A DNA stretch of 64,000 nucleotides from Selaginella moellendorffii (GCF_000143415.4 NW_003314410.1:170115-234114); one strand, 5' to 3'. Shown: positions 1-64,000, counted from the stretch's first letter. Made by a program: numbers and translations. Notes: generated by a model from the letters alone, not told the origin.

Positions 1-860
1 ACTCATCTAGATCACATCCTCAACTCTCTGAGGAAACTATTATATTATTCCCAAGATCCCAAAGTCATTCCCTTACTAGCCCTTTTCTATCCACCACATT
101 GCCTATAAGTTCACACACAAACTATAGTGGGGAGTCATGTCCTCCTAACATGTTGTTCCTCAAGGATAGGCTCAATCCTAGGACCTTCTGATGCCAATAC
201 AAGTGGTGATATACTTAGCCACCAATAAAAGTCGGACTAAGGAATAGCTTCGATACCAAATTGTAAGCGACTAAATTTTCCATTCTACTTTAATCACTTA
301 ACCACACCATTGACTAATTAGAGGAGTCTCATTCACAACCTCCCTAAGTCCAATTTAGGACTTGGGGCTTGTTAGCCCCGAGAATGGCATCAATGCCACT
401 CAACCTTTGCACCTAATCCAAGTGCTCCACATGTCTAATCCCACGACCAACACCCCAAGGTACCATTGACATATTAATCCGTTACGCTAAGGCCATGCCC
501 CTTCACCTTGGTCACACTAATGGTTTAACACCACCTGTATCACAGTCCCGTCTCTCAAAGATTGGGCCATCCATCCATGAGTGATCATCCTATATCCACT
601 CTTTAGCATCCTTAAGATGCCCACAGACATGGGGAATCCAATATCCCTCTTTGGTCCTCTCCAAGTCCTTTCCTATCTATGGCCGTGTTTGCCAATACTG
701 CCATTGGATCAAGGCCCACAAGCCTGACCACTAAGTCTCATAATCCTCTGAGACTTCCTCACCACACGATTGTATCTTTGGTCACTAGACCAAAGGATTG
801 CACCTCTTCCTTTCACAGTCTGGTCCTTTGGGACAACATTTCGGAACACCGTGGCCCTAC
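1..860 (-). mobile_element. LTR retrotransposon fragment (internal end + PBS + LTR terminus), near-identical to 5756-6616, truncated by an N gap
   Basis: 1-860 matches 5756-6616 except for one visible 1-nt indel. It contains gcttcgatacca-aat-TGTAAGCG, i.e. a minus-strand LTR end followed by a tRNA-iMet-like PBS (TGGTATCGAAGC). Confidence 0.8.
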
Positions 861-1711
861 NNNNNNNNNNNNNNNNNNNNNNNNNNNNNNNNNNNNNNNN
901 NNNNNNNNNNNNNNNNNNNNNNNNNNNNNNNNNNNNNNNNNNNNNNNNNNNNNNNNNNNNNNNNNNNNNNNNNNNNNNNNNNNNNNNNNNNNNNNNNNNN
1001 NNNNNNNNNNNNNNNNNNNNNNNNNNNNNNNNNNNNNNNNNNNNNNNNNNNNNNNNNNNNNNNNNNNNNNNNNNNNNNNNNNNNNNNNNNNNNNNNNNNN
1101 NNNNNNNNNNNNNNNNNNNNNNNNNNNNNNNNNNNNNNNNNNNNNNNNNNNNNNNNNNNNNNNNNNNNNNNNNNNNNNNNNNNNNNNNNNNNNNNNNNNN
1201 NNNNNNNNNNNNNNNNNNNNNNNNNNNNNNNNNNNNNNNNNNNNNNNNNNNNNNNNNNNNNNNNNNNNNNNNNNNNNNNNNNNNNNNNNNNNNNNNNNNN
1301 NNNNNNNNNNNNNNNNNNNNNNNNNNNNNNNNNNNNNNNNNNNNNNNNNNNNNNNNNNNNNNNNNNNNNNNNNNNNNNNNNNNNNNNNNNNNNNNNNNNN
1401 NNNNNNNNNNNNNNNNNNNNNNNNNNNNNNNNNNNNNNNNNNNNNNNNNNNNNNNNNNNNNNNNNNNNNNNNNNNNNNNNNNNNNNNNNNNNNNNNNNNN
1501 NNNNNNNNNNNNNNNNNNNNNNNNNNNNNNNNNNNNNNNNNNNNNNNNNNNNNNNNNNNNNNNNNNNNNNNNNNNNNNNNNNNNNNNNNNNNNNNNNNNN
1601 NNNNNNNNNNNNNNNNNNNNNNNNNNNNNNNNNNNNNNNNNNNNNNNNNNNNNNNNNNNNNNNNNNNNNNNNNNNNNNNNNNNNNNNNNNNNNNNNNNNN
1701 NNNNNNNNNNN
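861..1711. other. Assembly gap (N run)
   Basis: Continuous Ns; ORFs spanning it are artefacts. Confidence 1.
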
Positions 1712-4700
1712 CACTTCTTGAGATATCCTTTCATTCCTAATAAAGACTTTACTTTGAGGGTGTTCACCCCTAGTACATCTTTTAGCATCTTCTGTTGTGG
1801 GCTCCGTCTATGGCCTAACTTTGTGACCCTCCTATATGTCTTTTATATAGACTACTTTCTTTGGACTCACTATGCTATCCCATTGACATAGCTCATTTCC
1901 CTTATGTGTTCTTCCCACTTGGTCACCTTAACCAAACTATACCATCATTAATAGTTCAAATCAACACTTTAAACTTGGAACTTTATTTTTTAACTTCACA
2001 AAGACCTTGTCTTTGTTTTTAGCCATAAAATCACCTAGTGATCTAACCTTGGTACGTTAACATTTTGCTAATAAGTACTAGGTTTTCCAGACCTTTAACT
2101 TATTGGCCATGACCCCGGGGGTATCCCACACACTTGGCAGTGCACCCAAGCCAACCCTTCCGGCCAATGGTCCATAGCAACTAAGACTACATGTCCCCAT
2201 CTCATTCACCACGTCCTTGGTGCCACTCACACCAAAGTGTTCAAGTTAGATATGCCAAGCCACACTAAGCAATCTAACCGTGTATCACGACTTTGGGGCA
2301 TCCCCCTGCTTAGCAATGTGCCCAAACCAGTCTCTTTACTAAGAGTCCATGACCACTGAAAATGAGTATCCTCATTTTCCAAACCATCACCACGCTCTAG
2401 TGAGTTGGGACTCGAACGCAAGCACTAGAGGGTCAGGACTTGAACCCAACCTCCATATATGCATCTACAGACGGCTTTACCCAAGATTTCTGGCATGACT
2501 CCCCACGCTGGTGCACCAACTTATACTTAAAGCACGCTATAAATCATATCTTAGGAACTTAGTTCCTCTGCACTGCCAAGTCTTTTCACTTGATAAGTCT
2601 GTGATCATGCATGGACTCCTCCATGCTTGGCCCCATGGGCCATGCCTATTGAAGTTAGCACCTTCAACTACGGGGTTTGTTCCTCTGACTTGTCAATCTC
2701 GCTTCGCAAGTCATCCAACCAACGTAACATGGTTTCATGCATAAGCGTGAAAGTCCTTGACCATTGACTTTCATTCAAAACCATCCCTTTGAACACTCGG
2801 GGACTACTTCCCTAACATCGATAGCATTGCCTCATGACAAGCTTCAAAACCATGCTTCTGTTAGGCCACTATAATTTTGCACGTTTTATGAACCATTTAC
2901 CCTTGGCTTTTTAAGTACTAAACTACTTAGAATTGTCTTTAGGAACCTTGAAGGAACTCTTTCCCTTAGCTTGCTAAGGCCTCTTCTTTCGCAAGATTTT
3001 TAATTGCTATATGGTCTAACACAGACAATTCCATGCTTTAGATTCTCCATAGCATCACGGTTACTAGTGACAACATGTTTGAGCGCCCACTTGATTCTCC
3101 ACTCCCAACTAGCATAACCACCTTTGGTTATGCTCTTCGACCCTTATGGTTTGGTTCTATCCCCTTATTACCATGCTTTAGCAAGTATTCTTATGGATGA
3201 ACCTATTGTAAGCCACAAATTTTTCCTCTCCAATTTGCCAGTTTACCTCGTCTATCCGGCCAACTCTGCCTTGGCTTGTGTTAAGTTCCCTCGCCAAGGT
3301 CCTCGCCTATGGTACTAGCTCCTACTTGGTCCTACTTGGTTTCAGCTACTCATTGCACGAGCAACAGAGTGTTAGCCATCCATCTACGGATTCCCAAATC
3401 TCTCCCAATCCCCCTCCCCGGGTTAGACTGGACTTAAGGTTTGGCTACACTCCCCGCAGGCACAAACAGCCAAGCACACCAAGCCTCCAAATTCCTAACA
3501 CCCCTTGGTACCACAAGACTTGATCATGGGACCCTCTAAATCCCAAGCCTTGGGTGCAGCACTTGCTTCGGGACGTCGGGGTGAAACACCGTGGCTTAAC
3601 GGCCCGGTATGGGTACCTCTACCCCCCCACTTCCATCCTGAAGGGAAGGCCCAAGCCCCTAGGAAGGGCGAGGACCAATAAGCCACAAGGTACTCAAGTG
3701 GGGCACCACTTCACATGAGCCGGGAGTACCACAGTCGGTTTCCCTTTCGAGAGTGGGAGCTGCTCTTGAGCACTTCCCTGGGTGGCCCCTCTAGCACCAC
3801 CCAAGCCCATGCTCACTCCCACCCAATGCCCCTTGGCCCTAGTCTCAACCTCAAGTCAGTTTGGAAGCACCACTGGAGAGTTCCTTCAAGACTGGTTCCT
3901 AGACCTCACTATCCCTACTATACTTTTGGAACCCCCCTGCAGCCCCCCCCCCCCCCCCCCGCCCCCTGGGATACGCACGCTTTGGGCTTTCACCCCTTGA
4001 CCTGTATTAGTATTTGGACTTAGTCTTAGAATCGATTTCGGACTCGATCTCGGACCCGATCTCGGACTCGACTTTGGACTCGACCTCGGACTCAGTCTCG
4101 GACCCGATTTGGATCTCGGACTCTGTCTCGAACTTGGTCTCAAACTCGGTCTCCGATTCGGCCTCGGCTCGATCCCGAACTCTATCTCGAACTCGGTCTC
4201 TGAGTCGGTCTTGGACTCGATCTTCAACTCGGTCCTATCTGATGAATTCTTTGTCATTTCGTTCATGCTTTCGGGGATCCTTTAGCTTACGACATCTCGG
4301 GGAGTCGGTTCCTTACACCTATTTGATAGCCTAGGGAGTAGTTTCTCAATCTAGGTATGCTCACTTTATAATCCCATACACCGGGATTAACGTTGCTACT
4401 TATGGGTTTTTATATGCCTATCACTAGCCTTGCCAAAATTCCATTTTTGGTTTTGTTCAATTCAGGTAAATAGTCTTCTCTCATCTCTGCAACCTTGGAA
4501 GTTTGGATAACACCTCCTATCCATCATTCGCTAGGGACTTAATCCCTTGGGCCTTATCTATTACCCTTGCAACACCAAGCACCACCTCTTGGTATTCTAG
4601 AGTGTTTAGGTGTTCCAATAATAGCTTTTCTGACAATAAGCATTCCTTTTTTTGACATTGGCTTACTATATTGCAACATAAGCAATTTATCCCCCATAAG

Positions 4701-6016
4701 GGTATATTTAATTTCTTTATGCCAGAAGTCTTGGGTAGTTACCTTTTACCAGTTAAACTGTTTATTTTGCACCTTTTGCTTAGTTGCCTCATAATTGTCA
4801 AGTCTTACAACTCATTACTAATGCTTCCACACCTCTATCATTATCTGGGTCATCACACTCTAATTGCATGCCTTCCAGCTTAGGTTATGCCATTCCTATT
4901 TCCATTAGGATTCCTTTGGGAAAGGGTTCTTGTGAACCCGCTAACTCACCTTAAAGTATCACGCCTTGGCATATTCGGTGTCTCCACAAGCCTACTTTTA
5001 TGACACTTCTTACTTGTGTCTAGGTCCTTGCTAAGACCAATACTGTTCTTTTTCATGCCAACCATTCGTTAGCATTGCACCATAAAGTTTACACACAACT
5101 TGTGTCAAAGTTGTTTTCTTCTGGGAACACTTTCCCCACAACTTAGAATAGCATATTCTGGTATCAATGAGATACTCACTGTTCTCATACTTGGATCTTA
5201 TGATCCTCCCCAATCCTCGTAGGGCACAACACACCTTAGTCCAAATACTTTTTACCAATCCTTTAGGACCATTCTTTGACTCTACTTGAGTCATCTAGCA
5301 CTTTTGGACTTCGCTAATCCATAAACCTATAAGGTCCTACTTGTGAGGTACCAGCTCATTAGAATATAACTTCTTGCATTCATGTCTTACTCACAAGGGC
5401 CATTTTTGCAAGTGTTACTTCGACACTTGATTTTGTTCTCTAGGGGCAACCTTTACCCCTTATGACTATTTGTCCATGTGATAAGAATACCAACTCATCT
5501 TTAAGTACACCCCCAACTCCTTGGGTTGTTCCAGCATTTATTAAAGGTAGCCCCACTACCATTTCAAGGATTTGAGTCCTTTTCCGTATTTGACCTCCCA
5601 CGGTCATTAATTCTAGTCTTAAATTCATAAGCACCAACCTCAACTATATGAGGATAAGTTTGTGACTCTTTTATTGTTTTGGAATTTCTATTTTTCCCGT
5701 GATCCCAACTATAGTTGTTTACCACAACTAGATTAACTAGTTTGCTGAGTCAAACACTCATCTAGATCACATCCTCAACTCTCTGAGGAAACTATTATAT
5801 TATTCCCAAGATCCCAAAGTCATTCCCTTACTAGCCCTTTTCTATCCACCACATTGCCTATAAGTTCACACACAAACTATAGTGGGGAGTCATGTCCTCC
5901 TAACATGTTGTTCCTCAAGGATAGGCTCAATCCTAGGACCTTCTGATGCCAATACAAGTGGTGATATACTTAGCCACCAATAAAAGTCGGACTAAGGAAT
6001 AGCTTCGATACCAAAT
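1712..6016 (-). mobile_element. Degenerate internal region of an LTR retrotransposon (probably Ty3/gypsy), with an embedded related LTR-like segment at ~3905-4320
   Basis: CpG-poor, no long ORF, bounded at 6001-6013 by the PBS. 3911-4020 is clearly similar to LTR segment 6941-7040 (ccctactatacttttggaacc, C-run, gctttgg..tttcaccc). Weak integrase-like remnants at ~4400-4720 (inference). Confidence 0.55.
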
Positions 6017-7959
6017 TGTAAGCGACTAAATTTTCCATTCTACTTTAATCACTTAACCACACCATTGACTAATTAGAGGAGTCTCATTCACAACCTCCCT
6101 AAGTCCAATTTAGGACTTGGGGCTTGTTAGCCCCGAGAATGGCATCAATGCCACTCAACCTTTGCACCTAATCCAAGTGCTCCACATGTCTAATCCCACG
6201 ACCAACACCCCAAGGTACCATTGACATATTAATCCGTTACGCTAAGGCCATGCCCCTTCACCTTGGTCACACTAATGGTTTAACACCACCTGTATCACAG
6301 TCCCGTCTCTCAAAGATTGGGCCATCCATCCATGAGTGATCATCCTATATCCACTCTTTAGCATCCTTAAGATGCCCACAGACATGGGGAATCCAATATC
6401 CCTCTTTGGTCCTCTCCAAGTCCTTTCCTATCTATGGCCGTGTTTGCCAATACTGCCATTGGATCAAGGCCCACAAGCCTGACCACTAAGTCTCATAATC
6501 CTCTGAGACTTCCTCACCACACGATTGTATCTTTGGTCACTAGACCAAAGGATTGCACCTCTTCCTTTCCACAGTCTGGTCCTTTGGGACAACATTTCGG
6601 AACACCGTGGCCCTACATGAGCCTTGTGGGTATTCTCCCCGCCTTCCGCCTTTGGGTGCTTTAGCCATGGGCTTAGAGTGAGGTTTTGTTGAGCCACACT
6701 AGGTATCCAAGTAGGTAGTGCCACCCATGCTTGGACTGGGAACATCGATTATTCAATCTCCCGGAGGAACTAGAGCTGACTCTTGAACACTTCATTAAGC
6801 TACCCCATTTGTCAGTCTGTATTCACTGTAGTTTTGGACTTCCCAGTGGTCAACTCATCACCCAACAATTGGGTATAGCCTTCCTGGGCCAAATTGGCCT
6901 TTCTTGGCTAAACTGGCTCCACTAGACTCCACCCCCACACTCTCCCTACTATACTTTTGGAACCCTATGTAGCCCCCCCCCCGGGGGATGATTGCTTTGG
7001 GATTTCACCCAACTGCTTGTATTAGTATTCAGACTTGGACTCGAACTCGAACTCGGACTCAGTCTCAATCTCGGTCTTGGACTTGGACTTGGACTTGGAC
7101 TTGGACTCGGTCTCGGTCTCGGTCCCGGTTCCACCTCGGACTCCATTTCATACTCCATCTCGGGTCCATCTCGGACTCCATCTCGAACTCCATCTCGGGT
7201 CCATCTCAGACTCCATCTCGGGTCCATCTTAGACTCCATCTCGGGTCCATCTCGGGCTCCATCTCAGGTCCATCTCAGGCTCCGTCTCGGACTCCATCTT
7301 GGGTCCATCTTGAACTCCATCTCGGGTCTATCTTGGACTCCATCTTAGACTCCATCTTAGACTCCATCTCAAACTCCATCTCGGGTCCATCTCAGACTCC
7401 ATCTCATGTCCATCTCAGAGTCCATCTCGGGTCTATCTCGGAGTCCATCTCGGACTCCATCTCAAGTCCTCTTATGTCCCTTTTCTAGAGACTCACTTAT
7501 TGCTTGCTTTGTGCTCGTTCTTCGAGCACTTCGTTGGGAGTTCCACTCCCGCTCTCGACCTTTCAAGTCAGAGCTTTTAGTCCAAATGTGTTACGCTTCT
7601 CGAACTCCATCTCGGACTTCATCTCGGGTCCATCTCGGACTCTATCTCGGGTCCATCTCAGACTCCATCTCGGGTCCATCTCAAACTCCATCTCGGGTCC
7701 ATCTCAGACTCCATCTCGGATTCCATCTCGGGTCCATCTCAGACTCCATCTTGGACTTCATCTTGGGTCCTCTTGTGTCCCTTTTCTAGAGACTCACTTA
7801 TTGCTTGCTTTGTGTTCGTTCCTCGAACACTTCGTTGGGAGTTTCACTCTTGCTCTCGACCTTTCAAGTCAGAGCTTTTAGTCCAAGCATGTTACACTCA
7901 TTTGGCTTTCGCTTCGGCCACTACCACCCTTTCGGCTCCACTTTAGGGCCTGTCTCACA
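6017..7959 (-). mobile_element. Long terminal repeat (~1.94 kb; 5' LTR of a minus-strand element)
   Basis: TGTAAG...CTCACA termini (TG..CA, imperfect inverted ends); PBS immediately adjacent; a homologous solo copy at 27208-28824 has the same boundaries. Confidence 0.85.
7035..7770. repeat. Hexamer/12-mer tandem repeats (GGACTC, CCATCTCGG variants) inside the LTR
   Basis: Directly visible; similar tracts at 4030-4240 and 28210-28590 give rise to the low-complexity ORFs. Confidence 0.95.
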
Positions 7960-8985
7960 TTAGCCTTTCCGGAAGCCTAATATTATTTAAACTCAAGGAC
8001 ATTTAACCCTAAATATTTTAATACTATTAACCAATTAAAAAAAAGGATGCACTTTTATTCATAGACCTTTTCTTTTTATATTTGAACCTGATCAATTATC
8101 TTTCAAGTTGTTCTTATTAATTGCTTACATACCTTTGTTATTAAGTGGAATGCAATCTCCAAGATTTAACATCTATACTACTATAGCCTTAAAAGAAAGC
8201 AATGGTGAAAGTGATAGTACTTGATAAACTAAAAGTGGAGTGACTCATAGTTATACTTTAACATTCCTTTATAGCTTAGCATGGTAAAGCACATGATTCT
8301 ATTATCACTCTAAACCTTAAGAATTCTACTTTTATCCATGCCCAATATAGAAGCATTTGTCTGGCATTAGATGCAATCTAATGGTAGTGAAGCCCATCCA
8401 TTACCTCCACGACTATCCTTTCAAGCTGGGTGAACGTGTTATAGCCTCTTGGTCTTCTAACAAAATTGCAACCTCTCTATAGAACACCATAACAACCTCT
8501 CCATAGCATTATATTCTCACCTCTTGTTCTTGTTGGGCATGGCAAAAGAACCAAATTGCACATTATCACTCTTGAATGGCTTGAAATTCTGCCCATGACA
8601 TCGGCCATTGCTATGGGCATGAAGCCCCATCCCTGGCATACAGTTCGTGAAATATCCAATGCTTGTGTTTTTCTCATACTACTATTCTATATGTACCAAT
8701 AAGACACCGACACGTGTCCTCTAAATGTCTTTTCTACCCTTTTTTTCTAGTGCACGCCATATTGTCTTGAAGTAACAAAAGTGACAAACCACCAGAGATC
8801 TGCAAAAGCCTATCGAACGCATCCGCCCACCAAACCTTTTGTTCTGTGAGTTGATGAAAAGAAGTTACGACCTTCTCCCTGCCATAGCATTAAAAGTTAC
8901 ACATGCATGCGAACTTTTAGACCAGACAAGTCCTCTTGTGTGTTTCTAGGCTACTCTCTTCAAATCATGCGCTAGAAGAACAATC

Positions 8986-10420
8986 ATGTCCAATGTGGTT
9001 CATATAGCCTCCGTCTGCACGATCGTCCCAGCGATTCCAACGCGCCAGCCTTGTACTCTCTGGCTTTGCAACTCTCAGATCCAGCTCCTGTCCGAGAACT
9101 ATCTCAAGCAAGTCTACTATTTCCCAGAAGCAGTGGATTCGTCACCAGGCTCCTTCGATCGATTGGTGACGAGCTTAAAAGTATCCTTGTCTCAGGTTCT
9201 CGTTCCATACTACCCAATAGCGGGGAGGCCCCGGATCGCCGGTCTCGACCGCCCGGTTCTCGAGTGCAACAACCAAGGCGTCGAATTTGTGGTGGCATTT
9301 GCCAATGCGAGCTTCCACGACTGGGGCGATTCCATGAAGCACTGCTCAATCGAGCATGAGCTCAACCAGGCACAGACCGAGATCACGGATCACGAGAACT
9401 TCCCACAGCTCAAAGTCCAGGCAAGTCCGGAGACTTTACGTTGACCTGTTCTGACCGTGTTTGCAGGTCACCAAGTTCCGGTGTGGCGGGATCGCCCTCG
9501 GCCTCGTCACCACCCACATTGTCACCGACGGCTCGTCCATCTTTGCGTTCTTCAAGGCCTGGTCGGATATCCATCAGGGATTGCCACCGCCGAATCCACC
9601 GCCATCATTCGACTCCAGCATCCTCAGGGCCCGAGATCCCCCCAGCATCAAGATGCCCATCCGGGACTACGTCGCGGTGGCACCGTCCCTGGCCCAGGAT
9701 CACACTGGAAAGTCCGGGGAGGATATCTCTCCCAAATACCACGTCCGGGAATTCCACATGAGCGAGCTCCAGCTCTCGCATCTCAGGCACGAGATCGCAT
9801 CCGGCCCGTTCTCCTACGGCAGCTTCCCGACATCCTTCGAGGCCGCCGCGGCGCTCGTCTGGAAATCCATCACCGAGGCGCGGGATCTCGTCGACACCGC
9901 CATCGCCACATTCGTCTACTCGGGCTCCGCCAAGGCCGGCAAGAACCGGCGGCATCCCCCAATCCCGGACGAGTACTGCGGCACCTCCGCCATGACCCTC
10001 GTCCTCCCGTGTCCGGCGCGCGACCTCAAGAATAAGCACATCTCCTTGGCCGCTCGCCTCGTCCACGACGACATCCGGGCCATCACCCACGAGCGATTCC
10101 AATCCACCATTGACTGGATGGAGCTGGAAGGAATCGGCGGCCCCGGGCGCAAGGAGATCGCGGTCAACATGAGGGCCGAGATGGCGGTCTACTCCGTTGA
10201 CCTGGTCACCTTCCCCGTCTACGACGTTGACTTTGGGTGGGGGCGGCCCGCCCACTTCTCGCTGGTGCTGGAGCCGTGGTATGGCAACGGGGTGGTGGTG
10301 TTTCTTCCCACTGCCCAGGGAGGGACGCGAGAGCGCCGCATTGTGGTCATGCTCCTCGAGGATGAAATGAAGAGGTTGCTGCGAAGTGAGCTCCTCGCCA
10401 AGTTCGCCACCTTGGAATGA
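8986..10420 (+). CDS. BAHD acyltransferase, 2 exons (8986-9420, 9467-10420)
   Basis: YYPIAGR, ECNNQGVEF, KVQ|VTKFRCGG, intact HxxxD (HIVTD) and DFGWG. 46-nt intron with GCAAGT donor and TTGCAG acceptor at the conserved Q position. Confidence 0.93.
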
Positions 10421-10447
10421 AGGGTTCTCGGAGATTCGAGGCAAAGC

Positions 10448-10665
10448 AAGTAAATTCGTTTCAACGATCGTTTCATCGATCGGAGCAGAGTAGATACAAG
10501 AATCTCGGATTCTCGAGCAAAACAAGTAAATTCGTTTCATCGATCGGAGCAGAGTAGATACAAGAATCTCGGATTCTCGAGCAAAACAAGTAAATTCGTT
10601 TCAACGATCGTTTCATCGATCGGAGCAGAGTAGATACAAGAATCTCGGATTCTCGAGCAAAACAA
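10448..10665. repeat. Tandem repeat, ~3 units of ~63-76 bp, between converging 3' ends
   Basis: aagtaaattcgtttc(aacgatcgtttc)atcgatcggagcagagtagatacaagaatctcggattctcgagcaaaac repeated three times. Confidence 0.95.
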
Positions 10666-10739
10666 GAATGCGATCCGAGAGGGAGAGAAACTAGGGTCGA
10701 TCCGTCCGTGAGAGAGGAAAGAAAGGACAGAGGCCATCG

Positions 10740-11324
10740 TCAAGGAGAGTGAGAGGACTCGGCGGCACGAGCGGTGCACATCCTGGAACACGGAACCCTC
10801 ATGAAGGCTTGGCTCGTCCGGGATGGCACCTCCTTTCCCTTGCCAAGCTCCGGCAGCAGGAGCTTGGGCTTGGATCGATGAGCATCGTTGCCGGTGGGGG
10901 CGGGCTCTCCAGATCTTGGCACCTGGATCAAAGAATGAAGGAAAAGAATCACATTTTCGTTCCATACCTTTGCGATGCGAGGAAACATCTGTGCGAACCA
11001 CGCCGCTGGCAGCCACGCCCACAGGATCTGGGCCGCCGTTTCTCGGATCGGGCCATAGACCAGCTCCGTGACCGGTCCCTGGATCGTCCCTGTGATCATC
11101 CTGTTGATCGGCCCCTCGATTATCCCTGTAATCATCCTGTTGATCGGCCCCTCGATCATCCCTGTGATCGTCCTGTCGACCGGGCCCTCGATCATCCTGG
11201 TGATCGGCCCCTCGATCATCCTGGTGACCGGTCCCTCGAAACTAAATTTGATCACCATCCCCGCCAGCATCGATACGAGCAGGGACTTCGCCAAGAACTT
11301 CGCCGCGTCCCAGCCCCAGCCCAT
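10740..11324 (-). CDS. Putative orphan protein with N-terminal hydrophobic segment and IEGP(I/V)xRM(ITG) repeats (copy A)
   Basis: Open frame; the ATG (MGWGW) and AKSLLVS segment are conserved in copy C; 24/36-bp internal repeats; no recognisable family. Confidence 0.45.
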   Translation of the reverse strand: MGWGWDAAKFLAKSLLVSMLAGMVIKFSFEGPVTRMIEGPITRMIEGPVDRTITGMIEGPINRMITGIIEGPINRMITGTIQGPVTELVYGPIRETAAQILWAWLPAAWFAQMFPRIAKVWNENVILFLHSLIQVPRSGEPAPTGNDAHRSKPKLLLPELGKGKEVPSRTSQAFMRVPCSRMCTARAAESSHSP

Positions 11325-12123
11325 CGCTCCGCCCTCGCGCTTCCTCCCCTCCAAGAAAGAAAACTAGGGCTCCTACCCAAGCAACCATGGCAAAGGGGAG
11401 GGATTCATGATTGCGCTGTCCACCTGGAGTTCACGCTCCACGGTCCTTGTCAGAAGATCAAGAAGAATTTCTTGTATAGCCAAATATCTTTTTTACTGTG
11501 TGCTAAAGTTTCGATGAAAAACCTAAGGGATTGGTCATATTGGTCAACTACTGGCACATGAAGCGTGAAAGTGCTCGAGGACGAGGAGCTAGGAGGGTGC
11601 GCTGAGAGTTGGAGCTTTGTCTTGTGAAATCTTCTGAAGCTGGGACGTGTTGCGGCTGGGGTGGACTATCACGAGGACGTGTTGCGGTTGACTGAGAAAG
11701 CCATTTGAATCAATCGAGCAGCATCGCCCAAGCCCACTATCACCTCTGATTCGGGATTATGCCTCCAGCGCAAACCGGGCAGATTCGTACGTGAATTGTC
11801 CGAGCTTGATCTGGGGCTTCCATCTTGCGATGGCGTGCCTGGTTGTAGATTTCCACGTTGATGCCGGGTTCACTTCTTTGCAGTAGTTCGTCAAGTGCTC
11901 CCTTCGCTGGATTGTAGTGCGATGTAGAACCATTGTTCCAGCTTTTCGTCAAGGATTTTCATACTCCTCACTCTAGAAGTGATGGACTTCATCTTGCCCT
12001 CGTCTTGTGATTATCTTGGTTTTGGCCAGTTATGGCTTGATTGTAGTGATCTTGGGATCTTGTCTGTTGCAACTATGCACTTGGCATTTTGTGAATTGGC
12101 ATAAGCAACAGCTTGACATATAG

Positions 12124-12530
12124 TTACATTTTTATAGGCCTATGGCAGCGAGAGCTTGGGCTCGCATCAGTGAGCATCGCTGCCGGTGGGCAGAGAAAAG
12201 TTCTATATAAAGAGAAATATGATGTACATAATTGAAACCAGGCATAAGAATCGATCCAAACTAACCGCGCTCCAGATCTTGGCACCGGTCGCCAAGCCTG
12301 AAGATGAATCAGAGAATTGGATCGAAGTAAAAAGGATCTCATTTTCGTTTCATACAGTGCGAACCATGCCTCTGGAAACCATGCCCAGATCGGGCCATAG
12401 ACAGTCCCTGTGATCATCCTGTTGATCGGTTCCTCGATCATCCCTGTGAGCAGACCGTCGATACTAACTTTGATCACCAGCGCCGCTAGAGCACGGACTT
12501 GGCAAAGAACTCCGCCCGCTCCCTCCCTTC
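12124..12530 (-). pseudogene. Degenerate copy B of the orphan repeat gene
   Basis: GLLTGMIEEPINRMITGTVYGPIWAWFPEAWFA and PVPRSGA match copy A; the MGWGW start is absent and the N-terminus is out of frame. Confidence 0.55.
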
Positions 12531-12808
12531 CAGGAAAGAAAACTAGGAACCATGACCATTTGTCAAAAAATCTAGAAGAATTTTGATCTTGAAAAGATCT
12601 CCTCAAGCCTACCGTTGGATTTTTCTTCTACACTTTCTATCAAGTGCCTTCTCTATGGACAAAGAATGCTTCTCGGTCTAGGGCGTTCCTTAATCGCAGT
12701 CCAGCCCAATAAACGAAAAGTCTGGAAGTATTGTCAACTTTGGTCAACATAATCCTGAAGCACTGGCGAGGTCGTGCGCTCATTTCGAGTGCATTGGATC
12801 AAACAGAC

Positions 12809-12875
12809 ATGGTAGCTTCCACAAGCTCGGTAAGATTAGTGTCCGTAGTCCAAATCCCACCTCCAACTTCTACTC
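12809..12875 (+). pseudogene. Short 5' fragment of the second BAHD gene
   Basis: atggtagcttccacaagctcggtaagattagtgtccgt closely matches 13383 atggtagcgtccataagctcggtaaggtcagtgtccgt. Confidence 0.7.
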
Positions 12876-13001
12876 GGAGAGGAGGATCTGAGCAACAGTA
12901 GCTAATGCATGTAAGTCGAGCCATTCGTTTCTCTCGTTCGCAGGAACAGTGGAAGATAACACGTACTACCGCAAAGGATGCTTGCCATCAGCCTTTTCAC
13001 G

Positions 13002-13226
13002 TCAGATAGAGTTCGCAAGGGACCTCAACGCAGAGAAGGCGTGATCCGTCTCTCGGATCACGCCATAGACCAGCTCCGTGACCAGTCCCTCGATCATCCC
13101 TGTGATCATGCTGTTGATGGGTCCCTCGATCAGCCCGGTGAAACTAGTTTTGATCACCACCGCCGCCAGCGTCGATACAAGCAGGGACTTGGCCAAGAAC
13201 TCCGCGCAGCCCCAGCCCCAGCCCAT
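13002..13226 (-). CDS. Short copy C of the orphan repeat gene
   Basis: MGWGWGCAEFLAKSLLVSTLAAVVIK..IEGPINSMITGMIEGLVTELVYGVIRET is homologous to copy A with fewer repeats. Confidence 0.4.
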   Translation of the reverse strand: MGWGWGCAEFLAKSLLVSTLAAVVIKTSFTGLIEGPINSMITGMIEGLVTELVYGVIRETDHAFSALRSLANSI

Positions 13227-13382
13227 CGCTCCTTTTAAGAAAAAAACTAGGGTTGCAACCATAGAATTCAATCGCCACCCTTGTGAACGTAAATCGCCAG
13301 TCGCCCGGGCAAACATAGTCGATTAGTTCTAAAGCACGAGGGGCTCGTGGGCGAGGTCTTGAACTGACTTCGAGTGCTCGAC

Positions 13383-14928
13383 ATGGTAGCGTCCATAAGC
13401 TCGGTAAGGTCAGTGTCCGTGTCGACTGTAGTTCCCCAGATCCCGACCCGGCAGCCCTGCGTTCTCGCGCTCTCCAACTTCCAGAGCTACTTTTCGTTTG
13501 AGCGCTACATCAAACAAGTGTTCTACTTCTCCGCCCCGGGATCTTCAGCTCTCAAGCAGCACGATGACCAGGAAGAAGAAGAAGAAGATCAAGAACAGAA
13601 GAGCCCTCGGATCGATAACCACGACGAAGAGGAGTTCCAGCGCCTGGTTTGCAGCATGAGAGAGTCTCTGTCGCGGTTGCTCGTTCCATACTACCCTCTG
13701 GCGGGGAGAATGCGGCGGCGAGAGCGGCTAACAACGATCCAGGAGCTCCACTGCAACGACGCGGGCGTCATGGTGGTGGCCGCGATGGCTAACACAGCCT
13801 TGGGCGACGCCCGGCAGTGCCCCATCGAGCACGAGCTCTACCCGGAACCCAGGGTCAGGGATCCCGCCAACGCGCCGCTGCTAAAAATCCAGGCAAGTAG
13901 CTCCGTTGACTCTGTTGACTAAAAGAGTGTTGACTGGCTGTAAGCGTTGACTGGCATTGTGTGTTCACAGGTGACAAAGTTCCAGTGTGGCGGGATTGCT
14001 GTGGGAGTGCTCACCTGCGAGAACATCCTCGACGCCTCCTCCTCCTTCCCGTTCCTCCGGGCGTGGGGGGAGATCCACCGGGGCCTCGCACTGGCGGTGG
14101 CTCCATCGTTTGATTCCAGCGTGCTCAAGCCCCGCGATCCTCCGCAGGTCAATCTCCCCGTCCGCGACTACGTCGTCGCCCCACCGCCAGCAAGCACGGT
14201 GGAAGCCATGGCCAAATCCTCCCACGACGCCATCCCCGACCGCCAGAGGCTCTTCCACATCGCCCCCGATCGAGTCCGCGAGCTCGTTGCCGAGGTCCAG
14301 CGCGGGAGATTCTTCTCCTCTCGTGACGCCCCGCCGCCGAGCTCGTTCGAGGCCATCTCCGCCATGATCTGGAAGTGCGTCGCGGATGTCAAAGACCTGG
14401 ACGATTCGGAGAGCATGACTTACATCTACGCGCTCTCCACCAAAGGACCCAAGCGCTGGAGCCCCGAGATCCCGAGCCACTACTGCGGCAGCTCCGCTCA
14501 CATCCCGTGCCTGGCTGCTCCCGTGGGCGAGATACGCAAGAACCACATCTCCCACGCCGCCAAGCTCCTCCGCGACGATATCCAGTCCGCCACCCAGGAG
14601 CGCATCCAGTCCGCCATCGACTGGATGGAGCTCCACCTCCGGGCCGGGGATCTTCGTGGACGACAACTTCCCGCTGCCAAGGTGGTCGGGGAGAGCGATC
14701 AACAGCAACAGCCTCACGGCATTCCCGATCTACGAGCTCGACTTTGGATGGGGGAGGCCGCGACACTTCTCCTTCGTCTTGGATGCCGAGCCGGGCAGTG
14801 GAGCCGCCATTCTTCTTCCTACTCGAGATGGCGGACGAGACCGGCATCTGGCGATTCGGCTGCCCGAGAAGCAGATGAAGAAGTTACTCGAGCACCAGTT
14901 CTTCCTCAAGTTCGCCACCCCGGTGTAG
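13383..14928 (+). pseudogene. BAHD acyltransferase-like gene (exons 13383-13892, 13971-14928) with a +1 frameshift at ~14646-14649 and HxxxD changed to ExxxD
   Basis: YYPLAGR, KIQ|VTKFQCGG, ENILD at the HxxxD position, DFGWG in the shifted frame. Removing one G from the GGGG run joins the frames (…RAGIFVDDNF…). Could be a sequencing error. Confidence 0.8.
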
Positions 14929-15064
14929 CAAACAAGTTGTTTTCTCTTTTTTTTTTTGTTGTAATCCGGCCTGCCAACAGCAACAAAGAAGAGCCACAGT
15001 AATTTACATTCTCCACTCTACCAGTTATTCCCTCGCTCTGGTAGATTTCTCTTGCGCTCAATGC

Positions 15065-17480
15065 TCACTCCTCTTCGATCTCTTCAATCTGAGCTCTTCT
15101 TCTGGCAGCGGCCCTCTTGCGGACAAATATTCCCCACCGCAACGCGGCCTTGAGCTTGAGCCACCCGACTTTGCTGCCTTTCTTCTCCGGCGACGACGGC
15201 ACGCTCTCCACCGGGAAGTAGTCTTGCAAGTTCATGTTTGGCATGCTGCTGGCCTGATCGTTTGTGGCCACGTTGAACATGCGCAGCAGCTGCTGCATCT
15301 GCAAGTTCATGTCCTCGCTCTCCAGGAGCTCGAGGCTCTTTGCACGGATCTCTTCCTCCGAGTAGAACTCGTCGTTTTGAGTCGTCTGCCTGTGGAGCCA
15401 CTCGGCTGTGGCCGTGGGTGCCTGCTGCAGATAGCTGGGATTGGGATTTACTTGTGGCGAGTAAGCCAGTCCTGAGCCAGAAGGCATTGATTGTTGGAGA
15501 GACAGGCCGGTGCTCATCGCGTTTTGATTCCTCTGCTGTTGATGTTGTTGTTGTTGCTGCTGCTGCTGCTGCTGTTGGTGCTGCTGTTGTTGGGAGGAGT
15601 AGCTCTCCACAGGGCTGGAGACTGGAGCGTAGCTTGGCTGACTACCCCCTGCTTTAAATGACAGATTCAAGGCTGCGTCAGTGAAAACACTTGAAAAGCT
15701 AGCTCCTAAGCGTACCATTTGTCAACGCTGTCCCTCTTGGAACAAGGCCGAACTCCTGACTGCCGGGAAACCCCTGCTGCTGCTGCAACGTACTGCTTCC
15801 GCGGTTTCCTTTGGCTGGCTCTTCCGTATGTGCGTCGATGCCACGGAGAGAATGCGGCATAGAACCAATCAGTGCCTCACCATCGTACTCGACCACACTC
15901 TCCCAGTTCTCGTATGCCACCTTTACTAACTTGTCGACGTATACCTGGATTAATAGAGCCGCCAGCGTGTTACTAGACAACTAAATTAAATTAACGTGTT
16001 ACCTTTTCGGCATCGGACAGGGAGTCCACAGAAAGATACTGCCCACCGGCCATAAGTCCCATTAGCTGAAAGATGTTGTTGAAAATGACACCGATATTTT
16101 GCTTCTCGTCGGCATAATAGACATACAGCTTTCCGCTGAGGACGCACGTTTTAGCATGCTCCACTGTTCCTTCCCACATCTTATTTGACATGCCACTTCC
16201 AAGAATCTGCGCCAGACCAACTACATGAGCTGAAAGAAAGAGAGAGAAAGAGAGAGAAAAAAACTCATTACTTACGTTTCGTAGTTTCTGCGGGTCCATC
16301 ACCACCAGACGCAGAAAGTCCTCCACAGAAAATATTCCAGCTTTGTTGAGCCTCTTGTGGAATGCCCCGTCCTTTCCAATCTTGTCAAGCCTCCACACAT
16401 CATCGCCCAAAGCGGGAGGATAGTGTTTTTTGTAAACTGCGCAAATATATAAACAGGTAAGCAAGAAAATCTGCGAGGAGTGGGGACTTCTTACGTTCTC
16501 CACGGTGGTCTTTGACGGAAAAAGAATCGGTCTTGCCCTCTCGGATGCGCGGTCCTTCGAAAGAACCAGGAGAGACGCGTACACCGAGCCTGAACTTCCT
16601 GCTCCTGATCCAGCTAGAGTTGTCAGTGAAAGTAAGCTCTCCAAGTGTACCTACGCCTTCTTTGAGTGTGACACTCAAATCTCCTGTAAGAAGGGGCCGC
16701 TTCCCTTCACGTTCTCGGACAACGTATGTGTCAAAATCTTCCATACTCCAGTCTTCTTCGTCGTCAGCCGAGAAGTCCCCTTCCAGCACAACAATATCAA
16801 GTTTTGCTCCTGCTTCAGCGCCAGTAGTTACAACCTGCCCTGTGTTGGCATCCTGTAGGACGACGTGAATCGCAGAGCCTTGCTCCCCTTCGACTTTACT
16901 GCCAGTGAAAAGCGGCAGCGCTAGCTTGTTTCGAAACTGCAGGCGCAACGCTCTAGTATCGGCACCCTGGATGCGTTTCGGCGATGATTTGTAGCTGAAA
17001 CGAAGAGAGAGAAAGATTTAATCGCAAGATATAATTACAGAAAAAAGAAGAAAATGAGACTTACGTTAGTCCACCTTTCATAGAAGGTGCTAGCTTCGCC
17101 AAAGCACGCTCGACCTCTTCTCCCACCTGTGCGATCGAAAAGTGAGACCTTTGAAGAAAAAAGAAGGAAAAAAACAATTTTTACTCACAACTCGACGAAG
17201 GAGAGGTTCCAAGGTTGAGCACAATTTCTGGAGACTGTCCATCTTAAGAGCCTCAACAATGACGCTGAATTTACCATCAAAAAAATCCACCATCAGTGGT
17301 CTTCCAAAGAAAAAATTTACACAAATCAAAACGACAATTTTAAGCTAGGAGTGAAGAACCATGTCCGAGAGACCCTAGAACAAAGAGAATGGAAGCTCAC
17401 CTCGCAAGCGCTGGCCGCTGTCGCTTCTCATTAGGCAATCCATCGCGCGCCGAATCCAAAGGCCGCTTCTCCCTCGACAT
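15065..17480 (-). CDS. CBP60: Calmodulin-binding protein 60 (CBP60b-like), multi-exon
   Basis: [76 protein letters not shown], and C-terminal CaM-binding [14 protein letters not shown]. Confidence 0.95.
15533..15591 (-). repeat. CAG/CAA microsatellite encoding poly-Q in CBP60
   Basis: [20 protein letters not shown]. Confidence 0.95.
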
Positions 17481-18042
17481 CGCAGCCTGAAAACCCCCAA
17501 AAACCTCCTAGATTCCGAGCTTCCCCGCAATGCCGCAGCTAACCTGGGATCCGTGACAGTGGCGGCCGCCCTACCTCTTCCACACAGCGGCAGTGGACTG
17601 CGATCCACCCCCTGTTCATCCAGGATCCCGGGAGGAGGCGCCGCCGATTCGATTGGTGGCGCTGCCAATCCAAAGGAAACGAAGGCGCCGAAGATCCAAA
17701 GCGCGTGCAAAAGAAGAGTATCAGGGATGCTGCTACTTACACACTGGGGACGTTCTTCGTTCCTACCCGGAAGCAAGGAGACTGGACGGCTGGGATGCGA
17801 CCACGTGGTTTAATACCGGCCGCCAGATGCTACATTTTTTCACGCGGTATGGCGACGCGGGTGGCGCACGTGCGTACGGAAAGCGTGGTCTTTCCCGACG
17901 TCCTCCGTACGGCGACATGGTTTGATCGTCACCCTTGGTTGACCGGGGAAAAAAAACATGTATTAAACAAACCCTAAAACTCAGAGGTCTCGAGTTCGAT
18001 TCCAACAGAAACGTTAACCCTAAAATTGCATGGACAAAACAA

Positions 18043-18116
18043 TTCCATTGCCGGGATTTGAACCCGGGTCGCCTGGGTGAAAGCCAGGTATCCTGACCGG
18101 ACTAGACGACAATGGA
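18043..18116 (-). tRNA. tRNA-Glu(UUC)
   Basis: Reverse complement TCCATTGTCGTCTAGTCCGGTCAGGATACCTGGCTTTCACCCAGGCGACCCGGGTTCAAATCCCGGCAATGGAA: paired acceptor stem, TTC anticodon loop, T-arm GGTTCAAATCC. Confidence 0.93.
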
Positions 18117-18299
18117 TTTATGAAATATTGCCCAGTTTATTTCATTCCACGGGCTCTTGGAACTTTGAAAAAAAATTTCTTGCTTGTTAAGAAAGGAATC
18201 GCGAATGAGAAGACTTGAGAGAGCGTACCTGGTATTTTATGATGCATTCGGAGAGATGGAGCTTTCCAGTCCAATCTGATCGAAAGAAAGAGAATGCTT

Positions 18300-19227
18300 T
18301 CAAGGCACGATGGAAACAAAATAGAATACACTGACTTGGTGGTTTTGCTCTTGTTTTCGCTGGACCACGGCGATCTCACGACATCGTCCAGTTCCAACAC
18401 ACATGTCGCATTCGTCGGCTCGTCCCTCGGCACGGCTCACGCAGTATTTCATTCGGTCCTCCAAAACATCCTGTCACAAGCATTGATTCAATCGCTAGGA
18501 GTATCAGTACCAAGGGCCAAGGAAAGAAAAGAAAGAAAAGAGCTTGCTTTTGGAAGCTTACCACCATGAGTTCGTGAAGGCCAATGGGAGCAGTCACGAG
18601 ATATCGAATTCCGGGATGCTTTGCGGACGCCGCTGCTGCTAGTGCTGGAATGTCCTGTTGATCGTGAGAGAATGGACCTTTTTCCACCAAAAAGTGTTTC
18701 TTACTTTGTTCCAGTGTCTTCCTGGGAAGAGAAAGTATGGACTTACGATGACCCTCTGCGCTCCTAGCTCCACGCAGCGATCAAACGCATCCTCGATCGA
18801 TGGAGCTGCAAGTTCCTGCAAGAACAAAGAAATGTTCCCCCTCAGTAGCTAGACAAGAAAAATCATACCATGTGAGCAGCTTGCACGATCTCATGCCCGG
18901 TCTTCCTCTTGTACATATTCACAAACTCCTCTACAATGCGCTCGCGAAATTTCCATAAAAGCGCGGCAAAGAGATGAAGAGCGCCTTACCCAGCATCGAA
19001 TTCGATTCCGCCCGGCGCGAGCCATGATCCACAATCACGATCCCATCCCTCGATCCTCCAGACCCCGCCATTTGCTGCACCGCAGCTCCCGCAAAACCCT
19101 GATTCCCTCCTTCGCCCCCAGCGCGCACAATCACCTTCCCCCTCAATCCCTGCCCGAAATGCCGCGGGAGACGATCGTCGCCGCGCCGGATCAGCTGCCT
19201 CGCCGCTCCCAGCGAGCTCACATCCAT
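18300..19227 (-). CDS. SIRB: Sirohydrochlorin ferrochelatase (CbiX/SirB family), plastid; multi-exon; 3' end approximate
   Basis: IVIVDHGSRRAESN, HM|ELAAPSI, SPYFLFPGRHW, TAPIGLH, and the C-terminal Cys motif YC..ECDMCVGTGRC. Confidence 0.92.
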
Positions 19228-20278
19228 AATCTTTCGCACCCTCGTATGCCCTAGCCTGCCACGTCGGCAGCTTAAGTGGCGCCACATATACCTCCAGCTG
19301 GCATACCGGAAGGCTGGCGTGTCTCTACCAAAGATGGTAAATTCCAAATCTACCCCTTTTGGAATGTTAAGAAAGGCAAAGTGAAAAGCGATTATTACCA
19401 ACCATGTATGGACTTTAGTGGTTGTTTTGTGGCCGCTCCTTTAAGCCAATGCAACCTAAGGTGGGCTGGGTAACTGAGCCTGTGTGACTACTTATGACCA
19501 AGGACTTTTGACCGGAATTCCATCCAAATGGTGGTGGTGTAGAAGAATAACGAAGAAAAAAATCGAGTTTGCGTATGACGCATGCAAAGGAAAGAGATTG
19601 AGAGGCAAAGAAAAGAAAGGTAAAGAAAGTGAGCAGCGCATTCAAGCTCTTTCAAGTTGGTTGGGAAGGAAGGTAGGGAGGGCTTTGCATTCACTGTCCT
19701 CTCCTGGAGAAGCGAGCGAAGAGCAGCGATCCTCGAGAGCGCGAGAGCGAGCGATCGATTGACTAGGAAGAGTCTTGGTTTTCTTTTTAAGCGCGACTAT
19801 TTGCAATCACTGATCCCTGATAGCGATGGAGGAGCTGCGAGGTTGAAGAGCGAGCGAGCAGCGCGGGCCGGGGTGTCAATTTCGTGGTTGGCTCGCCAAA
19901 TTTCTTCCCACATAAATCCGCGGGTCGGTTTCGTCGATTCGGGTGGATCGTGTGGCAACATCAGGGGGAGTGCGCGGTTTGTCTGGAATTGGGGTAGATT
20001 TTGGAAAGGATTGATCACCAAGAACGAGGGAAAGAACTCGATGAGGGCAAAGAGGGCGTTAAGAGTAAGAGACACACCGAGGCTGTAGCGATCATGAGCG
20101 TTTTGGCGAGCAAGAAAGCGTTTTGGCGTGGGGAATTCGCGAAATTGGGCATGGTGGTCGTGTGATATGATCGAGGAGCAGCTGCCCAAGAAGAGATCTG
20201 AGCTTCTTTGCATGTGATTCCAAGCAGGAAAACGCAAAGAAGAGGGGTGAATCCTTTTCTTTCTCTTCCTTCTTCCCG

Positions 20279-23167
20279 ATGGTGGGAAGAAGGCGAATGC
20301 AGCTCAAGCCAAGCTCCGCAGCGATGGAGGCGAGCGAGAGGCGTGTGGAAAACTCCCTGCCATCGCCGAGGTCTCCCTCTTCCCGTCCCTCGCGAATTGT
20401 CGTCGGCGTCAAGCTACGCTCCGAGTGCCGTGAGATGCTCACGTGGATCGTTGCGAAGCTCGCTCAACCCGGGGACCAGATCGTTGCTGTTCACGTCGTT
20501 CGAGCCTTCCCCGACACAGGTACGATGATCTTCTAATTCGCTCCTCCCTTTCTTTTCTCTTGTTTGTTCTTGTATGGTAGACCTCTGTTTAGATCGTTCT
20601 GTGTCATTTTCCTCATTAAAAGAGCGATTTTTTTCGGTTCTTCTAACAGATGATATCCTGGATTCATCGATCAAGCAGCGACTCGACAGCACATTCGAGT
20701 CCGTGCTGGGAGTTTATCAAAGCATTTGTAACCTCAAACAGGTATGACGATAGCATTGAGCTCGCAACGAGAAACACAAAATGTGAGGTTTTTTGTTGAC
20801 TTAGGTCCGCTTGGATATCAAAGTGGTGTCTGGAGCTTCGCTGCAAAAGGCTTTGGTCGAGTCTGCCAAGCTTGAGAAAGCATCCGTTTTGATCCTCGGG
20901 AAGTCCAGCAAAGGGTATGCTATGATGTTCGATCTTGGTGGAATGTTTCTTAGTTTTTCCTTTCTTTGCACAGATGCTCCGAGTCGCTAGTGAAGTACTG
21001 CACCAAGAGGCTGCCTTCCAGCTGCTTGATGATCATTGTGGATCATGGCCAAGTGTTGCTTGGAAAGGAAGGCTTGCTAAGTGCTCCAGGTAAAACTTTA
21101 TTTCCTAGCTAGCTATGGCCAAAAAGTTCTTTAGCCAGAGTGACTATAATCGATTTTGTAGCGAAGAAAGAGGGGCCGGCTACTGTGCACACCATCAAAC
21201 CCTATGGACAATCCAAGAGTGAGTTCTCCATCTCTTTCAAGTCGAAGTTCTTCTTCTTAAAAACTTTTGGTTTTTTTCTTGCTCCAAGGTGACATATCTC
21301 TTCATTGCCAAGAACACCAACACGCAGGTTGGCCTCTCATGAACCGTAGTCTCTCTTTGGAAAAATCTCTGGAAAAAGTCACACCTTCACGAAGTATTTC
21401 TGTAGTAAAATGGGCTCTCCAGCTGCCGGACAGGCTCAAGGAGGCCTTCGACAAGCAGGGTGGAAACATGGTTCGAATGCTCGCGTCCTCAGCAATGCCC
21501 GACCAGCTTCGACACGAGAGCTCTCTCCCTCGCTTGAAAGGCTCGCCACACGCAAAGCATCGCGGCAGCCCTGTGAAGGAAGTAAACACATTGAGCAGCA
21601 GCGAGGATAATAATCCCCGGAGCCTGGCCGCATCAATCCAACCTTCCGGCCAAGTCTCGTTTTCACAAAAGATCAGTCGCGTCTGCAAGGACAAAGCTTG
21701 CGCTTGCTTCACGTTTGAGGAGCTCCAAGAGGCTACGTCAAGCTTTTCTCCGAGTAAGCTCATCACATTTTGGTGGTTTCAGCTGACAATCAACTGTCGA
21801 TCTTTCCAGATAACTTGGTCGGGAAAGGAGGCTGCAGCAAAGTTTACCGAGGAACTCTTTCTGGTGGCCATGTCGTGGCTGTGAAGTGCTTGAATCAGGG
21901 AGCAACCGAGGCGGACGAGGAGCTTCTCACCGAAGTGGAAATCCTCAGCACGCTCAATCATCCCAATATTGTGGGATTGATCGGCTACTGCGTCGAGGGA
22001 GACACCCACATTCTCGTCTACGACTTTGCCGCGGAAGGAAACCTGGAAGAAAATCTCCATGGTAAGCTAAAGTTGAGATTTTGGGTGTGCTCTAGGAACT
22101 TTGGATGGATCTCATTTCTCTTTTTTTTTTTGTTTTAGTTGGCAAAGACAAACCATCGCTAAGCTGGTCACAGAGACATAAGATTGCTGTTGGTGCGGCG
22201 GAAGCGTTTGTTTACCTCCACGACACTTGTGCCAGGCCCGTTGTCCACAGGGATGTGAAGTCTTCAAACATCCTCCTCAGGAAAAACTGCAAGCCACAGG
22301 TACTGAAAGGATTCGTGCTGGAGAGATTTTGTTTGATTTGCTTGGATAGATTTCGGACTTTGGACTGGCTAAATGGGCTCCGACCTCGACGACGCACATA
22401 ACTTGTAGCGATGTTGTTGGAACTCTCGGGTATGGAGGAGAACCAACACTAAAGTTCCTGATTTTCTTGGCTTGTTTTGTAGCTATCTTGCTCCCGAGTA
22501 CTTCATGTTTGGGAGAGTGAGCGACAAGACGGACGTTTACTCGTTTGGCGTGGTTTTGCTCGAGCTCGTCACGGGACGGCCACCGATCGATATGTCCAAG
22601 CCCAAAGGCGACGAAAACTTGGTCGCTTGGGTAAGCAAAAACACCACTTCTATATTCTTTCTTCTTCTTCGATCATTCCAAATCCAAATTTTCAGGCAAG
22701 ACCACATCTCGATTGTGGAGGCATCGAGAAACTGGTTGATCCGCGACTGGAAGGAAACTTTGACGAGAACCAGCTGAGGAACATGGTTGTGGCGGCAACG
22801 TTTTGCTTGAGACAGTCACCACAGTACAGGCCTCGGATGGCGCGGGTAAAGTTTCCTTCTTTTCTTCTTCCTCGGTCATCTTGATTCAAGGCTTGGATCG
22901 TCGCAGGTGCTGAGATTGCTGTGTGGAGAAGATAGCAGCATTCCTTCGGGGCGATACGACTTCACGGACGAGTACCTGGGCGAATTCAAGGACCAGAGCA
23001 ACGAGGTGAGGAAGCATCTGGCGCTGGCGATGATGGGCGTGGACGACGACGTCGCGTCGCAATCGAGTGCGGAGCAAAACAGCATCGATTTGATCCACAG
23101 CGAGGACCCCAATGAGTACCTGGGCGGCCGCTCCAGCAGCTTCGACAAACCCGCGAAAGATCAATAA
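20279..23167 (+). CDS. Receptor-like cytoplasmic Ser/Thr kinase with N-terminal USP-like domain (RLCK-VI type), multi-exon
   Basis: [19 protein letters not shown] (USP); [49 protein letters not shown]. Confidence 0.9.
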
Positions 23168-23299
23168 GATCTCGAGCAAAATGATAGATGCATATACGGG
23201 GGATACAAGTTTTGTAAAAGAATGCCAGCCCCTACAAAAGATAGCGTGGATTCTTCATTTCATACTTTTCTTCTTGGAAATATTCATCAATATTCAAAA

Positions 23300-23485
23300 T
23301 GACCAGATTGAGGCTTTTGAAAATATCAAGTTTTTCGTGTTTGGGCGGGTTGGTTTCTGGTAGAGTTTATCACGGATCTGCTTAGTTCCTGGCTCTGTGT
23401 TATTTGGTTATGAGAGTCGGGTAGCTTTTTGTGAGCTTTGCTAGTAGTCGAAACTCTTTTGCTTGCTCTGCATCTTAACAGGAAG
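23300..23485 (+). pseudogene. Decayed 3' remnant of the aminotransferase (last exons), downstream of MTPSL copy 1
   Basis: agagtttatcacggatct..tagttcctggctc..ttggttatgaga..gtagctttttg..atcttaacag aligns by eye with 45130-45320. Confidence 0.75.
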
Positions 23486-23516
23486 CTTTATGTTTTATTT
23501 TTCATGGCCTTTTCAT

Positions 23517-24623
23517 TCAGACTTGCAGATGGGGATGAGTTGGTTTGTACTCGGGGAGTATGATAGTCTGCGTATCATGAAACAACCAAGTCCCACTGAA
23601 TGGCTCTCCTGTTAGAAATGGATTATCAACACCGTGGTACCGAGCTGTGAGGTAGTGCCAACGTAGATTTCCAGGGATGAATGCCGGAATCGCCCTAAGG
23701 TACGCCAGAAAGTCGTGGTTGCCAGATTCCATCGCTTTCCTCGTCAGGATCTCGAGGTAATACATGAATTCTTGTTCTTTTTCCTGAATCATGGCGTTCG
23801 CCTTATCGACTGCCTGCTGAACAGAGCGAACTGTGTGGTCCGTGAAGAGCAAGAGAAAAATTATGTTCTTGAAAGTTTTCTTCCTCAGCTCCTTTGGGAA
23901 TGAAAAGATGTCGTTCACCAGCCACATATGATCAAACATGGCATCTATCGCCCGCAGGTACTCCTCGCTTTCGAGATCCTTGTCTCTCAGCTCGACTCCC
24001 AGGCACATCTGCGTGAAGTTAAGCATCGGCTTGACAATGAAGTCCTCCCGGCGATGCACAGCGTAAGACTCTTTCGTGAACTCCTCTTCGTCGACTTTGG
24101 CCGAGTAGCAGCCAACAAATTTCCTGTACGAGACGAGCAGCCGCTGGAAGAGGAGCGGCGACATGAGCTTCCGCAGATCTGGGACGAGCTCGGCTTGGGC
24201 GACGAGCACGGGCTTGTTGGGAACTTGGGCGATGGATCTTTGACCGGAGGCAAGGCTCATGTAAGCTTCCAGGATCTCGTCCCGCTGCGAAGGCTCCTCG
24301 TCGACAGCATCGTCGAGAATGGTGATGAGCCAGGTGTACTTGGCGGCCGCTAGAGCGTGCCTGGAGTCGCCCCAAGGCACAACGAAGGTGCCGTAGAGTG
24401 GCGTCCTCCACTGGGTGAAGCATTTCTTCTCTGCAGCGGCATTGGTGGCATTGATCTTGAGGAAGCGAAAGGCCCAATCGTTCGCCTGTCTGGAGACGGA
24501 GGCGTAGTCTGGGTGGCACTGCAATGGTAGCGAGCAGCGGATTTGAGGCAAGTAGATGCTCTTGCAGGCGAGGAGCTGCTCCAGAATTTGGAGACGATAG
24601 ATAGAAGGCGCGGCCATTATCAT
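23517..24623 (-). CDS. MTPSL: Microbial terpene synthase-like protein (MTPSL), copy 1, intronless, intact
   Basis: 368-aa single-domain class I synthase: DDAVD (DDxxD), sensor Arg in HRRED, NDIFSFPKE (NSE/DTE), ARYH. The true start may be Met3 (24617). Confidence 0.93.
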   Translation of the reverse strand: MIMAAPSIYRLQILEQLLACKSIYLPQIRCSLPLQCHPDYASVSRQANDWAFRFLKINATNAAAEKKCFTQWRTPLYGTFVVPWGDSRHALAAAKYTWLITILDDAVDEEPSQRDEILEAYMSLASGQRSIAQVPNKPVLVAQAELVPDLRKLMSPLLFQRLLVSYRKFVGCYSAKVDEEEFTKESYAVHRREDFIVKPMLNFTQMCLGVELRDKDLESEEYLRAIDAMFDHMWLVNDIFSFPKELRKKTFKNIIFLLLFTDHTVRSVQQAVDKANAMIQEKEQEFMYYLEILTRKAMESGNHDFLAYLRAIPAFIPGNLRWHYLTARYHGVDNPFLTGEPFSGTWLFHDTQTIILPEYKPTHPHLQV

Positions 24624-24797
24624 TCACTCTGGAGAACCTCTATTGAGGCCATCTCTTAAACTATTGAGGTGTGAACAGCGAGATAAGAGCCCATTAGGAT
24701 GAGGATGAATAGCTGTTAGTATGCTGTTTCGGCCTGGCGTGTTATTCGCAAACCGATGTAGCGTGAAAAAGTCCGTACTGCACAATATTGCGTCCGC

Positions 24798-24803
24798 CAC
24801 GTG
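24798..24803. promoter_or_regulatory. G-box (CACGTG) ~180 bp upstream of MTPSL copy 1; same at 32667-32672 for copy 2
   Basis: gcCACGTGg in both copies; function untested. Confidence 0.35.
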
Positions 24804-24829
24804 GTGACATTCATTCGGCCACCATAGTT

Positions 24830-27800
24830 ATGTTGCTATTATGGACATCCGATGGGCACCCAATGTGATGGTTTCAATGGTCATATTTTGCACATCCCAC
24901 CTGTCATTTTTGAGGTGAGGACTGCCTCTCGTTGGATAGGTTGCCATGGTGCAGTTAGTATAAAAGCAATAACAAAAGTGATTCACAATTGAAACAGCTA
25001 GATGGTTATATTTTCTTTTGATGACAAGATTTATAAGGAGGTTTTGACATATAATATATACAGTCAAGTGTAATAAACATGAGGAAGTTTCTATTGTCAA
25101 TTTTTTATTATAAATAATGACATTTTTTTGCTTGAGAATTTTGTTAGGTCTCATGGACGAGCAAGAAAGGATAAATGGACAAAACAATGGATTACTTGAC
25201 ATCTTATTTACAAATTTAAAAGCCAACATTATACAAATATATGAGGTTTGTTGATGTAAATTGGAGGGGTATATACAATAGAATACCACTATTAGAGGTA
25301 TTTCATCATGTTTGCACTAATATTGCCATGTAAAGGTACTACATGGGAATTATGGGAATTATACATTATTCAAGCTGTTGAATAGCAAAATACTGTTTTA
25401 TCTGATGTCAAATTCGTGAAGTTTTTTAGTTATATATGACCCTATAAAACTCACACAAAGCTACTTGTATAGGATTCAGAGGTGGATATATACCTCTTGC
25501 TTTTAATAAATAAGCTTCATATCTTTAACCAAGAAGTGAATCATATCTTCACTACTAGAGTTGTGCTTCACCAACTCTATATAGACCAATATCTCTTTAG
25601 TTAATAGATCACTCCTATATAAAAGCCCATTGAAGGAAGTACTATCCACAAAAGCAAGACATTTATCCAAGCTCATAATCAAGTTCTTTAATCTCTAAGC
25701 ATGTTTTAACTTTGCTAAGCCAAATGCATACCAACATATATCTAGCTTTGCAAGGCTAAACAAATACCACCAAAACTAGCAAATACAAATAAAAGGGCCA
25801 AAAATATATAAATTAAAGTATGATTTAACTTTATTTCAACTATATAATAACACCTGGATCTCTTTATTAAGGATATAAGGGTTTATAGTATAGTGATACT
25901 AATACAATTTTAATCTTGGGAGACTCTTATCTTATTTTAATTATAATAATCTCTTATTAACTTTTTATTCTATTTTAATTAAGAACAGTTAATTTCAGTC
26001 TAATTTAATTTTAAAATTCTTATGAGGTTATAATTTAGAGGAAGCCATTTTTGCCCCAATTTTATGTTCTCTCACTATCTCCACACAACATGGTAAGGCT
26101 AAGTGATCTTAGTCCCATGCAAACCATATTTTCATTGATTTTTTTTTTTGTTCCAAGCATGTGGGGTGAAAATGACAAGAAAAGGGGAAACCCAAAAAAA
26201 GGATCTTTCAAATGTGGGTAATGCTTTATTTTTGTTGTGCCTTAGCACAAAATAATGATCATAGAGATTGTTTATATTTCATTCCCATCCTTCTTCTAGC
26301 TGGAGCTCTTCTTTCACACCTGTTCAACATAATCAATGCAAGCAATAATAGTAGCAATAACAATAATAATATATGCAACTTATCACAGTTCAAATCCCTT
26401 GACTGAGTGCTAACACATGCATCGGCTCATATACTCTTGGACCATCTTCTGTAAAACCACACAACATCATTGAACACACACCAATATAATCAATTCTAAC
26501 TCCCAAAGGGATGCATGTGAGTGGTTAGCTTTTTGTGTTTCCTATTTACAATGCTCACTCTTTAGTTGTTTTTCCTAGTCACAACTCAATACATTTGGCA
26601 TATTAGTGTCTAGACAATGCTTAGTAAGTAGATTTTCTGGAAGCTTTCAACACTGCACTCTCTTGACAGGCTCTTTAACATCTTCTATAGATCCAATGAT
26701 AGATTGCTATCAAAAGGTGGTAGCTTGTGTATTGCCACATGAGCCATCAATAATGTTTATTTCTTTGAAGTTTTTCATAGCTAAAATATCTCTATGCAGA
26801 CTCTATCACTTGTTATGTTCAACAACATGCAACAAACAACCTCCAGTCTCTAGCACCCCAAAGTGGCAAAAAACGTAGTAGATCCCCTCATGGAAACTCT
26901 TCCAAGGATGGAGTACTTTAGCCATTAACAATAATGCTGTGCTCTAAGTGTATCACTATTTTAATTGCATACTATGAACATAGCTTAGGGAACCTTGCAT
27001 GAAGATTACAAAGATTATATATATATTGGAGTGCTTGGAATGGGGAGGCACTTATTGGATAAATACTTTTATTTTAGAGATGGCACAATATGGTATTTAT
27101 GACATGCTCCAACATCCTCCACACAACCTACTGGTCAATCAATTTACACTACTTGGTGCCTTTGTGAAGCAGTCTTGCAAGATGCAAAGAACATCAGTGC
27201 ATGTTAATGTAAGCGATTAAATTTTCCATTCTACTTTAATCACTTAACCACGCCTCTAACCACTTGGAGGAGTCTCATTCACAACCTCCTTAAGTCTAAT
27301 TCAGGACTTGGGACTTGCTAGTCCCGAGAATGGCATCCATGCCACTCAACTTTTGCACTTGGTCCAAGTGCTCGACGTGTCCAGTCCCAAGACCGACACC
27401 CAAAGGTACCACTGACATATCGGCTTGTTACACTAAGGCCATGCCCATTCACCTTTGCCACATTAGTGGTCCAATACCACTTACATCACAATCCTGTCTC
27501 TCCAAGACTGGGCCGTCCGTCCATGAGTGGTCATCCCAGATCCACTCTTTAGCATCCTTAGAATGCCCATAACCATGGGGAATAGCCTTCCCCAACATCC
27601 CTTTGTCAGTTCTTACCAAGTCCCTTTTTCATCCATGGCCATGTTCACCAACACTGCCACTAGATCATGGCTCGCAGGCCCGGCCACTAAGTCCCATTAT
27701 CCTCTGGGACTTCCTCACCATGTGACTGTATCCGTAGTCACTACACTAGAGGACTGCTCCTCCTCCTTACACCCATTTGGGACTTCGGGACAACATTTCG

Positions 27801-30800
27801 GAACACCGTGGGCTTACGCGAGCCCCGTGGGTACTCTCCCCACCTTCCGCATTTACATGCTCTAGCCATGGGCTTAGAGCGAGGTTCCATTGAGCCACAC
27901 TTGGTATCCAAGTAGGTAGTGCCACCCACACTTGGACTGGGAGCATTGGCCAGTCAATCTCCCGGGGGAACTAGAGTTGGCTCTTGAACACTTCACCAAG
28001 CTACCTTGCTTGTCGGTCCGTATTCACTCTAGTCTTGGACTTCCCAGTGGTCAATTCATCACCCAACACTGGGTCTAGCCTTCCTGGGCCAAACTAACCT
28101 TTCCTGGCCAAACTGGCTCCACTGCAGTCCTCCCCCTTACTATACTTTTGGAGCTCACCAAACCCCCCAGGGTCTGGGAGACAAACGCTTTGGGCTTTCA
28201 CCCTCTCAGACTTGAACTCGGACTCGAACTTGGACTCGGACTCGGACTTGGACTTGGACTTGGGCTTAGTCTCGGCCTCGGCCTCGGTCTCGGTCTCGGT
28301 CCCGGTCTCGGTCTCGATCTCGGTCCCGGTCTCGGTCTCGGTTTCGGTCCCGGTCTCGGTCTCGGTCTCGGTTTTGACTTTGGACTCCATCTCGGGTCCA
28401 TCTCAGACTCCATCTCGGGTCCATCTCGGACTCCATCTCGAGTCCATCTCGAACTCCATCTTGGTCCATCTTAGACTCCATCTCGGACTCCACCTCGGAC
28501 TCCATCTCGGACTCCACCTCGGACTCCACCTCGGACTCCATCTCGGACTCCGTCTCGGTCCATCTCGGACTGCAACTCGGGTCCATCTCGGACACTTCCA
28601 CGTGTCATGTGTTGGTCATGTTGGGTCCCTTTTTGGAGCCTCGCTTATTGCTTGCTTCGTGCTTGTTCCTTAAGCACTTTGTTGGGAGTTCCACTCCCGC
28701 TCTCGACCTTTCAAGTCGGAGCTTTTAGTCCAAACATGTTATGCTCGTTTGGCTTTCGCTTCGGCCACTACCACGTGGCACCCTTCCGGCTCCACTTTGG
28801 GGTCTAGGGATTTTGTGTCTCATAATTAAGACTCTCAAGTTTGGAGAGAGCTCTCTAAAGTCTTACTTTTGGAATGTTATGATTGCATGGGCTACAATTT
28901 GCAACAAAAACAATAGAAAACCATCTTCGATCATTTATCTATACAACACAAGCTAACACTTGACACACACACTACCAAAAACAAGCATATACCTCTTGGC
29001 AGTGAGAGAAAAATGCCAATGGTATTTTTTTTTCTTTGTAAAATTTATCATCATATTAATGTTGTCATTTTTTTTTATAAGTGCATATACCAGTGGCAAA
29101 ATGCCATCTCTAACACCAGGCAATGTTGCCAATAAAATTCTATAAGAAGAAGATATTAGCTTGCAAGATATTCAACACCAATAATGCAATAAGGAGGTGG
29201 TTATTGATGTTGGCAAGGACAATATAAAAGATGAAGAAGATAACTTGTATCTAGATGAAGAACTAAAAGAAATAAAAAACATACCAAATTTCTAGCACTT
29301 GTTCCAATATCTAATTCATGTAAAAAATGTTGTTTTATATTGCCTCCATCCTTGATACTTCTCCATAACTCAACTGCTTTTCATTTGTGATAGTGAAGAT
29401 AATCGAACAGAAGAAGATTCATCATATCTGGTTCCAATTTATGATAAAAGTGACATGTAACCACTTACGGATTTAATATATCTTCTAGAGGCTAAAGATG
29501 TGCCAAAGTAAGCTTTTCATATGTTTTGTTGACCAATTGTGTATATAAGTTTGAATGTATACAAGACAATTGGTTGCAAGTGTGTAAGCAGTATATACAA
29601 AAAGTTTAGGTAGTGTCACAAGCAAACATAAGATTCCAATTGCTACAAGTAGAGGAGATTAGTACTATTGAACATGCAACAAGAGTTATGGAGATCACTA
29701 CCTTGGAATCCCATGATGACAACATGATACCCATGGTAATATGGTTGAAGACTAAAGTCCTTGGGTAGTATGGAATGGGAGATGTAAAGCATAGTGGAGA
29801 TAGTGGCTTACAAGGAGCTCTTTTCTATATTGGGTTCTCAATGAAAATACAATATTATATTAGCAAGAGTGGCAATGCAAACAAATATTGTGGAGGCTGA
29901 CTGTAAAGCTCTTTTCTGTGATGGAGGTATTAATATTGTAGTGGAAAACTCATGTGATCCAAATGATTATGCTATTATACAGACTACAAGACATTGGTAC
30001 TTGGAAAGATTGTAGTATAACAATACAGGCATTTTCAACTAAACAAGGATATCATAGACAAGCTATTAAGGTTTTTTAAAGTTCTGGAACAAAGTATAGC
30101 CAATTTTTATATTTCCTAGTGGAGCACATAGTGTTATGTCCATACCAAGAGGCTAGAAGAAAACTTAAGTTGGAGTTGGTGAATGTATATATTCTATATA
30201 CTTTTGCTTCAATTAAAAGTCTTTTATTTCCTAGATAGCAGTAAATAATAAGTTCTCATGCCTGAAGCCTATTTTCAAACTAGATTGTCATACTCTTTAA
30301 TTCTCATGTGATATTGCTACGGCAATTGTGTGGGAAATGAGAACCATTTATGCCAGAGGCCTATGACAAAATGCATTCCATGGGACATTGTGGCAAGTAC
30401 CAAGAAATGTGAATAAAACTTGATTTGCTTTTCCAAGAAAATCAAGTTTGTGTGTTTGCCGATGGTGCCTCATATTGGCATCCAAACAAACTCATCTTAG
30501 ATGACTTTACAAGAAGCTGATAAAAAAATGGTATGAATTACAAGTTGAATATATTAAGATCTTTTAGCTATACTTTTTTATAGGCCATGTTTATTAGTTA
30601 GCTATTATTCAAATGTTTTGAAGCTCAAGCATAAATCTCTTGATTGTGTAGTATAACTACACTAACAATGGTTGCAAAGGAGATCCTAGATCCATGCAAC
30701 AGAAGGCTATTATGAGATAACCTTTGTGAAATGAACTTGAAGTTATGTGCCCCTTGAATTTAGGATGGAGTGAACATGGTGTAAGCCATTGTAAGTCTCT

Positions 30801-31015
30801 AAATTATAGATGAAAAGAAGGTAGTGAAAGAGATATTAAAAAACTTGGCAATCACTCATCGCTATTAAGTTTTGAAGATGGCTTTAAAGGACTTTAATGG
30901 CAATTTATTATAAAGCATATAAGAATTGTCTAAATTGAAATGAAAACTTATAGAAGTTTTGAGTATGACTCTTCCAAATAACTAAAGTAGAATAAAAAAA
31001 TCCAGTTGCTTACAA
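24830..31015. repeat. AT-rich CpG-depleted spacer duplicated at 32700-37560 and partly at 40010-41200; probably decayed TE-derived sequence
   Basis: Collinear similarity between the spacers is directly visible; ORF fragments recur (e.g. MKITKI.YILECLEWGG at 26999 and 35145). Confidence 0.8.
27208..28824 (-). mobile_element. Solo LTR of the same family as 6017-7959, with an imperfect 5-bp TSD
   Basis: TGTAAGCGA…TGTCTCATA flanked by GTTAA / ATTAA; the empty site catGTTGAgact is present in sister spacers at 35349-35353 and 41082-41086. Confidence 0.9.
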
Positions 31016-31109
31016 ATAATAAATATTTTGTAAACTTACAAAATTAGCGTGGCTTCTTCTTTTCATACTTTTCTTATTTGAAATATTCATCAATATTCAA
31101 AAGGCTTAC

Positions 31110-31355
31110 CGTTGACCAGATTGAGGCCTTTGCACTTTCATGAAAAAATCAAGTTCTTCATGTTTGCAAGGTTATTGCAAAACTATGTAAGCTTGGTTTC
31201 CTTACTGGGTTGGTTTCAGGTAGAGTTTATCATGGATCTGCTGGAGTTGCACTAGTTCCTGGCTCTGTGTTCTTTGGTTATGAGAATGGGTAGCTTTTTG
31301 TGAACTTTGGTAGTAGCCGAAACTCTTTTGCTTGGTATGCATCTTAACAGGAAAC
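31110..31355 (+). pseudogene. 3' remnant of the aminotransferase downstream of MTPSL copy 2
   Basis: tttgcaaggtt..gcaaaactatgtaagc and gctggagttgcactagttcctggctc match 45040-45185. Confidence 0.8.
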
Positions 31356-31385
31356 TATATGTTTTATTTTTCATGGCCTTTTCAT

Positions 31386-32484
31386 TCAGACTTGCAGATG
31401 GGGATGAGTTGGTTTGTACTCGGGGAGTATGATAGTCTGCGTATCATGAAACAACCAAGTCCCACTGAATGGCTCTCCTGTTACAAATGGATTATCAACA
31501 CCGTGGTACCGAGCTGTGAGGTAGTGCCAACGTAGGTTTCCAGGGATGAATGCCGGAATCGCTCTAAGGTACGCCAGAAAGTCGTGGTTGCCAGATTCCA
31601 TCGCTTTCCTCGTCAGGATCTCGTGGTAATACATGAATTCTTGTTCTTTTTCCTGAACCATGGCATTCGCCTTATCGACTGCCTGCTGAACAGAGCGAAC
31701 GGTGTGGTCCGTGAAGAGCAAGAGAAAAATTATGTTCTTGAAAGTTTTCTTCCTCAGCTCCTTTGGGAATGAAAAGATGTCGTTCACCAGCCAGATGTGA
31801 TCAAACATGGCATCTATCGCCCGGAGGTACTCCTCGCTTTCCAGATCCTTGTCTCTCAGCTTCACTCCGAGGCACATCTGCGTGAAGTTAAGCATCGGCT
31901 TGACAACGAAGTCCTCCCGGCGATGCACAGCGTTAAGACTCTTTCGTGAACTCCTCTTCGTCCGAGTAGCAGCCAACAAATTTCCTGTACGAGACGAGCA
32001 GCCGCTGGAAGAGGAGCGGCGACATAAGCTTCCGCAGATCTGGGACGAGCTCGGCTTGGGCGACGAGCACGGGCTTGTTGGGAACTTGGGCGATGGATCT
32101 TTGACCGGAGGCAAGGCTCATGTAAGCTTCCAGGATCTCGTTCCGCTGCGAAGGCTCCTCGTCGACAGCATCGTCGAGAATGGTGATGAGCCAGGTGTAC
32201 TTGGCGGCCGCTAGAGCGTGCCTGGAGTCGCCCCAAGGCACAACGAAGGTGCCGTAGAGTGGCGTCCTCCACTGGGTGAAGCATTTCTTCTCTGCAGCGG
32301 CATTGGTGGCATTGATCTTGAGGAAGCGAAAGGCCCAATCGTTCGCCTGTCTGGAGACGGAGGCGTAGTCTGGGTGGCACTGCAATGGCAGCGAGCAGCG
32401 GATTTGAGGCAAGTAGATGCTCTTGCAGGCGAGGAGCTGCTCCAGAATTTGGGGACGATAGATAGAAGGCGCGGCCATTATCAT
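31386..32484 (-). pseudogene. MTPSL copy 2, frameshifted
   Basis: 9-bp deletion (loses AKV) plus a 1-nt insertion at ~31933 (gcgttaagac vs gcgtaagac) giving a stop after 183 aa; the rest continues in another frame. Confidence 0.85.
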
Positions 32485-35400
32485 CCACTCTGGAGAACCT
32501 CTATTGAGGCGATCTCTTAAACTATTGAGGTGTGAACAGCGAGATAAGAGCCCATTAGGATGAGGAAGAGCTGTCGTATAGCTGTTAGTATGCTGTTTCG
32601 GCCTGGCGTGTTATTCGCAAACCGATGTAGCGTGAAAAAGTCCGTACTGCAGAATATTGCGTCCGCCACGTGGTGACATTCATTCGGCCACCATAATTAT
32701 GTTGCTATTATGGACATCCGATGGGCACCCAATGTGATGGTTTCAGTGGTCATATTTTGCACATCCCATGGTATGGACCATGACTCCTGTCATTTTGAGG
32801 GGAGGACTGCCTCTCGTTGGATAGGGTGCCATGGTGCAGTTAGTATTGGTACTGAAAAAGCAATAACAAAAGTGATTCACAATTGAAACAGTTAGATGGT
32901 TGTATTTTCTCTTGATGACAAGATTTATAAGGAGGTTTTGACATGTAATATATACAGTCAAGTGTAATAAACATGAGGAAGTTTCTATTGTCAATTTTTT
33001 AATTATAAATAATGACATTTTTTTGCTTGAGAATTTTGTCAGGTCTCATGGAAGAGCAAGAAGGGATAAATGGACAATCTATCCCGACTCTTCTTCAATA
33101 TCTGATAACAAGGAACTAAAATAGAGGTATATAATTTTATGTAAATTCTTAAGCATTTGAGGAATTCCAACATTTCTTGGATTTTAGAGGTTTTTAACAA
33201 TATAACTACTTTTTATTTGTGGATGCACTTGACAATTTGTGAGACCAAAACAATGGATTACTTGACATCTTATTTACAGATTTAAAAGCTAACATTATAC
33301 AAATATATGAGGTTTGTTGATGTAAATTGGAGAGGTATATACAATAGAATATTAGAGGTACTTCATCATGTTTGCACTAATATTGCCATGTAAAGGTACT
33401 ACATGGGAATTATGAATGATTCAAGCTGTTGAACAGCAAAATACTGTTTTATCTGATGTCAAATTTGTGAAGCTTTTTAGTTATATATGACCCTACAAGG
33501 CTCACACAAAGCTACTTGTCTAGGATTCAGAGGTGGATATATACCTCTTGCTTTTAATAAATAAGCTTCATATCTTTAACCAAGAAGTGAATTTTCAAAT
33601 TGGCACAACTAATAACTATTAATGCTTCACTACTAGAGTTGTGCTTCACCAACTCTATATAGACCAATATCTCTTTAGTTAATGGATCACTCCTATATAA
33701 AAGCCCATTGAAGGAAGTACTATCCATAAAAGCAAGACATTTATCCAAGCTCACAATCAAGTTCTTTACCCTCTAAGCATGTTCTAACTTTGTTAAGCCA
33801 AATGCATACCAGCATATATCTAGCTTTGCAAGGCTAAACAAATACCACCAAAACTAGCAAATACAAATAAAAGGGCCAAAAATATTTAAATTAAAGTATG
33901 ATTTAACTTATATAATAACACCTGGATCTCTTTATTAAGGATATAAGGGTTTATAGTATAGTGATACTAATACAATCTTAAGTTTCTTTTATTATTACAT
34001 TTTCATTTATCATCATAAATAATTTCTGATTTCTATTCTTGTGTGTCTTATAATGATAATAAAATGGAAAATTCTTATCTTATTTTAATTATTATTAAAT
34101 TTTTATTCTATTTTAATTAAGAACAGTTAATTTCATTCTAATTTAATTTTAAAATTCTTATGAGGTTATAATTTAGAGGAAGCCATTTTTTGCCCCAATT
34201 TGGTGTTCTCTCACTATCTCCACACAACATGGTAAGGCTAAGTGATCTTAGTCCCATGCAAACCATATTTTCATTGATTTTCTTTTATTCCAAGCATGTG
34301 GGGTGAAAATGACGAGAAAAGGGGAAACCCAAAGAAGGGATCCTCCAAATGTGGATAATGCTTTATTCTTGTTGTGCCTTAGCGCATGAGTAAGTCAAGA
34401 GAATGATCATAGAGATTGTCTATGTTTCATTCCTATCCTTCTTCTAGCTGGAGCTCTTCCTTCACACCTATCCAACATAATCAATGCAATCAATAGTAGT
34501 AGCAATAACAATAATAATATATGCAACTTGTCACAGCTCAAATCCCTTGACTGAGTGCTAACACATGCATCAGCTCACATACTCTTGGACCATCTTTTGT
34601 AAAACCACACAACATCACCGAACACACACCAACATAATCAACTCTAACTCCCAAAGGGATGCATGTGAGTGGTTAGCTTTTTGTGTTTCCTATTTACAAT
34701 GCTCACTCTCTAGTTGTTTTTCCTAGTCACAACTCAATACATTTATTACATTAGTGTCTAGACAATGCTCAGCAAGTAGATTTTTTGGAAGCCTTTGACA
34801 CTACACTCTCTTGACAGACTCTTTAACATCTTCTAAAGATCCAATGATGGATTGCTATCAAGAGGTGGCAGCTTGTGTATTGCCACATGAGCCATCAATA
34901 ATGTTTATTTCTTTAAAGTTTTTCATAGCTAAAATATCTCTATGCAGACTCTATCACTTGCTATGTTCAACAACATGCAGCAAACAACCTCTAGTCTCTA
35001 GCACCCCAAAGTGGCAAGAAATGTAGCAAATCCCCCCATGAAAACTCTTCCAAGGAGAGTACTTTAGCCATTGACGATAATGCTATACTCTAAGTGTATC
35101 ACTATTTCAATTGCATACCATGAATATAGCTTAGGAAACCTTGCATGAAGATTACAAAGATTATGTATATATTAGAGTGCTTGGAATGGGGAGGCATTTA
35201 CTGGATAAATACTTTTATGTCAGAGATGGCACAATATGGCATTTATGACATGCTCCAACATCCTCCACACAACCTACTAGTCAATCAATTTACACTACTT
35301 AATGCCTTTGTGAAGCAATTTTGCAAGATGCAAAGAACATTAGTGCATGTTGAGACTCTCAAGTTTAGAGAGAGCTCTCTAAAGTCTTGCTTTTGGAATG

Positions 35401-37659
35401 TTATGATTGCATGGGTTACAATTTGCAACAAAAGCAATAAAAAACCATTTTCGGTCATTTATCTATACAACACAAGCTAACACTTGACACACACACTACC
35501 AAAAACAAACATATACGTCTTGGCAGTGAGAGAAAAATGCTTATGGTTTTTTTTTTCTTTGTAGAATTTATCATTATATTAATATTGTCATTTCTTTCTT
35601 ATAAGTGTATATACCAGTGGCAAGATGCCATCTCTAACACCAGGCAATGTTTTCAATCAAATTCTGTAAGAAGAAGATATTAGCTTGCAAGATATTCAAC
35701 ACCAATAATGCAATGAGGAGGTGGTTATTGATGTTGGCAAGGACAATATAAAAGATGAAAAAGATAACTCGTATCTAGATGAGAACTAAAAGAAATAAAA
35801 AACATACTAGAATTTCCACCATTTATTCTAATATCTAGTTCATGTAAAAAATGTTGTTTTCTATTGCTTCCATCCTTGATACTTTTCCATAAGTCAACTA
35901 CTTCTCATTTCTGATAGTGAAGATGATCGAACAGAAGAAGATTCATCACATTTGGTTCTAGTTTATGATAAGAGTGACATGCAACCATTTACAGATTTAA
36001 TATATCTTCTAGAGGCTAAAGATGTACCAAAGTAAGTTTTTCATATGTTTTGTTGTATGTCTTTCTAACAATTGTATATATAGGTTTAAATGTATACAAG
36101 ACAATTGGTTGCAAGTGTGTAAGTAGGACATACAAAAAGTTTAGATAGTGTCACAAGCGAACATAAGATTTTAATTGCTATAAGTAGAGGAGATTAGTGC
36201 TATTGAACATGCAACAAGAGTTATGGAGATCATTACCTTGGAATCCCATGATGACAACATAATAGCCATGGTAATATGGTTGAAAACTAAGGTCCTTGGG
36301 TAGTATGGAATGGGAGATGTAGAGCATAGTGGAGATAGTGGCTTACAAGGAGCTCTTTTCTATATTGGGTTCTCAATAAAAATGCAATATTATCTTAGCA
36401 AGAGTGATAATGCAAACAAATATTGTGGAGGCTGACTATAAAGCTCTTTTCTGTGATGGAGGTATTAATGTTGTGGTGGAAAACTCATGTGATCCAAATG
36501 ATTATGCTATTATATAGACTGCAAGACATTGGTACTTGGAAAGATTGTAGTATAACAATACAGGCATTTTCAACTAAACAAGGATATCATAGACAAGCTA
36601 TTAAGGTTTTTTAAAGTTCTGGAACAAAGTATAACCAATGTTTATATTTCCTAGTGGAGCATATAGTGTTGTGTTCATACCAAGAGGCTAGGAGAAAACT
36701 TAAGTTGGAGTTGGTGAATGTATATATTCTATATACTTTTGCTTCAATTAAAAGTCTTTTATTTCCTAGATAGTGGTAAATAATAAGTTCTCACACCTGA
36801 AGCCTCTTTTAAAACTAGATTGTCATACTCCTCAATTTTAAGTGAAGTATGCATGTGATATTGCTATAGCAATTGTGTGGGAAATGAGAACCATTTATGC
36901 CAAATGCCTACGACAAAATGCATTCCATGGGACATTATAGCAAATACCAAGAAATGTGAATAACACTTGATTTGCTTTTCCAAGAAAGTCAAGTTTGTGT
37001 GTTTGCCGATGATGCCTCATATTGGCATCCAAACAAACTCCAATCTCAGATGACTTTACAAGAAGCTGATCAAAAAATGGTATGAATTATAAGTTGAATA
37101 TATTAAGATCTTTTAGCTATACTTTTTTATAGGCCATGTTTATTAGTTGGCTATTGTTCAAATGTTTTGAAGCTCAAACATAAATCTCTTGATTGTGTAA
37201 TATAACTACACTAACAATGGTTGCAAAGAAGATTCTAGATCCATGCAACAAAAAGCTATTATGAGATAGCCTTTGTGAAATGAACTTGAAGTTGTGTGCT
37301 CCTTGAATTTAGGATAGAGTGAACATGGTGTAAGCCATTGTAAGTCTCCAAATTATAGATGAAAAGAAGGTAGTGAAGGAGATACTAGAAAACTTGGTAA
37401 TCACTTGTCGCTACTAAGTTTTGAAGATGGCTTTACAGGACTTTAATGGCAATTTATTATAAAGCATATAGCAATTGAAATGAAAACTTATAGAGGTTTT
37501 GAGTATAACTCTTCCAAATGGTTAAATAACTAAAGTAGAATAAAAAAATCCAGTTGCTTACAAATAATAAATAATTTTGTAAACTTACAAAGTTAGCGTG
37601 GCTTCTTCTTTTCATACTTTTCTTATTTGAAATATTCATCAATATTCAAAAGGCTTACC

Positions 37660-37875
37660 GTTGACAAGATTGAGGCCTTTGCACTTTCATGAGTTCTTCG
37701 TGTTTGCAAGGTTATTGCAAAGCGATGTAAGCTCGGTTTCCTTACTGGGTCATGGATCTGCTGGAGTTGCACTAGTTCCTGGCTCTGTGTTCTTTGGTTA
37801 TGAGAGTCGGGTAGCTTTTTGTGAACTTTGGTAGTAGCGGAAACTCTTTTGCTTGCTCTGCATCTTAACAGGAAA
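37660..37875 (+). pseudogene. 3' remnant of the aminotransferase downstream of MTPSL copy 3
   Basis: Same remnant blocks as 31110-31355. Confidence 0.8.
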
Positions 37876-37906
37876 CTTTATGTTTTATTTTTCATGGCCT
37901 TTTCAT

Positions 37907-39013
37907 TCAAACTTGCAGATGGGGATGAGTTGGTTTGTACTCGGGGAGTATGATAGTCTGCGTATCATGAAACAACCAAGTCCCACTGAATGGCTCTCCT
38001 GTTACAAATGGATTATCAACACCGTGGTACCGAGCTGTGAGGTAGTGCCAACGTAGGTTTCCAGGGATGAATGCCGGAATCGCTCTAAGGTACGCCAGAA
38101 AGTCGTGGTTGCCAGATTCCATCGCTTTCCTCGTCAGGATCTCGTGGTAATACATGAATTCTTGTTCTTTTTCCTGAATCATGGCGTTCGCCTTATCGAC
38201 TGCCTGTTGAACAGAGCGAACGGTGTGGTCCGTGAAGAGCAAGAGAAAAATTATGTTCTTGAAAGTTTTCTTCCTCAGCTCCTTTGGGAATGAAAAGATG
38301 TCGTTCACCAGCCAGATGTGATCAAACATGGCATCTATCGCCCGGAGGTACTCCTCGCTTTCCAGATCCTTGTCTCTCAGCTCCACTCCGAGGCACATCT
38401 GCGTGAAGTTAAGCATCGGCTTGACAACGAAGTCCTCCCGGCGATGCACAGCGTAAGACTCTTTCGTGAACTCCTCTTCGTCGACTTTGGCCGAGTAGCA
38501 GCCAACAAATTTCCTGTACGAGACGAGCAGCCGCTGGAAGAGGAGCGGCGACATAAGCTTCCGCAGATCTGGGACGAGCTCGGCTTGGGCGACGAGCACG
38601 GGCTTATTGGGAACTTGGGCGATGGATCTTTGACCGGAGGCAAGGCTCATGTAAGCTTCCAGGATCTCGTCCCGCTGCGAAGGCTCCTCGTCGACAGCAT
38701 CGTCGAGAATGGTGATGAGCCAGGTGTACTTGGCGGCCGCTAGAGCGTGCCTGGAGTCGCCCCAAGGCACAACAAAGGTGCCGTAGAGTGGCGTCCTGCA
38801 CTGGGTAAAGTATTTCTTATCGGCAGCGGCATTGGTGGCATTGATCTTGAGGAAGCGAAAGGCCCAATCGTTCGCCTGTTTGGAGACGGAGACGTAGTTT
38901 GGGTGGCACTGCAATGGCAGCGAGCAGCGAATTTGAGGCAAGTAGATGCTCTTGCAGGCGAGGAGCTGCTCCAGAATTTGGAGACGATAGATAGAAGGCG
39001 CGGCCATTATCAT
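37907..39013 (-). CDS. MTPSL: MTPSL copy 3, intronless, intact
   Basis: 368 aa; DDAVD, NDIFSFPKE and RY intact. Confidence 0.93.
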   Translation of the reverse strand: MIMAAPSIYRLQILEQLLACKSIYLPQIRCSLPLQCHPNYVSVSKQANDWAFRFLKINATNAAADKKYFTQCRTPLYGTFVVPWGDSRHALAAAKYTWLITILDDAVDEEPSQRDEILEAYMSLASGQRSIAQVPNKPVLVAQAELVPDLRKLMSPLLFQRLLVSYRKFVGCYSAKVDEEEFTKESYAVHRREDFVVKPMLNFTQMCLGVELRDKDLESEEYLRAIDAMFDHIWLVNDIFSFPKELRKKTFKNIIFLLLFTDHTVRSVQQAVDKANAMIQEKEQEFMYYHEILTRKAMESGNHDFLAYLRAIPAFIPGNLRWHYLTARYHGVDNPFVTGEPFSGTWLFHDTQTIILPEYKPTHPHLQV

Positions 39014-39190
39014 TCACTCTGGAGAAGAAAGAGCTAAGGGCCCTGCTTTATTGAGGCCTTGTGACATTTGATCTCCCTATTGAGGGGTGAACAGCGAGAT
39101 AAACGTGACGAAGAGCTGTTGTATAGCTGTTAGAGACCTGTAGGTCGTTAGTACGACTCCATGAACCTCATTAAATAACCACATCTTCTC

Positions 39191-39945
39191 ATGGAAGAGG
39201 AGCTAGCGCACAGGACACGGTCGTTCAAGCCGTCACCGATCCAGAAGCTCTCGCATCTCGCTCAGCAGCGCAATGCGATCAACTTAGCGGAAGGTAAAAC
39301 TGATATTCTCGGGTGTTTGTGTTCTAGCGGAGAGGTTTCCCAGGGTTTCCAGATTTCCCAGCTCCGCCAGAGGTGAAGGAGGCCGCAAGGGATGCCATTG
39401 GAGCAGACTTCAATCAGTACAGGTGGTTTGGGAGCTCGTTTTGCATGGTTTCTTACATTTCTTTTTCACAAGGCATGTACAAGGTGTTTGCAACAAAGTG
39501 GCCGAGCATTTTGAGCATTTCCAGGGTGTGAAGGTTGACTCCAAGTCCGACATTGTGCTTTGCTGCGGTCAATCGGAAGCTCTCGCTGCCGTGACTTTCG
39601 CTAGTGAGTTCGAACAGATCTTCATTTTCACTCTTGGTCCTCTTCTTTTAGTTGTTGATCGTGACGACGAAGTGATTCTTTTGGAACCGGTCTATGAGAC
39701 GTACGAATCTTGCATCATAATGGCTGGAGGCAAGCCAGTTGAGCCAACTGGCTGATGAATCTTCATCGCTAATATACTTTCCTTCTCTGTTGCCATACAG
39801 GTTTTCGTGCCTTTAACGCCTCTGCTGTGGACGTTGGATTCAGAGAAGCTCAAAAGGAGCATCACCTCTAGAACCAAGGCGATTGTGATTAACAGGTATC
39901 TTGAGTAGCTTTCCTTGTGTCCTGGACTCGGTCAGCCCTCAATCT
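39191..39945 (+). pseudogene. 5' half of the PLP aminotransferase, truncated
   Basis: Near-identical to 43659-44445 (15-bp deletion near the start) but ends at the SPHNPTG exon; lacks the PLP-Lys exon. Confidence 0.85.
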
Positions 39946-41204
39946 GACAATCTGACTGGAGCGATATATGGCATTGTAGCCGTACACTTGGCTCTCACAC
40001 TTTTATTTTATTTTAATATAGTCTAATTTCATTTTATTATGACAATAATCTAGGGTTAGGGCCACCCCTGTTTAGGGTTTGGTGTAATTATGATTACACT
40101 TTTGCCTTTTATTCTCCTGCTATCTTCATCATGTAGGTGTTCTAGCATTTTCATTGCTTTTCTTTTGTTTTAGGCACATGGGTTAAAAATGATGAAAAGA
40201 GGGGAAACCTAAAGGAGGGATCCTCCAAATGTGGGTAATGCTCTATTGTTGTTATGCCTTAGCACATGAGCAAGTTTAGAGAATGATTATAAAAAACCCT
40301 CTCACCCATATACAGTCTACATCCCATTCCCATCCTTCTTCTAATTGGAGGTTTTCTTTCACACTTGTCCAACATGATTAATGTGAGCAACAGTAGCAAC
40401 AACAATAATAACAATATACACAATTTCAAATCTCTTGATTGAATACCAACACACGCATTGGCTTGCATACTCCTAGACCATCTTCTTTTTTAAGGCCACA
40501 TAACATCACCAAGCACACACCAACATGGTCAACTCCAACTCTCAAAAGGATGTATGTGAGTGGTTAACTTTTTGTGTTTCCTATTTGCAATGCTCACTTT
40601 TTAATGGTTTTTTTTAGTCACAATTTGATACATTTGCCACACTAGTGTCTAGACAACACTTGACAAGTAGATTTTCTAGCCCCTAGCACTACACTCTCTT
40701 GATGGGCTCCTTAACATCTTTTGAAGGTCTAATGATGGATTGCTATTGAGAGGTGGTAGCTTATGCATTGCCAACTGAGCCATCAGTAAGATTTATTTCT
40801 TTGAAGTTTTTCATAGCTAAAATGTCTCCATTCAGACTCTAGGTGGCTAACATTAAGAACCTTGCGTGAAGATTATAAAGATCATGGATATCAAGTTTAA
40901 GCTATCAGAGTGTTTAGAATAGAGTAGTGTGTACTAGATAAATGCTTTTATTCAAGAGATGACACAATATGATATTTGTGATATGCTCCAATGTCCTTCA
41001 CACAACTTACTGGCCAATTTATTTACACCACTTGATGCTTTTGTGAAGTAGTTTTGCAAGATATAAGGAATATCAATGCATGTTGAGACTCAAGTTTGGA
41101 GAGAGCTCTTTGAAACTTTGCTTTTGGAATACTATGATTACATAGGCTATAATTTGCAAAAGTGAAATAGAAAACTATCTTTAGTTATCTATTTATACAA
41201 TACA

Positions 41205-42021
41205 TAGTAAGAGAGGTTTATGGAATTAGTTTGGCCAAAAAAGGCTAATGTGACCAAGGAAAGCTACACTTAATATAACCCATGTGAATATAAATAGACG
41301 AGTGGGGTAATTTAGTGACGTGTTCAAAAATTAATTGCTCCCCCCAAAAGATGAAATGATTGATGCTTGCAATACTTACTTGGATACCTTATGTAGCTCA
41401 TTAGAACCTAGTTTTAGTTACATGGCTAGAGCACTCTAGTGGTGGAAGGTGGGGGGAGTACCCATGAAACTCATGTTATGCCACAATGAAACTCATGTTA
41501 TGTCACAATGTTTCAAAATGTCATTCTAAAATCCTAGATTATAGAATGGAAAAGGAGTAATTTTTTTGCTTAGTGATTAAAAATATGATTACATAGTGAA
41601 GAAGTTCTAAAAGTTAATGGAATTTAATGGATGGGTCTTTAAACCCTAGACCAGTGGTGGTGTTAATAAGCATTGCCATAAATGAAAATAAACTTGGTGG
41701 GGATCGAAAAATGAATATTAGAGAATGGTGTTCTTTATGTCTTGAGACATCTTAAAGATGCTAAGATATAGTCATTGGATGACTACTCATAAATAGATGG
41801 CCTAGTTTGGAAAAATGAGATTGTGGTACAAATGGTCTTGGAAATATTAAAAATGTATATAACCTTCATGTAGGATTTTACATGTGAAACACTTAGACCA
41901 AGTGTGAGGTCAATATAATCGTGAGAACACATATAAAGCTAGCAAATGCCCTAAATTGAGGTTAAATGGTCAAAAACATAATTAAATGACTGAACTAGAA
42001 TGCAAAATTTATTCATTTATA
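41205..42021 (+). mobile_element. Old diverged LTR fragment, same family, opposite orientation
   Basis: 41745-41830 matches the reverse complement of 6290-6375, 41220-41270 that of ~6875-6925, and 41986-42021 matches the LTR terminus. Confidence 0.7.
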
Positions 42022-42069
42022 AATAATAAATAATTTTGTGTGGCAATATTCAAAAAACTTACAATTAAC

Positions 42070-42297
42070 TAGATTGAGGCCTTTTCACTTTCATGAAAAA
42101 ATCAAGGTTTTCATGTTTGCAAGGTTAATGCAGAACAATGTAAGCTCAATTTCCTTACTGAGTTGGTTTCAAGTAGAGTTTATCATGGACCTGCTGGAGT
42201 TGCAGTCTGTGTTCTTTGGTTATGAGAATCAGGTAGCTTTTTGTGAACTTTGGTAGTAGCCGAAACTCTTTTGCTTGCTCTGCATCTTAACAGGAAA
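42070..42297 (+). pseudogene. 3' remnant of the aminotransferase downstream of MTPSL copy 4
   Basis: Same remnant blocks (tttgcaaggtt, gtagagtttatcatgga, gctggagttgca, ttggttatgagaatc). Confidence 0.75.
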
Positions 42298-42328
42298 CTT
42301 TATGTTTTATTTTTCATGGCCTTTTCAT

Positions 42329-43435
42329 TCAAACTTGCAGATGGGGATGAGTTGGTTTGTACTCGGGGAGTATGATAGTCTGTGTATCATGAAACAACCA
42401 AGTCCCACTGAATGGCTCTCCTGTTACAAATGGATTATCAACACCGTGGTACCGAGCTGCGAGGTAGTGCCAACGTAGATTTCCAGGGATGAAAGCCGGA
42501 ATCGCTCTAAGGTACGCCAGAAAGTCGTGGTTGCCAGATTCCATCGCTTTCCTCGTCAGGATCTCGTGGTAATACATGAATTCTTGTTCTTTTTCCTGAA
42601 TCATGGCGTTCGCCTTATCAACTGCCTGTTGAACAGAGCGAACGGTGTGGTCCGTGAAGAGCAAGAGAAAAATTATGTTCTTGAAAGTTTTCTTCCTCAG
42701 CTCCTTTGGGAATGAAAAGATGTCGTTCACCAGCCACATATGATCAAACATGGCATCTATTGCCCGGAGGTACTCCTCGCTTTCCAGATCCTTGTCTCTC
42801 AGCTCGACTCCCAGGCACATCTGCGTGAAGTTAAGCATCGGCTTGACAACGTAGTCCTCCCGGCGATGCACAGCGTAAGACTCTTTCGTGAACTCCTCTT
42901 CGTCGACTTTGGCCGAGTAGCAGCCAACAAATTTCCTGTACGAGACGAGCAGCCGCTGGAAGAGGAGCGGCGACATGAGCTTCCGCAGATCCGGGACGAG
43001 CTCGGCTTGGGCGACGAGCACGGGTTTGTTGGGAACTTGGGCGATGGATCTTTGACCGGAGGCAAGGCTCATGTAAGCTTCCAGGATCTCGTCCCGCTGC
43101 GAAGGCTCCTCGTCGACAGCATCGTCGAGAATGGTGATGAGCCAGGTGTACTTGGCGGCCGCTAGAGCGTGCCTGGAGTTGCCCCAAGGCACAACAAAGG
43201 TGCCGTAGAGTGGCATCCTCCACTGGGTGAAGTATTTCTTATCGGCAGCGGCATTGGTGGCATTGATCTTGAGGAAGCGAAAGGCCCAATCGTTCGCCTG
43301 TCTGGAGACGGAGGCGTAGTCTGGGTGGCACTGCAATGGCAGCGAGCAGCGAATTTGAGGCAAGTAGATGCTCTTGCAGGCGAGGAGCTGCTCAAGAATT
43401 TGGGGACGACAGATAGAAGGCGCGGCCATTCGCAT
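42329..43435 (-). CDS. MTPSL: MTPSL copy 4, intronless, intact
   Basis: 368 aa; motifs intact; RREDY variant. Confidence 0.93.
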   Translation of the reverse strand: MRMAAPSICRPQILEQLLACKSIYLPQIRCSLPLQCHPDYASVSRQANDWAFRFLKINATNAAADKKYFTQWRMPLYGTFVVPWGNSRHALAAAKYTWLITILDDAVDEEPSQRDEILEAYMSLASGQRSIAQVPNKPVLVAQAELVPDLRKLMSPLLFQRLLVSYRKFVGCYSAKVDEEEFTKESYAVHRREDYVVKPMLNFTQMCLGVELRDKDLESEEYLRAIDAMFDHMWLVNDIFSFPKELRKKTFKNIIFLLLFTDHTVRSVQQAVDKANAMIQEKEQEFMYYHEILTRKAMESGNHDFLAYLRAIPAFIPGNLRWHYLAARYHGVDNPFVTGEPFSGTWLFHDTQTIILPEYKPTHPHLQV

Positions 43436-43482
43436 TCACTCTGGAGAAGAACGAGCTTAAGCCCCTCCTTTATTGAGGCCTA

Positions 43483-43570
43483 GTGACATTTGATCTCTCT
43501 ATTGAGGTGTGACCAGCGAGATAAACGTGACATTTGATCTCTCTATTGAGGTGTGACCAGCGATATAAAC
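43483..43570. repeat. 44-bp direct tandem duplication in the MTPSL4/aminotransferase intergenic region
   Basis: gtgacatttgatctctctattgaggtgtgaccagcga(g/t)ataaac occurs twice; single copy at ~39061-39104. Confidence 0.95.
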
Positions 43571-43658
43571 GTGAGGAAGAGCTCTTGTATAGCTGTTAGA
43601 GGCCTGTAGGTCCTGTTAGTACGACTCCATGAACCTCATTAAATAACCACATCTTCTC

Positions 43659-45310
43659 ATGGAAGAGGAGGGTTTTTGCCGCTGGCTAGCGCACAGGACA
43701 CGGTCGTTCAAGCCGTCACCGATACAGAAGCTCTCGCATCTCGCTCAGCAGCGCAATGCGATCAATCTAGCGGAAGGTAAAACTGATATTCTCGGGTGTT
43801 TGTGTTCTAGCGGAGAGGTTTTCCAGGGTTTCCAGATTTCCCAGCTCCGCCAGAGGTGAAGGAGGCCGCAAGGGATGCCATTGGAGCAGACTTCAATCAG
43901 TACAGGTGGTTTGGGAGCTCGTTTTGCATGGTTTCTTACATTTCTTTTTCACAAGGCATGTACAAGGTGTTTGCGACAAAGTGGCCGAGCATTTTGAGCA
44001 TTTCCAGGGTGTGAAGGTTGACTCCAAGTCCGGCATTGTGCTTTGCTGCGGTCAATCGGAAGCTCTCGCTGCCGCGACTTTCGCTGGTGAGTTCGAACAG
44101 ATCTTCTTTTTCACTCTTGGTCCTCTTCTTTTAGTTGTTGATCGTGACGACGAAGTGATTCTCTTGGAACCGGTCTATGAGACGTACGAATCTTGCATCA
44201 TAATGGCTGGAGGCAAGCCAGTTAAGCCAACTGGCTGATGAATCTTCATTGCTAATATACTTTCCTTCTCTGTTGCCATGCAGGTTTTCGTGCCTTTAAC
44301 GCCTCCGCTGTGGACGTTGGATTCAGAGAAGCTCGAAAGGAGCATCACCTCTAGAACCAAGGCGATTGTGATTAACAGGTATCTCGAGTGGCTTTCCTTG
44401 TGTTCTTGACTCGGTATGCGATTGTGGCAGCCCTCACAATCCGACTGGAAAGGTTTTTGCGATAGAGGAACTTAAAGAGATAGCGCAGCTCTGTTGTAAG
44501 CACGATCTACTTGCTATAACAGACGAGGTAGTAGAGAAAGGATCTTTCCATGGGTTACGCATTTTTAACAGGTGTACGAGCACATAGTGTTTCCTGGAGC
44601 AACACACGTGAGTATTGCATCACTGCCAGGCATGCTCGAGAGGACGATAGTCACCTCTTCGATTTCAAAGACATACTCGGTGACTGGTATGGATGTCAAG
44701 ATGCGTAATTCTTGCTGCTATTCTACCTATTCCGTGAAGGGTGGCGTGTTGGCTGGGCTATAGCACCGATTCAGCTGGCGTCTGCCATAAGAAACATACA
44801 CGTCAAGCTTACGGATTCCGCTCCTTCACCTTTCCAAGTGGCGGCTTTGGTCGCGTTGCAGAGCAGTCACGATTTCTATGCAAAGCTCAAAAATGTAAGA
44901 TTCATGAAAATTTTGTTTTGTTTCCGACAGTCTTTGTACTTTGTGTGCAGTGCTACCGGGAAAGAGGCGAATACATAAAGAAAGTCCTAGTTGAAGCTGG
45001 TTTTGAGGTACCGTTTGCGGCTCAGGGATCGTTTTTCGTCTTTGCAAGGTTGCCGGATGCTATGAAGCAAAACGATGTAAGCCCCCGGATTTTCACTCAG
45101 CTCAGTTCTTTGAATTGTTTTGTTCAGATAGAGTTTGTCACGGATCTAATAAACCGCGCTGGAGTTGCACTAGTTCCTGGCTCCGCTTTCTTTCGATCGA
45201 ACGAACTTGGTTATGAGAATCGCTACGTGAGAGTAGCTTTTTGCAAAGAGATGGCAACTTTGGTAGCAGCCGAAAGAGCATTGAAGAAGGCAAAACCTTT
45301 TGCTTTGTAA
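43659..45310 (+). CDS. PLP-dependent class I/II aminotransferase (kynurenine aminotransferase / glutamine transaminase K / YbdL-like), multi-exon
   Basis: AINLAEG|FPDFPAP, FNQY, CCGQSEA, EPVYETY, INSPHNPTG, DE|VYEH, SSISKTYSVTG|WRVG (PLP Lys), GVALVPGSAF, YVRVAFCK. Confidence 0.92.
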
Positions 45311-45663
45311 TCTTAACAGAAGACTATCTAATTCTTCCTGCTTGCTTGCACACTCTTTCTTGAATGACTTACTGTTATAGCATTCAAACTTGATGTGCTG
45401 CTACCATCATTCCTTTTTGCCAAAATTTCTTAAAGAAGGAATCAATCTCCATAAGAAGTACTAAATGGATCTCAACTGACAAACGAATCATCTTGTTCGA
45501 ATATAAAAGAATACTTTTCTTTTTAAAACTAAAGAGAAAATAAGTTCTTTGATGATGTTATAAAAATTGTAGTCAATAGCCATTGTACAATTTATTGATA
45601 AAATCAGAGTATATATTAAATGTGTTACTAAATATATAGAGCATCCAAATGACTTAATAAAAA

Positions 45664-46386
45664 GTGAGGTAGTGACAATGTAGATTTCCAGGGATAAAAG
45701 CCGGAATCGCTCGAAGGTACGCAAGAAAGTCGCGGTTGCCAAATTCCATCGCGTTCTTCTTCAACATTGACTTATGGATCCAAACATCTTCTCTTTCATG
45801 AACTCCTCTTCGTCGACTTTGGCAGAGTAACAGCCGACAAATTTCCTGTACGAGGCGAGGAGCCTCTGGAAGAGGAGCGGCGACATGAGCTCCCGCAGAT
45901 CCGCGACGAGCTCGGCCTGGGCGACGAGCACGGGCTTGTTGGGAACTTGGGCGATGGATCTTTCACCGGAGGCGAGGCTCAGATGAGTTTTTTATATGTT
46001 TTACTAATAGCCACGATCTAGTCTTATAGATCAAACACTTGTATGCCAACATGTTTTGGACCCGTCCACGTTTTTGGTGTAGGCTTGTCTCGCCGCAAGA
46101 ACAGTATCGTCGAGAATGGTGATGAGCCAGGCGGGCCTGGAGTCGCTCCAAGGCACGGTGAAGGTGCCAAAGAGTGGGATCCTCCATTGAGTGAAGGCTT
46201 TCTTATCGGCATTGGTGGTGATTTTGAGGAAGCCAAGTGCCCAATCGTTTGCCTGTTTGGAGACGGAGACATAGTCTGGGTGTCCACTGCAATGGCAGCG
46301 AGCAGCGAATTTGAGGCAAGTAGAATACAGGCGTGGAGCTGCTCCAGAATATGGAGACGATAGAGAGAAGGCACGGCCATTATCAT
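45664..46386 (-). pseudogene. MTPSL copy 5, heavily decayed
   Basis: MIMAVPSLYRLHILEQL, HPDYVSVSKQANDWA, WLITILDDTV; frameshifts, an insertion at ~45985-46075, a large internal deletion, and a 3' fragment at 45664-45757. Confidence 0.88.
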
Positions 46387-46722
46387 CCAATCCACTCTTT
46401 CGAGACTTTTCTTTCCTTGGAGATTTATCACAGGGCATCAACAATACATGAGAAACATGCCAAACATGGCACAGTGATTCATATACTGTTTATATGGTGG
46501 CACAGCGTCAAGAAGCAAAGGATTCCAAAGACAATATCATCCACAGTGGCTTTGCATTATATAAAAACTTTACAACATTTTAGGCCTGTCAACTATCTTC
46601 CAGATTTGCAGTATATACATGGCGCACATATCTAACAAATTGATCATAGCCTTCCACATTGGACAATTAATACCATCATTTTTTGTTCGGGATGTCTGTG
46701 GTTCGAGTCACGAAGAGACCAG

Positions 46723-46751
46723 TTAGGGTTTATACGAAATGTATAGGGTTT
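46723..46751. promoter_or_regulatory. Telo-box-like elements (TAGGGTTT x2) upstream of the ribosomal protein gene
   Basis: Directly seen; telo-boxes are typical of plant translation-machinery promoters. Confidence 0.5.
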
Positions 46752-46775
46752 AAGCAGGAAATGCGGTGATCGGTG

Positions 46776-48133
46776 ATGGGGCGCTGGCGCTTGGGGCGCG
46801 TCGCGTCCAAGCTCTGGAGCTGGAGATCGTCCTCGCCGCTTTATTCTCAGGTCAGTGCGGCCGCGGGGCGTGATTAGGGTACTTTGCTGATGAATGTAGG
46901 CCTTGTCTTTGCGTTTTCCAGACTTTTGCCTCGAGCAGTATCGCGGAGGAGGGGCCGCAATGGAAGACGACGCCGCTGGCGGGGTCCAAGCTCTCGAGAG
47001 CTTGGATGGCTACCAAGGCGGGAGGTATGGAACAGAGTTTTAGTATAGAGGGATCAAAAGCGCTTGGCCATTTTCCAGGTGGTGGTGGTTCTAAGCGAGC
47101 TATTGAGGACTTCGAGAAGTACGTTCTCGGGAATGCTGGAGGCGAGGAAGAAGAAACCGATTTCCATGACTTTCCCGAGGAGAGTTCCGGGAGCACAGAA
47201 CAGCAGGCTTCCGCTGAGGAGCGGCCGGAGGAGGATGACTTCCTCCAGGAACTGACCCGGATAGAGAAGGGTGCCGATCGAAAGGAGCGGAGGGACAGCT
47301 TGATGACGCAGCGGGGCTACGACGAAGAGAATGTGCCGTTCGACGACGATGTTGATCCGGAAAACCACGAGTCGATGCTGGATCAAGACGACGCGGTCTT
47401 TTGGAGCGAGGAGCTCCAGAAGTTTGTGACTCCGAAAGGGCTATTGAATCTTCCAGGAATGGGAAGGGACGACTTTACCAAGCCATATCAGCTGAGACCA
47501 GACAGGGTCTACTTTCCCGGACAAACTATCGAGCCGGAGGTTTGTTTCTTCATTCGTTTCTAGTTTTTATATTTTGGTGTTCTCTTAGTTTTTCTTCTGT
47601 TCTCATGTCCTCTCATTTTAGGATTTTGATGTTACCAGGATCGCCTCCAGCGATCCAACAGAGATGCCACAACGGCAGAAGAAAGTTATGAAAAAGAACG
47701 AGGTCCTTGCAGCAGCCGACTTCCGGGTATTTCAGTAGCTTACACTTTCTTGTTCTAAAGCACTGTTTCATTCTTTGCATGGGTGCAGAACATAAAGTTC
47801 CTCTCTCTTTTCCTGTCCGAGACGTCGAGAATACTTCCGAGAAAAACCGTAAGAATCTAGTGCCTCATCTTTCTTCCATTGTTTAAACTTGTGTTTTGGC
47901 GTTTGTTATAGACGAGCATCAGCCTGAAGTCCCAAAGGAGAATCGCTCGAGAAATCAAAACAGCTCGATCGCTGGGACTCTTACCATACTCGTCCATGGG
48001 AGATCCACCGTTTCGGTACCTGCGTAACCAGCCAGCGAAAGACGTGGATCCAGAAGACGCGTTTGATGAGTTTGAAGAGGAAGGAAGCGGCCCAGGCGGC
48101 GGTGGTGCTAGATTTCGTCGACGGCTGTTCTAA
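46776..48133 (+). CDS. RPS18: Organellar (probably mitochondrial) ribosomal protein S18 family protein with long acidic N-terminal extension
   Basis: ADFR|NIKFLSLFLSETSRILPRKT|TSISLKSQRRIAREIKTARSLGLLPY (bS18 domain); Arg/Ser-rich presequence-like N-terminus. Confidence 0.82.
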
Positions 48134-48242
48134 AGCTCGAGTATCTGTATCATATAGCTTGAGAGAGAGCCCCTTATAACTTTAGCTCCCATAAATGTGG
48201 AACTTATTTCGTTTCTCGTGACTTCTAACACGTTCGTGATCT

Positions 48243-49775
48243 CTAGCTCGCTTGGCAATCGAGCCGGCCCAAAGCAGCCCTGTGTACTCTCGAATCGCCA
48301 GCAGCGATCACGTTCGTTTTGATTAGCTCTGTGGATATGAAGAAACAAGAATGAATGCGACTCTTTAGTGTTTCGAGAAGAGTTACCTTCGTCAAAGTCC
48401 GGCTTCCACGTTAGTTTGTTGCCTTGCCAATCGGTTATGACTCCTCCAGCGCCTTCCACAACTGGTACCAATGCTAAATAATCGTATGGCTGGAAGAAAA
48501 GGATCTTGTTTTAGAGATGTTTGTAAAACCACTGCTCTCACCTTGAGTCCGGATTCAACCACGAGATCGACATGTCCAGCCGCGAGAAGACCATAGGCAT
48601 AGCAATCGCATCCATACAGAGGAACTTTCACCTGGTACGTTAGAGCACAATCAGATAACGTGAAGGAAAAAAGGAAAAGAAAAGTGGCAAAACACCTCTT
48701 CTCGGACGCGAGCAAAAGCCTGCTCCGAGAGCTTGTCAAACAAGTGCGGGCTCGTGGTGTACCTGGCACCATTGCGAAGTTAGATACTTTGGAAAAGGAC
48801 TGAAAGCAAGAACCAAGCGTGATACAAATAGGCACTGGAGAGCGAATGACACGAACGAGTGCTGATTTCTCGATTGTTGAGTACGGTGGCTTGTCCTGCT
48901 ACACCAAGCCACCGCTCTTTCAAGACCGGTTGATCTATAATCCCAAGTATCTGGAATTTCCAAACCGTGCGGTATAAGAAAAGTCTTCATGTGTGTAAGA
49001 GAAAAAGTGAGAATACTTACTGGAACACCGTTGTGGAGTAACGATATCAGTGTTCCAAAAACTGGCTTCCCTGCAAACGCATGGAGAAAGTGATTAGAAG
49101 AGCACCGAGAAGAATACCAACCAGTGATGAAGCTCTTGGTTCCATCGATCGGGTCTAGGACCCAGGCATACTCTGCAATCGAATCAGGCATGGTCAAGCC
49201 ACCTTCCTCTCCAAAGCTGTAGGAAAGCGATGATACACACGAGAGACTTTGCTGCAAGCTTACACTGCGTGAGAGGGAAAACGTTGGAGAATTAAAGCGC
49301 GCATGGCTTCCTCGGCAGCTTGATCGGCTATAGTCACAGGGCCTGCATTCACCAGAAAGGAGAAGCTTCGAGCAATAAAAAGAAGCACATATACTCAACT
49401 GAGATCAAGCTTATCAATGACCTCGATGCGCGTCCGGAAGTACTTGAGAGTGATCTTGGCGGCAGCGTCGGCGAGCTCGTGTGCTAGACTCACGAATCCA
49501 TCCAGCGTCGCGTCACTGGTTTTTCTCGTCTCGTCCATCGGTAGAACTCGCAAGCTCGAGACAATGCTCATCAAAAGTCAGCAAAAAACCACTACCATGC
49601 ATAGAAAACTATACCTTGATCTTGATTTGCTCCACTGCGAGCGCAGCGCTAGCGACCTGGAATCAAAGCGCTGGCCGGAAGGGAGCGCTCTAGGATCGTA
49701 GACCAGCGATCGCGAGCAGCAGCGCGATCCCGTTCCACAATCCTTGAAAATGCCGCTTCCCAAGATACTATCCAT
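48243..49775 (-). CDS. HISN7: Histidinol-phosphate phosphatase / IMPL2 (inositol monophosphatase family), multi-exon
   Basis: SPVTIADQAAEEAMR, FGEEGG, WVLDPIDGTKSFITG|KPVFGTLI, YGCDCYAYGLLAAGHVDLVVESGLK|PYD, EGAGGVITDW. Confidence 0.92.
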
Positions 49776-49845
49776 CTGCTAGCTACCTAGGGTTCTAGGG
49801 TTTATGGCTTGGATGGATTGCCGATGATTGATAGCTAGAGCGGCA

Positions 49846-53201
<3,356 letters not shown>

Positions 53202-53585
53202 CACAACAGTATATTTTGATCTTATACGGCAAGTAATGGCGTAGTCCTTTATTTTCAAAGATTTGATTTAATACTTGGTTTGTTGTAACAGGAAAATCGA
53301 TCTTTATGTTCGAAAGCAGCAAGCCCGTGACGGCTGGAAAAAAAGGAGAGACCGAAAATCCAAAGCAAATCTGTCAAAAAAAAAGTGCATGGGAGACGTG
53401 TGAAGGACGACGTGGACTAGAATGGCCGATGATGTGGTAGAGGACGTGGCAGAGGACGTGGTGAGAAACCAATTTGTTTCCAGGGCAGAGTGAAAAAGAA
53501 GAAATGGGATGGCTGCGACGTTAGCGGTGGTGGCGGCAGCGGGCTTGGAAGGATTGGGGTAGTAGCTGTAGAGCTTTACAGGGCC

Positions 53586-55729
53586 ATGGAGAACAGGACC
53601 AGGCAGTGGGCTCATATTATGCTGGACAAGCAGCAGCGAGATGTGCACATTGAGAGCAAGAAGCGCACCATCGATCGGACTATGCAGTTCTGGATGCGCT
53701 GCATGTCGATCTATGCCAGCTACAAGGTGGGGTTTTTGAGGAGGGAAGAATTTCGTGACACTGGCAATTGATGTGCAGGTGTGCCAAATCCGGGTCCAGT
53801 TCGTCAGTGACAAGCAGGAGCAAGACAGGATTTGGGAGGAACAGCATGAGAGTGCGGCCGAAAAGGTTTACGCTCTTTGTACTGACCTCGGTGGATTCTT
53901 CCTAAAAGTAAGATTTTTTGATGCGAAAATTGTTTCTTCGTGAAATGGACACTTTGGCTTTGATTCTAGTCTGCTCAAGTTCTGGCAAAACCGGATTTGG
54001 TTCCTGCAGCTTGGGTGAAGAAGCTTGTTGTGCTGTGCGACGATGCTCCTCCTACACCTTTCGAGACTGTCCAGGGTATTGTGGAAGCTGAGCTTGGAAA
54101 CCCAATCAATGCACTCTTCGAACGTTTCGATCAGAAGCCCCTTGGCTGTGCTTCGATCGCTCAGGTACTGTCATTCAACCTGCGGGAATTCTCTACTAAC
54201 TCTTGTTGCCAGGTTCACAGAGCGCGACTAAAGGGTCGATCGACTGACGTTGCTGTCAAAGTAAGACCTGCTTCTGTTACGGATCTATCCTGACTGTTTT
54301 ATCGTTCCGTTTTCTAGGTGCAACATCCTGGTGCTGAAGAGCTGATGATGACTGATATATCCAATCAGAAAACATTTGGAGCATTCTTGCAGCGTTTCGA
54401 TGTAAAGTTTGATCTTGTTTCGGCTGTCGACGAACTCGAGCAGCAGGTAAACGAAGCTTTCGTATGTATGTTTCTAAGCTCTTTGTTAGGCAGGTTCACC
54501 ATGAGTTCGATTTCCTGAGGGAAGCGAAGTCAATGGATCGGATTGCGGTTACTTTAAGCAAAGAGAATCGTGGGAGCCCTCCCATTCAGGTTCCTCGTCC
54601 TGTTCCAGGATTCGTAACAAGGTACATTAGATTAAAGTCTGTATATTCACTTTCTAATCTTCTGTTTTCCTATAGAAAAGTTCTGGTAATGGATTTTGTT
54701 GAGGGCATTCCGATTTTACGTATAGCGGATGAGATGATTAAACGAGGCATTAATCCCCACGGAAGTGTTGCGAACCATGCAAAGAGGTGAGCATTTTGCG
54801 AGCTTTTCTCTACTGATTCAACTGTGCAGGTCGATATTGAAGGATATCACTGCAGCTTACGGCCAAATGATATTGAGAGACGGGTTTTTCCAAGCTGACC
54901 CACACCCAGGAAACATACTTGTGAAAAGCAATGGCAAGGTAAAGTTTCTTGTCATGTTAGAATAGTTTTGTGGATGAGATGATTGCCGCAGGTGGCATTA
55001 CTGGACTACGGACAAGTCAAGGAACTCCCTAATGAGTTGCGGCTCGCTTTTGCGAGGCTGATACTTGGAATGTCTTCTCATGATCCAAAGCGGATTGAGC
55101 TAGCTTTCGGGTAAGCTGTTGCCTTCTTTCGACGGTAAAGATGAAAAATGTCTCTCGTCAGGGACTTGGGGATTGAAATCTCGAAACTGTCCATGATTGG
55201 TGAGGGCTCGATCAAAGATCTGGCCACAATCATGTTTGACACGAAACTTCCCGGTGGGTTAACAGTGGTGAATCCGTTTGCAGACGACTCGCTTCTCAAG
55301 CAGATATCAGTTCCCGTGAGTGTATCTCTTACATTCTTGGTCTCACTTTTGCTGATAGCTGTGTACCATTTGTTTTGCAGAAGTTTCCCAGGGATTTGTT
55401 TTTCCTCCTTAGAACGATTCACATACTTAGAGGCATTAGCATGGGCATGGGAATAAGTTACTCCGTGGCGGACGAGTGGAAAAAGCTTGCCGATGAGGCT
55501 TTGAAAGCCGCGAACCAGATATCTACGGGTAAGCTCTTTCCCTCTTGAGGACTAAAAGCTCTAAGGCGAATTCCATCGACTTGATCTCTTTTTCGAAGGC
55601 TCACAGAACGGGAAAGGCCAGGCAAAGATTAGGAGCATCGAGCAGCAGCAGAGCTCTCAGTGGAGGCGGGCTATCAAATATCAGCAAAAGAAACAACAGC
55701 AATGGCGTCGAGAGGTGCCAGTTCTCTAG
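53586..55729 (+). CDS. ABC1/UbiB atypical kinase family protein, multi-exon
   Basis: DLGGFFLK, ASIAQVHRA, VAVKVQHPG, EFDFLREA, FFQADPHPGN, LLDYGQVK. Confidence 0.92.
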
Positions 55730-57189
55730 AAAAATTCAGCGATAAAAATGATAGGAATCATTTCAGCAAAGGTGGTGCCGAATTATCATCCTTGATGTAT
55801 TGTCAATTAAAACTTGGGACCATATACGATCTTTTGATCTTTAGGCGGTCCAAAATGTGTTGCGTGGTTGTGCGACACGTGACGAGAAGCTATCCCACGT
55901 GCCGTAGGGCAGTGTATAAGAAAGTCGATTCAGCGGAGAAAAATTTCTGAGGCTTGCGTTCTTTTTGGTAAGCTTGTTGAAGTTTTAGTTTGACTTTAAT
56001 TTCCCTCCATATCTATTCATGAAAGGATGAAGAAAGACTTTGTTGGTGGAAAAGACAGGTTTTGAGCATTGTGATTAGAGGATGCAAGCAAGAAGGCTGA
56101 ATGTCTGATCCATTGATTCATTCATATGCTGTTTACATGGTCTTGCAGTGCCTACCATGAAGCATGACTCATCTCACACTAGTTTAAAACTCTATGAAGA
56201 CTTAAAAGATTACCAGCTCCAACTCCATGTTTGGCCCGCTTCTAGCCAGCTCTTATTAGGATATCCGCTCCATCATGGACCTTCCACCAATTGTTTGTCC
56301 AAGCTTCTGAAGGGAAAAAAAGAAAAAAGGAAAAGAAGCAAGAAGGTTGTCATTGGGTACGGATCTTTGATGTTTTTGTCCACCATTCTACAAGCTTCTC
56401 TGCTTTGGGGTTGACATATCATTTTTTATAGCCATTCCTCTTTCCCATCTTCATCCTTCTGCATCTTCTAAATCGTGGTGGCTGTGCTTGCTGCGCCATG
56501 TAGGGATCACCTGTTATGGAACTCATCTCTGGTACGAGCAATGAAGCCGTGGCGTACCGAAGCACATCCGCATTTTCTTCCTGCTGCTCAAGAAGCCGAG
56601 TATCTTGAATTTGATCTACCAGATATCTCGTTGTTTACAGGAGAACCAATGTTCGTCACCGGCAGCGAAGGACGAGACGCCCCGAGCGCTCTGATCGATC
56701 GAGTCCATCCATTCACAGGGGATCCACTTGATCTTTAAAACCAAACCTAAAAAGGTCCCTGCCCTAGGGATCAAAGAATATGCTGAGCAGCCCTAACTAG
56801 AGTGCCCTATCCCATATGCCCAAGCTCAAGGGCTTTCATTTGATATATAACAGCTCGCGAAGACACCAATGGCATGAGCGCGCCCGCTTCAAGGTGGGAG
56901 TCAGCACGGTGTTATCCTCGGAGGGGGATAATGACGTGGCTGATAATGCGGGGCACATCGCGTCAGGCGGGTGACCGAGCATCGCTACAGCTCCAGCTCT
57001 CGCCAGTGAAGGGATCACGCGCTCCTTTTTTTTGTATGTTTTCAACGAGCGATGGTAAGAGCCTCATTCCGAGGATTAGAGTTTTTGAGCAGGAGTAGGT
57101 AGCACAACTTTAGACAGCATTTTTTTCGTTTCTAAATTTCTTGAAAATCCAACCTTTCCCGACTTCGTCCACACTTTCAACGTCGGACC

Positions 57190-58780
57190 GACTCGAGTGA
57201 GAACTCGCCTCAAGGGAGCATCAAACAAGTCCATTCCCGCAAGTAAGTTTTATCGATCGAGTTTCGAGTTTGATAGCTCTACGATATCAAACAGGCTCGC
57301 AAACTCTGCGATGGGACGCGCAGCAAAGGTGAGAGACCCAACCTCTCCATCACCATCTCCTCCCTCAGGTTTTGCGCCAGCTCCAGGCCGGCAGAAGAAT
57401 CCACGCGGACCTCTTCTCGTCCGACTTGCTGGTTTCCACCGGTAGTGTCAGATATATGGGAACTATTACTGGAATTGGCGATATCGATCCGGCTCGATGG
57501 CCTGGCTCTAAATGGCGCTTCCCAAAGGTAAAGAGTCCTGTCTTCAAGTGACGCATTTTTTAGCTGAGCACGCGGCTAGCGAAAGACAGGCATGAGAGAT
57601 AAATCCATTTATTGCTCAATGTGACTCCCCCGGTTTCGACGAAGAGATTCAGGCAGGCCAACAATGCTCACAGACATAAGTACTCTCTACATGCACTTTT
57701 AATTCACGGTTGGTCTATTATCCAGAATAGAGAGACTTCAGGAGAAAGTTTTCCCTCTCTGAGATGCCTGCAAATTACGGTTGGCCTGTAGGATCTGACA
57801 AAGATGATTGTCGTATGACTTTCGACTGACACCTGAGTGGTCATAGTGTTCCTGGTTTTCCTTCTGGATTGCCAAGCCCCAGAAACGAGGGGCTACCATC
57901 TCATCGTAAAGTCGATATGCACCAGCAGCAGCTTAGGCTCTGCATTCAGCAGTTTCGAGAGAAAAAGATTCCTCCACAATTCGGGAACCGCAGCAGCTTC
58001 TCCAACCAGCAGCATGAAGTTGCTCAGTCTACTTGCAGACAACAGACAAAGCTTCACATGTTTCCTCGCAGCAACAGGCTCCCAGTAAGTGAAATCCATC
58101 GTCACTTCTTATGTAATGCTTTTTTGTCTACTCTTTTTTGTTCTTTAAGGAGTTGGGGAGCCCCAGGTAATGCAAACGATTCTGACCGCGAGTGCAAACT
58201 ATTTGGTTTCTCGTTGAAGGCAAAGACAGCTTTGGCCAGCACCGCCAAAGACGACGTCCACAAGGATCTCGAGTCGGAAGCTTCCGGCTTCAGGAAGTGT
58301 TTTACTGGCCAGAACTGGAACCAGCAGCAGCAAGCAGGACGTGCACCAAAGTAAGATCTCATTCTTTATTTGAAGCGCCAGACTCTGAATCTCTTCTACT
58401 TTTCAAAGGTTCACAAACACGGTGCAGTGGGACGAGCTTTGGACTTGCCCAAGTTTCGGGGATACAGGGAACTCCTGGAGGAGCTGCAGCATCTGTTCGG
58501 CATTGACGAGAACCTGAACGTGGCAAGCCGTGTACGTAGATAACGAAGGCGACATGCTGCTCGTCGGAGACGACCCCTGGGGGTAAGATCTCGTCTGTGC
58601 ATTTCATTTGCTTAAAGAGTTTTTACATTTCAGGGAGTTTTGCACGACGGTGCGATGCATTCGGCGGCTGAGATCCAGAAGCTTACCGTGCGGGCACGCA
58701 ACAGCAGCACGGAAGAGCCATCCAGCAGGCTGTCCGATCAGCAGGATTCCTCGTCCCCTCCCGCTTCTAGCGACGAGTAA
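57190..58780 (+). pseudogene. Auxin response factor-like remnant without a B3 domain (ancillary domain + KLFG + PB1), frameshifted; 5' boundary uncertain
   Basis: [33 protein letters not shown]|VHKHGAVGRALDL, frameshift at ~58520 before WQAVYVDNEGDMLLVGDDPW, stop in the exon at ~57590. Confidence 0.8.
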
Positions 58781-59009
58781 TTTAGCAGCTTTCGTTTTGA
58801 GAACTTTCCCTTTTTGCCCTGCCTATATAAAATAGTGATTCTTAGCTCAAACTTAGGGTACATCGTTGATGAAGGGCTAGGGCGGATGCCGGGATGTCTT
58901 GGGGTTGGGGTTGGGGTCGCGACGCTTCCACTCTGCCCATTGATCGGAGCTCCAGGTGCTTCTCTCTCTCCCCTCCCGCAAGGTAAGTTCGTTTAGATAG
59001 GCAATAAGA

Positions 59010-60150
59010 CAAAAGCGAAGCTGCTTGCAACGAGCTAAGAGGTCTGTTAGATGCGATCAAGAAATCCTGTTGAAACTCTCAACGTTCGAGGACACCAGGT
59101 TCGCGATTGCAACGCAAAAGGGAGCCAGTGACACAACAAACAACTCAAACAAGTGAAACAACGGATGGACAACGCTCTGTGAATACAAACAAAACTAGAT
59201 CAACGACACTTAGTTTCATGTTGCCAGGTTCGCGTGTGTTTCGATTTGTTCTAATTTCTTGTCATGAAGAAGCCAAGTGACATGTTGGTGTTGCTCAACG
59301 ACGATAAGAACTGGAAAACGCCATGTCACAGCGTGTGCCAAGAAGAAAAATGCTACTAGATTGGAGAGATTTTGTGTCAACGTTTTGGAGAGATTGTCAG
59401 TGCTTTGAGTTATGTTGTTACTGCGCTCAAGGCAAGACCTGTGAGCTGAGAAACAACTTTTTGGCACCTGCGATCTTCAGAACTTCAATCCAGCTGAAGA
59501 CGTAAATGACAATGACAACAGCGATCATGATCCGTAACTCTCGCACCTCTCCACCTCTCAAGGTAAGGGCTTTTCTTTGTGTTAGGAATAAGCGAGTAAG
59601 ACAACGAAACAAGAGAGATTTGCTGGAGACAAGAAAGCGAAGCTGCTTGCAACGAGCTAGGATCGAATGATCAACGATAAATGAAAGGCTTGAATTCGTG
59701 TTGAAACTCTCAACGTTTGAAGACATCAGGTTCGCTCTTTATTTTCGACGGGTCAAGAAGATGCTATGCTCAACGCAAAAGGGAACTAGGGACACAGTCA
59801 AGCTAAGATGATATGCTCATAAAACAGCTCAAACAAGCTAAGTGCAAAACAAGGGTCCAAGGAACCCTCAACGCAAAGGGAAACTTAGCTTCAGGTTTGC
59901 ATGTGTTTCAATTTGTTCTAATTTCTTGTCATGAAAAAGACAATTGACGTGTTGGTGCTGCTCAACCACGATAAGAACTAAAAAACGCTGTGTTCAAAAA
60001 GAAAAATGCTGCGAGATTGGAGTGATTTCTGTCAACGTTTTGGAGAGGCTTTGAGTTATGTTGTTGCTGTGCTCAACGGAAGACCTGCTGGCTGAGAAAC
60101 AACGTGATCTTCAGAACTTCAATCCAGCTGAAGACGTACATTGACAATGG
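59010..60150. repeat. Diverged direct duplication of a ~500-bp block (~59010-59520 / ~59634-60150)
   Basis: Shared aaagcgaagctgcttgcaacgagcta, gttgaaactctcaacgtt and gatcttcagaacttcaatccagctgaagacgta in the same order. Confidence 0.85.
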
Positions 60151-60968
60151 TCCAACCTTAATGAAAACAACGATCATGAAAACTCCCAAGGCAAAGGAAT
60201 GTGCATAGTGTGAATTTACAAGAAAAGACGCCTGAATCAACTCATATATTGGTTTGTCTAACTAGGATGTTTGCTGTTCAACGAAATGGAAGTCGAAGTT
60301 TAAGAGGTTCGTGAGCTGTTTGTTCTAACCAAAATGTTTGTCCAAAGAACCAAGTCTTGTTCTCTTTAGTTTTCATTATGGTTTCTCTAACTTCCTTTTG
60401 TTTTTGCAACACCATGAGATTGCAATGGTGCCATAGAACAACGTTCCAGGGCCAGCTAACGTAGATGGAAGTTTACGCTCTGGCAGTGGGAAAACGAGAC
60501 GATCTACACAAGCACTCTGTGGTTTCCTTGAAAAGAAATGAAATGTTGCAAACATTTGTCGAGTAGTTATGTCTTTTCAGGTGCTAGCTTAGTTGGGAGT
60601 GGCCATTGCCACCGTCACTGACTTACAATTCCATTTATTTGACGTGGATCATACCCAGCGCGGGAGCCGGTTTGTGAGCTTTATTCACGAAGTTCACGGA
60701 TGAATCATCTAATAGCGTCTTACTCCCGATATGCATGGGAAACGGAAGAAAACTCGCCCAAGAACCAAGAACACCGGACGAACTGGAGATAAACAAAAGA
60801 GAGGCACTCCTGGTTTGAGAATACAAGGTTAAAAAATATTTTACTTCCTCTAGACTTCTCACAAGCCCAAAGCCGACCCGATAGCTTAGCTTCTCGAATA
60901 TGCCAAGGCGCGATTCTTTGTTTGAGTAAGAGCCTGCAAACTTTGAGTATCATAAGGGCGCCCCAATC

Positions 60969-63062
60969 TTATATCTCGAGAAGGGTGCTTGCCGTCCTGA
61001 AACCATGACCGCTAGGCAGTGGTGCGTTCCCTGGTCTCTCAAGTATCACAGTGTCCAGGCCTGGTAACAAAAGCAGTGATACATTAGCAACACATCTCTC
61101 GCTTTTTTTTTCCCAGCATTACCAGCTTCTTTAGCCGCAACAGCTTCAGCCAGCACGTCCGTGGCGAAAGTAATCTGAGAAGGCTCGTCGGCACCCACCG
61201 AAAGGAAGATTTCAGTGTAGCTCCGTGCCTCTCGTTTGTTTCTGAAAAGGAATGAGATGCAAGGAGCAAATGTAATGAACCAAGTGCAGAAAATCTCACC
61301 CTGTCACGGTATCGAAGTAGCCCGAAATGTATCTCCTCAAATCACCAAAGTTTGTGTTCCCAAAGATCAGCCGCTGCGCTTCTCGGCTCCCACTCGAGTA
61401 AATATAGGCCTGAAAGGAACAAGGCGACAACATCAACATCGTGCTTTGGGAACTTCTATCAGACCTTCGACTCGGCAGAATGCCACAAGGAGAGTGCTTC
61501 AGGAACGTCCTGAAAGACTTGGCCTTTGAGTTCACCGTTTTTGTATCCTGTTCTCCAAATATGTCCCTGTGATGCAAAGGATCAAGAAACGTTGATTCAA
61601 AACAAGACCAGACCTGCAATTGTTTGAGGGCTGTAACTTTGCGATCGGCAGCAATCATGGCGAGAACGTTACGCTCCGCTGCCGCAATGACTTCGTCCTT
61701 AGGAGCATCACTTGGAGGAATGAGCTGCGCTTGCACGTTTCCCTCCTTTGTGTCTTTGGAAGCCTGCTTGTCATAACACGAGAGCTTGATTTCTGCTGCC
61801 ACCAAAACCATTGAAATCTTGCCTGTTGCCTGAGAAGTTCTAGATCATCTTGAGTCTCCTTCGAATCGTAAGTGGCTGAGAGGTGTTTTCCCACATTGTC
61901 ACGCGCATAGGGAAACAAAACGTCCGTCACGAACGATATGGGAGTGGTGGTGCCTTCAATATCAAGTAAAATCACACGCTGCAAAGAAGAAAAACATTTG
62001 ATAAAAGCCGCATAAATGGACAGTATTTCTTACGGGATAGTTTTTCTTTGGAGCTGCAAGGCTGAGTTTCTTCACTGGTCCATGCAAGGGGTCTGTATGG
62101 TCGAGGCCAAACTGGCGAAGCTTAAGTGCGGCGTCAAAAAGATAATGGTAGCATTCTGCCTGTTTCGCAAAAGATTAAGAGTCAAGCTGGCAAAAATACT
62201 ATCACCTGAGTTTTAGCACTGATCCACGAGTCACCCCAGACGTAAATCCCATGGTTTCTCACTAACACCGCCGTCGTTCGTGGATAAGCGGCAATCTTCC
62301 AGCAAAACACGAATCAGAAAGACAACAGTGAGAAACGAACGAGCTTTTACTCACGGCTGCTGCTAAAGAGTCCGTGAGCTCGTATTCATACGCAGAGTTT
62401 TCAATGATCGGGACTACGAGCTCGTCGTAGTAACCATGCCCTTTGATTCCTTTGATCATCTCCATGTGAGTGATCTACAGCAGATGGAGCTCAAAAGAGT
62501 AAAAAGAGAAAAAGAAAAGTATTACCCGAAACTCTTTGGCACCGGGATCGATCATGGTCACGAGACAGCTCTCCATTCCATGGCTGTGAATCACAGCTCC
62601 AGCATTCCTCATCGTGTACGCCTAAGTCACGAATCCAAGTCGCATGAGAAGGAAAGAATTTTTAAAAAAAAGTACAAGAAGAAGCTTTAGAACCTTCATG
62701 AAAAGAGGAGCACAGTCCGTGCATTTGGGCGGCTTGTGAGGAGGAGGCAATGGCAATGGCGTGGAGAGGACGGCCCCATTCTTATCCAGCACATACATAT
62801 CCTCCGCATTCATCTTTTCCTTCTGGACTCCTGGGAGATCGAAACGAATCCCAAGATCACAATGCTCGCATCGCATCGCAGAAATTTTACCTGAGGGAGC
62901 CATGACGATCAAGCGATCGGCCATGGGGAGCTGCGGATCCTCCACCTTGAGAGTAACACCTCCGCCAGTTCCAGACACCCAGCCGAGGCCATAGAACTGC
63001 CTGCACAGCGCCGCCACGAGCGTCTTCGCTTGCTCAGTGGCGCTCTCCACCACTGTCCCCAT
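60969..63062 (-). CDS. DEP1: Bifunctional methylthioribulose-1-phosphate dehydratase / enolase-phosphatase E1 (Met salvage)
   Basis: [91 protein letters not shown]. Confidence 0.95.
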
Positions 63063-63252
63063 TGCCGATAAACCCTAGAGAATCCTGCCACGTGTCAGAA
63101 AATTCTTTTGTGCCAACGTGGCAGCATCGTCAGCAGATCCCAACCGTCAAAAACAAGAAAGAACATAATCTGGACCGCCGAAAAAGAATACTAACAAAAT
63201 CATCTCTCTTCGCAATTTACATAGTATATAAGCGCAAAATCACAATGCTATG

Positions 63253-64000
63253 TTACAAAGCATCGCCCAGGGAGAGCCTGCGATGACCGAGCTTGTGTCG
63301 ATACGCAGCCTTGAGCTCTTCTAGTGTCAAGTTGCCAGAGTTTGGCCTTGCGAGAGCTCCATCTTCCTTGGCAGCTCCCGAGCTGTAGTGGCCGACGCTG
63401 CTGGGAATGTACCTGTTCTTCCGGCTGGAGATGGCGCTCGTCGACCGCCGCGTCGGCTCGCTCACTGGCCTGGAAGGGATATCTTCGTCGCTGAGAGATG
63501 AGGCTGGAGCTGGGTCGATTGTCATCTCGCCCTCGAGAATCCGAAGAACCTGTTTCGTTTTCGTGTGAGTCGTGAGAACTCGCTCGAAGTTGGTGCTAGA
63601 TGCAAATGGAAAACAAACCATACCTGGGACATCCGTGGCCGTGTGTTTGGATCCCGTGATATGCACAGGAAAGCAGCATGGAGCATACAGGTCACTTCGT
63701 CCTTCTCAAACTCGCCGCAAAGTTTGGGGTCGACTAGCTCCCGGTAGACTCGTTTTCTCAACAATGGACGAGCCTAGAACAAATCACACGAGCATATTAG
63801 AGAAAGGTTGTGAGAGACCAGCTCAAGAACTTACCCATTCCGTGAGGCATTGCTGACCCTTTGGACGCGAAATGTCGATGGCCTTGCGGCCAGTTACAAG
63901 CTCCAAGAGCACTATTCCAAACGAGTAAACGTCTGCCTTTTCTGTGATCTGACCACTTTGTGTATATTCAGGTGCTAAATACCTGACAGAGCAGAGTTCA
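63253..64000 (-). CDS. C-terminal part of a receptor-like cytoplasmic kinase (gene continues beyond the window)
   Basis: [49 protein letters not shown]|[16 protein letters not shown]|VLRILEGEM. Confidence 0.9.

Follow-up and report, generated by a model that had tools for sequence, protein, structure and literature searches.

In a stretch of 64,000 nucleotides of the Selaginella moellendorffii genome (the window, numbered here from its first letter), sequences of two gene families, microbial-type terpene synthases (MTPSLs) and a PLP-dependent aminotransferase (AT), recur side by side between positions 23300 and 46386, raising the question of whether they form a nascent biosynthetic module or whether a synthase array has grown beside an aminotransferase and carried pieces of it along. 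A preliminary description of the sequence had offered both readings. The window is 100% identical across 21,093 nt to scaffold GL377714.1 (GCA_000143415.2). Two collinear scaffolds represent the locus in this assembly, which is known to contain both haplotypes; their flanks are 97.3-98.9% identical, and AT and MTPSL sequences are linked on both. No N runs interrupt the array, the sole N run of the window being at 861-1711.

The array comprises, on the minus strand, three intact, intronless MTPSL genes of 368 codons each, together with a young pseudogene and the wreck of an old copy, and, on the plus strand, one intact AT, one half-copy of its 5' end and four relics of its 3' end. Every element of the preliminary description was recovered in its order, including three uninterrupted synthase reading frames as against a single complete aminotransferase of 10 exons, but the genes do more than simply alternate: the intact AT lies tail-to-tail with one synthase (MTPSL5psi) and head-to-head with another (MTPSL4). 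Comparison of the window with itself by BLAST returned repeated segments of 1.2-3.7 kb with 92-97% identity, far beyond chance. The array units, 4.4-7.9 kb long and likewise 92-97% identical, are distinguished by private insertions, such as a repeat element (27205..28826) in unit 1 only, which is 78-80% like window positions 6017-7597 and 262-854 and has no Pfam match in its open reading frames.

The intact synthases, MTPSL1 (23517..24623, for which the NCBI start at 24617 gives 366 aa), MTPSL3 (37907..39013) and MTPSL4 (42329..43435), encode proteins 97% identical to each other. All three match Pfam PF19086 (E 3e-23 to 5e-24, residues 95-284), fall under the cut-off of the plant-type PF03936, and contain invariant DDAVD (104-108) and NDIFSFPKE (237-245) motifs. 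They thus have the single-alpha-domain type, both metal-binding motifs and the intronless structure of MTPSLs, in the genome of a non-seed plant, in agreement with their initial identification; as class I enzymes they would ionise GPP or FPP by means of these motifs. Ratios of dN/dS (0.11-0.46 for the five intact copies and alleles) show that the synthases are under purifying selection. MTPSL2psi (31386..32484, minus strand) has lost 9 nt and is interrupted at about codon 187 by a TAA that a 1-nt insertion creates; it is annotated as a protein of 323 aa (SELMODRAFT_431290, EFJ05814) by skipping 121 nt. MTPSL5psi (45663..46386, minus strand), at 84% identity, has 14 indels, including a deletion of 276 nt, and is not found on the other haplotype.

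The other haplotype contains two MTPSL copies and an LTR retrotransposon, so that MTPSL copy number is polymorphic between haplotypes. One of the two (SELMODRAFT_405827) is allelic to MTPSL1 (98.4% nucleotide identity) and the other (SELMODRAFT_405826) to MTPSL4 (98.1%); MTPSL2psi and MTPSL3 match either copy at best at 98.0% and 97.7%, respectively.

Several of these genes belong to the SmMTPSL family (Li et al. 2012 PNAS, as cited in PMC6779861; Zhao et al. 2021, PMC7826640). The allele of MTPSL1 is SmMTPSL5 (XP_002964134), on the basis of its entry in Table S2 of the latter study (PMC7826640), which cloned it from plant material. MTPSL2psi is probably SmMTPSL46, a protein of 323 aa that agrees with its gene model, and one of the intact copies in the window is probably SmMTPSL47 (366 aa), the accession of which (XP_002993175) is two numbers away from that of SmMTPSL46. 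SmMTPSL5, SmMTPSL46 and SmMTPSL47 each consist of a single alpha domain, are about 366 aa long, contain both the DDxxD and the NSE/DTE motif and are encoded with 0-1 introns; in vitro they are reported to act on GPP and FPP as mono- and sesquiterpene synthases (PMC7826640). Comparison with its paralogues identifies SmMTPSL46 as a frameshifted copy, in the model of which about 60 core residues are replaced by 17 out-of-frame residues, and caution is therefore due regarding its reported activity. The available papers on the family mention neither the array nor its difference in copy number between haplotypes, and neither the relics of AT nor its head-to-head placement.

The intact AT gene (43659..45310, plus strand) encodes a protein of 394 aa in 10 exons (43659-43776, 43827-43905, 43956-44086, 44135-44220, 44284-44378, 44431-44527, 44572-44686, 44740-44894, 44951-45076 and 45128-45310), and an intact gene of identical 10-exon structure is present on the other haplotype. 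All nine introns are backed by spliced RNA contigs. Among contigs from four data sets, which attest presence and not expression level or co-expression, correctly spliced AT was found in all four and MTPSL4 in three (matching at 99.2-99.6%); run X3 yielded deep AT contigs, but none that matched MTPSL4 at ≥98% identity.

The NCBI product of the AT gene carries PF00155 (Aminotran_1_2), and the best NCBIfam matches of its exons (PRK07777, PRK08912 and YbdL methionine aminotransferase) are collinear over profile positions 38-387; against PDB, single exons matched best to YbdL, KAT I and glutamine aminotransferase. Over 379 residues (10-388) it is 54.6% identical to a pineapple protein named kynurenine--oxoglutarate transaminase, which heads an orthologue set from monocots, eudicots and basal angiosperms. 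Mean identity to the 118 seed-plant orthologues is 57.7% (range 53-61%), and 117 of the 125 positions that are ≥98% conserved among them (94%) are retained. The motifs SPHNPTG (170), ITDEVY (199), SSISK (231; SxSK) and RVAF (369) are present, presumably with the catalytic-lysine, PLP-binding and carboxylate-binding roles that they have in the family, the conserved C-terminal Arg of RVAF being taken as the carboxylate anchor. Domain content, full-length similarity to named plant orthologues and conserved residues thus place the AT in the land-plant KAT/glutamine-transaminase-K (GTK)/YbdL group of class I PLP enzymes. With Arabidopsis At1g77670, the KAT/GTK of that species and presumably a member of this orthologue set, and with E. 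coli YbdL, it shares fold-type I class I membership, a length of about 394 aa and the motif set; unlike plant KAT/GTK it has no obvious N-terminal extension, and the allele in the window has G92 where the other haplotype and ≥98% of the seed-plant orthologues have D. Arabidopsis KAT/GTK uses Gln and KMTB, and Gln- or Met-linked transamination of 2-oxo acids is reported for this enzyme and for E. coli YbdL (PMC9806585; bioRxiv 10.1101/2024.03.19.585368). To judge by orthology, the AT most likely keeps its usual primary task, in which KMTB of the methionine salvage pathway and other 2-oxo acids are transaminated at the expense of Gln. A purely primary-metabolic aminotransferase had been named beforehand as an outcome that would speak against a nascent pathway, and orthology and residue conservation bring the AT most of the way to that description.

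Between the start codons of MTPSL4 and AT lie 223 bp (43436..43658), a region nearly identical on both haplotypes. Its copy beside MTPSL3 (39014..39190 by alignment) carries a 44-bp motif once, whereas the region beside MTPSL4 carries it twice; MTPSL1 and MTPSL2psi retain only about 13-100 bp of the region. The presence of this head-to-head region on both haplotypes and its duplication with MTPSL3 could mean that MTPSL4 and AT are co-regulated.

The remaining AT sequences are fragments. Pieces of the 3' end were indeed found at four sites, all on the plus strand, but they are tiny relics of the last two exons (about 80-170 bp each; 76-173 bp by coordinates) rather than gene halves. The first (23360..23435, by tblastn) is decayed, covers AT residues ~335-374 and lies at the left edge of the array, where homology of the repeat units begins at 23347; the second (31136..31308) and fourth (42089..42247) were detected by both tblastn and blastn, and the third (37694..37825; tblastn E 1.5e-6) is the best preserved, with 54% identity over residues 320-374. 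In tblastn alignments the first (over 23376-23435), third and fourth relics have a 5-aa and a 3-aa deletion in common, and the match within the second (31240-31287) has the 5-aa deletion and stops ahead of the 3-aa site. The distance from relic to MTPSL stop codon is 82 nt for MTPSL1, MTPSL3 and MTPSL4 and about 80 nt for MTPSL2psi. The common deletions and the near-constant offset indicate that one decayed relic was copied along with the synthase, in place of the repeated loss of aminotransferase copies supposed at first. The truncated 5' copy (39191..39932, plus strand) comprises exons 1-5 (to 39893), the first of them shortened by 15 nt, loses homology in intron 5 (at about 39932-39960) and has no catalytic-lysine exon; it is transcribed in run X3 and partially covered (39580-39779) in X1. 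It belongs to a segment (37640-39932) that is 94-95% identical to 42044-44415 by self-BLAST and takes in an MTPSL, the promoter region and AT exons 1-5. In the spacers of units 1 and 2, no remnants of AT exons 1-8 were found.

We infer that only two duplication events involved AT sequence, one old and one recent, the latter of 2.3 kb and giving rise to the segment at 37640-39932. An old duplication of a pair of convergent genes (AT followed by MTPSL) would have been followed by reciprocal decay, so that the surviving synthase was left next to a 3' relic and the surviving AT next to the dead MTPSL5psi; the unit of relic and synthase would then have been copied again, with one recent copy also carrying the common promoter and AT exons 1-5. 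In this scenario, in which the sequence of the oldest events is reconstructed, AT pieces would recur in the array only because the AT gene occupies each edge of the segment that was duplicated.

Unequal MTPSL copy number on two collinear scaffolds with closely similar flanks might suggest that the 2011 Sanger assembly misplaced haplotype variants in tandem, but such an artefact is hardly credible given the absence of N runs from the array, the private insertions that set its units apart and the close fit of RNA contigs to MTPSL4. MTPSL2psi and MTPSL3, moreover, match no copy on the other haplotype better than stated above, and are therefore distinct sequences that must lie somewhere. A tentative possibility, compatible with growth of a synthase array beside the AT, is that the genes are coupled in regulation and not in metabolism, the intronless MTPSL using the bidirectional promoter of a constitutive housekeeping AT. 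This would account for the retention of AT-side sequence by the promoter-bearing copies (MTPSL3, MTPSL4 and SELMODRAFT_405826), and is consistent with the short distance between start codons, with the near identity of the region between haplotypes and its copying along with MTPSL3, with the occurrence of both MTPSL4 and AT in RNA contigs of three runs, and with transcription of the AT 5' copy in run X3, which implies that the copied promoter fires. That same run, however, has deep AT contigs without MTPSL4, and MTPSL1 keeps little of the region, yet its allele was cloned from the plant (PMC7826640).

A nascent module, in which the AT would act on an oxidised synthase product or supply the synthases, yielding N-terpenoids, and in which linkage and co-duplication would have been selected, is very unlikely. 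It would fit the linkage on both haplotypes, the common promoter region, the part played by AT sequence in two duplication events, the non-conservative G92 at a near-invariant position, and two BAHD acyltransferase genes within the same 40 kb, which lie 8.5-14.5 kb away with three unrelated genes between them and the array. The genes called in 13.5-53.4 kb of the window encode BAHD, CBP60-like, CbiX, kinase, MTPSL, AT, ribosomal S18, inositol phosphatase and FtsH proteins; as already noticed in the preliminary description, there is no oxidase, and no P450, 2-ODD or SDR was found among them or among large open reading frames scanned beyond. Thus no scaffold-oxidising or tailoring enzyme adjoins the synthases, and although non-homologous enzymes are linked here, the AT shows no tie to terpenoid metabolism, its family and conservation pointing instead to primary metabolism. 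Against a module are also the strong conservation of the AT as a class I alpha-amino-acid/2-oxo-acid enzyme, its single full copy beside three to four synthases, the non-functional state of its other pieces, its correct splicing where MTPSL4 was not detected, and the hydrocarbons and alcohols reported as SmMTPSL products (PMC7826640). Pairs of terpene synthase and P450 genes (TPS-CYP) and the SGA cluster with GAME12 resemble this locus in adjacency of synthase and enzyme, local duplication and a common promoter region, but differ in that the partner here is not of the tailoring type and an oxidase is lacking. The GABA-T family is distinct from the class I family of this AT. The transaminases named as precedents in plant specialised metabolism, GAME12/PGA4, Veratrum GABA-T1 and VAMT (capsaicinoid), are all of the GABA-T family (PMC11666457), in contrast to the class I KAT type found here.

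The best explanation, with a probability of about 0.8, is that the locus is a young, copy-number-polymorphic MTPSL array grown by unequal recombination beside and around one conserved KAT/GTK/YbdL-type AT, an ordinary gene-family expansion and not a two-enzyme pathway. In unit identity, private transposable element insertions, one young pseudogene, neighbour-gene fragments and copy number varying between haplotypes it is like ordinary arrays produced by unequal crossing-over, with no essential difference. Of the two readings offered at the outset, amplification of the synthase with the AT as a passenger, its pieces being broken relics copied along, is therefore upheld over a nascent N-terpenoid locus, and MTPSL4 and the intact AT would be neighbours with a common 223-bp region rather than steps of one pathway. 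The synthases of the window are genes already named; what is new is the head-to-head arrangement of MTPSL4 and AT and the finding of only two MTPSL copies on the other haplotype.

The locus proved to be built as the preliminary description had it, with three intact microbial-type terpene synthase (MTPSL) genes, one intact aminotransferase gene (AT) and scattered pieces of AT. From left to right, a kinase gene is followed by an AT 3' relic and MTPSL1, a relic and the pseudogene MTPSL2psi, and a relic, MTPSL3 and AT exons 1-5; then come a spacer and a relic, MTPSL4, the intact AT and the pseudogene MTPSL5psi. The intact synthases are unbroken minus-strand open reading frames (ORFs) of 368 amino acids (MTPSL1, 23517-24623; MTPSL3, 37907-39013; MTPSL4, 42329-43435), the products of which are 97% identical, contain DDAVD and NDIFSFPKE, and match PF19086 (microbial-type terpene synthase C-terminal domain) at E values of 3e-23 to 5e-24, the plant-type domain PF03936 being below threshold in all three. 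MTPSL2psi (31386-32484, minus strand) is 98.3-98.4% identical to the neighbouring copies in DNA sequence and has lost 9 nt and gained one (TCTTAC to TCTTAAC), the gain producing TAA at about codon 187. MTPSL5psi (45663-46386, minus strand) shows 84% identity and 14 indels, one of them a 276-nt deletion. A dispersed non-coding repeat (27205-28826) is found in array unit 1 only, with relatives of 78-80% identity at 6017-7597 and 262-854, and close to the start of the window the assembly has a gap of 851 N (861-1711).

By every testable criterion, the synthases of the window are members of the SmMTPSL family, and are already known genes. The GenBank start of the window MTPSL is two codons downstream of the ORF start (366 rather than 368 amino acids), and SELMODRAFT_405826 of S. 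moellendorffii matches this 366/368-residue ORF with 96% identity. SmMTPSL5 is XP_002964134 (Zhao et al. 2021), which is SELMODRAFT_405827. The same study lists SmMTPSL46 (323 amino acids) and SmMTPSL47 (366 amino acids) under accessions two apart. The sole 323-residue MTPSL model at this locus is that of the frameshifted MTPSL2psi (SELMODRAFT_431290, EFJ05814), made by excising 121 nt, in which about 60 core residues are swapped for 17 out-of-frame residues. By length and accession order, SmMTPSL47 is probably a copy in the window, and SmMTPSL46 appears to be MTPSL2psi read through an artificial 121-nt intron, a point of value for annotation. The products reported by Zhao et al. (2021) are geraniol, linalool, farnesol, germacrene and similar compounds. 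The activity reported for SmMTPSL46 should be re-checked. Phosphatases in E. coli extracts also yield some products of the geraniol, linalool, farnesol and germacrene type.

The intact AT (43659-45310, plus strand) was modelled by hand as 10 exons encoding 394 amino acids, with every intron GT..AG. Pfam searches of the raw ORFs of this region gave nearly no matches because the exons are short. All nine introns were confirmed by spliced contigs from four sequencing runs of four studies, which are therefore RNA. The 394-residue GenBank model (39191-45310, plus strand) has its start inside the truncated AT copy next to MTPSL3 and skips across MTPSL4; the joint that it requires (39893 to 44431) was not seen in the four RNA runs, and the exon 1-exon 2 joint of the compact model is present in RNA contigs. 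For annotation, it is thus the model at 43659-45310 and not that of GenBank that has the backing of spliced RNA.

An exon-by-exon NCBIfam search gave collinear class I aminotransferase matches over profile positions 38-387, with PRK07777, PRK08912 and a YbdL-type methionine aminotransferase as the top models; among solved structures, exons 8 and 10 match E. coli YbdL, Rv0858c, KAT I and a Thermus glutamine aminotransferase. In a HMMER search, the matches to a stop-free 119-residue piece (exon 9, intron 9 and exon 10) were for the most part fragments, with one of full length, a pineapple protein (P0014) named 'kynurenine--oxoglutarate transaminase', to which the joined AT model is 54.6% identical over residues 10-388. 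The orthologues of this protein are dense across angiosperms, under names that vary (KAT, YbdL, DapC-like, glutamine transaminase K). Against 118 of them, AT has a mean identity of 57.7% and keeps 117 of the 125 columns conserved at 98% or more, including SPHNPTG, ITDEVY, SSISK and RVAF. At residue 92, in exon 3 (43956-44086), the window allele has Gly where the allele of the other haplotype and at least 98% of the 118 seed-plant orthologues have Asp. In Arabidopsis, the glutamine transaminase At1g77670 uses KMTB, the 2-oxo acid of methionine salvage, and closes the salvage cycle (PMC9806585), with a substrate profile common to YbdL (bioRxiv 10.1101/2024.03.19.585368). Judged by sequence, AT is a conserved aminotransferase of the primary-metabolism type.

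The AT pieces are of two kinds. The 5' copy (39191-39893, plus strand), located by tblastn with the AT model, comprises exons 1-5; its homology stops in intron 5 (43527-44449 against 39061-39960, 93.8%), 15 nt are deleted from exon 1, and the catalytic-lysine exon is missing. The four 3' relics are short (23360-23435, 31136-31308, 37694-37825 and 42089-42247). Those beside MTPSL1, MTPSL3 and MTPSL4 share two deletions, of five residues (RSNEL) and of three (RYV); the match beside MTPSL2psi has the five-residue gap and stops short of the second deletion site. From relic end to synthase stop codon the distance is 82 nt for MTPSL1, MTPSL3 and MTPSL4 and about 80 nt for MTPSL2psi. These common deletions and the near-constant distance indicate that the relics derive from one relic, which had decayed before the synthase was copied again. 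With E values up to 20 allowed, the spacers of units 1 and 2 gave no trace of AT exons 1-8. Homology of units 1-2 to units 3-4 ends 13 bp upstream of the synthase ATG, beyond which units 1-2 keep a 26-78-bp echo of an intergenic motif. The AT fragments are debris from the edges of the duplicated units, and the more cautious of the two options in the preliminary description, amplification of a synthase beside AT, was the right one; fragments of a bordering gene can pass for a 'co-amplified module'.

The simplest reconstruction of the array has three steps. A convergent pair of AT and MTPSL would have been duplicated in tandem, after which the left AT would have decayed to the 3' relic and the right synthase to MTPSL5psi; within this old duplication pair the synthases are 84% identical, and the relic has about 72% identity. 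The unit of relic and synthase would have been copied again much later, the ORFs concerned being 97.2-98.4% identical with dS of 0.06-0.075. One 2.3-kb event (37640-39932 against 42044-44415, 94-95%) would also have carried the intergenic region and AT exons 1-5. An assembly artefact was weighed as the source of the extra copies and rejected.

Positions in the window plus 170,114 give coordinates of GL377714.1 (GCA_000143415.2), and a locus of that scaffold matches 21386-42478 with 100% identity over 21,093 nt. The scaffold GL377569.1 is collinear with the window flanks (98.9% identity on the right, 97.3% on the left), and since the S. moellendorffii assembly contains both haplotypes, it was taken to be the other haplotype (hapB). 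Its order is AT, MTPSL (405826), spacer, LTR retrotransposon, MTPSL (405827, SmMTPSL5) and kinase, with neither the AT 5' copy nor MTPSL5psi nor equivalents of MTPSL2psi and MTPSL3. Thus, the copy number of the array is polymorphic within one plant. The allele pairs MTPSL1-405827 and MTPSL4-405826 are 98.4% and 98.1% identical, respectively, and dN/dS across the five sequences, three intact copies and two hapB alleles, is 0.11-0.46, which indicates purifying selection. The hapB allele of AT has the same ten exons and differs by 13 nt and 7 residues. The retrotransposon between the two MTPSLs of hapB, absent from the window, is an apparently intact Ty3/gypsy chromovirus element (position 15067-21101 of the hapB piece L001 and into L005; 15067-22415 in the merged sequence), with 918-bp LTRs that are 98.3% identical and a 1228-residue pol ORF encoding reverse transcriptase, RNase H, integrase and a chromodomain. 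A weak MTPSL-like match in the hapB-specific segment lies in this ORF and was taken as spurious. Across the MTPSL4-AT segment (41870-45524 against L001 7931-11601), allelic identity is 95.5%, compared with 98.9% in the right flank, and dS of the MTPSL4 allele pair is 0.064, equal to the level between paralogues. These values suggest old alleles or exchange between copies.

AT and MTPSL4 are head-to-head, with start codons 223 bp apart, and AT is tail-to-tail with MTPSL5psi. The intergenic region between MTPSL4 and AT holds a 44-bp motif (43499-43599) that is a tandem double here and in hapB and single beside MTPSL3, with echoes upstream of MTPSL1 (24661-24719) and MTPSL2psi (32511-32588). RNA contigs, which show presence and cannot rank expression, cover AT exons in each of the four runs and, at 98% identity or more, the MTPSL4 ORF or a near-identical allele in three (X1, X2 and X7, with 4, 8 and 17 mismatches per kb, respectively). 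At this threshold, MTPSL4 has no contigs in X3, the run with the deepest AT contigs. The AT 5' copy is represented in X3, and coverage of it in X1 is partial. Over AT exons 8-9, the contigs include some letters of the other allele. The 2.2-kb spacer at 39980-42179 has zero depth in all four runs, which argues against DNA contamination.

It is very improbable that the head-to-head MTPSL-AT pair is under selection as a unit, either with AT recruited to work on an oxidised terpenoid or on a conjugate of terpenoid and amino acid, or, as a more modest version, with an intronless synthase that captured a bidirectional promoter; in the latter case the synthase would be horizontally derived and domesticated via the promoter of a housekeeping gene. 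GenBank genes at 13.5-53.4 kb encode a BAHD acyltransferase, a CBP60-like protein, CbiX, a 710-residue kinase, the MTPSLs, AT, ribosomal protein S18, an inositol phosphatase and FtsH. The lack of an oxidase that had counselled caution was borne out, as no P450, 2-ODD or SDR gene was found among these GenBank calls and the large ORFs, beyond which intron-rich genes may escape detection. This BAHD gene (13374-15002) and a second one (8986-10420), both on the plus strand, match PF02458 with E values down to 4e-43; they are 8.5-14.5 kb from the left end of the array with the CBP60-like, CbiX and kinase genes in between, an order that is the same in hapB. An aldolase-II fragment is found at 62.6-63.1 kb. 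Within the literature searched, no paper connects a gene cluster of S. moellendorffii with both a terpene synthase and an aminotransferase. The class I enzyme encoded by AT is distinct from the GABA-T family. It is to the GABA-T family that the nitrogen-adding plant transaminases GAME12/PGA4, Veratrum GABA-T1 and VAMT belong, which aminate steroid or vanilloid aldehydes (PMC11666457).

Known MTPSLs have here undergone an ordinary and recent expansion in tandem, nucleated beside a conserved aminotransferase of the primary-metabolism type, and the sole points that merit follow-up are the head-to-head sharing of a promoter and the difference in copy number between haplotypes. If AT had been recruited, terpenoid metabolism would gain its first KAT-type enzyme, and the locus would be the first MTPSL-based cluster; plant terpenoid clusters would then extend to lycophytes, with a new class of transaminase. 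As a tandem expansion, the locus is no discovery and is a clean worked example of a 48-member MTPSL family growing by short tandem units, one that also displays recent pseudogenisation and a haplotype copy-number difference in a single plant.
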